Below, piece by piece: positions 1 through 64,000 of a DNA stretch of 64,000 nt. The notes beneath the pieces were generated by a model. It was not told the origin of the DNA, made no database searches, and worked only from the letters and a program-made list of their open reading frames with translations. The position numbers and the translations under genes were made by a program. Location of the stretch: contig CAJINV010000007.1 in assembly GCA_905178155.1 (NCBI GenBank), positions 938,627 to 1,002,626 on the forward strand, given 5' to 3'. This stretch comes from Amoebophrya sp. A120 (Eukaryota; Protista; Dinoflagellata). The first letter of the stretch is position 1; the number at the start of each line of letters is the position of its first letter.

Positions 1-2078
1 TCCATCCTAATAATAATAATTCTAAATATTTGAGACGAATAAACAAACTGCATGTGAATCTGGATGTAGCGCAGTGCTAGCGTGCTGGTCCAAGGATTCC
101 CGTCATTGGTTCCTTGAGACAGGTACGCAATCTTGAAGATACGAAGTGGATGAAGCAGTCAATGTTTAGCAGGGGGTGTCGTGTAGTTGAAGATTCGAAT
201 ACAATGACAAACACAATAGCAACAAAACAAACTTGTGAGTAGCTTTTCGGGATAGAGATAGTAGTGCAACAAGGGGAACAAGAACCGGAATAGCATCCAG
301 ATGCAGGAGATGCACTTGCTCGATGATATTGATATTATATATCAATATAACTACACCTAAACCAACAAATAAAACTAGCGTACAACAATAAAAGCAATTT
401 AGTCTGAAGCCGATCCCTAGAAAAACTACCGATTCGTGGTGCCAGCAGGCACTTGTATGATACATTGAACGCCGAGCATATTTTTAAAAATGAAAGCCGA
501 AGCTCCGCGATTTTTAAAGCACTTACTTTTACCTAGAACTACGTAGCCGTAAGTGCGAAGCGAAAGATGTGGCACGATGATCCTTCTTGAAGATAGCCTT
601 GGCTTCGCGTTCGCCACTGCTGGCATTGCAAAAGCACTACGTTTGAAGATGTTCATCGTCGGATGTTCTTTCGTTTCGATTTCTCGAATCGGGAGCTGCA
701 AGGATCTAGCAAGTACAAATCTCAAATACAAATTGTTGAGAGCAGCAGCCAGCTTTCCTGGTAGCGCAGAAGGTAGGCCACACGTCGACCAGAGTAACAT
801 GCTTATCGTCGCAAAAATGTTGCAGCCTTTCGTCCACATAAACCCGCACCAAACAAGCGTGATCTACTTATCAGCATTTCGTACGTATCAGTATTCATCG
901 CTCGTCAATCTATTATTTTCCGCTTGTCATGTCATAGCGTAAGCGTAAGCGTATAGGGTCGTACGTTCACACAGGAGGTGGAAATAATCATCTTGTCGTA
1001 GCAAATTGCGAAGTACGTACCAAGCAAAGCACACAACAAGCACCTCGTTCGTTCACCGCTCTCTCTACCACAAGTACCACTAGTAAAGACCACGAGTAGA
1101 CAGAGCAGCCCGTTTGTGCAAATAAAAACTCGTTCTCACTTTATAGTGTCCCCAGGTCGACGATCAATAATTTTCAGCAATTCTCTTCTCGTTGCGTTTG
1201 AAGCGTTTCAAAACAACACGTGGTCTTCTGCGTCGATATTAAAAGACAGTCAAAAAACCTCAACTTGTACTTGTACAACCCAGCAATAAAATTTTTGCAA
1301 AATTCCTGCTTCTCACAAATACACCAACAACAATTTTAGTGCGCGGCCTGGTGTTGTTCACGAGCAACACCTCGTCTAACCAGCAGTCGCCTTTTTTTGA
1401 AAACACAGTCAACAAAACAACAACAACCTCTGTAGCCACTCGTAGCAAGAACAATCTAGTGCGGCGCATAATTCTGTTTATCGTGTGCAACTTAGCTGCT
1501 TCCATTCGAGCGTGTAAATTAAGCCATACATTTTGTGTTGGTCTCCTTCTTCTTCTTCTATAGCAGGGGCCAAAAAGACCAGTTCTTGTTCTTCCATTTT
1601 TGTTGAATTAAGTTGCCTGAATAATTTTATGGCCTCGCGGACGCCCGCATTTTTGCTGCAAACGCAGACTTGACGGCGCATCTTCACCTGGTGGAGCTGC
1701 AATCTTTTTCTGCAGCAGAGCAAGGAGGCCATAATCCTTGCCGGGAGGGTGAAAGTAGTACCACGACGAGGAGCTGCGCGTGCACCTTCTCTTCTTCTCG
1801 TTGCCTCGACGTATAGCTCGGGCGACAAGTATTGCTTTTAGAAGGACGAGCTCTTCGCTTACGCTTACCTCATCTCGTCAAGAACATCCAAGTTTCCAAG
1901 AACCACGAAGAACCGCGAAGGCCTCCTTGCATCTCGAACGAGATTGGTCCTTTTCTTGAAGGCATAAACCAAAGCCGGATCATACACCAGCACCCGCACA
2001 ACAACACCCTCGTTCTGCAACAGAACCTGCAAGAACCATCAACACACGACCCAGAACAACCACGTGGACCAAGTCATC

Positions 2079-5000
2079 ATGTTTTCCGCCATCGGCAACC
2101 TTCTCCGGGGCGGCAAGCAGGAGGGTCCCAACGGCCAGCCCCTGCATGGAACATCAAATGGTGGACCACATAAGGGGCACCACAGCGGCCACGGATCGGG
2201 ACACAATAAGCATAGTAACCGGAAAGATTCCGACCCGTTAACCAGTGAGGACGAATTAGATTCCGACGAAGAACTCGCGATTTTGAAGCAGAAGCAGAAA
2301 CGCTCGCCGAGTAATCCGACGGGAGACAATAACAATTCAAATGACGACGAGGATAATGATACGGAGAATGACAATCACAACACAGAGTCTTCGGATAGCA
2401 ACGCAAAGGACAACGACGACAACTCGTGTAGTTCTGTCGATATCACGCAGCTGGGGAAGCAAAAACCCCATATTCCGATCGTCGATGTCGCGGATCCCTT
2501 TCAGGTAGAGCAGCAGAAGAAAAAAAATGAGAAGAAGGGGAAGAAAAAGAACGACGTCATGTCAAGTATGGAGAATAATAACAGTAAGAAAAAGAACAAC
2601 GCGAGTAGTACTACTACCGGGAATAATAGCAACACGACAAACGCAACTTCAGCCGCGACATCCTTTGCGCAGGAACAACAGGAAGAATTCGATAATTTGA
2701 AGAAGATTCAGGAGCAGTTTGGCGGCCGGTCACTTCACGACTTATGCTGTGCAAAAGTATCGCACTCGTAGCAATTGCATTCACGCATGACAAATCTAGT
2801 TCCTGAGCTCAGTCAGCATTACAAATTCCATTTTTCCTTCTGGAAAAATTTGTGATGCTATAATTATTTCTCCTAGTACGACACTTTTGCAATGCATATG
2901 AGTTCCATGATTACGATACCGCGACGTTTCAACCAGTGGTTTCGAAAAAGAAGAACAAAGACTCGTCCGACTTGAACACCGTTCCCTCTACCGCCTCCGG
3001 TTTAAACACCAACCCGAACGCGAATAAAACCGCGAAAGTATCCTGAGTAAAAACGTCCCCACACCGTAGTCAAGTTGCAAACGCTGCAACACAAATCCAG
3101 AAGTTTTGGGAGCCACGCATGACAAATTCGTTTCTGTATTGTAGTGCGTTTTAGCAAGGATAATCGCATCACAAACCCATCTTCTCACTATGTTTACAGC
3201 ATTACAAATGTCAAAACCAGATCAGAAATAGCTTTCATGGGGATTATGCGCATTACAAGTCTTCCTGTCTTTGCAAATCTGCATGACAGTTCTGGGGTGG
3301 GACGTTTTTACTCAGGATAGAAAGAGAAGCAGGACGAGCTGAATTCCCTGAAGAAAGCGCAGAAGGAAAAACAGGAGAAACTGATATCAAATGCAAATAT
3401 GTCTGGGTCTGGAAACTTGTGATGCTGATTGGCGAATCATGAGGATGCCACAACTGACGGCTCAGCATGACAAGTTTCTGAGTTGCTAGGTGTTGCCTAT
3501 TCAGCATGAGAAGCTGCGTGTTTGCGTAACAGAAAACTGGTGCTTTGGGGTAACGCGCATAACAGACTTGAAAGTCATGCTGACAGAGCATGACAAACTT
3601 GCATTCTTCCAGACCCAGACATATTTGCAGTTCATAACTGACGAAAGTGAACGACCTAGTCGTCGGGAAGAAGTACGGATCGGAGTATTTGCTAACGAAT
3701 CAAATCCGCATGATCGGTGAAGTAGTTCACGTGGTGGATATGGGGGCTTTCATTGTGAATAGCGACTTCATGCACCACGGGGTTCTCGCGCAGAGAAAAA
3801 GGTTCATCGGGAAAGACAAGTACGTATCAAATGTAAAAATGTGTGGGTCCTCTGGGAGATTCCGAGATTTGTCATGCAGTTTTTCCAAGCTCCCCCACGT
3901 CTGGAATGCATGGCCTGGCATCACAGCTTCTGCAGCTCCTTGGTGATGCGTATTCTGCATGAGAAATGCCCTCTCAAGAACATGGCCAGAAGTGGGCACG
4001 GGCACCTTTTCCACGTTCTGCATCACAGATCTTTGTAGGATCCGAAACACGCATCACAAATTCGGATCCTTCCAGACCCAGACACTTTTGCACTTGATAG
4101 TACGCCCCGGTGCACATGTACGGGAAAGTATCGTTTGTTTTGGCGAGAAACCCGGAGCCGAAGCCGCATATCCTGTGCAAAAACACCGCAGACTCGTACT
4201 AATTGCAGTCATGCAATACAAACCTCTTTCTCAACCTAAAACAGCATGACAAATTCCATTTTATTTCATGCTGAGCTAATTTGTATTGCATTAATACGAG
4301 TGCGATATTTTTGCAGTTCATACCCCAAAAGGACAAGCAATTCGTCGCGGACAAAGTGCAAATCATCAACGAGGACGACTTTTTCGCGAAAGAAGAGGTG
4401 GAGACCGCACCAAAGGTTACCGCCCCGGTCGTGAAACCAACGGCGGAGACCGCGAAACCGATAAAGCCGCAGTTCGCGTCGAATGTTACATCAACTACCG
4501 TGCCAACGGCGAGCCTCGCACCCACCGCGCCGACGGTTTCTCTGGGCGAGTTGACGCCCAGTCAACAGTCGAGGAAGATGTCGGATGCGACGGGTGGGGA
4601 CAACACGAAGAGCAGTCAGTACAGCACCGCTGCCGCGTCGTTTAACTCCTGGGCTTTGGCGGACACCGTGAATAACAAGATGGTGAATAAACTCCTATGC
4701 CTTGCAAATACGTCTGGGTCTGGAAACTTGTAGTGCTGAGTTGTGTAGCATGAGGACGAGGCCAGAAGTGATGGCTCAGCATGACAAGTTTCTGAGCTAC
4801 TTCTAGGTGCTGCCTATTCTGCATGACAAACTGCGTTTCTGCATCACAGAACACTGGGGCTTTTGCTTTTGCTGGGTAACGTGCATGACAGACTTGAGAG
4901 TCTTCCTAGCCGAGCAAGACAAATCTCGCATTCATTCTTCCAGACCCAGACATATTTGCAGTTGATAACTCCTCACCGGTGGCAACACGGAGTTCAAGAA

Positions 5001-8000
5001 GGCAGGAGAACAGACCACAGCAAGTACCGCCGCCGAGCCGCTAAAAACTATCCTGAGCAAAAACGTCCCCACACCATAGTCAGGATGGGGATTTTGCAAC
5101 ACAAACCTAGACCTTTTGGGAGTCACGCATGACAAGTTGCAGACTGTAGTGTAGTAGAGCTTAGCAAGGGAAGCCGCATAACAAATCCGTCTCCTTATCC
5201 TGTTTACAGCATTACAAGTTCCAAAACACGATGGGCAATGTCTCTCATGGGGATGCGCATTACAAATGCTCTTGTGCTTGCAAATCTGCATGACAACTCT
5301 GGGGTGGGGATGTTTTTACATATGATAAAAACGTCGAAAACGTCAGGCGTTCCGGTGACCAAGACGATTTTACCGGATACGAAAATCGTGCCACAGCGGA
5401 AGGAGGTGCTGGTGAAGAGCAAAAAGAGAATCAGAGGCGAAGTCGTCTACGCCAATCCAGAAGACACTTACTGCTTGATAACATCCGATTACATGGTCGG
5501 GAAGGTCCTCGGACCGGTCAAGAAGCTCGTGGGCGGAGGGTATAGTGATTTTGAAATGTTCTGACTTTTTGTCATGATGCAGAAACAGTCTGATAGTGCT
5601 GCCTTAGTGTTGGTTTTCTTCTTACCATGCATGAAATGCAAACAAACACTGACCTCTCTCCAGCAAGCTATCAAAAAACACTTCTCCAGCTTTCCCCTTC
5701 CCAACGGCATCAAGAAGTTCGAGTTCGGGCAAGAGGTCGAGTTCTCCGTGTGCATCAACCCAATTGAAAAAATCTCCTCCGAAACGGGCTATTTAGCGCA
5801 TCAACTGGACGTCTGCATCGACGGGAAACCCTCGACCATGATTGTGTCCGATGATAATCTCAATGCGGACAATTGGCAGACCTACAATGACAATGACGAC
5901 GATGACACGGGCAGAAATTCTGCGAAGCATTCCGTTTTGTCCTCCGAGCCGTTGAATAAAGTGACGAAACCCCTAACCGCGGACGTGTCCAAGATGTTCC
6001 CCGACAGTGGTAACAAGTTCGGCACGAACAGCGACAAGAAACGAAAAAACGACCCGTACAGCTACAAGTACACGCTTTCGCATATGGCGTTCTCAAACGT
6101 ATACATTCTCAACTGTTACACGATTTGTCATGCAAAATGACCATGACCCGCCAATCGATCGAGCTGCTGCGCATGACAAAATCTCGGAGGGCTAAGCAGC
6201 ACTATAATCTGCACGAAACCTGTAATGCAAGACGCGCAAGGTAGTTGTCCCTCTCACCTGTGCTAGTCTTGCAACACAAATTTATGTAACAGTTGAGAAT
6301 GTAACAGTTGAGAACGCCATATCGCAATTGGAAAAAAACGGGCAAAGGGTGGTCGGAACGGTGGTGCACGGGAAAGCAGATTTCGGGTTGGTCGAGGGGG
6401 ATGATTTCTTAGGATCGGTGTTGGTGCCGACAAGAAAGTTAAAATCTTCCTTCTTCTCCTCCGGGAAATGGGAAGTCGGGGCGAAGTGCGAATTCCAGGT
6501 GAAGGTGAATCCAGTGCAGAATACGTCGGCGAGAGATCCTGATGAGAAAAAATACATCGGGGTGGACGTGATCATCCTGGGGAAAAACTCCGACGATGAG
6601 AGGGACAAATACACGCATAAACAAATGGCCGATGCGGCGAAGACGACGAAACGCATCAAGGTGGAGGGGGAGGTGGTCATCGCAAATCCGATGTACGGGA
6701 TTGTCACGTCGAAACAGATCCGGGGCGGGCCGTTGATGGCGCACAGAAACCGGTTTCTGTCGGAGCCTATACATTGCAAAAGTAGCGCATTTTGTTGGAA
6801 TAACATGAGAAATTATCTGCAAGTTGAGAAGTGGAATTTGAATTTGTGATGCAGATTCAGAAAAGAAATCTAGATCTGTCATGCAGGAATGTTATTCGAA
6901 CGAAAGCGCTACAACTTTTGCAGTCCATAGAACACGCGGATGAGGAAATCTACGAGGGAATGGAGCTGGAATTCACCGTGATTGAAAATCCGACGCTGAA
7001 GCATGGGGAAAAAATGTACTCATCCTTCGCTTCATTTGTTTCTGGTTTTGGTTCATCTTTGTGATACAGGAAAGCGAATTGAGTTCTATAAAGATGCACG
7101 ACTTGTCCTTGTTCTTCTAAGTGCTTCTCATGATGCCGTTCATGGTGAGAAAAATTGAGTATTCACTGTTTTGCATTTCCCACATGACAAATTCAAATCC
7201 AAAACAGCAACAAGCAAGACATGAAGGATTTCTACGTCGCCGACGAGGTCTATGGAGGTGTCAGAGTTGAAATCGACAAAGTTGAAATGATTTGTCATGC
7301 ATAAAATGCGACACAAAGACTGACTCTATTGCTGAAGGCGCAAGGGAGGCAGCTTCTAGTGCTGGTAAGGGTCAAGAATTGGGCTGCTGACTAGCATGAC
7401 AGGGAGCAGCCATCTTGCCCTAAACAGCATGACAGACTTGCTTCAGAGGCCAGGAAAATTTGTCATGCGCCGATTGGAAACTGTGGGTCGAACTGGTATA
7501 GATTTTATGCATCACAAATTATTTCAACTTTGTCGATTTCAACTCTGACACATCCATAAGGTCCGCGTCCTGTACCCCACGAACCCAAAAATCGTGCCGA
7601 TGACATTATATCCTCTGCAAAAGCATCGTACTCGTACTAATTGCATTTATGCATTACAAATTTTTTTGCCAAGTTCAATCCGCATTACAAATTCTATTTG
7701 TCATGCTGAGGAAATTTGTCATGCGATTCATACTAGTACGATACTTTTGCAGTTCATACATTATCCTCCTTTGCAATGTCATCCACCTCGAGGCATACCA
7801 AGGATAAGGAGAAGGAGAAGACCCCGGATCTCGGCCTCCAGCCAACGCCAACGGAGAAGGCGCCCACGCACAGCGCACTGCAGGTCAAGGGGAACCACAC
7901 GGTATTTGTATTTGATTTATTTTTATTTTGATTTGTTGACTTCCACGCATCACAAATCGTGTTTGTCATGCCATATGCGCAAGTTTGGTGCAGATTCGAA

Positions 8001-11000
8001 CAATTTTTTGTAAAATTCAATCAATTTTCCACTTCACCACCAACAGGACGGGCGTGGCCAAGTTTTCGTCGAGGGCCAAGAGACCGTGAAGGTTTCCGTC
8101 GTCTCCGTCACCGCAAATGGCTCCATGCTGAAAATTTTGACCGACGAAATCGAATCGGTGAATCCGATCGATCCGAAATCTTTACCGCAAGCTTACCTCC
8201 CCAAATCGGAAACGGGGACGATTAGATTGTCCGTCGGCCAGCAGTTCTACGTCAAACTCCAATACCCCAGGGACGCGAAGAAAAAGAAGTTAACCGCGTA
8301 TGACTTATCCTGGACGAAGCCAGTTCCTACTAGTAGTGAGGAAAACGAGGTGACACATATGGAAATGTCAGAATCGAAATTGACAAAGTCGAAGAATTTG
8401 CGATGCACAAAATCGATAGCAGTTAGAGCCTCAGTATCCAAGTGGCGCATGACAAATTTCGGGAGCACCCAAATCCAGTGTGTCATGCTGTTTGGGCAAA
8501 GAAGACTGCTCCTGTCGTGCTATGCTGGCAGCGCATGGCATACCCCTAAACAGGCTTGCAATCGGTCTCATTTTCCTGCTCTCCAATACAGGCCGCCAGT
8601 GCCCTCCGTTTTATGCCTCACAAATTTTCCGATTTTGTCGATTTCGATCCTGACACATCCATAACACAGGACGAAGTAGAGGAGGAGGAAGAAGAGGAGG
8701 AGGTGGTGGAGGGTATGGACGGGTCCTATGACTACGAAGTAGATAATTCGGAAGTACATTATGACCACGACCCCACACTACAGCCTCCGAACGCAGCCAG
8801 TAACCCCCCGTCTTCTATCCCGGTCATCGACGCGCCCCGAGCAGCACCCCCAGCTTCCCGACCGCCACCGGCGAATGCGCCGCCACCGTATCACAGGAAA
8901 AAGTGTTAACGTTAACGGTTTTCACAGATTGCAGTCATGCATCACAAACGTAGCCCAATATGCATGCTATGCATGACAAATTCTGACACGTCTTGTGATG
9001 CGTTTCTGCATCACAAATTCCGTTAACGTTAACACGTTTTCTCGTGATACACCGCCACCGCCGCCACCAGAATCGGCGGTGCCGCCTCAGCCACAAGCGA
9101 CTCCTGGTGCATCTTCAAGTACAACTTCTAGACCTCCTCCTGCGAAAAACCCAGTGCCACCGCCGGGGTTGAGCATGGATTCCAGTAAAGAGTCGACGAA
9201 AGCTGGGGACAGTAGTTCTGCGAGCTCGTCCGCGACGGAGTGGCAGCAGGGAAACAATAACCGACATAGTAATAGCAGCCAGAACAGCCACTTCACTCCG
9301 GAGTTGACGACGCCTGGGTTGCTGAATTCCTTGATGAATAGCGCGGAGCATAATGCTGGTGGGACTAGTGGTAACAAAGCTAGCACGTCGAATGATTACA
9401 GCAGCAATTCGAATAACAACAGCAATAATAATCCTTCCGGTGTGACCACCCACTTCGGCATCGCGATCCCGTCCGGCGGGAAGCTGAGCCAGAAATCCGG
9501 GTCGCAGCTGGGTGGAGAATCGGACGATGATCCGCAACAAAATCTGTTGAACGCGTTGCTCGGCGGGATGCACGATTCTCCGGAGCCGGATAGCAGTCCT
9601 GATGTTCTCGGAAGGAATAATATCGGGCAACAGCAATATGGTGCTTCATCTTCTAGCAGTTACGGAGCTGCAGGAACTTCTAGTGGTTATCAAATGCAAA
9701 TATGTCTGGGTCTGGAAGAATGCAACTTGTCATGCAGATTTTCCATGACCCATGAGGTCTGGAATGCGGGACCTGGCATGACAAACTCTGCGAGGTCTCT
9801 GTCATGCCTATCCTGCATGACAAATCCCCTCCTAACGTGGTCGAAAGTGGAGAGCCTTTGGCACTCATGCAACACAGATTTTAGCATGATTCAGATTTAG
9901 CATCACAAGTTACTGTCTTCCAGACCCAGACATATTTGCAATGCATAGTGGTAGTGTTCCGCCAATGACGAAGCAAATCCCGGTATCCTGAGTAAAAACG
10001 TACCCACACCATAGTTGTCATGCAAATCTGCACGCTTGAAATGTTTCTCATGCGGAGCCCCATGAGAAGCATTTTCTAATGGTGTTTTGAAATTTGTCAT
10101 GCTCCAATCAGCATGGTGTGCTAGATCTGTGATGCTGCTGAGCTAGCTCAAACAGCACTACACGACGAATCCAAATTTGTCATGCAAAACAGCCAAAACT
10201 TGTGGATTTGTCTAGCAGATTCCCCATCCTGACTCTGGTGTGGGTACGTTTTTACGCAGGATACCCGGATTCCGCGCCGCCCCCCAGGCCGGTGCCGAGC
10301 CCGGTGCCGAGTCCGAACATGGTTAGTACGGTTTCCCAGCACATCATCTCCTCGCCCAATGTCGTAGGAACATCGTCAAATATGAACGGTGCAGCTACAG
10401 GATCTCCAGGAGGACTGCCACCCGCGCAGCAGCTCTCTGGCAGTCCCCAACAGCAGCAGAACACTGCTCTGCAGCTCAACCCGGCGTTTCTCTGTCAGCA
10501 AAAAATCTACTACGGCAGAGTTCTGACGAAGAGACAGGTGAACTCCGAGGGCAGGGTGATTTACATCCTCGGGGAGATAACATCTTCCTCGAGCTTCGAC
10601 TACGAACAGTACCTGTGGACCTACGCGTTGGCGGAGCGGAACGACTTCCGATTGCGAAGTCTCGGCTTCGATATGGAGGCGAGTGACATTGTGCAATTTT
10701 CCGTGAACATGAATTCGCAGGCGAACTACCGGAGCGGTAACTGCTCTATCGTCGTGGCTCGGAATATCACGCTGATCACGCGAAACATCGGCCGAGTTCC
10801 CGGATCGATTCTCTCTTCCAGTCCGGACAAGGACTCGCATGGCTCCATCGGGTCGAAAAACAGCAACGGGTTGTACTACAATAAGCAGAGGAACAGTAAG
10901 AACTACAACGGAAATTACGGCAGCAACACGTCTAACTCTGGTGATCAATCGGATACAGAGACCTACAACCCAGACTTGTACAACGTGGTGAAGTGCCGCG

Positions 11001-13657
11001 CTCTCCTCGCTCTGGTCGAGCGGATCCGCGCCGCTTGGGGGCAGGATTTGCTCGTGGATTTCAACTTATCGTTAGACACCGTCGCGAACGAATTGGCGAA
11101 TCAGCGGAATGCAGCGAACAATGCGGCGATTAATTTGCAGAATTTGAAAATCACAAATGAGGAAATCGTCCGGATTCTTGATTTATCCTGTGCAAAAGTA
11201 TCGTACTCGTATGAATGCAAGTCTTGCATTGCAAATCTTTTTGCTAAGGCAAATCCGCATGACAAATTTTATTCTTCATGCCAAGGAAATTTGTATTGCA
11301 ACTTATTACTATATATTATATTCATGCGAAAAAAGAGGTAGACAGAGGGTAAACGAGAGGTGGCCGAGAGGTCAAAAAGAGGTCAAAAGAGGTAAAAAAG
11401 AGGTCGACAGAGGTGGAGAGGTGGCGCGGGACCCCTTTCGAGAGGGTCGGCGAGAGGGTGCGCGAGTATAGCCCGCCGAAGGCCCCACCTTAAGGCGGCG
11501 CCTAAGTGCCTCAGAGGGTGCAGAGAGGTCAAAAAGAGGGGGCGCGAGAGGTCGACAGAGGTGGAGAGAGGTGGCGCGAATAAGGGGCGACCTCTCGCGG
11601 ACCCTCTTGGCCACCTCTCGGCCACCTCTGTCGACCTCTACCCGCGAGTATAGCCGGATTATTAGCGGGGACCCCCAAAAGAGGTCAAAAAGAGGGTCTG
11701 CGAGAGGTCTGCGAGAGGGTAAAAACGCAAAGTGGCGGGCGCGAATCCGCATGGAAGTCCCCATATTTGGCACTGCAGGCCAGTCGTGGACTTGTTTTGT
11801 TCGGCGCCTTTCCGCGCCACCCTCTCGCGCCACCCTCTCGCGCACCCTCTCGCGCAACCCTCTCGCGCCACCCTCCCGCACCACCCTCCCGCGCCACCCT
11901 CTCGCGCTACCCTCTCGCGCCTGGCGGCTTCTGTTCGCCCCCGGTGTTCTTTGCAGCTGCTCCCTGCGCAGAGCGCCCACAGGCGCGGGAAGCGCGCAAG
12001 TGGTCCTGCGGGTTGGCGCGGCGCAAACAGGCGGAAAGAGCGGGACTCCAGTATGTTTCGTTGTGCATATTAGGCCCGTGGCGTTGTGGTCCGATCGGCA
12101 AACAGTCTTGCCCCGGCCCAACAGCCCTGCGCTCCGGCGGCAGCCGGAGCATGGCTGGTTTATACTAGTGCGATACTTTTGCAATGCATACGATTCCGAC
12201 GCCCAGGAGCGGATGATGCTGATACAGAATTGGGTCGGGTACAACAACCATGTGAGTAACACGAATTCGGAGGAAAGGAACATCGTGGAGAAGTTGTACG
12301 AGTGTCAGGAGCTGCAGATTTTGAACTATGGGAATCAGCAGAACAACTACAACCCGCTGACCCCGTTTATTGAGAGAAAACAAAATCAACCGATCAATTC
12401 GCACTTACCGGGCTACTTGCAGAAGTATCAAATGTAAAAATGTCTGGGTCTGGAAGGTTGGAACTTGTCATGCTAAATCTGAAGGATGCAAAAATCTGTG
12501 TTGCGTGAGTCCCAAAAGCTGTCCGCTTTTGACCAAGTGGAGAGGGAGTTTCTCATGCAGGAGAGGGATGATAGAGACCTCAAAAAATCTGTCATGCTGG
12601 GTCTCGCATTCCAGACCTCATGGGTCATGGAAAACCTGCATCACAAATCTCGCATTCTTCCAGACCCAGACATTTTTACATTTGATAAGAAGAGTCCAAC
12701 TGCGATTGACAGCACGAGCAGACTGCGGAAGTTGCAAAACTCGCTGGATAGTGACGCGTCGAACCCGTTATGAACTGCAAAATTATCGTACTACTAGAAA
12801 TCGCATGACAAATTCTCTCAGCATGAAAAATGAAATTTGTAATGCGGATTTAGCTTAAGAAGGAGATTTGTAATGCATGACTGCGATTAGTACGACTACG
12901 ATACTTTTGCACAGGATACCCGTTTGTCGCGGATAGCAATTTGAGCAGAACCAGCTCGAACCAGACGCAGGTTTCGCCTATGCACTGCAAATGTGTCTGG
13001 GTCTGGGAGAGTGCAACTTGTCATGCAGACTCTGGATCACGCAAAAACTTGTGTTGCATGAGCTGCACCAAAACTACTTGTTCACTTTTTGCCAGGAGAC
13101 TAGCGAGTTTCTCATGCAGGACAGGCATCAAGGGACCTGAGAAAAAAAATTTGTAATGCTTTCCGTGCGATCCAGAGCATCCGTGTCGTCCGAAAGATGC
13201 ATGACAAACTCCTGCACTCATCCAGACCGAGACATATTTGCATTTCATATTCCCAAGACGGAAGCAGATTTACAACGAATTGCGGCATTGCGATAGTTCG
13301 TTTTGGGACTTGTGCGTGGTGGAGTTAATGACGCACTCGCCGCTGGACAAAAACCCCATGCTGTTCTGGAAGTTGTTGTTTCTCTTCTTTTTCGTCGAGA
13401 AAGAGCTGAGAATCACCGGCCCGCTGTTCCGCTTTGTCAATTTCCATCCGGAGACGTTTCAGGAATCTGATGGGTTTAAAATTGACGTGTGCGGGAACAT
13501 CTTCCACTACGTCTTGTCCTCCAAACAGCACGCGCGCAGCTTCGGGAAGGAATTCTTGCTGTTTCTGATGCAGATAGTCTTGAAAAAGGAGAACCTGATA
13601 TCAGAGGGGTATTTCAAACTCATCAGTTTGAGGATCACGGAACTGATGCTGGAGTAA
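2079..13657 (+). CDS. Large (~1,900 aa) multi-exon protein with several cold-shock/OB-fold-like repeats (UNR/CSDE1-like architecture) and a helical C-terminal domain
   Basis: ATG 2079 to TAA 13657. Frame is continuous after removing 19 TIR elements (+5 nt each) and 3 other introns (one, ~5540-5665, with unresolved ends). Repeated beta-rich units IGEVVHVVDMGAFIV, IRGEVVYANPEDTYCLI, VVGTVVHGKADFGLV, VEGEVVIANPMYGIV, GMELEFTVIENP. Confidence 0.6.
2743..2898. mobile_element. Introner (non-canonical TIR intron), family A
   Basis: TIR TATnnnnTGCAAAAGT; DR cgact/tgagt. Confidence 0.8.
3039..3319. mobile_element. Introner family C
   Basis: TIR TATCCTGAGTAAAAACGTCCC; DR gaaag. Confidence 0.88.
3385..3636. 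mobile_element. Introner family B
   Basis: TIR TATnnnnTGCAAATATGTCTGGGTCTGGAA; DR actga. Confidence 0.88.
3825..4099. mobile_element. Introner family B
   Basis: TIR; DR gtacg. Confidence 0.88.
4169..4322. mobile_element. Introner family A
   Basis: TIR; DR ccgca/cccca. Confidence 0.85.
4696..4967. mobile_element. Introner family B
   Basis: TIR; DR actcc. Confidence 0.88.
5049..5327. mobile_element. Introner family C
   Basis: TIR; DR aaaac. Confidence 0.88.
6083..6321. mobile_element. Introner family J
   Basis: TIR TATGGCGTTCTCAA; DR tcgca. Confidence 0.88.
6768..6929. mobile_element. Introner family A (diverged)
   Basis: TIR; DR gagcc/gaaca. Confidence 0.75.
7016..7207 (+). other. Canonical GT-AG intron
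   Basis: GTACTC...AAACAG; joins KI|NKQD in frame. Confidence 0.7.
7251..7558. mobile_element. Introner family E
   Basis: TIR TATGGAnGTGTCAGAGTTGAAATCGACAAAGTTG; DR aggtc. Confidence 0.88.
7609..7758. mobile_element. Introner family A
   Basis: TIR; DR catta. Confidence 0.88.
7902..8046 (+). other. Canonical GT-AG intron
   Basis: GTATTT...CAACAG; phase 0, in frame. Confidence 0.75.
8358..8663. mobile_element. Introner family E
   Basis: TIR; DR acaca. Confidence 0.88.
8889..9049. mobile_element. Introner family H
   Basis: TIR TATCACAGGAAAAAGTGTTAACGTTAAC; DR caccg. Confidence 0.88.
9688..9947. mobile_element. Introner family B
   Basis: TIR; DR gtggt. Confidence 0.88.
9984..10263. mobile_element. 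Introner family C
   Basis: TIR; DR cccgg. Confidence 0.88.
11184..12190. mobile_element. Introner family A carrying an 858-bp insertion
   Basis: TIR; DR tgatt/cgatt. Confidence 0.85.
11301..12158 (+). mobile_element. Non-autonomous Helitron-like element
   Basis: Inserted at A|T of host TGCA|TTTATAC with no TSD; 3' hairpin GCTCCGGC-GGCA-GCCGGAGC (12131-12150) then CTGG; internal GC-rich minisatellite. Confidence 0.6.
12426..12687. mobile_element. Introner family B
   Basis: TIR; DR agaag. Confidence 0.88.
12769..12918. mobile_element. Introner family A (opposite orientation to 7609)
   Basis: TIR; DR cccgt. Confidence 0.88.
12979..13249. mobile_element. Introner family B
   Basis: TIR; DR tcgcc/ttccc. 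Confidence 0.82.
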
Positions 13658-16112
13658 TAAGAGGGAAGCGAGGAAGTGGTACTGGTCCTCTCCCAGTCAG
13701 CTGAAAAAAACGCTGACGCAAAAATCATTTGCCAGCCCACTGCTAGTTGTAGGAGTGTCGTCGTAGGAAGAACTCATTTGTTCTTCTGGGGGTAGGCAGA
13801 ACTATTCAAAAAAAATCCAATAACAAAGATTAGGTGGAAAATTATTTCAAAAATAGGTCATATATAGTTATAGGCTCTAGGTAATAGATAATAGGCCGTG
13901 AATCTGTAGTTATCGGTGGATAGTAAGTATCTTTTCTGTCAATTTATTCGCTATAATTCTGGCAGTGAAGACCACTTCATCCTAGTATCAACGGGTTCTA
14001 TATTTTCAAATTACTTATAGGCTTAAACAGACTTTTACTTTTTACCAGAAGTACACAGGAACAGATTATCATTTCAGATTCAGACCACAAGAACTTGCAA
14101 ATTTCTGTCGCAGATTTTTTTATCGATTTACTTCTCAGAGAAAAATACTCAGCACAAGAGCACACTGTGCTCGCAGCCAGCTAATCATTTTTTATCTCGA
14201 AAATAAAATGTAATTCAAAGCAGTTACATCGGGGATGGTGATGGAGCAGATAACAGATACAGATAAAGTTTGCAGCCGCAAGGAAATTTAATACTTTTCG
14301 AAGAAGTAGTATCAGATAGTTGTATCGCTTGCAAAAATACTCAGAATATCAGCAACAATTTTTCATCAGCCAGATTCAGCAATTTAATACGTCGTCAAAG
14401 TCCAAAATGCTTCACGCCAGAACAAACTACTGTTTACTTAACTTAACAAATTCACTTCGCTCTGATGTTTTCTTTGCAGTTTTTCGTTTTAAATGGGTTA
14501 TGAGTTCCACACCACTCAAAATGTTTTTTCAATTGCTACAGAGATAGTATCGTACTTCAACGCTCGACCTCGACGCTTTATTTCGATATCGTATCCCCCC
14601 ACGCCTTGTTCACTTGATCTCCCGCCAAAAGATAAACTATTTCGCAGAACTCCGATGCTATGCATTATCCTCGTGTAGCGTAAAAAGTATAGCAACCACC
14701 ACCAGCGCACTAAAGTTATTTTGTACCCCATCAATTCATCTCCTTCTAGATCTAGAACTACTCGTCTATTAGTGCAAAAAACATCCACCCTTTCAGAAGT
14801 ACTAGTACAGCCGCAGCTCAGTTTTGTCGAACGATTTTCCCACTTAATTTTCTGTAACAGCTTTTCTCCATTTCGATTTCGAATCTTTAAATAAGTCACT
14901 GGATAATAAACTGTGATTTCTAAGCAGGGCCGCATTTATTTTCAGGTGAAGACGATCCCAATATCCTTGCAGGGTCTACTTCAGTGGATGAAATACCGGC
15001 TCATGAAAATGTTAATGTACGGCAAAGAAAAGCACAAAGAAAATGGGAGTAAGACTTATCATTTCCATCCTCACCAAGCGAGTGAGATCAAGTCATCAAA
15101 AAATGCTTTTTTGCTTTACAACTGTTACATCTGGTCATGATGGATAGCATCCCCCTGCTTAGGATCTTCAGAAGTTGTTTCCTGTGCTGATTATATGAAC
15201 CTAAAAACCTCGGAACCTAAATGTGTAAGAGACGAGCCCGCGATTCGAAATGTGGAAAAGTGTAGCTGTTGCTGGAAATAGTTGAAAAAGGAGAGGCGAG
15301 CTGCTGCACTGTGCGCAGCTCGTAGTGCTGCGCCACCGAACGCGACACCGTGTGGTGCTGCTAATCAGGTGGTTTGTGGATGTTGTTGTCACAAAAGTGA
15401 AAGCGGAGAAATGTTGCGCTATCCCAACAAGAAGAAAGAACATCGGTGGATCTGAAGTTTTTGGAAAGTCGGTTTTTTTGATCGGCACTTGCCACGAGTT
15501 TTTGACGGTACAAATTCGGTCGTCTCTCTTTCTGGCGGAGGTGGTGCCGCTCGGAAATAAAAGAGGTTGATCACGTTTCGGTTCTTGAGAAGTTGTGGCT
15601 CTTTCATCTCAGCATGAAATTCAAGTTCGGTTTGCGATTTTGTCCGTCCTGGTGTAAGTACTTACTACTTCCTGGTGAATTATGTGACTTCGGTTGTCGT
15701 ACAAAAAAAAGCGCCGCAGCGCCGGCAGTTTTCGTTTCGTTCAAACGCAGGCGTAGTACCTGTCAGCCAAATTGAAGAAGCTGGCTGTCCAATCGTTCAC
15801 TTGGTTTTCCACTCGTTGGTTCTTCGCACTCTACCTTGCTTCGGCTCTTCTGATAATTCCCTTTCCGCGTATGTTATTCCTACAGAGAAGAATTGCCCCT
15901 AATAAATTCGTTACCTTATGCCTGCTACCCTCATATTTAAGTTGTACCCTTACTTTTTCATGCTAGAGCTGGGAGTGTATTTTTGCCTGTCGAAAAATTG
16001 TTCTAGAACACCTGACACAGACACTTCTGTATTCCCCACTGTACTAAAAACTAACGTCAAGTGACCTCCTGTACCCCTCCTCTTCTCCAGCTCAAGCAAA
16101 GCATCCCAAATT

Positions 16113-19100
16113 ATGGCCGGAAGCGGAAGTAATACTCTCCGCGAACAAACAGCGGATCATGACAATCCGCTCAAGACCGCGGCGATTTTCCTCACGCCAC
16201 TGATAATCGCCACCGCCTGCACCCTCGCCAGATCCGATTTCGACCCACAAGCGGCCCAGCACCAATCGGCGATAACCTCGATTTTGACTTTATATTTCCT
16301 CCAGTTCTCCGCCGTCGGCGGCTTTTTCGCGCTGTTCAACTCCGCGGAGCAGGGGATTGGCGGAGAATGGGTCCGCGGCCTCGCGATGATTCCGGACATC
16401 TTCGCGACGGTGGGGGGGATGATCTCGGCGTTACCGATCGTGTATGAATTACAAAAGCATGGTACTAGTATGAATTGCATTACAAACTTCCTCAGCATGA
16501 GAAATGGAATCTGTGATGCTGTCCGACCTTCAGAAAAAGATTTGTAATGCATAACTGCAATCACAACGAGTACGATACTTTTGCACTGCATATTGTGATT
16601 CCCTTTTTCGAGCACTGCTTCTACTGGTATTATTACATTTTCAGCACCCCGGCGCACGCAGCCTGCTCGTTTCTGGACCCGACGATGCAGGCGGGAACCG
16701 TTGCGGAACTGGCATTAGCGAAGGCGAGTGGGTATCAACTGCAAATATGTCTGGGTCTGGAAACTTGTGATGCTGAAATGTGCATGACTGAAATATTTTC
16801 CAATGCCGCCAAGCATGACAATTCTCCCGGACACTTTCTCATGCGCAGTCCGCATGAGAAACTGCGCTTTTGTATGACAAAAGGAGGCGTCGTTTTGTTA
16901 GTCATGCAATACAGATTTTACAGGTATGTAGGACTAGCATTACAAGTTTAATGCTGCCAGACCCAGATATATTTGCAATGCATAGTGGAAATAGTTCCGA
17001 AGACGTGTTGAACACGTCTTACCCCGCGTCCGTTCTGAGCTACTTCCTCGGTGACTTCATCTCCTTCTCTTTGCCAGTCGGGTTATTAGTGATCAACGAC
17101 CCGGATTCGCATCGGTATTTATTACTCGGTTTGATCCCTGGGTTGGTGGCGATCCCGGTGACGTGTTTCGTCTGCTATTTGATTTTGTATCTAGAGCAGA
17201 TGAACAACGGTCTTGGGTACGTTCTGGTGAACAGCAAAATCGAGCCGTCGCCCGTGTTGGATTGGGAACTGCGGATAGACTTGGTAGCCTCGACGATTCA
17301 GGTAATTTCGCCCTGCTGGATTCTCGCTGCGGTGATGGGCTTGTTTTTGTACTTGCAGCCGCCAGGGGGGGCGGGAAAGGATAAGAACATCAAGGGTAAT
17401 ATTAGTAGTGCTGCACCTTTAGTACCACCATCAAGTACTACACCTGCACCCCCGATTCTCGCACGCACGAATTCCAACGAAGCTGCTATAGGAAGGAGAC
17501 TCTCCCCACGAGGATCAGAACGGCAATTCGGGTCTCTAACAAGCAACGCCCGACTGACCCAAGCGAACTCGGTCGAATTCTTCACGCCTTTACCCCTCCC
17601 GCCGGCAACAATCAAGAGTCACCCTCAATTGAAGACCATCTTACAACTACCCGAGGGAGAGGGGACGAAGCAGATACCAAAGTTGTCAGACGGGGCGGCG
17701 GATGAGACAAGAACGCCCGAAATTATGAACTACACGCCTCCTGGGCGGGACGCAGAAGCTGTGAGAACGCCCCAAATCCACGAATTCTTCGAGGGTATCC
17801 TAACGCCGAGCAGCATCACGAAAGGGAGCGTGGTGGGGTTCCAGGATAATCTTGAAGAACTGGAAGACACTGGTACAACCTTCGATCTGACCAATGTCTA
17901 TCCAGAACCAGCATCAGAAACAAGGCAAATCATTCCGCAGCTGAGCGACCGCCCTTCCACGGCCTTCACCAGCAATGCCGGAAGTGGTTTGGATTCCAGC
18001 CCCGGTGGAAACATCAATAGCAGTATAGCAACAGGAGAGCGGCAGCAGAAAACCATCAGTTTTGAATCTAAACCACCAGTGGGGTTGAAATCTGCGGACA
18101 ACCTTGATGTCCCGGACAGTTTTGGAGAGGACGCAGGAACAACCTACCCTGTCGCGGCGAATGACAAGCCGGAGGATTTACTCGTCATCACCCTTTTTGT
18201 CGGCTTTGGCACCATGCTCAACTACTATCCACAGTAAACGTCCCGTACACGACGTACAAATGCTGCTGCTGCATGACAAAAGTTCCACTCGATCTCAGTC
18301 AGCATCACAAGTTTTACACTCCAAGTTAGCGAAATTTGTCATGCATTTGTACTACATGTACGGGAAATTTGTATTGCATAACTACTTCCTGCGTTTCATG
18401 TTCCTCATCTCCGCGTTACAGCATATAGGCGGTTGCATCTGGATTTTCCAAACCTTTCTCCCCGACTACCCGGAACTCCAATTGCAGCCATTGTTAAAAA
18501 CTTCCTCCAACGCCGTTTTCTTCCGGTACAGCGAGTCTACCGGGTTGGATGTCGCGGCGAGTATCGGGATTGCGGTCTCCGGGATGCTGCCGTTTATGTT
18601 TTTACTCCGGGAGAAGTGTATCTACAGCATCTGTCGGGTTGGGAAATTTATCGGGTTTCACGACGAAGAGGGTTTTGGGATTTTGGGGATCGTGGGGTCT
18701 CTGTCGAGCATGATCGTCTTGTTCACCATGCTCCCACGAATCGCACCGAAAGAAGCAGTCGCGGCCGTCGCGTTTTCCATTCCGGCAGCATACAGTCTCG
18801 GCGGACACTTGGCGTTTTCTTCAATCTACCAACCACCACTGTGTGTTCCGTTATTAATCGGAAAATTGATCGGAGGGGTTTTTGCGATGGGACTTGCGCG
18901 GTTGACGACGTGTAGATTAGTGGAGGAGGATCAGAAAGAACACTCGCCGGAAACGGTGGCTAGGAGAGTACACTCTTCCGAGTTTTACGGGGCGCAGCGC
19001 AGGACAACCTTGTTTAGACTCGGTGGGGATGAGGATAGTGTGCGCTTTTCCGGTCGGGATAATTACGATAGCATCAGGTCTGGGATCGGAAGGAGAAGTT

Positions 19101-20563
19101 CCAGGCGGAGTAAAAGGGTCAGGAGTACCGTCGGTGGTTTTTCGCCCCCTCCTCCAGGCTCGGGAACTACCAGTGCTGCTGCTAACACCCGGAAGTCCGC
19201 GGCTTTGAAGGAGTATCTTTTAAGTTTAGAATCCACCGAGTTTTTTGATAATTTGGAGGCAGACCTGGAGGAAGATGAGGTGGAAAATAAATCGGATAAT
19301 TCATCCGACGAAGATGATCCTCAAATACAAACCGCGAAGACCAAAGAAATCCCCGCGCGCTTCGACCCGGAATCGGCGGAGAGCGACGAGAACAACTCCG
19401 GGAGTAACTACGAGGCTGCAGGAACTACTTCTTTTCGTGGTTCAAGTAAAGACAAGACTACGCCGCCGCGCAAGTCGAAAGTGGCGAGGAGGAGGTTTAA
19501 GAAGGGCGCTTTGGTTGCGAGGATGATCAAATTGCTCGAAAAGGAAGGAAATGCAATGTACAAGCAGAAAGGACGTCGAGGTCGAGCCAGAGAAGTAGAA
19601 CTGAGTCCACGAGAAGTTCTTGTAGATGCTGCTGGTATCAAGACTGCAGAGGAAAAGCGGGTCCTCGCTGGAACAACGAAACAGCGCACAGAAATAACAG
19701 CTGCAGCGCAGAACCTACAGCAGCAGAAGTCCCCTCGTTTTGACCAACACCCCCACCAGCAGTCACCGGTGAGGGTTATGGATCCACGGGCGCGGGGCTT
19801 CGAGCAACACAATCCACTATCGCCTCGTTTCCACCACCGGAAATCCGCGTTTGTCTTCGGGGGCGACGAAGTTGTTCCGCTCTCTGACGTCGACTCGGAT
19901 GTTTCTTCGATCGACGCAGCGCGTGTGATTAAAAATGCGCGCAACGTCCATGTATATGGAAATCACCACTTGCCCGGAGTTTCCCTTCCCCGTGTGAACA
20001 ACATGTGCAATCACATGAGTGTGTACGATTCGCACACGCAGAAACTTCTGTCCGATCGGGTGCGGAACGTGATGAAGCGACTGCAGGTAATTGGGGCAAG
20101 GACTTCGAAGGAGGGAGAAGGTGTTGATGGGACAACATCCACCAGGGGGAATGGGCAGCGCAGTAGAAGAACCGATGGCAAAGCACCATCGCTTACCAGC
20201 CGTGACACGGGTAGCGAAGCGGAGATCAACAATCCGGCTGCTGGTAGTCCTCCTGCAAAGAACTTGTCATACAAAGCGCAGTTGCAGCAAACAAAAGCCA
20301 AGCTTCTTCGACATCCAGGGTCTGGGTCAACAACCGGGACCGTGTTTTTGGAGCAAGGTAGTAACGGTAACCGTGATAGCGACGCGAGCACTCTGTCCGC
20401 ACCCTTGTTGCAACAGGATTACGAAGAACTCCGAAGACGGGCTACAGCTGTGGGGTCTTTCACGAGAAACTCCGATGACGGCAACAATAGCGGTGTATCG
20501 GAGACGGAACTGCAACGGTCATTCGACGGCGTGGTGAAGGATTTGCGACAAACTGTTCTGTAA
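16113..20563 (+). CDS. eutH: EutH-family ethanolamine permease-like membrane protein with long disordered insertions
   Basis: GGEWVRGLAMIPDIFATVGGMISALP, FSLPVGLLVINDPDSHRYLLLGLIPGLVAIP and AFSIPAAYSLGGHLAF...PLLIGKLIGGVFAMGLA match recalled bacterial EutH segments. Three TIR elements must be removed. Confidence 0.75.
16443..16592. mobile_element. Introner family A
   Basis: TIR; DR tcgtg/ttgtg. Confidence 0.85.
16733..16984. mobile_element. Introner family B
   Basis: TIR; DR gtggg/gtgga. Confidence 0.85.
18226..18380. mobile_element. Introner family D
   Basis: Ends TATCCACAGTAAA..CCCGTAC / GTACGGGAAATTTGTATTGCATA; DR actac. Confidence 0.85.
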
Positions 20564-21390
20564 AATCGCAGTATCAACGTATAGGTATAGGAGTCGTAAT
20601 TCGCATCCAATGATTGTACTTGTACTAGATTTTCGTGCACGCTTTGTGCAAAAAGCAACACGACCAATTTGCTTGTCAATCGTTGTGCTTCTGCTTACAT
20701 ACCTGTAACGATAGCACGATCTTGCTCTCAGAGACTTGGAAGAGTCTCCCACTTCTACGGAGGTTTTCTTGTAGTGTACTGTTCAAATTGTGTTCTTGGC
20801 TACCATTTGAAGTCCTCGTACGCCACAAACACAATGGCTGCGTCTGTGATGTGCTGCAACTCGATTACCAGAATTTCAGCATCACCGGATCATTTCGTAG
20901 GTTTCTTTGCAGACTACACCTCCTGGTTGGTTCCTTGTCCGCTTTGTCACGAAGAAAGTTCAATTTGTGTGAAACAGAGCGTGATGTTGATCTATCTTTT
21001 TGCCATCTTCCGTTCCCGTGAACAAGATCACTCAGTGCTTTTTCTTTTTTCTGTTTGCGTTCATTGTTGGTAGCTGCAGATGCTTGTTCATCTGCATGTC
21101 CATGTATCAGATCATGATCCTCTTCTCAATTTTCTTTTTCAACTTCTCACAAAACTAACCATAGTTTCCCACACCAGGACGAAAACACCTGCTGAAATCT
21201 CGTCTCCAACGTTGTGAAAGGATTGCTTTTGCTGGCACTCCCAACCTAAGCTTTCCGAGTAACCACATTGGACAAGTAGACTCGAGAGTACGCAGCGACA
21301 GCGTCCACATTTTTGGTGTTTTTACCACTACACTCCGATACTCTACTTCACACGACGATCGTGTACACTTGCAACAAAGGTTCCCCCAAA

Positions 21391-24300
21391 ATGCGTTCCA
21401 GCCTCTCTCTCGTCGCCAAAACAGGCGTGCTGCTTGCAACAGGTTCTCTTGCAATCCAGACCAAGGCACCTGGAGGTGGTGCCAACACCCGCGTCCGCAC
21501 CCAGTCGAAGTCCTGGATGCAGAAATGGAGTTCCAGCCCGGCAACGAAGTTAGCGATTGGTGCTGCCGCGTCTCTGGGTATGTTGTCGAACGCCGCGGCG
21601 GTTTCCGCGAACAGTCAGGGAGCAAGGGTGACCCCGGAAGAGAACCAGAATGCGTTGATGAACATCGCTGGGTCGGAAACTGCTATGGCCGACGCCTTTC
21701 ACACCTTCGCTGCCAAGTTCAACAAACCGTATGTCAGTGTGGTGGAAGGTACTGAGTTGGAATTGTTTTTATTCTTCCTACTGCGTGATAGATCACATGA
21801 CAGAAATTATCTGTGATGCTGAACTTCCTATGCATGCTGCTGTGCACCACTGGATGGAGACTGATGAAATTCAAATTGAAATTTGTTTCACAGCATCAGG
21901 TTTCGCCTCTGCCTCTTCCTACGACTCGGCCGTCGATGAGGCGCCGAAGGAAACGTCCCATCAGGGCATCGTCTTCAAGCCCGCCCCGGGAATGGAACAG
22001 GAGTATTTGGACAGACGGAACATCTTCGAAGATAACATCAAGAAAGCCATTATGGAGAACATGAAGTCCGAGGGGTCGAACAACATCGACCGCGCGCGGT
22101 TCGGTATCACGAAGTTCATGGACCAGACTTCCGAAGAGTTTGCGAAGAAGTTTTTGGGCTTGGCGGTCACTGACGAAGCCAAGAAGGAGGTGTTGGGGAA
22201 GTTCGGAAAGATTGGTATGTTCATTTTTTGCAGTTGTTCTCGATGTATTTTCATATGCCGCAATTGTTTATGGTGTGATTTCACGTCGCATAGACAAAAA
22301 TGGTCATTTTCAACATCTAATCGCGACTGTATAGTTAACTTTCTGCAACCTTTTGTAGCAGTCACGCACAGATGGATTTTTTGCATCATTTTGTGCTGAA
22401 ACAAGAGGAAAATCACAAACACGAGAATGATACACCGGCTCTTTCGCAGAAGTCTATGCGATCGATTAGCTGGTGCAGTTGCACCAGATAGTTTTATATT
22501 TCTGATTACAGATTCCTCTTCCCCCGCCTCCTCCTCCACCGCCAAGTACTTCATGAAGCCGAAGTCCACCATATCACAGGAAAAAGTGTTAACGTTGCCG
22601 AAATTTGTGATGCAGCAATGCATCACTACACGTCCCACAATTTGTCATGCATAGCATGCATCCCGGGCTACATTTGTGATGCATGACTGCAATCGGTGAA
22701 AACCGCTGACGTTAGCACTTTTTCCTGTGATACACCATGAAGGCCCTCCTTCCCTCCGGTTCCAAGGATTGGGTCGAAGCCGGTATGACAACGGATGTGA
22801 AGGATCAGGGGCAGTGCGGGTCCTGCTGTATCCTGTGTAAAAACGTCCCCGCCTCATAGTCAAGTTGGGAAATCTGCAATACAAATCTCCAAGTTTTGGA
22901 AGTTGCGCATGACAAGTTTCCATCTGTAGTGTATTTCTGGTTAGCAAGGGCAGCCGCGTGAGAAACCCAGCTTCTCATCCTGTTTACAGCATTACAAATT
23001 CCAAAACGCGACTGAGAATGGCTCTCATGGAGATGCGCATTACAAGCGTTTCTGTCATTGCGCATTTGCGCGACAACTCTGGCTTGGGGACGCTTTTGCT
23101 GAGGATATGCTGGGCGTTTTCCACAGTGGAGCAGCTGGAATCCATGGCCCGCATCGAGGGCATCACAAGTGACTTCATCGGCTCTCCTCAGGAACTAGTC
23201 TCCTGCGACCACCACGGAGACGAGGGGTGCAACGGCGGGCTGCCGGTGAACGCGTACGAGTGGCTGGAGGGATATCCACAGTAAATTTCCTGTAGACGCA
23301 CACATGCGGTCGCTGCATGGCAAAACTTGGCTTCGATCCTAGTTTAGCATGACAAGTTTCACACTCCAAATTGGGGAAATTTGTGATGCACCTTTTACAT
23401 GTACGGGAAATTTGTATTGCATAAGGGAAAACCGTTGGAATCCGAGACAGACTACCCCTACATGAGCGGAATTACGCGACAGACCGGGAAGTGCACGATG
23501 GACAAGTCGCTCGGGGAATTCAAGGTATGGAGGAAGAAATTTTGCTTCACACGGGTGTTTTGTATCACTATCAGAGCTTATACGTCTGCTTGTGGTTTCA
23601 CCATGACAACGTCTTGATGACCATTTTAATGCGGTTGCAAACTGAGCTGAACTTCAACTTCTCGTGCGAATCCCAAGCTGCAAATTGAAACTTATGATGC
23701 GCAAGAACTACGAAACACAACTCTCAGGTCGTGTCTTACAAAACCGTCGCCGAGGACTCCTTGGACGAACCCAAACTCGTCGATTACCTCCTCTCCTCCG
23801 GCCCTCTCTCCATTGGTGTGGACGCCACGCAGTGGCAGCTGTACACTGGCGGTATGATGGACGCGGATCAGTGCAATGCGGAGCAACTGGACCACGCCGT
23901 GCAGGTGGTCAAGTACATATGCAACACAAAAGTATAATCGGTCCTAGTGGTGACTGCATGACAGATTTTTCAGAAAAATCCGAAATGGAACTATACCTGT
24001 CATGCAGAGTGGTCTCGCAATCCAGAGTACATCTGTGATGCATGAGTTCCATTCCTGCGATTGATACTTTTGTCGATTGGATAGCAAACTGGCTCCGACG
24101 ACTCTGCCAACGGCCCGTACTTATCCTGTGCAAAAGTATCGTACTCGTATTGCAATCATGCATTACAAATCTTGTTCTTAAGCTAAATCCGCATTACAAA
24201 TTTCATTTCTCATGCTGAGGAAATCTGTGATGCATTTATACGAGTACGATACTTTTGCAATGCATACTACTACACCGTCCGCAACTCCTGGAACACCGAC

Positions 24301-24492
24301 TGGGGTGAGGACGGTTTTATCCGCCTCACCGCCGGCGAGGACACCTGCATGCTGACCGGCATGGCGACGACGGTGGATGTGGAGGCGGTGAGCAAGGAAG
24401 GGCCTGCTGATGTGAAAACCCCGGGCGTCACGATCGAGGAGCTGACCGACGAGGATGTCGACATGCTCAAGGAGAACACCATGGTCGTGTAA
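21391..24492 (+). CDS. Papain-family (C1A, cathepsin L/F-like) cysteine protease precursor
   Basis: Signal-like N-terminus, I29-like prodomain (RRNIFEDN...FGITKFMDQTSEEF), DVKDQGQCGSCWAFS, GCNGG, LDHAVQVV, VRNSWNTDWGEDGFIRL. Three GT-AG introns and five TIR elements. Confidence 0.92.
21749..21893 (+). other. Canonical GT-AG intron
   Basis: GTACTG...TCACAG; phase 1, in frame. Confidence 0.7.
22215..22511 (+). other. Canonical GT-AG intron
   Basis: GTATGT...TTACAG; phase 1, in frame. Confidence 0.75.
22572..22732. mobile_element. Introner family H
   Basis: TIR; DR cacca. Confidence 0.88.
22829..23107. mobile_element. Introner family C in catalytic Cys-Trp codons
   Basis: TIR; DR tgctg; removal gives CGSCWAFS. 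Confidence 0.92.
23273..23423. mobile_element. Introner family D
   Basis: TIR; DR aggga. Confidence 0.88.
23525..23727 (+). other. Canonical GT-AG intron
   Basis: GTATGG...TCTCAG; phase 0, in frame. Confidence 0.8.
23918..24083. mobile_element. Introner family K (single copy here)
   Basis: Imperfect TIR TATGCAACACAAAAGTATAATCG; DR gtaca/gcaaa. Confidence 0.75.
24122..24266. mobile_element. Introner family A
   Basis: TIR; DR gtact/ctact. Confidence 0.87.
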
Positions 24493-25475
24493 GTTGCGAT
24501 GCGGTTTTTTACTTCCGTCGCTCCGGTGGTCACTGTTTCTCGCATGATCTTGACACGATTTCACTTTCGGATAACCACAACCTTTGCTGTTGTCAGTACA
24601 CTACTTGTTGTCACAGAGACCAGAGTATCGGTTTTGTGCTTATGTCAGTGGGGTTACGCCGCATGATTCTGTCATGCTGTGTTTTCCACACAAATTTTGT
24701 AAGTTGAGCTTTTGTCGTACTAACCTTTCTGTATTCTACCTGTCCATAGTATGGTTCCTTCGGTCTTTACTACGTACTTCCACATCTAGAATACAGTATA
24801 AAAATGTTATTTACAACACAAGATTTCAACGATCAATGTCTGCTGTTTGCATTTTCACACGCAATTCTGATTTTCCATACAGAACCTTTTTATATTGTCT
24901 ACACAGTTTGAAAGTTTCTGGTAGTTTGCCGCTGTGATAACAGTCACGTTTATTTTCATTTTTGTACATGATCATCAGGATGAAGGCCAGCTTTTCGAAA
25001 CCTAGCCTACTTTCCATGAAGAATTTCCTTCTGTCTGCTTGAAATAAATCAATGAAATCAAGAATAAAGCTAAACCACATGAGAGCGTGTGCGTCTGCTT
25101 GTACGGTAATGAAGGGCATTTATACCGGTGGGATGCACAATTTCGACGTCCTCGTAGAAACGAAATACAAGACGAAACACAAAAAAGAATCTCGATGTGT
25201 TAGTCTTCACCACATCGGAGGTGTTTTTTTCCCGTTTTTTCAGTGCCTGCTAGTCATTCCGTGATCTATGTGCTGCAGTGCTATTTTCAAACTTCCCTGT
25301 GGGAAGCAAGGAGCGAGAGGTGACAAGAAAGGTAATTTCGCATATTCTGGCTTTTCATGGCCATATCATCGTCACTCAGAGAGGAAACCATCACCACCAG
25401 CTTTTTCTCCTTGTCTTTTTGTGCAGTTTCAAGTTTTTTTTGCTGCAAAGAAAACGAAAGTGCGTGAGCAACAAC

Positions 25476-26673
25476 ATGCGGTCTACTGTCTCCACGCTGG
25501 TGGCAGCGAGTGCTGCGTGCGTCTCTGTCCGCGCTGACGACGCCAGCATGGCCGACATAAGGGGTGCCGAGTTAGAGTTTGGAGATGAGGTAGAGCTGGA
25601 AGATAAGACCTCGAATAAAAGGGAAGGAAAACAAGGTCCCGAACTCGCAGACAGGACGCGAGGGGAGAAGCTAGACGAAGAGCAAGAGTATTCCTTCACG
25701 CAAAAGGAAATCACCGGGACGGTGACCGCCGTCGGGAGGGACGCTGCTTTTTCTGCCGACTTGCCCGCTGCGTCTTCAACTGTGGGTATGGTCGTGGAAA
25801 AGATCATCACCGACAAGGAGCTCACGAGCGGTAATGACCTTGCCGCCATCCGGCGTTCCCTCGACCACGAAGAGCTGTTACGGGCAGGCGCGGACGCCAA
25901 TTTTGACGGTGTTGTGGACAGAGAGGAGAAGAACACTTTCTGTTCAAAGATTGCGAACACCTCCGGGTCCAGCTAGCTGGAGATGCATGCAACAGCCCTT
26001 GGGTGGCTTCCTCGTGCTCTCAGGCCGGCCTGCCTATCTGCGGCACAAGCAGCGTCACCACAAGCGGCGTCGCCTGATGAAAGCGAAACGGCAAGTGAAG
26101 CGGACCTTAAGGAACTGCAAGAATTGGTACATCATGATCATAAGCGTAATTCTCATAAGTTTAAGGTCTGCAAAAATGCTATGAAGGTCTGTTCGTTTGG
26201 ACCAGCAGAAACCCGACGCGACCGCGTGGTCTTCATAGTGATCAGCATCGATCCCGACTGTTTGTGTGCTTGAAATGCAATCTGTCATGTAAATGTGTCT
26301 CTGCGATCACTTCCACTAACTGCAACATATCACAATCCAGGGACAAAAGAATTGGCGGGAAGCGGAGCTAAAAACTGCGGTGGAAGCGGCAGAGCGGGCA
26401 CACGTGCTGGCGGAGGAGAATCCGAGAGACAAGAGGGTGCAGGAGTGGAAGCAAATTTTGCTCGACGACGCCAAAGAGCGCGTGAGGAGGGACTGGAACA
26501 ATCGTGAAGATCCCGCTGTGAATATAGTGGAAACTGGCTCGTACGCAGGCAGGGTGAGGAAAATTAGTAAAATTTGGCTGTCGGAGAGTCCTAATCACGA
26601 AAGTTGGAACACTGAGAATAGCGTCGAAAAAATGATACATGACCCAAGAACAGCACCACGACCTCGACCATAA
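25476..26673 (+). CDS. Hypothetical secreted protein
   Basis: MRSTVSTLVAASAACVSVRA signal-peptide-like start and acidic body. GT-AG intron 26166-26340 joins in frame. A further intron near 25910-26023 is needed but unresolved. Confidence 0.5.
26166..26340 (+). other. Canonical GT-AG intron
   Basis: GTCTGC...ATCCAG; phase 0. Confidence 0.6.
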
Positions 26674-27748
26674 TGAGGTTTCTATTCGTCGCTGTCACGG
26701 TGGCAAGGCACATTTAAGATTTGGTGCGCACGGGCCGTCGGGCGTCGTAGGTCGCAACCACACGACCGGTGCTGCAGCTGTGAGTATGAGACGTGAGGAT
26801 CTGGCAACATTTTTGGTTTTGTTCTGCGATCCTTTCGTGACCATCTTGCAGTACGTTGTCAAGATTCCTCCTAGTAGAACATCATCTTTAGTTTTTCCCC
26901 CGATCCGCATTCAGTTTCAGCTGTTGGTGTGTATTAGCGATCAAATCAGAAATGCAAGGTTGGTTCGGTAGTATAGCATCCAAAAAGATGAGCTGCGATC
27001 TCCCCGGAGGATGTTGGCCTGCACGAAGATCAAATATATGTTTTTTTCAGCCAACATTCGTCTGAATCTTTCTTTTCGATCGGTCGTTTCACTTGAGTGG
27101 TCGAGCTTGCTCGAAGTCACTTGCCACCAATGATTCGGTAAAAATGCTCTTCGGTCGTGTATGTGTAGTCCGGTAATTTGTCGCGCGCTCCGTCAAGCTT
27201 CTTCATCTTCGTCTCTTCTGCTTTTACCGTTGCCAATATTGTTCCGGTCTCGACGTCGTTTTGAATCTTTAGTCGCAAAAGTGCCGCAGACCTATAATTT
27301 GCTCGGAAATTTTTACTCAGTAGGATCTCTTGTCCATGTTCGCGAACAAACCACCGGCGATCATTTTAGAGTGAGAAAAACTCCGCCAAAACCACCAGAC
27401 AGGTCTGTTTACCACGACAAAGAAGTGTGTAGTAGCTGTTCTTCGTTTTTTTATTCCCGCTTGATCACTATAATCATGTTGTACTACCTTCTCTCAGATG
27501 AAACAGGAGCTGTTCTTTGTGCGTCAACTTTGTCAGCAGGAACAATGGGGTCCATCCTCTTTTCAACATGTATCACAGTAGAAGTAGACCCTTCTGTAGC
27601 GTCGATCATGTTGCCACCTTCTAGAAGAAAACACAGTTGAATTGACAATGTAAGTACTAACCTCCGCGGTTGCACATTTGTTTCCACCTAGTTTCGCGGC
27701 TTCCGTCTTTGTGATCGCTAAAGTAAGCTCGTCGTAGAAACACGTAAA

Positions 27749-30700
27749 ATGCGTCTCCGCAACACGGGCAAGCGTTCCGGGCAGAAAGAAGTCTGGTACA
27801 GCGACGCGCCGTATCCACAGTAAATTTCCCGTACACGTACAAACGCTAACGCAGCCTCTACATGACAAAACTGGGCTTCCATCCTAGTTTAGCATGACAA
27901 GTGTTACACTCCAAATAAGTGAAATTTGTGATGCATCTTGTACATGTACTACGGGTTAACGCTAGACCGCCTCTTGTGCTACTGATTTTTGATCAATTTT
28001 TGAAGCATTTGTGAAGAAAGCACTTTTTGAGAAAGCGAAGCTCCTGCCTGCTGTTTTTCGGGCTCGAAGTCCGCTGGTCGTGACGTTGCAGTCCTTGTTG
28101 CGACCCGACTCCACTCGCTTCCTCGTGCGGGCGCGTGGTGAATCGCGTGCACAATATTGCGTGTCATCCGCGGCAGTCGTGCGAAGCAACATCACGTCGC
28201 TCTGCGCCGCCCCTGAGTCAGCCTCTGAAGGATGGCTGGTTTGGATTCAGACGATCCTGAAACAGTCGCCACTTGTTGCGGGGAATCAACAAGAATGCCT
28301 CCGGTCAATTCGCCGGTAAGTGCAGCCGGTCCACAATTGTTGAGAAAGATCCACAATTGTTGAACGCAGTCACTTAGACTTGAAGACGGTCAAGATATTT
28401 TGACAGCAATCAAGCAATTTGTGACGGCAATCAAGCAATTTTTGACGGCAATCAAACAATTTTTGACGGCAATCAAGCATTTTGTGACGGCAATCAAACA
28501 ATTTTTGACGGCAATCAAGAAATTCTTGAAGAGAGTCAAAAAAAAGTCAAGTTCTGCGTCCCCTACTGTGGCGGTCAATTTTGACTTGCGTTTGACTCTT
28601 TTTTGACTCTCTTCAAGCGCTTTTTTTTGACGTGTCGGGATTTCGCTTCAGGTTCCGGCGTTCTCAAGATTCATCTGCAACCAAATGACGTTGGTTCGTC
28701 CGCGCCCTTTCGGCTTCGGGCGACCAACTCGCATGAAAAGCCCGGGGCGCGCGGCCCTTCGGGCCGCTAACTGTACTTCTGTAGCTGCATCCGTAGGATT
28801 GGAAGCCCACCTCTTATGGTGAGAGTTGTGGCGTTGGTGGTTACATACCACTGGGGACCGTCGCTCTTGTTAGCGGCTTGCCACACCAAGGGCTGTTTGG
28901 AAGCTACAGCCGATTTGACCTTGGCAGCTTCGTCTTTGCCATGTGTCGCGTTTTTGTCGCGTGACACCATCGGAACAAACCGCGACTTGGTAAAGCAGAA
29001 ATACCGCGCACGCAGGGAAACGGAACGCGCTTTGTTTGCCGTCGCGCCCCTGTTTCGGTTGTCGGGGGGCAGCCGGAAAGAGCTCGGAAAGTCGCTGTGC
29101 GTAGTGGGTCCATTTTCAAAATGGCCTTTCTTCACAAATTCGTCAAAAATGCTTCAAATTGAATTACACGACGGGACGGCTGAGGTTAACTACGGGAAAT
29201 TTGTCTTGCATACGCCGCCTCGGACACAGAAAATCAAAACAGACGATGGATCCATCCAGAAGGAGGAAATCGTGATCAAAACGTGGCAAAAACTCCCGTC
29301 CGACTTACTAGAAGAGTGGTGCACGAAGAAGAAACGGCCGAAACCACTGTACCTGCAAGCAAAATCCTTTCAGGAGAACGTCTTGCGGTTTCGGGTGATT
29401 TTGAGACCACCAGCGGTGAACCACAAGGGAGCAAGGAATGAGGACGAGGATGGTGCAGAACGAACTGCGATAACCGCACAGCAGGACGACTTGGTTTTTT
29501 CGCCGTTTGAGTCGACATTGAAGTCGAAAAAAGCGGTGATCGCGAAAGAGGAGGCCGCGATTGTGGCGTATTTCTGCGTTTTTACGAGCCCGGATCTGGC
29601 TCTGGTGGAAAAGGATGAACAGAAGGAGGTACAAAGTCAATAAATTTCCGTTTTTGACTACAGTGATTACTGCACATGAAATTGGTAGGCAAGTGCCTAA
29701 ATTTCGTCTCGTGGGATGGCAGTCGGCCCCCTCTGCATTTACTTATTAGCCAGCAGTATATCTATTGTTTCAGGTCCGATAAAAGAATGAAGTGCTCCTA
29801 TCATGATGTAAGCAACAGTTTCAACAAAGCATAGTTCACTCGGATTTTGCGAGCCTTCTGGCTTGCGCCGGTGACGATGCCAAACTTTCACTCTACCAAC
29901 GCTGATAAGTTTATACGAGAGCCACATGAGCAGATAGATGTAGAGCTGATCTGCATTCTTGCAGGATGAGAATTATACAAAAGTTTTGTCTTGCGCAAAA
30001 GATCATTACAATGATGCAGACAACAGTTTTCATCTCACAAGCATAGTTCACTCGGACCATTGCGCGTGACGAACAATAACTTTTCACTCTACCAACGCTG
30101 ATAGAAGCAAATCTGTATTGCTGGATGTACGAAAGTGAAGGCTCTGTCTTGCGCAACCCGCATGATGAACAAGACGAATGCAAATATGATGGCTACAATG
30201 ATGCAGACAACAGTTTTCTCACAAGCATAGTTCACTCGGACGAATGTGTGTGACGAAGAATAACTTTTCACTCTACCAACGCTGATCTGGCTTCAAATGC
30301 GAATTTCTATTGCGCAAGACAGAGAAGTAATCTAAGCCTTGTTTAGTTTCCTTTATGTGCTGCATCTGCTGCACTAGCATTACGAAAGTACTGCTCGATA
30401 TTCCACCCACCACAACACAGCACGCCAAAGCGGCCAAAAACCGGCGTTTCGTCCCCTCCGTTTCCGAGAAATTGCACCAGAGTCCTGAGTTCGCCGAAGT
30501 GCTCCGCGTTCTACCGGACCCCTGGAAGGGCTTCTGGTACCACATGGCGAAGGGGACGAAGGGGTGCATGCAGGTGGAGCGCTGGCTCTCTGCGCCGGGG
30601 AACGACGGGAAAGATGGCAGTGATGACGATGAAGACGAACAATCTGGTGCGCAAAGCGGTACTGCGAGTGCTTCTTCGTACAAGGCCCCTGTCATCCAGA

Positions 30701-33700
30701 AGCCGCTCTCCGCAGCTGGAGCAGCTGCAACGGCAGCGAATACGGCGAAACAGCCCGAGGTGGTGATCTTGAACAAAATCACCCGGCTATGAGAGTGCAC
30801 AACTTCCCTTCCCCCTCATTTGTGTGGCATAAACAGCAATACAAGCGTCGACAAGAGTTCAGGTTTTGCATGACAATGTCACCGAGGATTGTAGTGCTGT
30901 TTGAGGTATTCCAGAACTTGTCATGCAAAAAGTGCCAAGGGGCAAAGGGTGGATTTGGAATTTTGCATTACACATGACGGGGAGGGGGAGTTGTGCACTC
31001 TCATACCGGGCGCAGGAGACCGAGCGGGAATTCTTCGCGGAGCAGGCCGTATCCTGTGCAACGGTATCGTACTCGTACTAGGTGCGTTTATGCATTACAA
31101 ATCTCCATCCCAAGGTAAAACAGCATGGCAAATGGGTTTGTCTTCATGCTGAGCTAATTTGTATTGCAATTACTACTAGTACGATACAGTTGCAGTTCAT
31201 AGGCGGTCCAGCCCATCTATTTTGCGAAGAAATTGAGGAAAGAAGCGCTGAAGGCTTTGCGAGTCGAACAGGAACTGGAAGACCAGTCTGCTGCGTGGCT
31301 TGAGAAGTTGAAAGAATACGAGAAGGAAGAACTGTTGGAGGACGGAGAAGACGTTCTTGATGACGCCGCCTCTACCGCACCATCTACCGCCGCTCAGTCG
31401 TCGTTGCTCGGATTGTCTAAAATTGAAGAACAGCTGGAGAATAAACGGATCCAAAAGCTGTTGAAACACTACGTTCTCAAAGTCGGTTTTGATCCAAGAG
31501 ACGTGATTGCTGCGATTTTGATGACGAAATCCGGGACGGATGAAGAGGTGCAGACGTTTTTGTCAACAAACATACCCGAGGAGTTTTTGCCGGAAGAGTT
31601 TAAGGTCCGAGGGCAATTTCAGACGTATGCGAAACTGAGTTCCACTTTCAATCCGGCAGATAGAACGAATCATGCAGCCGGAAGTACAACGGCTCTTGCA
31701 CCGACGCCGGGCAACAAAAACGATGCCAGCGCTACCGGTAGTACAACTAGTACATCAAAGAAGAACAAAAACTTCGAAAAGTTCCGGGACGAAATCGAAG
31801 CGCAACTGGCTCCCTTGATTGCCAAGGAGGGAAAGTTTGGATTTTTGGGTTTGTGGAAACGGTACGAGGATGAAAACGAGAATGAGATGAAAAACAAGCA
31901 GCTGAAGTCCGACCACGAGCTGATCGCGATCGACACGGGAAAATCGGGACTGGTTTCACAGCATTTAGGGGCGGGAGGGAACACATCGGGCGACCGCAAG
32001 CTTGCGAAGCATCTGAATTCGCAGCAGAATAATTCGGTGATTCGTGGTACTATCGGAGCAGCAGCTGCTAAGTCGCCCAGCACGAAAACGTCAGGCACTT
32101 TTAGATATCAAGTGCAAAAATGTCTGGGTCTGGAAGAATGCATGTCTGTTGGTTGGTTGGTTGGATAGCGCCTGTCGCCGGTGCAGGTCCCGCCCTCCAT
32201 CGATTGCGATCCGGAGTAGCCGGAACTCAAGGCCCTAGTGGCACAATCGATCGACGAAGCCCTTTATAACCAGGTCACAGTCATCCGGCTGCCCTGGAGT
32301 CATTCGCGGGCCAGGCAACGTCTAGGAGCTACGGATTACTTAGGGATCTTGATGGGCGAGACAGGTCACAGTCATCCGCCTTCATATTCGCATGCTTGTC
32401 TGGCATGACTCTTAAAAATCTGTCATGTACCTTACCCAAGAGCTCCATTTTTCTGTGATGCAGAAACGCAGCCTGTCATGCAGAATAGGCAACACCTAGA
32501 AGCTCAGAGACTTGCCATGCTGAGCCAGCATGTGTGGCCTCATCATGAGACGCCACCCAGCATCACAAGTTTCCAGACCCAGACATTTTTACATTGGATA
32601 TTAGACCCTCAAGCAGAACAGAACCCTTGAAAAACAGTTCGGATATCCTGTGCAAAAGTATCGTACTCGTATAAATGCAAGTCTTGCGTCACAAATCCTT
32701 TTCTTAACGTAAATCCGCATGACAGATTTTATTTCTCACGCTGAGGCAATTTGTAATGCATTTATACGAGTGCGTGCTCAATATATCCCACCAAAAAAAT
32801 CGATCATACTCATACAGGGCCGCAAAAAGCCCAAAAATCGCTATTTTTTCAATTTTTTATTTTCAAAAATTTTTCGCGGTGTCCGGCAGACCCGGGCAGC
32901 CGCTTCTGTTTTGGTGCTCTTATGACGTAAATATTGCGCGGCCTATCTTCTTTGGCTGCTTGGAGTAGTTTCGCTACTCCAGCAACTAAGAGGCGGCAGC
33001 AGGCCGAGTAGCTATGAGGAGGCGGATGCTACTCCAATAGGGCCGTCAGACAAACCACAAAGAAGATGGCGCAACTACTGGAGACCAATACCATTGCGCG
33101 GCCCTGTCCCATTGATTTCGTTGGCGTTATGGCCATGGGCCTGCATTTCTGGGCACATGCCGAGGAGCCCGATACCCCGCCTTGGCCTTACTTACCACCA
33201 GCTCCTCGTCGGGATTTTAACTGCTTTGCCCCCCCCCAGACCGGCAACGCCGTCCAATCTGGAGAGACTGCTCGCGCACTTTCTGGCCCCAGATGAGCTA
33301 AGGCAAAGTGGGCACATGATTGGCCTCGAAAAGACGGCCATTGCATGCGGATCAAAAAAATCGATCATATCACTTTCGGGCGCCGGAGACCTCTTCCGGG
33401 CCGCCCCATCAGCGGAGTCGATTTGCTGAACTTCCACAGCTGAATTTGGCAAGATTTTCGCACTTTTTCGAAGTTCGAAAAAATGCCGATTTTCGATATG
33501 ATCGATCGGCCTCAAAAAATGGCCGTTAGCTCGGTCCCAAAAAAATAGATCATACATTTTTGCGAGTATGATTAATGCCATTTTTTCACTTTTTTCAAAT
33601 TTTCTAAAAGAAAATGGCAGCTTTTGGCATATGATCAATTTTTTTGGGCCGCTGCTATGGTGAAAAATTTGCAAATTTACAGTTTTTGAAAAAACGCCAA

Positions 33701-36700
33701 TCGCGGTGCTACGGCGCAGGTCAGCAAATATGATCGATTCCGGACTCAGCTCGTGCTAAAAAAAATTGATCATACCGCAAAAGCTGTCAGCTTTTGCCGA
33801 TTTTGCCACGTTTTGTTGGCCGTTTTTCCACGTTCTCCGCACTGAAAATTGCTGTTTGAGATGGCCTTTTTTGGTCCCGTCCCTGGTCGATCGCTCTGGC
33901 GGCGATCCTGTGGAGGCGTGCCAGAGGATGCCACCGGAGGTCTGCCCAAGAACCCCAGAACGCCTCAAAATAGAAGGCCCAGCCCTTAGGCTTTTGCGCG
34001 GCCCCCAGCACAACCCATGCATGTTTGTCGCAGCACCGTCTCAGCGGGGCTAGAGCTGGCATCCTGAAGGCCATTCCTTTCCTCCTGGGCCGAGCATGTG
34101 CCAGGCTGCGTGGATCCTTTGCCTCCATCCATGTGACAGGCTTGGGAGCGGGAGTTATGAGAGACAAGCGCCCGACGGCGGGGCCGGTAGGTGAGGAGGG
34201 GCTTGGACCGGTAAGAGGGGGCCGGCAAGAGGCCGAAGAGCAGAGCCAGGACAATTGTCGCGGGCGACATATCCGCGCCAGTCGCCTCCTCGTAGCTAGT
34301 TGAACTACTACAGGCAGCCAGTCCAGAGCTCAGCAACGTTGCCGCCCAAGCAGAATGCTCCAGGCCTTACCTCCAAGCCATGCAAATTTTCCGCCGAAAA
34401 AGAAAAATCGCTGCCGAAATACAGGATTTTTGTTAAAAAAGCGCAGGCTTTTTTCAAAAAAGTAGCATTTTTTGTGTCTTGAATTCGGCCAAATATGAGT
34501 ATGATCGATTTTTTTAGTGCGATACAATACTTTTGCAGTTCATATCGGATCATCAGGCACAAAACGACTACAACGGCTCTGCCAGCAGCAGCGCAAGTAG
34601 CTCTTCTGGGAAAGACAATCGAGCTGCGGGAATAAAAAAAGAGCACCCGTCGGTACGGATAAAAGGGTGGGCGAAATCTTTCCTGCAGTCTCGCGAGCAC
34701 CAGAACGGACAGCAGGTGGAGCACTTTTTGCAGATCATCGAGATGTTTAGCGCAGGGATAAGTCTGGATAACGCGGGAGCAGCCGCGCGACATACAGTGG
34801 ACCACGGCCCAGATCAATATCAAAACGAAATCGCCACCGGTCTCGATTCCTGCTGCGAAATTTTTCAAGCCGAGAACTTGAGCGAGGCTTTTGTTGAGAA
34901 CTTTCGGAGGAAATGGAAGCAGGAATTTGAGGAAAGTGCCAAGGAAATAAATCATGACGACGAGGAGTTAGACGACCCTCCGATCGAATCTGACGACACG
35001 ACCCCTGCTGCGCATCATGATGGCGAGGGAAGTTCCTCCGCGACCTCTAGCTCAAGTGCGGTTTTTACGAAAACAGGGGCCGCAATGACGAGCAGGCAGA
35101 ACGACGACGACGACAACGACCTTAGGACGAAGCCGAAAGAGCAAGTTTTTACGAACGAGCGGTTTCTGAAAGACTACCGCTACGTATGACAGTGCACAGC
35201 TCCCCCTCCCCCTCATTTGTATTGCATGAACAGCAATACAAGCATCAGCAAAAATGCCGGCTTTGCATGACAAATCTACACTGGATTGCCATGCCATTTG
35301 GACTACCAGAACTTGTCATGCAAACAATGCCAAGAGGCAAAGGGTAGATTGGGTATTTTGCATGACAAATGAGGGTGTTCCGGGCTGTGCTTTGTGCACC
35401 CCTCGGACCCCGCACCCCCCCGGGCTTTAGTCGCGCAGTCTGTTAAGCATGACAAATGAGGGGGAGGGGGAGTTGTGCACTGTCATACTACGAGTACGGC
35501 AGTTGGTTTCAGGGGAGTCCGTACTTCGGCATGGAGGTGCAGGAGCTTTGCACCACAGACAGCAGCGCGTCAACGTCTCATGGCGAAGCTAGCATGACAA
35601 ATAGCAGTGCCTATGGGGAAGTTAGCATGACAAATCATGCTTCAACACAAATAAACGTAGAAGAGCCGGATTGGAACGACCCGGGGTGGTGGTGGGACAA
35701 AAAACAGAAAAAATGGAGGCACGAAGCGATGGAAAAGGCTGCTAAGGCAGCAAAGCAGAAATCCGGCGCTTCATCTCATCCTACTAGCAAAAGCAACACA
35801 GGCGCTGCACCGTCGTCCACCTCCTCTGCACATCGCTCTCTGATCAACAACCCAGCGGTTCTAAATTCCCTGAAACACCGCGGCAACAAGGATCTCCCCG
35901 CGTTCAAAATGAAGCAGAAATTTCGGGAGTTGGTTATGACCCGCTCAAACATTTACAATTTCAAACGTTAGAGTAGAATCAGGATTTTGTCTTGCATTAC
36001 GAGCATGACAGACCCGCACAGCGTTCCACTTTCTGCAATACAAATTTCGCCAGAGATTTTAGTGCGGTTTGGGACTTCCGAACTTGTCATGCGCAATCCC
36101 ATGAGACGAGTTGGCTAGGTCATGCACTTCTTGCATCACAGACTTCCAGACTCTATTGCAACGCTTGAGATTTTTGTAACACCTGAGCAGGTTATATTGG
36201 TCGCTGAGCAGGACGTCACGCTGGTTCTCGGGCAAACCGGTTGCGGAAAATCGACACAACTGCCCCAGTTTCTTCAGGGCAACATCGTCTGTACGCAGCC
36301 ACGGAAGCTCGCGGCGATCTCGTTAGCGCAACGGGTTGCGAGCGAACGGGGGGAAAGTCTGGTACAGCAGAGCAGCGGCGCCGGCGTAGTTAATAGGGCC
36401 ACTAGCAACACAAATTCCGTGGGCTACTGCGTTCGTGGGGATGTGAATATTCCCAAAACGACGGAACTGGTTTTCTGCACTGTGGGTGTGTTGATCAGAA
36501 AGTTGCTGGAAGACAACATAGACTTCACCCACTTGGTCATCGACGAGGCGCACGAAAGGCTATGCAATGCAAAAATGTCGTAGTAACTCATACTAGTAAA
36601 TCGCAGTCATGCATTACAAATCTGTTCATCAAGGTAAAACCGCATTACAAATTCCATTTCTAATGCTGACCAAAATTTGTAATGCGAGTTCCACTAGTAC

Positions 36701-39700
36701 GATGCTTTTGCATTTCATAAAGGTCGCTCGACATCGATTTCTTGCTCATGCTGGTCGCGAACCACTTCCGGCATTGCAGGAATTCGTCTGCAGCTACTTC
36801 GGGAGCAGGTGGTGCATCTTCTTCAAAGCCGAAATTCAAATTGATCATCATGTCGGCAACGCTAGATCAGAACATTTTCGACATGTTCCCGGACAGCAAG
36901 CGATTGGAAATTCCTGGTAGAACCTTCCCGGTGGAAACGTATTACGCAAGAGAGTTTCTGAACAACTATGATTTGACAAAACCCAACTCCGAAATCGACT
37001 ATGAGGGCATTGCGAGGTGTGTCCACCTGGTTAGGAACCACGGGAAGTTTGATCATTGGGAATTTTTGGAACAAGAGCAAGACGATGAAGTCGAAAATTA
37101 TAATCCGGACAAAAAAAATCAGTATCAACAAGGCGAGAAAATCTTCAAGGGCAAGGGGAAAAACGAAGGGAAAAGAAAATTCCGGAGAAGGTATGGGAAA
37201 GCAATCTTGATTTTCATGCCTGGTGTCGGGGAGATCAACAAGATGTGCCGGGTTTTGAAAGGGGAAGACAGGGATTTTCGCATGATTGACGAGGGGGACA
37301 ACAGCATGACGGCGCTGCCGTGTGATTCTGTTTTACCCCTTCACGCCTCCTTACCCCAGTTCGAGCAGAAAAAATGCTTCAAGGTTTTCGATGGGAAAGT
37401 GGTGATTTCTACGAATGTGTGCGAAACCTCCATCACGATCCCGGATGTGACCTGTGTAATTGACTGCTGCCGGGAGAAAAGGTTGACGCTACGGAAGCCG
37501 GGGGACTCGGTCGATGGGGATGTGGGGAGAACTACAGAGATGCTGAACACTAGTAATTCCAACACCTCTGACGCGCTCGACGACGACACCATCGATTTTT
37601 TGCAATCTTCGGCTAGCGAAATGCAAACCTTGCGGCTTCCGGTCTTGCAAGAAAAGTTCTGCAGCAAGGCGAGCATCGAACAAAGAAAAGGGCGCGCGGG
37701 TCGCGTGCAGCCGGGGATTTGCATACGCATGATTAGTCGGTCGTATGCGGAGAAAAAGTTGGAAGCGATATCAACATGAAAAATCCCCCCTCCCCATATC
37801 AAAATAAAAATTTGTGATGCTGATTTGTGCGTGTGCCCAGTTATTGCCCTTGGGCATCTCCCACACCAGACCGCCACAGACGACCGCAAGTTCTTCTTAC
37901 AGAGCAAGGACCGCCCCCCGAACTCCTCTGGAACCTTCTACCACATGAGCACATCAGTACACGGCTAACAGTCTCGACAGCCGAAGCGTTCGATATCCCG
38001 AACGTGTATTGGCAAAACCAGTCTTCACACGGGATATTCCATCCACGCCGGTTCTACGACTCGTCGTTGTTCGGAACTCCGTCCCCGGTGCGTGTACGTC
38101 GCGCAGAGCTTCAAGCTGATTGGGTTGAACAAAATCGACTTCTCGACGATATTTTCACCCATACAACTGCTGCGGCTACCGCTTCAGCTTCATACACTTC
38201 TTCGGATTGCGAAGCGGCCACTTCGTCTACAACTACTGCACCGCAGAGCCCATTTGTGGCTTCTACTCCAGAAAAACAGGTCGTAGATCGCACTAACTGG
38301 TCCATCCGACAAATCGAAAAAGATTACTTCCCGAGATCGGGCGCGGCTCGTGCAACGAACCAGTAGGGCGGGTGATTCCTTCACACTAGCGCCATGCTCG
38401 GTCCTGGTCAAGCAGGTTCGATGTTTGCGTTCAATTACGACGAGTGGCTGGCGCAGCAAGAGCATCGATCTCGCGGCAACAGTGCTTTTCAACCAGTGCA
38501 GTCCGACTCGGAGTCTCCCTACCGGGGTCACCTGGAGGCGCCTGAAAGTCCTTCGCTCGGGAATAATATCGTCAAGCAGCTGCAGTTTGACGATGACGAC
38601 GATCCGGTGGCACAGGAGGCAGACCTATCTGCTTGCCCTCCGGAAAATCCATTTTTACCACACCTAGCGGCCTCTCTGCAGTCGGATGACGGGTCGCCGT
38701 TGCCATTATTGCCATCTTTAGTAGTGGAACAGTTGCCGACGGTGTACATGGGTCCGCTCTTAGATTTCGTCGAACAGTCGGTGCTCCGCGACATCGAGAC
38801 AAACAATCCGCTCGTCGCGTCACCGGTGCAGGATGCAGCAGAGCCATGGTGGCAGAGAAACAAGACCTCCACTCTCCAAATCCAGGACCGGGAGCGCAAC
38901 TGGGTTCCCACTGAGTGGGAATTGTTGCACTACCCACCTTCCTTACCGCTGTCCCCTACTGACCTGATCCGACCACTGCCGTACAACTTCAACGGAGCCG
39001 ATGCGCTGCAGTTCCCACTGGTGAACCCGTTCGAGTTCTCGGAACTACGATTTGTGGATGACAAGCTGAAGTACGCGGAACGGGCTTCGATTTTCCAGAT
39101 CGAAAAGTACGAAAGTCGCTATTTCCCGTCTGCTGGCAGGTTAAGCGACATCCCCAGCAGTAGTAGTAGCCAGGCGTTCGTAGCTCCGGCAGATGAAACC
39201 AATCTCATGGCGGATCCTGCAATGGTGATGTCGGAGCCAGCTTCAGAACCAGCCCCACAACGAAGACGGCTCAATCCAGGAGTCGGATCTGGACCCGTGC
39301 AGCGCAGTCATCAGCCGGCTCGCTGGACCCCGACCCCGACGGCATCGGAGTTAAGCCGGATGGCCCGGGGCGTGCAGTAACCGCCGGGCCCTACACAACT
39401 TCTAACAAACCCTTACACGGTTTTCGACCGACCTATCAACGGACATGCTCCTCGTGACGACCTTCAGCGCGATTTTTACACACCGTTTCCTACAAGCAGT
39501 TTATCCACCATTTAATTTTCTTCTAACAGATGCGCAACTTTCTTCTCATGCAGGTGCTTCACATTTCCAGTATGACACTGCAGCACGACAGCCAGTTTTT
39601 CTTGGCCAACTTTGACTTCCAGCGGATACCAGAAATAAAAAGACATGCCAGACAACCAGAAGGCAACTAACACCCACTACCAGCTAATGCGCCTGAAAAT

Positions 39701-42700
39701 GCAACATCAACAATAACCGCGAACAACTTGCACACTAAGGTCTTGGATGTGAACACATCGGCGAGCGGATTATCCATTTAAATTTCTAAACTTCATTGTC
39801 TTTTTTAGTCTTCTCCTGGTCCCCGTCCTTGGCTCTTCTCTTTAGGCCCTTATCGGATGAGCTGTTTTTTCCGACTTGATTCGGGTCTTGTTCGGACCTG
39901 CCGTTTGGTCGTGTCCTCTTGTTCTCCCTCCTCCCCTGCTACTTAGTTTTCCTGGGTCCTTGTTCTCAACTAGGTAATCCTTGCGTCCTCCTCTCTACGA
40001 GCTTGACCTCTTGACTTCCCCCCCCCCCCCCCCCCCCTGTTCTTTTCCGACCTGCTCGGTCTCTGCGCTCCTTCCTTCTGTCCGTTTTTTATCGCCTAGT
40101 ATGAGCCCTCACTTCCAGAGGGACATCCTCCTAGCAAATTTTAAATTTCCTTTTTACAAGTTTACGGGCCTAATTCTGTTAAGGCAACCAAGTACTTAGG
40201 TTTAGCATTACAAATTTCTCAAGTCTGCTTTTTTAACTTGATAAAGTTATATCAGCAACAAGGGATGGATGTTCTAAGCGGTCTTTCTAAGCATGGGAGT
40301 TAACATGCTCGGAAATAACATCTCAAACATACAGGACAAAGAAGTGTTTTTAGCGCGTTCGTCGTAAAGTTTGTCTGCGTAAAGTTTTGGCGCATTCGTC
40401 TGTACTTCGTAAACTGACACGACAAAAATAGACTCGGTATCGTATTCTGACCTCGTGATTGCTCGACGTAAAGACTGAACTCATTAAACATACAAAATTG
40501 ATCTCGGTTTTGCACGTACTGACAGTTGTGTTTTGACAAAACGCAACGTAGCCATTCGCTTACGCGTATATATGTGATTTCACATCCACCGTCCACGTTC
40601 GGTGCTCGTAGCTCGTCTGGCAAAAACTCGGTTCGTCTCGTGTGCCTCGTAGCGTCCTAGTTTTGCGCCCATCGCCTTAGGTTGTTTCATAGCCGTTGCA
40701 GGCTACGTCCCTATGCTCTCCTCCTGGAGCTTGGATAGGGACGATTCCTTTTTTGCGCTGCTAAGCGGTTTAGGCACGGCGGCAGAGCAAGTTTTCACGC
40801 AGTGGTGAGCATGCACCCACGGTGCACTGCGTGTGGACCGAAACTTGTTCTGTGCGAGCACCCACGTAGACCCCCAGGCCCTTTTCATACCGCAGGTCCG
40901 GTATGCCTGTTCTCGGTCTTCTGGGACCCCGTGTGGCTGTAGTCGTCCTGTTGCCGCTGGCTCTCTTAGCTAGCTCGTTCGTTCGTTCAGTACCGTGCCA
41001 TTCGTATTCTGCAGCACTTCGTAAAGCCTTCCATCTACTTTTCTAAAGTATCTGACGTTTCCTTTTTCACCGCAGCGATGTGCCTGCACGCACCACCAGA
41101 AGTGCGACGAGGTGCCAATCGTGTTTCCACATGTGCCATCAGAAGTGCGTTGATGCGCGAGGGTCGTGAATGTTACATACATGCAGCATGCCCTGCTGCA
41201 TGTACTTCGGGTCCGGATGGATTTGTCATGCGGACACGCATGCATGGTTATGCATAATCATTTGCATTCTGCACTGACCTATCGCGGAACACGCACATAA
41301 AGAAGTCACGAAGCCATGACTTTTGTGTTGCCTGGTCCCCCCGGACCAGCACGGGGGACATCCGACGGACGGCGACGCAGCAGCTCGGGTGTGGAAGCCA
41401 AGACATAGAAGTACAAGATTTACTACCATCGCTGCGGATCATGAGGGGGAAATAGATTTTCCAGCGGTGCGAAGACTTAGTGATAGCGAGCAACATCGGT
41501 TTCTGCACATGCGCATCTCCGTCTTGGGCTTTTTATCGGCTGGCCGAATTTTTGAACTCCGTCTTCGGCATTCCATCCCCTTGACCGTCGCTGAAGCTTC
41601 TCCCCATCCTGTTTACGAAGCAGTGCTTCACACGCGCGACCAGAACATGCAGTCTTTTCTTCAACACGCTTGCCGACCGCTGCGGGAAAGTTCCAAAAAA
41701 TTTGCATGCACATCGGAGAATAGTTTATTTACGATGGGGCTACTAGAACTATTTAGAAATAAAATTTTAGTGGTTTACGTAATCGGGGGGCGGCTTGATG
41801 TCTGCGGCGGATGATGACAGTGCGCACACTCCTACAAATACATGGCTGCCGGGCTGCTTCCCGGTTGGTCTAGTACAAACAAACACTTTGGCACTGATCC
41901 GCTAAACACCTTGCTGCCTGCCCCGCCCGCTCGGGGAGTAATTATCTCTAGACAGGGCACCATCTGCGGTTGTCCTTTAGGGCGTTCGAGTCTAGATAGA
42001 ATGCTACCATGCGTAAATCTTTCATTTTGCATGGGCTCCTGGTGGCTGCTTCCACCGTCGGGGAGTATAATCTGACCAAACATAAGTCATTGGCCACTGG
42101 GTCGCTGTGACGCCGTGCCTGCACGCACCATCAGAAGTGCGACGAGGTGCCAATCGTGTTGATGCACGCACCGTCAGAAGTGCGTTGATGCGCGAGGGTC
42201 GTGAATGAATGAATGAATGAAATTTTTATTGGTTTTAGTATGGCCTGATGCCAGTAGGGACGAACAGCCCGTAGACCTCCGATGTGATGCTGATTTGTGG
42301 TCACAAATCATCGCTGTCTTCCTTATAGGGCAATAGGAGCCATGTGGCGCATTCCAAAGCCAATCTGTCATGCGCTTTCGGCTACTGCATACCCGAACAG
42401 GCTGAGGAAGTGCCGTCAAGCACTTTCTGCAAGAGAAAGCTGATTTGTGTACGCAAATTCAGCATTACAAACTTCGTTCTGATATGGGGTGGGGGGATTT
42501 TTCCTCACAATAAGCGAGCACCGAGGCGGAGATGGATATTCTTCCCTTGGAAAATATGGAAGCGTCAGGTTTGAAATCGACAAAGTTGAAATGATTTGTC
42601 ATGCATAAATTGCAAGGCATGAAGTGCCTCTCTTGTAGGGGCGGCAAGTGAGGCCGACTGTCAGCCTGTTTCGGGTCTGCGGTAGAGCTGCTAAAGTAGC

Positions 42701-45700
42701 ATGACAAAAGACGCCCCCTGTCCCTAAACAGCACGACAAACAGGATTTAGACGGCGCCGAAATTTGTCATGCGCCGCTTGTCTTCTTCCTGATGTCCCAC
42801 CTGCTCAATTCTCTCCACCCCGGACCGACATTTCCGGTTGCCCCGATACTGCTGCAGACCCGACAGCTACCGATAGCACCCACGTGGTGAATTCACGTGG
42901 CCACCGGGGAAAGCCTCCCGCCCGTCCTCAACGCGCAGCTGCGGCGCCCTGTCCCCGGTTTTCTACACTCTCCTCGGCCCTCCATCTAGAACTTGCTGTT
43001 GCCGATTTCCAGAAAAGATTACTCCAGATAAGCCAACGAACCCCGGAATGAAGGGGCCGCGCTCTGCCCCCACGAGCTTTCACTTGTGCGCGCTGGGGGT
43101 AGTGGCGTGTGCTGCTCCTGCCTGGTCGGCTTTGTCACCGGCTGGCACTCGTAAAACTATCCTCCTAAAAGATCCACAAGATAATAGAAAACTTCGTCCA
43201 TAATGAGTATGGAGATGGTGATGGTCTAGCCCGCAGCTCCTCCTATCCGTTGCTGGTGACCTGGTCTGTTTTCTGACAATAAGCGCTGTGTCGTCTAATC
43301 TATGGGTGCGAGTAGATGTATTAGTGCCCGGCGGGTTTCTCGCAGCAATAAGGAAACTGGCAAGGATAAACATCTGTCTGTGCTTCCAGTGCGCAGATGG
43401 ACTGTGCTCTGCCAAATAGTGAAGTAGTTTGGACTGCTCCAGTTCTGGTCCCGTTGCTGTATATTGTGCTCGGGTGCTGGGTGGAAAGGTCCAACAAATA
43501 TGTTGGCGTGTGTGTGTGTGTGAGGAGGATAGTTTGGAGTGCCAGGTCCGTTGGGCCCGGGGTGGCGGCGTCTTTGGGTTGATCAACTCACCCGAAACAC
43601 AATGCCATGCCCGCAGTAGCACAGTCTGTTTATGTCATGCGCCGCTTGGAAATTGGGCTTCCAAGTGGTATCGATTTTATGCATTACAAATTTTTTATTC
43701 AACTTTGACGATTTCGATCCTGACGCACCCATAGAAAACATCATCTTGCAACTTCTGGTCGGCTTGCAGGACGAAAAGTCGCAGAAGATTCTCACCGGAG
43801 GAGGTGGGGGAACTACATCTTCAAGCGGTGCGGGTGGTAGAAATGAGAATGTTACAACTTCTACGACAACACCAAGAGCAATACCAACATCCACATCCTC
43901 TGTGAAGAACAAGAACACCAAGCGTGCCGCACAGCTCGATATCATCGACACGTTTAAAGAGTGCCTCAAATACGCCCCCATATGAATTGCAAAACCAAAA
44001 GTATCGTATTCGTACTCGTATAAATACTAAACGGAAAAGTCCGGGAACGGGAATTTTTGCAAAAAAATTGTCACCGGCCCCGGCGCACTCCCCGACGTAG
44101 GTGCCCGCTTTCAGGTTGAGGAGAAGGTGCTGCAGGAGATCGGAAGTCCAGCACCGCGAAAAAGGTGCCCGTCAGTCCAGGCACGGGAGCATCTGGGCGA
44201 TTCGGCGAGCTTGTTTTCCCAGATAGGACATCATTATTCAAAAACTTAAAAAATCATCTTCAGGTACTCGCCGACTTACCTCTTTCCCGGGAAATAAAGC
44301 ACTAATCTCCACACACTAAACTAGTTAATCGCATACAGTCACACTGATGGTCTAGATAAATAAAAACCACTCTTATCATCATTCAAAACTAGACTCAGGC
44401 CCACGTGTTGGGAGTATGTTTTTGCGCCTCCGGAGATGAACCAGATGCACGCGGTCCGCTATTCTCTCGCCCCGCCAAGTCCGCCACAATCTCCACTTGT
44501 TGCACCACCTGGTGCAACAATGCTACGTGACGGCCTACCTGGATCACCTGGACGAACGACTCCTCCGAGGTATGGCCTTCCGCCCGTCTGGTGCCGGATC
44601 CGGACGCCCCTTGCGACATCCTACGCAACCGTTCTCGCCTGTCTGACATGAGGAATTGCTGCTTTGATTTTGAATGCGTAAGTCGCTATGGAGTGTTTAT
44701 CTAGCTAGTTTAGTGTGTGGAGATTAGTGCTTTACTCTGCCGCCTTTCGTCCGGGCCCAGGTAAGGACTTCTTTTACTGCTCGAGCCTTCTCTCGGCAAT
44801 CTTTGGAGAGCAGTGATTGAGCCTCCTCTGCTGCGCCTGATTGTAGAGACCTTGACTTTGGTTGATATGTTTTTGCAGTATGGAATCAATGAAACAAAGA
44901 ACAACACACACAGGGCCGACAAACTTACCTCGCCGCGCCACCTAACAATTTTTTTGCAAAAATTCCCGTTCCCGGACTTTTCCGTTTAGTAATAAATGCA
45001 TTACAAGTTATTTCCTCAGCATGAAAAATATAATTTGCAATGCTGATTTACCCGAAGAAAAAGATTTGTAATGCACGACTGCACTACGAGTGCGATACTT
45101 TTGCTTTTGCACAGGATACCCCAGTCCGCCCGTCGATGACGCGATTACCATTGGGCTCACGGAACTTGAGTCGCTGGGCGCGATTGAGTATCAACAGGTG
45201 GTAGGATCTACTACAACCAACACGGCACCCCAATATCTCTCGAAGCAGCTGCGCGTGACGCCTATCCCACGAAAAAAGTGTTACAGTTACACATTTGTAG
45301 TTAATTCAGCAACACAAATTTCTCTGCATGAGACAGAAAACTTGTAATGCAGAAATCCTACGGGAAAACAGAAACACGTATGAAACGAGGCTCCTATGCA
45401 TATACGGCATGACAGAGCTTGTCTGCCTTGCTTGGCCTGCAACACAATGTGTACTCCCGCAGAGGGAGCGAAAGAGCACGGCCCGAGCAATTGAAACTGT
45501 CTTGATTTGCATGAAAGGGGCCCGAAAATGAAACGCTCAGCGCTCCCCGGAATCGATTCAAATAAAACGCGAACGCCTGCCGGGGCGGTTGGCAAAAGAA
45601 AGACAGGGAAGCGACCAGAGGCCGGCGCCTTGGGGACGGCGACGGCCCTCCCGGCGCCTGCGCTCCCAGGGCGTGACAAATAGCAGGCAAGGCGGCCGCC

Positions 45701-48700
45701 GCAGCCGGCTCTGTCTTCCTTGTGCCCGTGCCGCGGCCGCTGCGTAGTTGTGTTGGTTGCCCTGAGTTTCATTTCGTGCCGCCCTGCGAGAATTTGCGTG
45801 GCTCTGGGCGAGCGGGCCGGACGCCCGTGGTACGTAGGGGGCGCCGAGTCTCCGCGTCCTTGCTTGGTCGCTGCGCCTTTGCCGCGGTTGGCGCGCTGCT
45901 CTGAGTTGCATGTTGCGCCGCCCCGCGGGAATTCGTCTGGCCCTGGGCGAGCGGGCCGGGCGCCAGTGGTAGGGGGCGCCGAGTCAGTCTCCGTGCCCTG
46001 GTCTGGCCGCTCTGTCGTTGCGGTGGTTGGTTCGTGCCTCTGAGTTGCATGTCGCGCCGCCCCGCGGGAATTTGCCTGGCCATAGGCGAGCGGGCCGGGC
46101 GCCAGTGGTAGACTAGAGGGCGCCGAGTTTCCGTGCCCTCGCTCGCCTGGCCGTTGCGTCTTTTAGCTGGGTGGTTCGTATGTAGTGAGGTCGCCGCACG
46201 GCTCTAGCCAGCCAGGGAGTTTTTTTGCCATATACCGTGAAAAACGGGCGGCAGTTTTCAATCGGCCGGCGGTGTTTTTGAACATAAAAAGCTTTCACTT
46301 GTCAATCGGCTCTGGCTGACCTGGCACCGAATCGCCAGCGGATTCTATCGGTCGCCGATCTAAAAAACGACGCAGAGGAGTCAGCAAAAGGGGCGCCATT
46401 CTGAGGCGCCTGGCGCACCTAATTCCGCCGATTTGGGGCGCCCTAAAAGGGGCGCCGAAAAAGTGCGAAGGCGGCAAAAGCTTCGAATCCGCATGCTTTG
46501 CGCGCCATTTTTGGCCACTTTTCGAGGTCGCAAAGACGGCCAACAAAATCGGGCATCTGTAATGTGGGGAGCAATCCAAGGCGCGCGACTTTTCAGCAAA
46601 AAAAAACAAAAAGCGGAAAGCTCGCCAAAATCTTAAAGCCAATCAAACAATCCGCATGCCATTGGCCCGATTTGGGGCGCCCAGGGGGCCGGGCTTGGTG
46701 GGGGCCCTTGGGTGGCTATAGCACTGGGCAGCGCATCACAAGGCGATCCTTGGCAAATACCCACGCGCTCGGTTTCGTCGTGATCTCGTGCTGTGTGGGT
46801 TTGTCGCTTTCGAAATTTTTCCCGACAAGTATTTTGCTGATATTTCAACAACCGAGCGGCATAGCTTCAACGCTTTAGCTGCGCAGCGACGGTTAGAGCG
46901 ACGACTGAAGCGCAAGCCACTGAACGAGAAACAGCAGCAAGCTTACGATCGTGTCAGCGATATGGTTGGACGGTTGGCAGCGTACAAACTACAAAATAGC
47001 GCGACGCATGCCGCGAATGTTGAGGCGGCTGCGACGTCTCCGCCGCTGATTTTCCCGCCGCAACACATTCAGGGACGACGGGGCACAGGCAAGACGCACC
47101 GCGGAAGATGTTTGCGGGACATGGTCACGGGCGCTGGCTTGCGGGGTGTGTGCTGCGCTCCCAGTGGCGCTGCTGCGCGATTATATGGCCTCGATGCCCA
47201 TACCATTCACGCGCTCATCAACGTGGCACCGTCACGAACTAAACTACAGCCGGATGGTTTAGCGTTTGAAGATATTGTGACCCCTACGGCCGAAAACGAT
47301 GCATGTTTGCGCTCGTTGGATTTTACATTGTGTGACGAAATTTATTCGGCGCAGGCGGCGTGGATCTTCGAACTTGACGCGGCGTTGCGGCGTGCGCGAA
47401 GCAATCCCGCGCCATTTGGTGGCGTCATTTTTGTGGGGATTGGCGATCGGCATCAGCAGCTTCCCGTATTAAACACGGCGGGTTTTTATGGATCACACTT
47501 GCCAGTCGCTCGCGCGGATTTGCTAGCCCATTCAGTGCATGCCGTTTCGTTTTTGAAGAAGCCCGTCGCAGAACTGCACCAGTTGGACAAATTGGAGCGA
47601 AAAAACGCGAACACCGAGCAAAGTTGGGCCGATTTCGTCGAAACCTTGGCAACGGAATCGCAAGACATTGACTTGCACAGGTTTGCGCACGTTAACAAAA
47701 TAACAGCAGCAGAGCGCGTCGCTTTGTCACCACGCGCGCAAATTTTAGCCGCTACGCATCACCAATGCCGTCGCTGGAATAAACTCGTTCTCGAAACGCA
47801 TCGCGCATTCAACCCCAGAGCTAAAGCAGTGACATATCGCGCAGAAGGGCGCTGCGAGTATGCTCCCTGTGGGAGTATCTGCGAAACAGTCCCCGGAGAC
47901 GATTGCCCGCCTATCGACTTGGAGCTCGTCGAAGGGTCTCGCGTGGAATTCTGTCGGCGTTATGGGTCCGTCGTGAAGCACACGAAAGGCGTCGCGCGCT
48001 ATTTAGGGCGTGACTTTGTGTCGCTCGAAGTTGAAACCGAAGGCGAGGCCGACACACTTGACGCGGAGCCATATACCAGCATGCTGCTTGTGCCGCGTCT
48101 GCCTATTCGAGTGGTCGACGCTTACGGGGAAGAGCGTCGGCATTTGCAATGTCCCTTGCGGCTAGCTTATTGCAAAACGTTCCACGCCGTTCAAGGCGTC
48201 ACAGTATCAGGCGAGTTGTTGCTTGACTCAGATGTCGACGCGTTTACGCATGGGGCGGGTTATGTGGTGTTCGGGCGAGTTGAAGACGAGTCGCAAATTA
48301 CAACGGTTTCGCTCAATGATGAGAGGCCGGAAAAGCTGACCAACATAGTGTGGCCGGAATTTCTCGCGTGACTGAGCGCATCCCGACCCGTCTGATCCAT
48401 ACACCGAAAAACACACGGCGACGCTTCATACGTCGCACCTTACGCGCTTGCTCGCTGCTCCTTTCTGCGCGATTGTGTTCCGGGATGCTTCGTCAGTCCA
48501 CTGCTCTACTTTGTTGCTCAGCCGACGACCTTGACAATTTGAAAAACCGCGCGCCATTGCTAATTTTCCAGTCCGCTTGTCGTGGTCGCAGCATTGTTTT
48601 GAGGTTTTTGATCTGATTTGTGCACCGTTTTGCGCGTTTTGCTGAGAACCGCCCGGCTTCGGTGCCATTTTGTACCGTTTCGCAAACTGATGGCGCAACT

Positions 48701-51700
48701 TGCGCGCATTTTGATCCATTTGCACCAACTTGAGGCAAGTTTGCGCGTTTTCGTGCTTTTTGCATAGCTTTCGCGGTCATTTTGCTGCTTTTGTTATTGA
48801 ATTAAGCCAAAGCAGTGCCATTCTCGCCGTTTGCAATGCTACTGGCTGCATTTGTTGCGTTTTTGACTCGTTTGCAATTGAACTAAGCCAAAACAGTGCC
48901 GCTTTTGCCCGTTTGCAATGCTACTGCTTATATTTGTTGCGTTTTTGACTAATTTGCAATTGAACTAAGCCAAAACAGTGCCACTTTTGCCGGTTTGCAA
49001 TGCTACTGGCTACATTTGTTGCGTTTTTGACTAGTTTGCAGCGTTTTCGTTGTCATTTTGCACGATTTCGCATGCTATTGACCTAATTTGCGCGCATTTT
49101 GTCCCGTTTGCTTTACAAAAACGCAGGCCCGAACCGCAACAATTTGCGAAATTTCGGCGAATATTCGCGGACTTTTTTTCGTCGCATTTTCCTCGATTTG
49201 GAACGTTTTTCGTGGCTTTTGCCATCGTTTTGACGTTTTTGCGTCGATTTTTGCACCATTTTGCAAGTTTTGCATCGAGAAAAATTCAGCGATTTTCGGT
49301 GCATGTGTTGCGTGTTTCGTAACATAATTTATAAAGTAACTGCAACACTTTTTTCTTGCGATAACGCCGCTCGGACACTTGCTGGTGAAACTTCCGATGG
49401 ATGCGCGGTTAGGGAAACTCCTGTATCCCGTGCAAAAGTATCGTACTTGTAGTGCAATCATGCATTACAAATCTTTTTCTTAAGGTACCCAAATTTTATT
49501 TCTCATGCTGAGGAAATTTGTAATGTATTTATACGAGTGCGATACTTTTGCAATTCATATCCTGATCTACGCGTCTATTCTCGGCTGTCCCATCGAAGGC
49601 GCTAGCTTGGTGGCCATGCTATCTGTGAAAAATCCGCTGCAGATATCCTGAGAAAAAACGTCACCACCCCAGATGGTGATTTTGCTACACAAGCCCGGAT
49701 GTTTTGTGTGTTGCGCATGACAAGTTTGGCCTCGTATACGTATTTTGATCCTGTTTATTAATAGCCTGCGAAACCGCATCACAAGTCGACCGTCTTATCC
49801 TGATTCTAGCATGACAGACTCCCGGATAGTACAACTAGCGGTAGTGTGAGACAGCACTGCTCATGCGGCCCTGCGCATAGGAAACATTTTAGACCTGCAG
49901 ATTTGCATGACAGCTATGGGGAGGGACGTTTTTAAACAGGACGCCAGAAAATTTGGACCAAGCAGGAGGCCGAGAAGCGGCTGCACTACCGCCGGAAGTA
50001 TTTGAAGCCGGGCGGAACGAAGTCGGATCACTATCAAAAGGAAAAATGCCCCCTCCCCATATCGAAATGGAAATCTGTGATGCGGAATTTGTGTACACAA
50101 ATCGGCTTTGTCTTGCAGAAGAGGACTGCAGGCAGATGCAGGACCTGAGTAGGGGCGTTTTGGCGTAGGCACCTAGCAGGGCAGGCGCGTCCTCTATAGG
50201 CCACATAGCATCACAAATTGCCTGCAGAACGCGGCGGGGCTTTTCGATTTGCCTTCTTTCAGTCCAGAGACGTTACAAATCAGCATCGCAAATTTTCAGA
50301 AGTGTTCCGCTTTGGTATGGGAAGAGGGGTTTTTTCCTTACGATAGCCACTGTTTTTTAGCGAGTTTGCTGCTGGTGAAGGAGAAATACAACTTGTCTGA
50401 TGACTACTTTGCGGACGAATTGAAAGTCCTGCCGGGATCCATCAAGGACGGCCTGAAACTGCGGAAACAGTATGCATTGCAAATATGTCTGGGTCTGGAA
50501 CAAGATGGCAACTTGTCATGCCCAATCTGAATGATGCAAAAAATCTGTGTTGCATGGTTGCCAACAGCCGTCCTTTTTTAACAAGTTGAGAGGGAATTTC
50601 TCATGCAGCATAGGCATGAAAGAGATCCCACAGAATCTGTCATGCCAGGTGCTGCATTGCAGACCTCATGGGTCGTCATGGAAACTGGCGTGACAAATCT
50701 TACATCCTGCTGCTTCCAGATGCAGACATATTTGCATTTGATAAACAGTATCTCCAGTCGATGGCACACCTGGGTTTTCTGTACCAGCAAGACGCAAGAG
50801 CAGTGGCGACGTCCAGAAGTTCTGCTTTTCTTGATCATGCATCACGGAGAAACAATAAATCTTCTGGCGTGGCGCGGTCTTCATCTCCCTCGCCGAACTG
50901 GCAGTGGCATCTGTTGAAGGCCGCAGTATATGACGTGCTGATGCATTACAATCTCAAACGTATACAATAGAATCTGGATTTTGTATTGCATGATGAGCAT
51001 AAGTAACAGACTCGGGGAGCATTCCACTTGCTGCAATACAAATTTCGACAGTTTGTAGTGCGGTTTGGGACCACTCCGGAACTTGTCAGGCGCAATCCTA
51101 TCAGAGTTGTTGGCTAGATAATTCACTTCTTGCATCACAAGTTTCCAGATTCTATTGTAACGTTTGAGATTGTAACACCTGAGCGGGCTATACAGTAACG
51201 TCAAGTTTTTTCCTCGTGAAGACGGTCAAGCCCGCGCCGACGTTTCGAAAAATCGGGTTGGGCAGTTCCATATCAGTTGCAAAACTATTCTCGTACTACG
51301 TAGTGATTGCTTTATTGCATTAGAAATTAGCTCAGCATGACAAATGGACTTTGTCATGCTTCTTCCCCTTGAGAACTAGATTTGTATTGCACGACTGCGA
51401 TTACAACTACGAGTCCGATACTTTTGCAATGCATATTCCACCGTGATGGACTTACCGGACCCAATATCAAACAAAAAAGTGTTAACGTTAACGGTTTTCA
51501 CAGTCAGATGGCAGTTATACATTACAGCTTTTGCCTTCCATGCATGCTACGCAATACAAATTTGGGCACCTTTTGTGATGCGTTACTGCATCACAAATTC
51601 CGTTAACGTTAACGCTTTTGCTTGTGATACCCAATGCTGACCAAGTATTTCCAGCTCGAAAGGGACCCCTTTGCGTACAAGGTGAATTATGAATTGCAAA

Positions 51701-53631
51701 AGTATTATCGTATTCGTATAAATGCATTACAAATTTCCTCAGCATGAGAAATGAAATTTGTAATGCGGATTTGCTTTCAGAAAAAAATTTGTAATGCATG
51801 ATCGCAATACGAGTACGATACTTTTGCACAGGATATGAATGCGATGAGTACGAAGAGTGGGACGAAAAGTGTTACGTCACAGGTGGTGAAAGCGAAAAGT
51901 ATGAAGATAAGCGAGGGAACTACAAAGATCTCCAAACGCGAGGACGGAGATTTATTTCCTCCTGAAGCAGGAAAAATATCAGCGCAGCCACGACTAGTAC
52001 CGGATGTCGATGCAGATGAAACTTGTGGAGCTGGTAGCGAGCAGAAGCAACTTATCAAATGCAAAAGTGTCTGGATCTGCGGGGGTGTAAACTTGTCATG
52101 CAGGTTTTCCATGACCTTTGAGGTCTGGAATGCGGGCCCTTGCATGACAGAGTCTGTGAGGTCTCTGTCATACCTACCCTGCATGAGAAACTCCTTTACA
52201 TTTTGGTCGAAAGTGGACAGCTTTTGGCACTCATGCAACACAGATTTTTGCATGATTCGGATTCAGCATGACAAGTTGCAATCTTCCAGACCCAGACACT
52301 TTTGCAATCCATACAACTGCTTCTCAAATACCAGCAGCAGAAAAATCCACTGCGGTATTTGACCAATGTATCGCAAGAAAAAACTGTTTCACTGTGAACC
52401 TGTGATGCAGAGAACGAAGCGCCAAAGTCTTTGTCTTGCTACACCTGCAACACAACGGATTTTTAGGCGTGTTTTCCCTTGGGAAACGCGCATGACAAAT
52501 TTTCTGTGTCATGTGTAGCAAACTTGTGATGCAGATCTTGCAAAACCATCACAGTGAAGCAGTTTTTTCGTGGGATACAATGCCAACTCCCTGTTCCACT
52601 TTGAGGGTCCGAGTCCGGAAACGAGTTACATGGTGCACACCAACCTTTTTCTCGACCAGCAATCGAAAAAACTCACGCTCGACACGGTTTCCGAGGCCAC
52701 CCCGCTTATCAACTGCAAAAATGTCCGGGTCTTGAAGATTGCCAGGCTTGTCATGCATATTTTGAATGATCCATGATGTCTGTGATGCATGCCCTAGCAT
52801 CACAGATCTTTAGGGGACTTTGCGATGCCTCTACCGCATGAGAAATGCCCTTTCCGTGTAGCACAAACTGGAGTCCTCTTGCTGGTCATGCAATGCGAAT
52901 TTTTTTAGAATCCAGAGACAGCATTACAAGTTTAGAACCTTCCAGACCCAGAATTTTTTGCAATCCACCCCGCTGGCGGTGCTGCTACTCGCGACGTTTT
53001 TTGAGATTGAGTGGAAACCCAACGGAATTATCAGCATCGACGATGGGAAGTTGATGTTTACCACCGTCGGGACCGCAAACGTCGCCCAGCAACTGCTTGG
53101 TGCAAACAACAGCTCGTCTTCATCCGGTGGTCTTCAAAGTGCTGCGAAAGGTGCCTCCTCCTCTTCTTCTTCTTACGCCGCGAAGGTAAATAACCGCATC
53201 TCATTTCTGATCAAACGGCTACGGTATGAGCTGCGAGAAAACGTGCTGAAGAAAAAAATCGCCGATCCCTTCGGCTTATCAAATGCAAATATGTCTGGGT
53301 CTGGAAACTTGTGATGCAAGTCCGTGAAGAACAATAAGTGCTCTGTAATGCGCCGCCAGGCATGACAAGTTTCTTCGTGCTTCTCTGCTGCGTATTTCGC
53401 ATGAGAAACTGCGCTTTGCATGACAGGCAAGAGAGCCTCTTGGTGGCCACGCAATACAGAGTGCATAGTCATGCGAGACTAGCATGACAATCTTTCAGAT
53501 CCAGACATATTTGCATTGGATATGGCTTTGATATCTACGCGGCAGACGATGGCAGTTCGTCAAGCGAAATCTTGCAAGTGGTGCGAAAAATCCTAGCCAC
53601 GGACGGGATGGGGGGAGCGACGACGTCGTAG
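27749..53631 (+). CDS. DEAH-box RNA helicase, DHX57/DHX29/YLR419W-like
   Basis: N-terminal WQKLPSDLLEEWCTKKKRPKP, then GQTGCGKSTQLPQ, CTQPRKLAAISLAQRVASE, DEAHER, MSATL, IFMPG, STNVCETSITIPDV, QRKGRAGRVQPG, HA2 VTPLGHLLVKLPMDARLGKLL, SDH. Needs removal of 24 TIR elements and one GT-AG intron. Confidence 0.9.
27956..29189. mobile_element. Non-autonomous TIR DNA transposon nested in introner
   Basis: TTAAC...GTTAA ends, ~80-bp imperfect TIR (ATTTGTGAAGAAAG / CTTTCTTCACAAAT), flanking duplication ctacggg (5-7 bp, boundary ambiguous). Confidence 0.7.
28398..28520. repeat. 21-bp tandem repeat x~6
   Basis: Unit TTTGACGGCAATCAARCAATT. Confidence 0.95.
29798..29909 (+). ncRNA. Intronic box C/D snoRNA, copy 1
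   Basis: Box C ATGATGT 29803, D' CGGA 29841, C' GTGACGA 29871, D CTGA 29902. Guides GCATAGTTCAC (antisense to LSU rRNA GUGAACUAUGC) and TCACTCTACCAAC (antisense to SSU GUUGGUGGAGUGA, one G-U). Confidence 0.75.
30006..30104 (+). ncRNA. Intronic box C/D snoRNA, copy 2
   Basis: C ATGATGC 30011, D' CGGA 30053, C' GTGACGA 30066, D CTGA 30098; same two guides. Confidence 0.75.
30194..30288 (+). ncRNA. Intronic box C/D snoRNA, copy 3
   Basis: C ATGATGC 30198, D' CGGA 30237, C' GTGACGA 30250, D CTGA 30282; same two guides. Confidence 0.75.
30788..31005. mobile_element. Introner family G
   Basis: TIR TATGAGAGTGCACAACT; DR ccggc/ccggg. Confidence 0.87.
31050..31201. mobile_element. Introner family A
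   Basis: TIR; DR ggccg/ggcgg. Confidence 0.85.
32106..32600. mobile_element. Introner family B carrying a ~240-bp insertion
   Basis: TIR; DR ttaga. Confidence 0.85.
32150..32390 (-). mobile_element. Short retro-like insertion with (CCAA)4 tail
   Basis: Splits host motif TGT|CATGC; (TTGG)4 at left end; internal repeat CAGGTCACAGTCATCCG x2. Confidence 0.45.
32644..34544. mobile_element. Introner family A carrying nested 1.74-kb element
   Basis: TIR; DR tcgga. Confidence 0.85.
32784..34524. mobile_element. Long TAT...ATA TIR element (family L), nested
   Basis: TIR TATCCCACCAAAAAAATCGATCATACTCATA / TATGAGTATGATCGATTTTTTTAGTGCGATA; DR caata; repeated AAAAATCGATCATA sites. Confidence 0.85.
35185..35487. 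mobile_element. Introner family G carrying 71-bp insertion
   Basis: TIR; DR ctacg. Confidence 0.87.
35376..35446. mobile_element. 71-bp insertion with 16-bp TSD
   Basis: TSD GCATGACAAATGAGGG at 35360-35375 and 35447-35462. Confidence 0.75.
35935..36196. mobile_element. Introner family I
   Basis: TIR TATRACCYGCTCA; DR ttggt. Confidence 0.87.
36561..36719. mobile_element. Introner family A immediately after DEAHER
   Basis: TIR; DR aaggc/aaggt. Confidence 0.87.
37827..39380 (+). pseudogene. Unknown ORF inside an insertion, split by one in-frame TAG (38364-38366)
   Basis: ORFs 37827-38366 and 38394-39380 are in the same frame and share an internal repeat (SIRQIEKDYFPRSG / SIFQIEKYESRYFPSAG). 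No recognised domain. Confidence 0.4.
37830..42282. mobile_element. 4.45-kb insertion with 17-bp TSD (retrotransposition-like)
   Basis: TSD TGTGATGCTGATTTGTG at 37813-37829 and 42283-42299. Confidence 0.75.
41081..42207. repeat. ~90-bp direct repeat pair (41081-41172 and 42115-42207)
   Basis: GCCTGCACGCACCA.CAGAAGTGCGACGAGGTGCCAATCGTGTT...GCGCGAGGGTCGTGAATG in both. Confidence 0.85.
42555..43733. mobile_element. Introner family E carrying 852-bp insertion
   Basis: TIR; DR gaaaa. Confidence 0.86.
42781..43632. mobile_element. 852-bp insertion with 16-bp TSD
   Basis: TSD TGTCATGCGCCGCTTG at 42765-42780 and 43633-43648. Confidence 0.78.
43981..45118. mobile_element. Introner family A carrying nested 967-bp element
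   Basis: TIR; DR cccca. Confidence 0.86.
44025..44991. mobile_element. TAC...GTA element with perfect 47-bp TIR (family M), nested
   Basis: TIR 44025-44071 / 44945-44991; DR ataaa; second perfect 30-bp IR 44295-44324 / 44705-44734. Confidence 0.88.
45740..46170. repeat. ~139-bp GC-rich tandem repeat x3
   Basis: GGCGAGCGGGCCGG at 45807, 45946, 46085. Confidence 0.85.
46788..48371 (+). CDS. PIF1-family SF1B DNA helicase of Helitron type, no HUH Rep domain visible
   Basis: LNEKQQQAYD, GRRGTGKT, APSGAAA, TIH, DEI, PFGG...GDRHQQLPV, QCPLRLAYCKTFHAVQG, FTHGAGYVVFGRV, terminal TNIVWPEFL. Intronless. Confidence 0.88.
   Translation: MLCGFVAFEIFPDKYFADISTTERHSFNALAAQRRLERRLKRKPLNEKQQQAYDRVSDMVGRLAAYKLQNSATHAANVEAAATSPPLIFPPQHIQGRRGTGKTHRGRCLRDMVTGAGLRGVCCAPSGAAARLYGLDAHTIHALINVAPSRTKLQPDGLAFEDIVTPTAENDACLRSLDFTLCDEIYSAQAAWIFELDAALRRARSNPAPFGGVIFVGIGDRHQQLPVLNTAGFYGSHLPVARADLLAHSVHAVSFLKKPVAELHQLDKLERKNANTEQSWADFVETLATESQDIDLHRFAHVNKITAAERVALSPRAQILAATHHQCRRWNKLVLETHRAFNPRAKAVTYRAEGRCEYAPCGSICETVPGDDCPPIDLELVEGSRVEFCRRYGSVVKHTKGVARYLGRDFVSLEVETEGEADTLDAEPYTSMLLVPRLPIRVVDAYGEERRHLQCPLRLAYCKTFHAVQGVTVSGELLLDSDVDAFTHGAGYVVFGRVEDESQITTVSLNDERPEKLTNIVWPEFLA
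48790..49040. repeat. ~81-bp tandem repeat x3
   Basis: ATTGAAYTAAGCCAAARCAGTGCC at 48796, 48877, 48959. Confidence 0.88.
49424..49559. mobile_element. Introner family A
   Basis: TIR; DR tcctg. Confidence 0.88.
49644..49943. mobile_element. Introner family C (3' ATA changed to ACG)
   Basis: TIR; DR gcaga/ccaga. Confidence 0.8.
50032..50345. mobile_element. Introner family F
   Basis: TIR; DR atcac/gccac. Confidence 0.82.
50471..50743. mobile_element. Introner family B
   Basis: TIR; DR aacag. Confidence 0.88.
50929..51192. mobile_element. Introner family I
   Basis: TIR; DR cagta. Confidence 0.85.
51271..51435. mobile_element. Introner family A
   Basis: TIR; DR ttcca. Confidence 0.85.
51465..51629. 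mobile_element. Introner family H
   Basis: TIR; DR cccaa. Confidence 0.87.
51688..51835. mobile_element. Introner family A
   Basis: TIR; DR tgaat. Confidence 0.88.
52053..52313. mobile_element. Introner family B
   Basis: TIR; DR caact. Confidence 0.88.
52369..52577. mobile_element. Introner family H2
   Basis: Ends TATCGCAAGAAAAAA / TTTTTTCGTGGGATA; DR caatg. Confidence 0.87.
52707..52969. mobile_element. Introner family B (3' ATA changed to ACC)
   Basis: TIR; DR ccgct. Confidence 0.82.
53277..53522. mobile_element. Introner family B
   Basis: TIR; DR cggct/tggct. Confidence 0.85.
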
Positions 53632-54943
53632 AAAAATCGAGGCACAGTAGGATGATGTTTAACAGCGGCCAGCGTTCTCACAACACTTCTAGTAGACACT
53701 AGCACAACTATATTTTTGTTAGTGTTGAACAACAAACAACCGGAAAAAAAATGTTCTAAACGTGGCATCTCCCTGGGAAAAGTAAAACGAAAAGATGTTC
53801 TTCAAGGGGATGAAGATCGTGACTTTGTGACTACCTAGTTGTAGTACTCACTAGGTCGTGGTCCTGTTGTGCGCCATCTGATTACAACGGTTTTCCTAGT
53901 ATTTCCACCTCGGCGAGGATGATTGATGATTGACGAAGTAAAAGTTAGGCCTTGAACGACCTTTGATGTCGTGCCCGGGCACGGAAAGAAAGAAAGAAAG
54001 AAAACGGCTACAACTTAGGCGATTGATATTTTTGCCGTTGATCAATCCATCTACAGCGTCCTTGTCGGTGAGTAATAAAATGATCAATGACATCAACTGT
54101 TGAGAATTTTTGAGCTCCACGCGGGGGCCACACGACATGGTGTCCTCACATTGAGCTTGAAGATATGATTTTTTCATTTTTTTCTGTCTACATCTAAGTA
54201 TTTCATCCCGCCTCGGTACTACTTGATATGGTGAAGACCAAGTAGGAGAGGCATATACAATTTCATCTGTTTCTGTCGCAATTGCATATGCCAACATAGC
54301 CATCGGTGAAATGAAAAAAAGGAAGACTTTATTTGTGAAGCCATTCAGATTCATCAAGTGTAGGTCGGTAAATTATTGTTTGGTGGTTTCGAGTCGGTGT
54401 TTGGTGTTGTTTGATTGTGACCCTCGGCCGCTTTTTGGGTGGACTTTGTCAAGATGTTTTTGACAACTCATCGGTACTAGATCTGTTCCACTGATGAATG
54501 TAACAAGTACTATTGATATTCTATCTAGATTTTTCAAATTTACCGGAACTATAGAAGAGGAAGAGCAGGACCAGGAGCGTCCATACGCACTCAACATACT
54601 CTACTCTCTTTCTCTCTCACAAATTTTCCAGGCTGCTTCTGTGCCGCCTCCACAAGCATCTTTTATACTCATACGATACCACCTAAAATAAAGCTCAAAA
54701 ATGTAGTTCGTATGTTGTTTGCCATATGTATCATAATTCCTTTCAATTTTATGTTTTTTTTTGTTTTTACCTTTTTCGATCGAAGAGTTGAAAGATATCT
54801 CGAACTGATGCCGACGTAGCCGCCAGGCGGTTCTCCTCGCCGGATCGACGTAGCCGCCAGGAGGGCCGCCCCCGTCCTCGGCTCTGCATAGAAGAAGCAA
54901 CAGGCACGGGAAACAAGAACATAGCTTGCGAATACGCGAATAG

Positions 54944-57900
54944 ATGGGACGCGGTGAAGGATCGATCTGCTTACGTTTCTTCACTATCAAACGCAAAACG
55001 CATCGCACTAGTATAAATCGCATGACAAATTCTGTCAGCATGAAAAATGGAATTTGTAATGCGGATTTGGGTTAGGAGGGAGATTTGTAATGCACGATTG
55101 CGATTAGGATTGCTACGAGTACGATACTTTTGCAGTGCATAAGCATATCCACCTCCTCCCACCTACAACCTCGAGGACAGCCTCCGGGTCTTCATTTACG
55201 GACGTGTCAGAATCGAAATCGTCAAAGTTGAAATAACTTATAATGCATAAAATCGATACCAGTTGGAAGCCCAATCTCCAAGCGGCGCATGACAAATCTC
55301 GGCGCCGTCTAAATCCAGTCTGTCATGCTGTTTAGGGACAGAAGGCGTCTTTTGTCATGCTACCGTAGCAGCTCTATCTCAGATCCCAAACAGGCTGACA
55401 GTCGGCCTCACTTTCCATCCCTGCAAGAGAGGCACCTCATGCCTTACAATTTATGCATGAGAAATTATGTCAACTTTGACGATTTCGATCCTGACACATC
55501 CATATCATGCACCTGGGGCTTGGTTTGGACGAGCACGACCGAGGGCCACGACGAGAATGTGCTGTTCAGTACCGCGCCGGGGCAGTTTCGACGTGGTTCT
55601 TGGGCAGCTTGCGCTAGTTTTGCTGCTTCCGTGTTTATCTTGAGCAAAAATGTCTTCACGTTCGCCCCATAGTTGCCATATTGCAGATCATTTGCATACA
55701 GTACAGGAGGAACGCCAACAACAACGTACTTAGTTTGTAATGCGCATAAAAACTTCTATGAGAGGAACTTCAATTTCTAGTCGTCGTGTAGTTTTGGCAT
55801 AAATTTTTGTATATGCTGTAAACAGGATTTGTTGAGCTGATAAAAAATTTGTGATGATGCGGCTGATGCCCTCACCAAGAAACTGCACTAGTACACTACG
55901 GACTGCAAGAACAAACAAGTAGTTGTCATGCGTCGTGATGGCCACAAAATTAAAATCATCTAGGTTGAATTATATTGTGCTGCAAAATTAATTCTCTCTA
56001 TCCCTGGGGACGTCGTTTTTACTCAGGATAACCGTTCTTCTTTTTTCTGACCGAGGCCGTGGTTCTGATGACCCGAACCATATTGAAAGGAAAAACTCCC
56101 CCTCTCCATATTGAAAAGGTATGTTTCCGAAAATTTGCGTTGCTGATTTGAGGCCACAAGTCTTCACATTTGTCTTGCAAGAAGACAAGGGCAGGAGAGG
56201 CCTCCGCCACATTATGGAGGCGATTTGTCATGCTGTTGGGCCTAAAGGGGAGCCGTTTGCCATGCTAAAGGAGACCCATGCGCCCCTATCCAGCCTGGGG
56301 ATCTGGCCGCAATGCCTCCCTGCAATACAAAGCTGATTGGTGTGCGCAAATCTATCCAGCATCAGAAATTCCCTTTTGATATGGGGAGGGGGGATTTTTC
56401 CTTTCGATAAACCAACGGAACTACGGAGGCGACGGAAGATGTTCCTGCAAGAAGAGATGTCGAAAAAGTTACGACTACAACGTCAACGGCCACGACGGGC
56501 GTATGGAAGCGTCAGGATGATCGAAATCGACAAAGTTGGTATAGTTTGTCATGCAGAAAACGCAACGCAAAAACTAAAACTGCCCCTATTGCAGAGGACG
56601 CAAGATAGGAGGCGGATTGTAGTGCTGGCAGGGTCGCCAATTGATGGGCTGCTGGTGCTGCCTACCTCCATGACAAAGGGGAGCCCTTATTTTGTCCCAA
56701 ACAGCATCACAGACGTGCTTCAGAGGAAAACAAAACTTGTCATGCGCCGACTATATACTCTGAGCCCAACTGGTATCGATTTTATTATGCGTCACAAACT
56801 AAAACTATCTCAACTTTGACGATTTCGATCCTGACACTCGCATAGGACGGAGGCGGAAATTATAAAGGTGGCCCAACCTCAACTCCAAGAACTCCGGCGA
56901 CAACTACTACCGATGTTGGAACCACTTTTACAGGAATATTGGACCACCAAGTACTACCGAAGTGGAAGTTGGGACCAGTATCCTGTGTAAAAACGTCCCC
57001 ACCCGAAGTTTCTGTGTGCTTTATTTTGGCCTTTTTCCAGTAGATAAACACCCCACAGTCAAGTTGGGGAATCTGGCAGACCAATCAACAAGCTTGTTTG
57101 GCCGTTGCGCATGACAAGTCTGGCCTCGTAGTCGTGTCGTGATCCTGTTGATTAGCTAGATCAGCAGCGTCACAGATCTAGCGCATCGCGCTGGTTGGAG
57201 TGTGACAAATTCCGAAAAACGACTAGAGATTACGTCTCATGGCGCCCCGCATGAGAAATATCTTCAGCATGCCGATTTGCATTGCAGCTGTGGGGTGAGG
57301 CCGTTTTTCCATAGGAGAGCCGGCTCCTCCTGCGCTTCCCAGAAGCCTCACGCCTCCCGGGCGGTTTGTTCCAACAAGCGTAAAAAAGAAGAGGGACGAA
57401 GAAAGAAAAAAAGTAATAGAACGCTTACCGCGAAGTCAATCCGTCGATTATGGTATCCCCGCTACAAGGTATGACGCAGTGTTTGTGTCGCCGGCTTTTA
57501 TGAAGAAGAGGATGGAAGTGCTGGAAAAGCTGGTGGTCAAGGCGTACTACGCATTGCAAAAGTAATATCGTAGTAGTTAGAATAAAGAACAGCAGCACAT
57601 CAAATATAAATTCGGATTCGGCAGGAACAAGAAAAGTGGAACTTGTAAAAGTCATGCTGTTTCAGGTTATAATTTGGAAAGAGATTTCAGATTTGTCATG
57701 CATGATGTTGACGGCAATTATTTATACGAGTGCGTTGCTTTTGCAATGCATACTTACACCTGGGATCCAGTCGTGCTGTCCTCGTCGACCGGAAGCGAGG
57801 GGTCAACAGAAGCCGAGCTATCATAAGGGAAAACGCCCCCTCCCCATATCGAAAATGCGCGCCTCAGAAAATTTGTAATGCTGCTCTGTGACGACCACAA

Positions 57901-60900
57901 GTCGCGTCTGTCTTGCAAGAAAGCAACGCCACAGGCTTCGCCCCATTTATTACGCAGGCGGTTTGTAATCATGCTGCTGGGCCTCCAGCGTAGGCGTTCC
58001 GCGTGCTAAGTGGCGAGGCCGAAGCCCCTCACAGACGCTCTACTCTACTGGTCGATGATATGGGCCCGGCGCAGTCCTCTCCTGCAAGACAAAACTGATT
58101 TGATTGCGCGCGCAAATTTAGCATCGGAAGTTTTGGCTTGTTCTGGGGAGGGGGGATCATTTATTTTCCTTCTGATACGAGCCGAAGGTGGAAGATGTCA
58201 GAGCGGTCATTAGGCAATATCTTCGTACTATGGAAGCGTCCGGAGTATCGAAATCGACAAAGTTTTTCGAAAACTTTGCGATTCACAAAATGGGCCGCGG
58301 CCGTGCCGGTCAGATTGGTTGAACAAACCCAATTTGTGCCAAGCGACGCGTGACAAATTTTCCGTTGACCGCCGGAACTACTTCGTCATGCTGTGTGGGC
58401 AAAAATAAAGACCTCGTCTGTCGTCGTCGGGCTAGATAGTAGTACTTTAGCAGGAGCCCTAATATCTCCAACCTCAACCGGGCCACCACTCGTTGCCGCG
58501 TGGTGCCTTCCAATATAAGTATAGGATACTTGTTTATTCTTGGGCTGTACTATTGCATTTCATGCATCACAAAATTTTTATTTTTCAGCTTTGGCGATTT
58601 CGATTCTTTCTGACGCTTCCATACGTGCGCAGCTTATCCTGAGTAAAAACGTACCCACACCAGAGTCAGGATGGGGATTTTGCAACACAAACCTAGGAGC
58701 TTTAGGAGTCACGCATGACAAGTTTCAGTCCATAAGGTAGTGCAAGTTAGCAAGGAAAGCCGCATCACAAATCGACGCTCTGATCCTGTTTACAGCATTA
58801 CAAGTTCCCAAACACGATTGAAAATGCCTGTCATGAGGTTGCGCATCACAAATGTTCCTGTCGTGGCAAATCTGCATGACAACTCTGGGGTGGGGATGTC
58901 TTTGCACAGGATACAGCTCGCGGAATTGGTAACGGGATCAGATAAAGGAGCGGATTACTCGGATTACGCGTTCTGGCACGAAATGCAAATTCAAAATGAA
59001 AATCCCGATCCTCGCGGCCGCAAGAGCGAGTTGCGCATGGAAATAGAAATAGTACGGGATCTATGCATTGCAAATATGCAGCCTGGGTCTGGAGAGTTGG
59101 AATTTGATCCGGTTGTAACTTTGGATTGTAAAAAAATCCGTATTGCATGACCAGCAAGAGGAGTCGAATTTGTGCCAAGCGGACGAGAGGGTATTTGTCA
59201 TGCGGAATAGGCATCGGGAGGCCTTCTAAAAGTCTGTGATGCTAGGTCATGCGCTACAGGCATCATGTGTCAGGCAAAAGATGCATGACAAACCTTGCAT
59301 TTTTCTTCCAGACCCAGAGATATTTTGCATTTGATAGGATCTGTGGGTCGACAGTAAGCAGTTGCCCCGGGTCGACCCCGACTCCCTACTACATGATCAC
59401 CTGGTATGGAACTGTCAGGATCGAAATTGACAAAATCGAAAAATTTGTGATGCATAAAATGCATGACGCGAAATACGTGTGTTGCAGAGCAGGCAAGTGA
59501 GGCCGATTGTAAGCCTGTTTGGGGTTACTGCTCGAGCTGCTAAAGCACCATGAGAGAGTCAGTCTTCCTTGCCTAAACAGCATTACAAACTGGATTTAGG
59601 GACCGCCGACATTTGTCATGTGCCACTTGGAAACTGGGTTCCAACTAGCATCCATTTTATGCATGACAAATTATTTCAACTTTGACGATTTCGATCCTGA
59701 CACGCCCATACCTGGCTCGCCCACGGCTGGTAGGGAAAAACGGACTACTTGCAAACTTTAAGTTACCATTGAGAAACTACATTACGGAGTTCCTGAAGGA
59801 GCAGCTCGATGAGCTAGAGACGGAGTTCGTGAAGAGGATGAACACAGAAGTCGAAATAATGAATCAGCACACGAGGATGAAACAGAAACACCACCTCTTC
59901 AAGGCGGCATTGGAAACGAACAGCACTGTTATGACCTGCTCAAAGGTTACAATCTCAAATGTTACAATAGAATCTGGATTTTGTATTGCATGAAGAGCAT
60001 CAGGAACGTATAGAGAACTGAGCTTTTCGCAATAAAAATTGAGCCGAATGCTCAATGCAGTTTGGAGCCCCCGAAATACTTGTCATGCGCAATCCTATGG
60101 GAGTAGGCTAGATCATGCAGCTCTTGCATCACAGATTTCCAGATTCTATTGTAAATTTGTAGATCTCGAGCTATCAAATGCAAATGTGTCTGGGTCCGGA
60201 AGAGAGCAAGTTTGTCAACATGCTTGTCTGGCATGACTCTACTTAAATTTGTGATGCGTGAGCAGGAAAAGGGCCTCTTGCCCGTCATGCAAAAACGCAG
60301 TTGGTCATGACATGCGAAAAACGAAACACGCAGCAGCGCAAAAATTAGTCATGCTGGGCTGCATATAATTGCAGTGCGCCCACCATTCGTAGATTTGCAT
60401 CACAAGTTTGAAGTTTCCAGACCCAGACATATTTGCAATGCATGCGAGCGTGACAGATCCATATCTACTTCCGACCTCCTCGTCAAGCAGCAGGAAGCTC
60501 TTGCTCCTGTATTGTGAGGAAAAATTCCCCCTCCCAATATCAAATGGAGATTTCTGATGCGCGATTTGTGTTGTACACAAATCAACCTGTATTGCTGGAA
60601 GGTAAAGGGACAGAAATCCATCTGCTCATCCTGTTTGCAGCATTACAAATTCCACAACACGACTAAAACTGCCTCTCCTGGCAATGCGCATTGCAAATGT
60701 TCCTGTCATTGCAAATCTGCATGACAACTCTGGTGTGGGGACGTTTTTACTCAGGATAACTGCGTGCTGCAGAGCTAGAAGTCCCAGACGGGTTTTATGG
60801 CGTTCTCAACTGTTACATTCTCAACTGTTACATGAATTCGTGATGCAAGAATGGCAAAAGTCAGAGGGGTGACCTTGCGCGTCTAGCATGACAGATTTGG

Positions 60901-63900
60901 CGCAGATTCTCGGCCTGTTTGGCTCTTCGAGAATTTGTCGTACGAAGCAGCTTGATCGTATCAATTCTAATTGTGATTTTGCATGACAAACCATGTAACA
61001 GCGGAGAGTGTAACGTTTGAGAACGCCATAGGTTTCAACTAGTACCCGGCTACTTGTCCGATGTTGTCAAGCCGGAAGGCGATATGACAGTGCACAACCC
61101 CCCCTCCCCCTCATTTGTATACGCGTGAACGGTATTAAAACTACAATCATCAGCAAGAATGCCGGTTTTTTATTTGCATGACAAATTTACACTACGAGTC
61201 GAGTGGTATAATTTGGGCTGCGAGGGCTTCAACTTCCAAAAAATGCATAACGTTAATAGTGACCACAGGAGGGACAGGGACAGGCTTCTTGGGTTGGTGT
61301 TTTATTGCACGAGAAACGAGAACGAGGGGGAGTTCTTGTGCACTCTCATACACGACGACCTTCCCGAGGACCACAGGTTGCACAACCGGACCGGTTTATC
61401 GTGAGGAAAATCCCCCCTCGCCATACTGACAAGGCACGTTTTCGAAAATTTGCGTTGCTGATTTTTGACCACAAATCGCCTCTGTGTTGCATGAAGGCAA
61501 ACCCACAGGCTCCGCCGCATTCTCCAGGCAGGCGGTTTGTCATGCTGTAGCTGCTCCTACAGCGTAGACGTCTGTCATGCTAAATGCCTAGGCCAGAACC
61601 TGTCTACTCAGGCTTGGTAAGGGCCTGCAGTGGTGGCCCTCGCCAGCAAGACAGGGCTGTCTGTGTCTGATTTGTGTACGCAAAGCGTCACAAAGAACTT
61701 CGTTTTGATATGGCGCAGGGGGGTTTTTCATTCTGATACGGTTTGTGCGCGCATCCGACTTTAGCGCCCTACGGACTCCGCGCCGCGATCGGAATCGCGA
61801 ACATACACCCGCTATGCATTGCAAATATCGATCAGGGTCTGGAAGGTTTCAATCTGTGATGCTGGATTTCGATTCTACAGCAAATCTGTATTGCATGTTG
61901 AACAGCAAAAGAGGTCCATTTTTTGCCATGGTGACGAGAGGGCATTTCTGATGCGGTACAGGCATCAGGAAGCCGTCGCAAAATCTGTGATGCTAGGGCA
62001 TGCATCACAGACATCAGGAGCCATGCAAAATGTGCATGACAAACCTGGCATCCTTGTTCCAGACCCAGACAATTTTGCACTTGACACCCGCATGCGTGCG
62101 CGCGGCTCTGCTTGTTGGACCAGAACTGCACCGCCATTATGGCGTTCTCAAACGTTACAGTCTCAAGTGTTACATGGATTTGTCATGCAAGAATGGGAAA
62201 AGTGAAAGGGGGGAGGTTGCATCTGTAGCATTACAAATTCCGAACAGATCTGGGCGCTGTTTAGCCATTCGCAAATTTGTCATGCGAAGCAGCTTGATAT
62301 TGTGGATCTTGATGATCATTTTGCATGACAAATCATGTAACAGTTGAGAATGTAACGTTTGAGAGCCCCATAGCCATTCAGCGCGGGTTGTGGAGGGATG
62401 AAGAAATAGAATCAACTGACAAGAAGAGCTCGACTTTCAAACGGTCCCACGTCACCAATATGATGAACAAGAAACAAGCAAACTCCTCAATATCTGGCGC
62501 TCGTGCTCCTTCACGAGGACCTCCTGCTACATATTACGAGAGTTGCACCTCCGCTAAGTGCCGTCTAGACGAAAGCGCATGCAGCTGCACAACCTGTCTG
62601 CTGTTTCACCACAGTACGCTTCTGCAGAGTATTGGCAAAGACCGGTTTTTATCAACTGTAAAAATGTCATCTGGGTCTGGAAGAGTGTAAACTTGTCATG
62701 CAGGTTTTCCATGACCCCTGAGGTCTGGAATGCGGGACCTAGCATGACAGGGTCTGTGAGGTCTCTGCTATGCCTATCCTGCGTGAGAAACTCCCTCCCA
62801 ACTTGGTCGAAAGTGGACAGCTTTTGGTACTCATGCAACACAGATTTTTGCATTATTCGGAATTAGCATGACAAGTTGCAATCTTCCAGACATCCAGGGA
62901 CTTTTGCAATCCATAGCTTTGGGCCCCGGAATACGCCGCGGTGCCTGCCTCCACCTTCGTTCCGTTCCCGACGATATCCTGTGCAAAAGTATCGTACTCG
63001 TAGAAATGCAGGTCTTGCATTACAAGTCTTGTTCTCAAGTCAAATCTGCATTACAAATTTTATCTCTCATGCTGAGGAAATTTGTAATGCATTTATACGA
63101 GTACGATACTTTTGCAGTTCATAGACGACGAGTGGTCATGTTGGACATCATATCAAAGGCAAATATAATGTCTGGGTCTGGAGGAAGATTGCAGGACCTT
63201 GTCATCGACATCTTCTGGTGGATCACGCAACTGGTCTCTAATGCACGCAAATAAAGCATTAGTGCAGGTTTTCCGCAGGCCTTCTGATCATGTCTATTGC
63301 TATTCCGCATGAGAAATAATCATAATGCCCTATGATCTACTGCGTAGCAAGATTTTTGGGAAGCTTTTATTGGTGCTTACGCAAGACAAATCTTTATTGC
63401 CCCCTATTTAATTGAAATTGCATGACAAGTTCCAATTCCTCCAGACCCAGATCGATATTTGCAATGCATAGGACAACTACAAGAGCAAGGAAGAAGGTTG
63501 AGCATTTCTAATCCCGATCTCGTGAAGAGGTTGTTTTTGAAAGAAAAGCAGGAGTGGAAAGCGGTTCCCTGTTTAGTAAAGAAGACCAAGATGAGCCTGT
63601 ATCGGGGGGACTATATCAACTATATCAATACGACCCTGCTGCGGGGGGCCCCCGACGAGCGGGGGTCCCCGCCCGCCGCCGTGGCTGTGCGGTCGGCAGG
63701 TGAGGGTCCAGAGGGTTCTCGTCCGCGTTCAGCAGCAACACCAGGCAGCACTGAGACGAGGCAGTTGCCGTCAACTACAGGAGCATCGTCAGTAAATGAA
63801 ACTACAGAAGTAGTGGTCTACAAGAACAGCAACGACTCCTATCATAACTACACGAAGATCTTCGCAGCTTCGACTTTTGGTCCGTTGCGAATATATTTTG

Positions 63901-63978
63901 TGCCCGAAGTGGATTTACTGCGCAACGCTACTCCCATAGATCAATTTTTTGACGGCGAAGTCGTAGGGGTGGGGGTGT
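54944..63978 (+). CDS. Hypothetical membrane-anchored/secreted protein with Cys-rich (PAN/apple-like) segment; 3' end outside window
   Basis: Continuous + frame after removing 22 elements: MGRGEGS...VVLGQLALVLLLPCFFFFLTEAVVL (hydrophobic anchor)...HACARLCLLDQNCTAI. Alternative start ATG 55557. Confidence 0.6.
54985..55141. mobile_element. Introner family A
   Basis: TIR; DR eroded ttcac/agcat. Confidence 0.75.
55197..55504. mobile_element. Introner family E (5' TAC)
   Basis: TIR; DR tcatt/tcatg. Confidence 0.83.
55636..56030. mobile_element. Introner family C, degenerate and expanded
   Basis: TATCTTGAGCAAAAATGTC...GTTTTTACTCAGGATA; DR eroded gtgtt/accgt. Confidence 0.7.
56081..56409. mobile_element. 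Introner family F
   Basis: TIR; DR aacca. Confidence 0.86.
56502..56844. mobile_element. Introner family E
   Basis: TIR; DR gggcg/ggacg. Confidence 0.82.
56979..57318. mobile_element. Introner family C (3' ATA changed to AGA)
   Basis: TIR; DR accag/gccgg. Confidence 0.77.
57548..57752. mobile_element. Introner family A, degenerate (5' TAC)
   Basis: TIR; DR cgtac/cttac. Confidence 0.77.
57819..58177. mobile_element. Introner family F
   Basis: TIR; DR cgagc. Confidence 0.84.
58229..58623. mobile_element. Introner family E, expanded
   Basis: TIR; DR cgtac/cgtgc. Confidence 0.82.
58635..58913. mobile_element. Introner family C
   Basis: TIR; DR cagct. Confidence 0.87.
59062..59336. mobile_element. 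Introner family B
   Basis: TIR; DR ggatc. Confidence 0.85.
59405..59710. mobile_element. Introner family E
   Basis: TIR; DR cctgg. Confidence 0.87.
59930..60463. mobile_element. Introner family I with nested family B element
   Basis: 5' TATGACCTGCTCA; altered right end ...GATCCATA; DR eroded actgt/tctac. Confidence 0.65.
60172..60444. mobile_element. Introner family B nested in family I
   Basis: TIR (3' ATG); DR cgagc. Confidence 0.82.
60510..60758. mobile_element. Chimeric introner (family F left end, family C right end)
   Basis: TATTGTGAGGAAAAATTCCCC...GGGGACGTTTTTACTCAGGATA; no DR (tcctg/actgc). Confidence 0.72.
60796..61030. mobile_element. Introner family J
   Basis: TIR; DR ggttt. 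Confidence 0.87.
61083..61350. mobile_element. Introner family G
   Basis: TIR; DR ggcga/cacga. Confidence 0.8.
61397..61738. mobile_element. Introner family F
   Basis: TIR; DR cggtt. Confidence 0.85.
61813..62086. mobile_element. Introner family B (3' ATA changed to ACA)
   Basis: TIR; DR cccgc. Confidence 0.82.
62138..62372. mobile_element. Introner family J
   Basis: TIR; DR gccat. Confidence 0.86.
62650..62915. mobile_element. Introner family B
   Basis: TIR; DR gtttt/gcttt. Confidence 0.84.
62975..63123. mobile_element. Introner family A
   Basis: TIR; DR gacga. Confidence 0.88.
63151..63470. mobile_element. Introner family B, diverged
   Basis: TIR; DR catca/ggaca. Confidence 0.77.
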
Positions 63979-64000
63979 TATGAACTGCAAATAAAGTATC
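63979..64000. mobile_element. Introner family A, left end only
   Basis: TATGAACTGCAAATAAAGTATC at window edge. Confidence 0.7.

Follow-up and report, generated by a model that had tools for sequence, protein, structure and literature searches.

In Amoebophrya sp. A120, the organism studied here, Farhat et al. 2021 (PMC7789003) described introner elements with a mean length near 240 nt, inverted repeats that begin with TAT, continue with seven variable bases and then run into a stretch of As, and direct repeats (DRs) of 3-5 nt. According to that report, non-canonical introns make up more than 60% of those in A120, the Amoebophrya genome shows "unprecedented splice-site diversity", and the splicing of these introns is named as an open question. 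Its text gives no clear splice signature, calls the sites 'variable' relative to the hairpin and their border 'unknown', places the repeats '1-5 nucleotides' from the sites, and states that U1 snRNA was not found.

Comparable introns have been described in other lineages. The nonconventional introns of euglenids likewise have a TIR stem joining their ends, TSD-like border repeats, non-GT-AG ends and more unpaired sequence on the 3' side; the stem pairs CAG (+4..6) with CTG (-8..-6), pyrimidine|purine ends are favoured, circles are formed, and the machine is given as unknown (PMC11282704, PMC11170887). MITE-derived introns of Fritillaria borealis also have TIRs and TSDs and are attributed to a U2-type spliceosome that has adapted to non-GT-AG termini, with preferred termini AG-AC and AG-AT and a conserved U1 (PMC11282704, PMC13326754). 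The introners of Aureococcus, Micromonas, Symbiodinium and Florenciella are of DNA-transposon origin and are removed with one TSD copy, leaving the mRNA unchanged; they bring GY/AG sites or recruit them from the TSD, so that only some insertion sites work (PMC9860276).

The window analysed here is a 64,000-nt stretch of A120 contig CAJINV010000007.1 (positions 938,627 to 1,002,626). It holds 73 TAT…ATA hairpin elements (median length 271 nt) with 5-bp DRs, which are perfect in 46 and imperfect in 27, reproducing the count of imperfect repeats in the initial annotation. The inverted repeat begins with TAT in 71 elements and with TAC in two. With their TIRs starting in TAT, the seven variable bases and the A run, they are the introner elements already described for A120; they form repeat families in BLAST, have further copies at 141 loci elsewhere, and are removed from transcripts, as seen in contig joints. 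One family lies within genes in both orientations (8:5 in the window, 58:49 in the fetched loci). The motif GCATnACA or its complement is present in all 66 short elements, at ~11 per kb versus 0.2 per kb in exons; one variant of the motif includes TGAC. Searches of Rfam and of viral_contigs each returned 0 matches. An element starting at 50929 has a perfect DR, and another starts at 32644.

Against these systems, the locus differs in several respects. Where PMC7789003 describes variable sites, a single -1/+4 register fits all tested cases, the DR was dispensable and U at +2 was invariant. The euglenid CAG/CTG stem at +4..6/-8..-6 is absent from the window elements, whose stem pairs TAT with ATA at +2..4/-7..-5 and whose 5' end imitates the canonical donor of the host; no back-joint of a released circle stands among the listed contig joints, although contigs cannot show absence. 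Unlike the Fritillaria introns, the A120 introners have no preferred terminal dinucleotide apart from +2U. In contrast to the introners that depend on GY/AG, the (-1,+4) code appears independent of the target, such that any 5-bp target would be spliceable. Canonical U2-type ends (GT or GC at +1,+2 and AG at -2,-1) were not found, while +2U and a purine at +3 were. U12-type introns have the donor motif RTATCCTT and use U11/U12 snRNAs; the window elements do not carry this donor, being variable from +5 onward. PMC7789003 reports no minor snRNAs.

The genes and introns that bear on the cut are as follows.

21392..24492, + strand: papain-family (C1A) protease gene with 3 canonical and 5 introner introns, matching P0121
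22215..22511, + strand: canonical GT-AG intron for comparison, donor GTATGT; joint on an X4 contig that also has non-canonical joints
23525..23727, + strand: canonical GT-AG intron for comparison, donor GTATGG; joint on the same X4 contig
23917..24087, + strand: protease introner; DR GTACA/GCAAA, position 4 from the upstream copy; joint 23916>24088, 1 nt ambiguity, X4
24121..24270, + strand: protease introner; DR mismatch at position 1; joint 24117>24268, X4 and X1
34549..53630, + strand: DEAH-box helicase gene (3' part), interrupted by 19 introners
36560..36723, + strand: DEAH helicase introner; DR AAGGC/AAGGT, position 5 from the downstream copy (DEAHERS); joint 36554>36719, X4 and X1
50031..50349, + strand: helicase introner; DR ATCAC/GCCAC, positions 1-2 from the upstream copy; contig piece from 50348, record position 914
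54984..55145, + strand: introner; DR match 2/5, 5' offsets 1-3 only; joint 54981>55144
55196..55508, + strand: introner beginning N-TAC; position 5 from the downstream copy; joint 55191>55505
55635..56034, + strand: introner; DR match 1/5, positions 1-4 from the upstream copy; joint 55634>56035
56978..57322, + strand: introner ending AGA, not ATA; position 4 from the upstream copy; piece from 57323, record position 873, arithmetic in agreement
58228..58627, + strand: introner; position 4 from the upstream copy; joint 58228>58914 with a single intervening letter, X1-X3
59929..60467, + strand: introner with a nested second element at 60172-60444; exact -1/+4; joint 59928>60468, 0 ambiguity
60509..60762, + strand: introner; DR match 1/5, exact -1/+4; joint 60508>60763, 0 ambiguity
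63150..63474, + strand: introner whose original DR, GGACA, lies 3 nt off TAT; joint 63148>63474

In the protease, a 74-aa exon is 100% identical to P0121 of Amoebophrya sp. A120 and 62% identical to the A25 homologue. The helicase gene probably starts near 27750 and its product probably exceeds 2000 residues; the sole match in the helicase search was an A120 paralogue at 47%, and a search with exon 31206-32102 gave no match. A source other than A120 was therefore considered, and was rejected on the protease identity.

A single cut, one nucleotide ahead of TAT and four nucleotides beyond ATA, fits every testable introner. The spliced contigs came from runs X1-X4, two samples of one study labelled 'RNA?', with rare junctions dropped; 5 of the 15 joints listed for the first stretch joined points inside elements (other-locus copies or nested inserts) and were excluded. 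At all 28 listed element joints visible on both sides, the removed length equalled the element plus 5 nt and the (1,4) cut was permitted. Summed intron lengths matched contig positions exactly for the 19 helicase introns and for the 19 introns of 54567-62373, and elements of 4.1 and 4.7 kb were cut out in the same register.

Imperfect DRs locate the cut within the repeat. Sixteen of the 27 such introns were testable (7 others lie outside the two contig-covered stretches, 30788 and 31050 have no listed joint, and 49644 and 56502 gave length only), and all 16 permit a cut at -1 from TAT and +4 from ATA, as the rule N-TAT...ATA-NNNN of the initial annotation had proposed. Two are exact, five back the call at DR position 5 and six that at position 4. 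Of the 13 whose two sides are both visible, every one accommodates a 5' offset of 1, while offsets of 0, 2, 3, 4 and 5 fit 8, 8, 7, 4 and 2, respectively (P = 5.5e-5 for offset 1 and 2.6e-4 for any shared offset, assuming independent uniform choice within the DR); the three one-sided cases fit (1,4) by contig-position arithmetic.

The three imperfect DRs from which that rule was drawn are in place (23918..24083, 36561..36719 and 50032..50345), and the three removals it predicted agree with the data. The joint at 23917-24087 is compatible, and annotated protein P0121 reads VVKYTG there. At 36560-36723 the compatible joint has 5 nt of ambiguity; its rightmost form is 36559>36724, which takes DR position 5 from the downstream copy and gives DEAHERS rather than DEAHERP in the protein. 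For 50031-50349 only the downstream piece is listed, and arithmetic predicts its record position, 914, exactly. The position-5 assignment, which had stood on one case, now has five (36561, 54985, 55197, 59930 and 60510). One detail was wrong: the helicase SDH motif was said to need upstream positions 1-2, and at the protein level it needs position 1 only, position 2 being silent.

The DR is dispensable for the cut. At 63150..63474, 325 nt were removed rather than the 328 of a DR-defined cut, so that the cut tracks TAT and not the DR. Two introners, 58228..58627 and 58634-58917, are separated by an exon of 6 nt (58628-58633). The 1/4 split is supported as tracking gene direction rather than element direction: all 12 RNA-tested introns able to separate (1,4) from its mirror (4,1) show (1,4) (0.5^12 = 2.4e-4 under random element orientation). 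The same dependence had been proposed from three sites, which could not show it, all being in + strand genes. The element of 54984..55145 is oriented opposite to the 24122/36561 family; the same-family comparison of 57548 with 54985 gave no clean pair in which both exclude (4,1).

Neither G at +1 nor a terminal AG is required. In the window, 18/73 elements have G at +1, 4/73 end in AG and 0/73 are GT-AG, bearing out the proposal that the cut does not depend on AG; all four terminal dinucleotide positions are random except +2. Neither feature is enriched in the fetched loci (G at +1 in 50/149 versus 40-46 at other DR positions; AG in 11/149). From the 199 fetched elements we removed 9 with DRs below 4/5, 41 of unclear strand and the mis-paired L091, keeping 148. 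Together with the 73 window elements, U at +2 was found in 221/221 and A or G at +3 in 221/221. The introner 5' end reads N-U-A-Y, resembling the strain's canonical donors, which are GTAY in 4/4 supported cases (21749 from P0121; 22215 and 23525 from joints; 29629 from a contig end). ORF enumeration without RNA did not fix the canonical introns; by eye, GTAT or GTAC starts at 5540, 7016 and 7902 are candidate canonical donors. The initial annotation missed the resemblance to canonical donors, whose shared sequence (+2U, +3A) offers the best account of the 5' cut.

The two ends of the stem vary unequally. Among the 221 elements, +2, +3 and +4 changed 0, 2 and 5 times (both changes at +3 to G), and -5, -6 and -7 changed 6, 7 and 1 times. 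This asymmetry (exact p = 0.006; outer pair +2 versus -5, p = 0.03) comes from a post hoc test that loses significance when confined to the fetched loci (p = 0.15), and it relies on a coding-model strand call that was right for 71/72 elements in the window, its own training set; transcription-linked mutation bias could contribute to it. In Table S4 of PMC7789003, where class placement depends on the authors' aligner, the nine leading non-canonical classes all start NT in A120 and TT in A25, and the same paper gives TTA as the start of A25 inverted repeats. A120 and A25 would then have +2U/+3A in common, with the stem lying at a different distance in each.

The proposal that the 3' site is measured from the stem holds only in part. 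Long terminal stems are predicted for most tested introns, yet four with broken terminal pairs (ends ACG, ACC, AGA and ACA) still lose the element plus 5 nt, and at 59929-60467 the 5' TAT is predicted to pair not at the ATA used but ~11-13 nt upstream of it. All four window introns with an altered 3' triplet retain A at -7, which is present in 220/221 elements; the exception, fetched element L050 (moderate strand support), has C. The context around this A is nTRAY in 12/73 window elements, with U two bases before it in 25/73. A fixed -7 branch in canonical introns found no support, A standing at -7 in only 1/3 supported cases.

The fixed cut likely implies a spliceosome with a different splice-site code. 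Our preferred reading, to which we give about an even chance, is that a modified U2-type spliceosome recognises N-U-A as the 5' site and would locate the 3' site by how far it lies from the 3' arm, possibly through a branch A at -7. A non-autonomous TIR transposon would insert with a 5-bp target duplication, and all cut pairs whose offsets total 5 would restore the exon. The 1+4 split would follow from the element's TAT serving as +2..+4 of the host donor GTAY, with +1 relaxed, in a spliceosome also relaxed at -2/-1. The hairpin would draw the intron ends together, with +4 opposite -7, and replace U1 and AG scanning. Table S6 of PMC7789003 lists A120 spliceosomal proteins including Prp8, SF1 and U2AF35/65. 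More tentatively, we propose a code, NUA…A-N6, with no need for G+1, AG or U1, in which the TIR might supply both the donor core and a hairpin-held branch adenosine. Against the preferred reading stand the poor branch-site fit at -7, the C at this position in L050 and the presence of A there in only 1/3 supported canonical introns. Splicing step II relies on G+1/G-1 and A-2 contacts, and these positions are random in the introners, which also counts against it.

The elements themselves were already known; the -1/+4 rule was absent from the literature searched, where Fig. 3 and S19-S25 of PMC7789003 may show part of it, and the mechanism is our interpretation. The register makes one code of seemingly signal-free borders, explains how a transposon lands anywhere within an exon at no cost, and makes tens of thousands of gene models correctable at imperfect repeats, where wrong placement alters residues or creates stops. 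It predicts that +2U is essential, that AG does not matter and that introners leave either with a branch at -7 or as circles. If removal is spliceosomal, the near-universal G+1 and AG contacts can all be dropped. If NUA…A-N6 is true, each insertion with a 5-bp TSD is a ready-made, target-independent intron, and splice-site diversity reduces to one rule, with the same +2U/+3A at another offset in A25.

A structure-guided, non-spliceosomal endonuclease with a ligase (such as has been suggested for euglenid nonconventional introns, or TSEN/IRE1-like), whose cuts would lie a set distance away from the terminal helix, is a rather unlikely alternative. It would account for the random terminal dinucleotides outside +2, the predicted long stems, the clean splicing around the 6-nt exon and the lack of a U1 find in A120 (PMC7789003), and euglenid introns, with a similarly staggered stem, are released as circles (PMC11282704). 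Such an enzyme would not predict an invariant +2U whose partner -5 varies, nor the agreement with GTAY; broken terminal pairs leave the removed length unchanged, 59929-60467 is cut exactly despite a predicted stem elsewhere, and +2U/+3A would be common to A25 and A120 although their starts would lie at offsets 0 and 1, respectively.

We consider it improbable that a spliceosome finds the 3' site purely by hairpin register or through a protein on the common internal motif, while branching takes place in another part of the element. The weak branch consensus at -7, L050 and the ubiquity of GCATnACA with its TGAC-holding variant fit such a scheme. Yet no 3' position varies less than -7, with 1 change in 221 against five at its partner +4, and the scattered distances of the last TRAY give no fixed ruler.

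Excision from DNA before transcription, as for ciliate IESs, is very improbable, even though the elements resemble TIR transposons with target duplications and the joints come from likely-RNA contigs alone. Of the words of 32000-41900, a fraction of 0.9 is present in the DNA-like runs X5/X6 versus 0.25-0.34 in X1-X4, the runs with spliced contigs also contain contigs that retain introns, and the split follows gene direction in 12/12; removal at the RNA level, as first suggested, is supported.

A hairpin with a short DR is a known substrate for template switching by reverse transcriptase, a form that the elements share, and window coverage is from contigs only, but an artefact of this kind is scarcely credible given exact joins at DR matches of 1-2 of 5 (55636, 59930 and 60510), joins that restore long reading frames and conserved motifs, and the departure of the 4.1 and 4.7 kb elements in the common register.

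The TAT…ATA inverted-repeat scan, supplemented by hand additions and a second scan ignoring the terminal triplet, identified 73 elements in the window (median length 271 nt, n = 73). Their 5-bp direct repeats (DRs) are perfect in 46/73 and imperfect in 27/73. Long + strand frames open once the elements are removed, and one protease exon matches a protein named Amoebophrya sp. A120 at 100% identity. The element class is already known from the text of Farhat et al. (PMC7789003), so the question is where its borders lie. From three imperfect DRs, the initial annotation had proposed an intron running from 1 nt before TAT to 4 nt after ATA.

Four contig runs labelled 'RNA?' cover the window, X1–X3 from one sample and X4 from another of the same study. 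A single X4 contig shows that the runs are spliced RNA: in the protease gene it spans joints at two GT-AG introns as well as at five element introns. Joints cover 22001–42000 (15 of 25 joints listed) and 49960–64000 (15 of 33 listed), with more drawn from contig-piece tables. Among the joints listed, 28 belong to elements and were seen on both sides; each of them takes out the element plus 5 nt and is compatible with the proposed cut, in contigs that show the majority form only and could miss minor junction scatter. Sixteen of the 27 imperfect-DR introns were examined (13 two-sided, 3 one-sided with length arithmetic). A 5′ offset of 1 is compatible with 13/13 two-sided introns and the runner-up offsets with 8/13 (P = 5.5e-5 for offset 1 fitting all 13 under independent choice). 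DR position 5 is taken from the downstream copy at 36561, 54985, 55197, 59930 and 60510, and position 4 from the upstream copy at 23918, 55636, 56979, 58229, 59930 and 60510; joints 59928>60468 and 60508>60763 leave zero ambiguity. Summed lengths under the rule equal contig positions to the base for 19 introns of the helicase gene, including two of >4 kb, and likewise for 19 introns of the next gene.

At the three original sites, the removal predicted for the protease (23918) appears as joint 23916>24088, and for the helicase at 50032 a contig piece begins at 50348, its record position being the one that was computed. Joint 36554>36719, in its rightmost form, bears out position 5 from the downstream copy and hence DEAHERS at 36561; among 114 homologues with DExHER, Pro comes next in none and Ser in 50. 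The initial observation is confirmed and extended, and its interpretation mostly right.

Its claim that the offset follows transcription is supported by other evidence; the element-bearing genes of the window are all on the + strand, so the three cited sites cannot show it. One element family is present both ways round in genes (8:5 in the window, 58:49 in loci fetched with a family motif). Were the offset set by the element's own direction, the mirror cut would be expected in roughly half of the 12 RNA-tested introns that have a mismatch at positions 2–4; it is seen in none (2.4e-4, orientation assumed random).

The DR does not act as the signal. The cut register stays the same in introns with DRs that match at 1–2 of 5 positions, and at 63151, where the old DR lies 3 nt off TAT, the cut tracks TAT, removing 325 nt, not 328. 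Nor is AG the signal, in agreement with the initial annotation: AG ends 4/73 introns, GT-AG occurs in 0/73 and the +1 base is evenly spread.

Element introns begin N-T-A-T, and the window's canonical donors with support (4/4) all read GTAT or GTAC. In Table S4 of PMC7789003, the nine leading A120 non-canonical classes all start NT and the nine of strain A25 all start TT; A25 inverted repeats begin TTA. These published data, on which the A25 side depends, suggest that +2U/+3A is common to both strains, each placing it at its own distance from the stem. Across 148 oriented elements of 199 in the fetched loci plus the 73 of the window, changes at +2/+3/+4 number 0/2/5, against 6/7/1 at their partners −5/−6/−7 (p = 0.006 pooled; 0.15 in the fetched loci alone), and elements of either orientation include relaxed 3′ ends. 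The palindromic ends are therefore unequally constrained, with U retained at +2 and A at −7 while the bases opposite them vary.

Removal of the element plus 5 nt persists in four window introns whose ends read ACG, ACC, AGA or ACA, and the predicted fold of 59929–60467 pairs the 5′ end elsewhere than the ATA used. Pure measurement from the last base pair does not fit these introns, but a distance counted from the −7 A or set by the register of the helix does. The earlier idea of a 3′ site measured from the stem finds only partial support.

We favour, at about an even chance, a modified U2-type spliceosome that would place the 3′ site via the −7 A. PMC7789003 lists A120 spliceosomal proteins and found no U1 snRNA; a U1-less spliceosome has a reported precedent in Cyanidioschyzon (bioRxiv 10.64898/2026.05.17.725761), and TIR-derived non-canonical introns spliced by the U2 spliceosome have one in Fritillaria (PMC11282704). 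Against this landmark, nTRAY stands at −7 in only 12/73 introns, a poor branch consensus, element L050 of the fetched loci lacks the A, and the window's canonical introns share no −7 A. A structure-guided nuclease and ligase, as suspected for euglenid introns, is a less likely alternative for the A120 introners; slightly less probable still is the same spliceosome with branch points elsewhere in the element. Reverse-transcriptase template switching and excision at the DNA level are unlikely sources of the joints. A 6-nt exon between two introners (58628–58633), kept in three runs, fits intron-defined rather than exon-defined splicing.

The element class is already published, and the mechanism is inferred. 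The fixed register, a DR that can be dispensed with and the constraint on +2U were found neither by literature searches nor in the accessible text of PMC7789003, PMC12130899, PMC11282704, PMC12005148, PMC11453091, PMC11170887, PMC13326754, PMC9860276 and PMC12787238, and searched terms gave no match in the text of PMC13149111; figures of PMC7789003 may hold part.

Several elements are nested:

11184–12190, nested element
27812–29212, nested element
32644–34544, nested element
42555–43733, nested element
43981–45118, nested element

Within 32644–34544, an inverted repeat with TAT/ATA ends (33630–33774; flank 3-of-5) was left out of the intron count. Another nested element, 60172–60444, ends in ATG and has a perfect DR; low-depth contigs 60125–60440 and 60142–60440 retain the intron there. 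Within the helicase gene, the 4.1-kb introner 45262–49367, still removed as element plus 5 nt by contig arithmetic, holds a 549-aa PIF1-like helicase frame (46722–48371; Pfam PF05970, E 2e-7), which would stem from a nested Helitron-like insert or be the cargo of some larger element. The 4.7-kb introner 37768–42516 (perfect DR), spliced out of the helicase mRNA, carries a large nested insert with frames of 180 and 334 aa, the latter without a Pfam match. By eye, the left and right arms of 60510–60758 and of 55636–56030 resemble different families and the DR is almost gone, as if two adjoining elements had recombined with loss of the intervening exon; both are spliced in register.

In the fetched loci (L001–L141; contigs JACKZZ01…, a public assembly in a metagenome collection), the window's families are abundant at 76–95% identity to window copies, and no locus overlaps exons of the window. 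GCATnACA or its complement occurs in 66/66 short elements, unlike families included (for example 24122–24266), at ~11 per kb, against 0.2 per kb in exons and 1.6 per kb across seven introns that are canonical or presumed to be so; it could be a transposase site or the site of an intron-marking protein.
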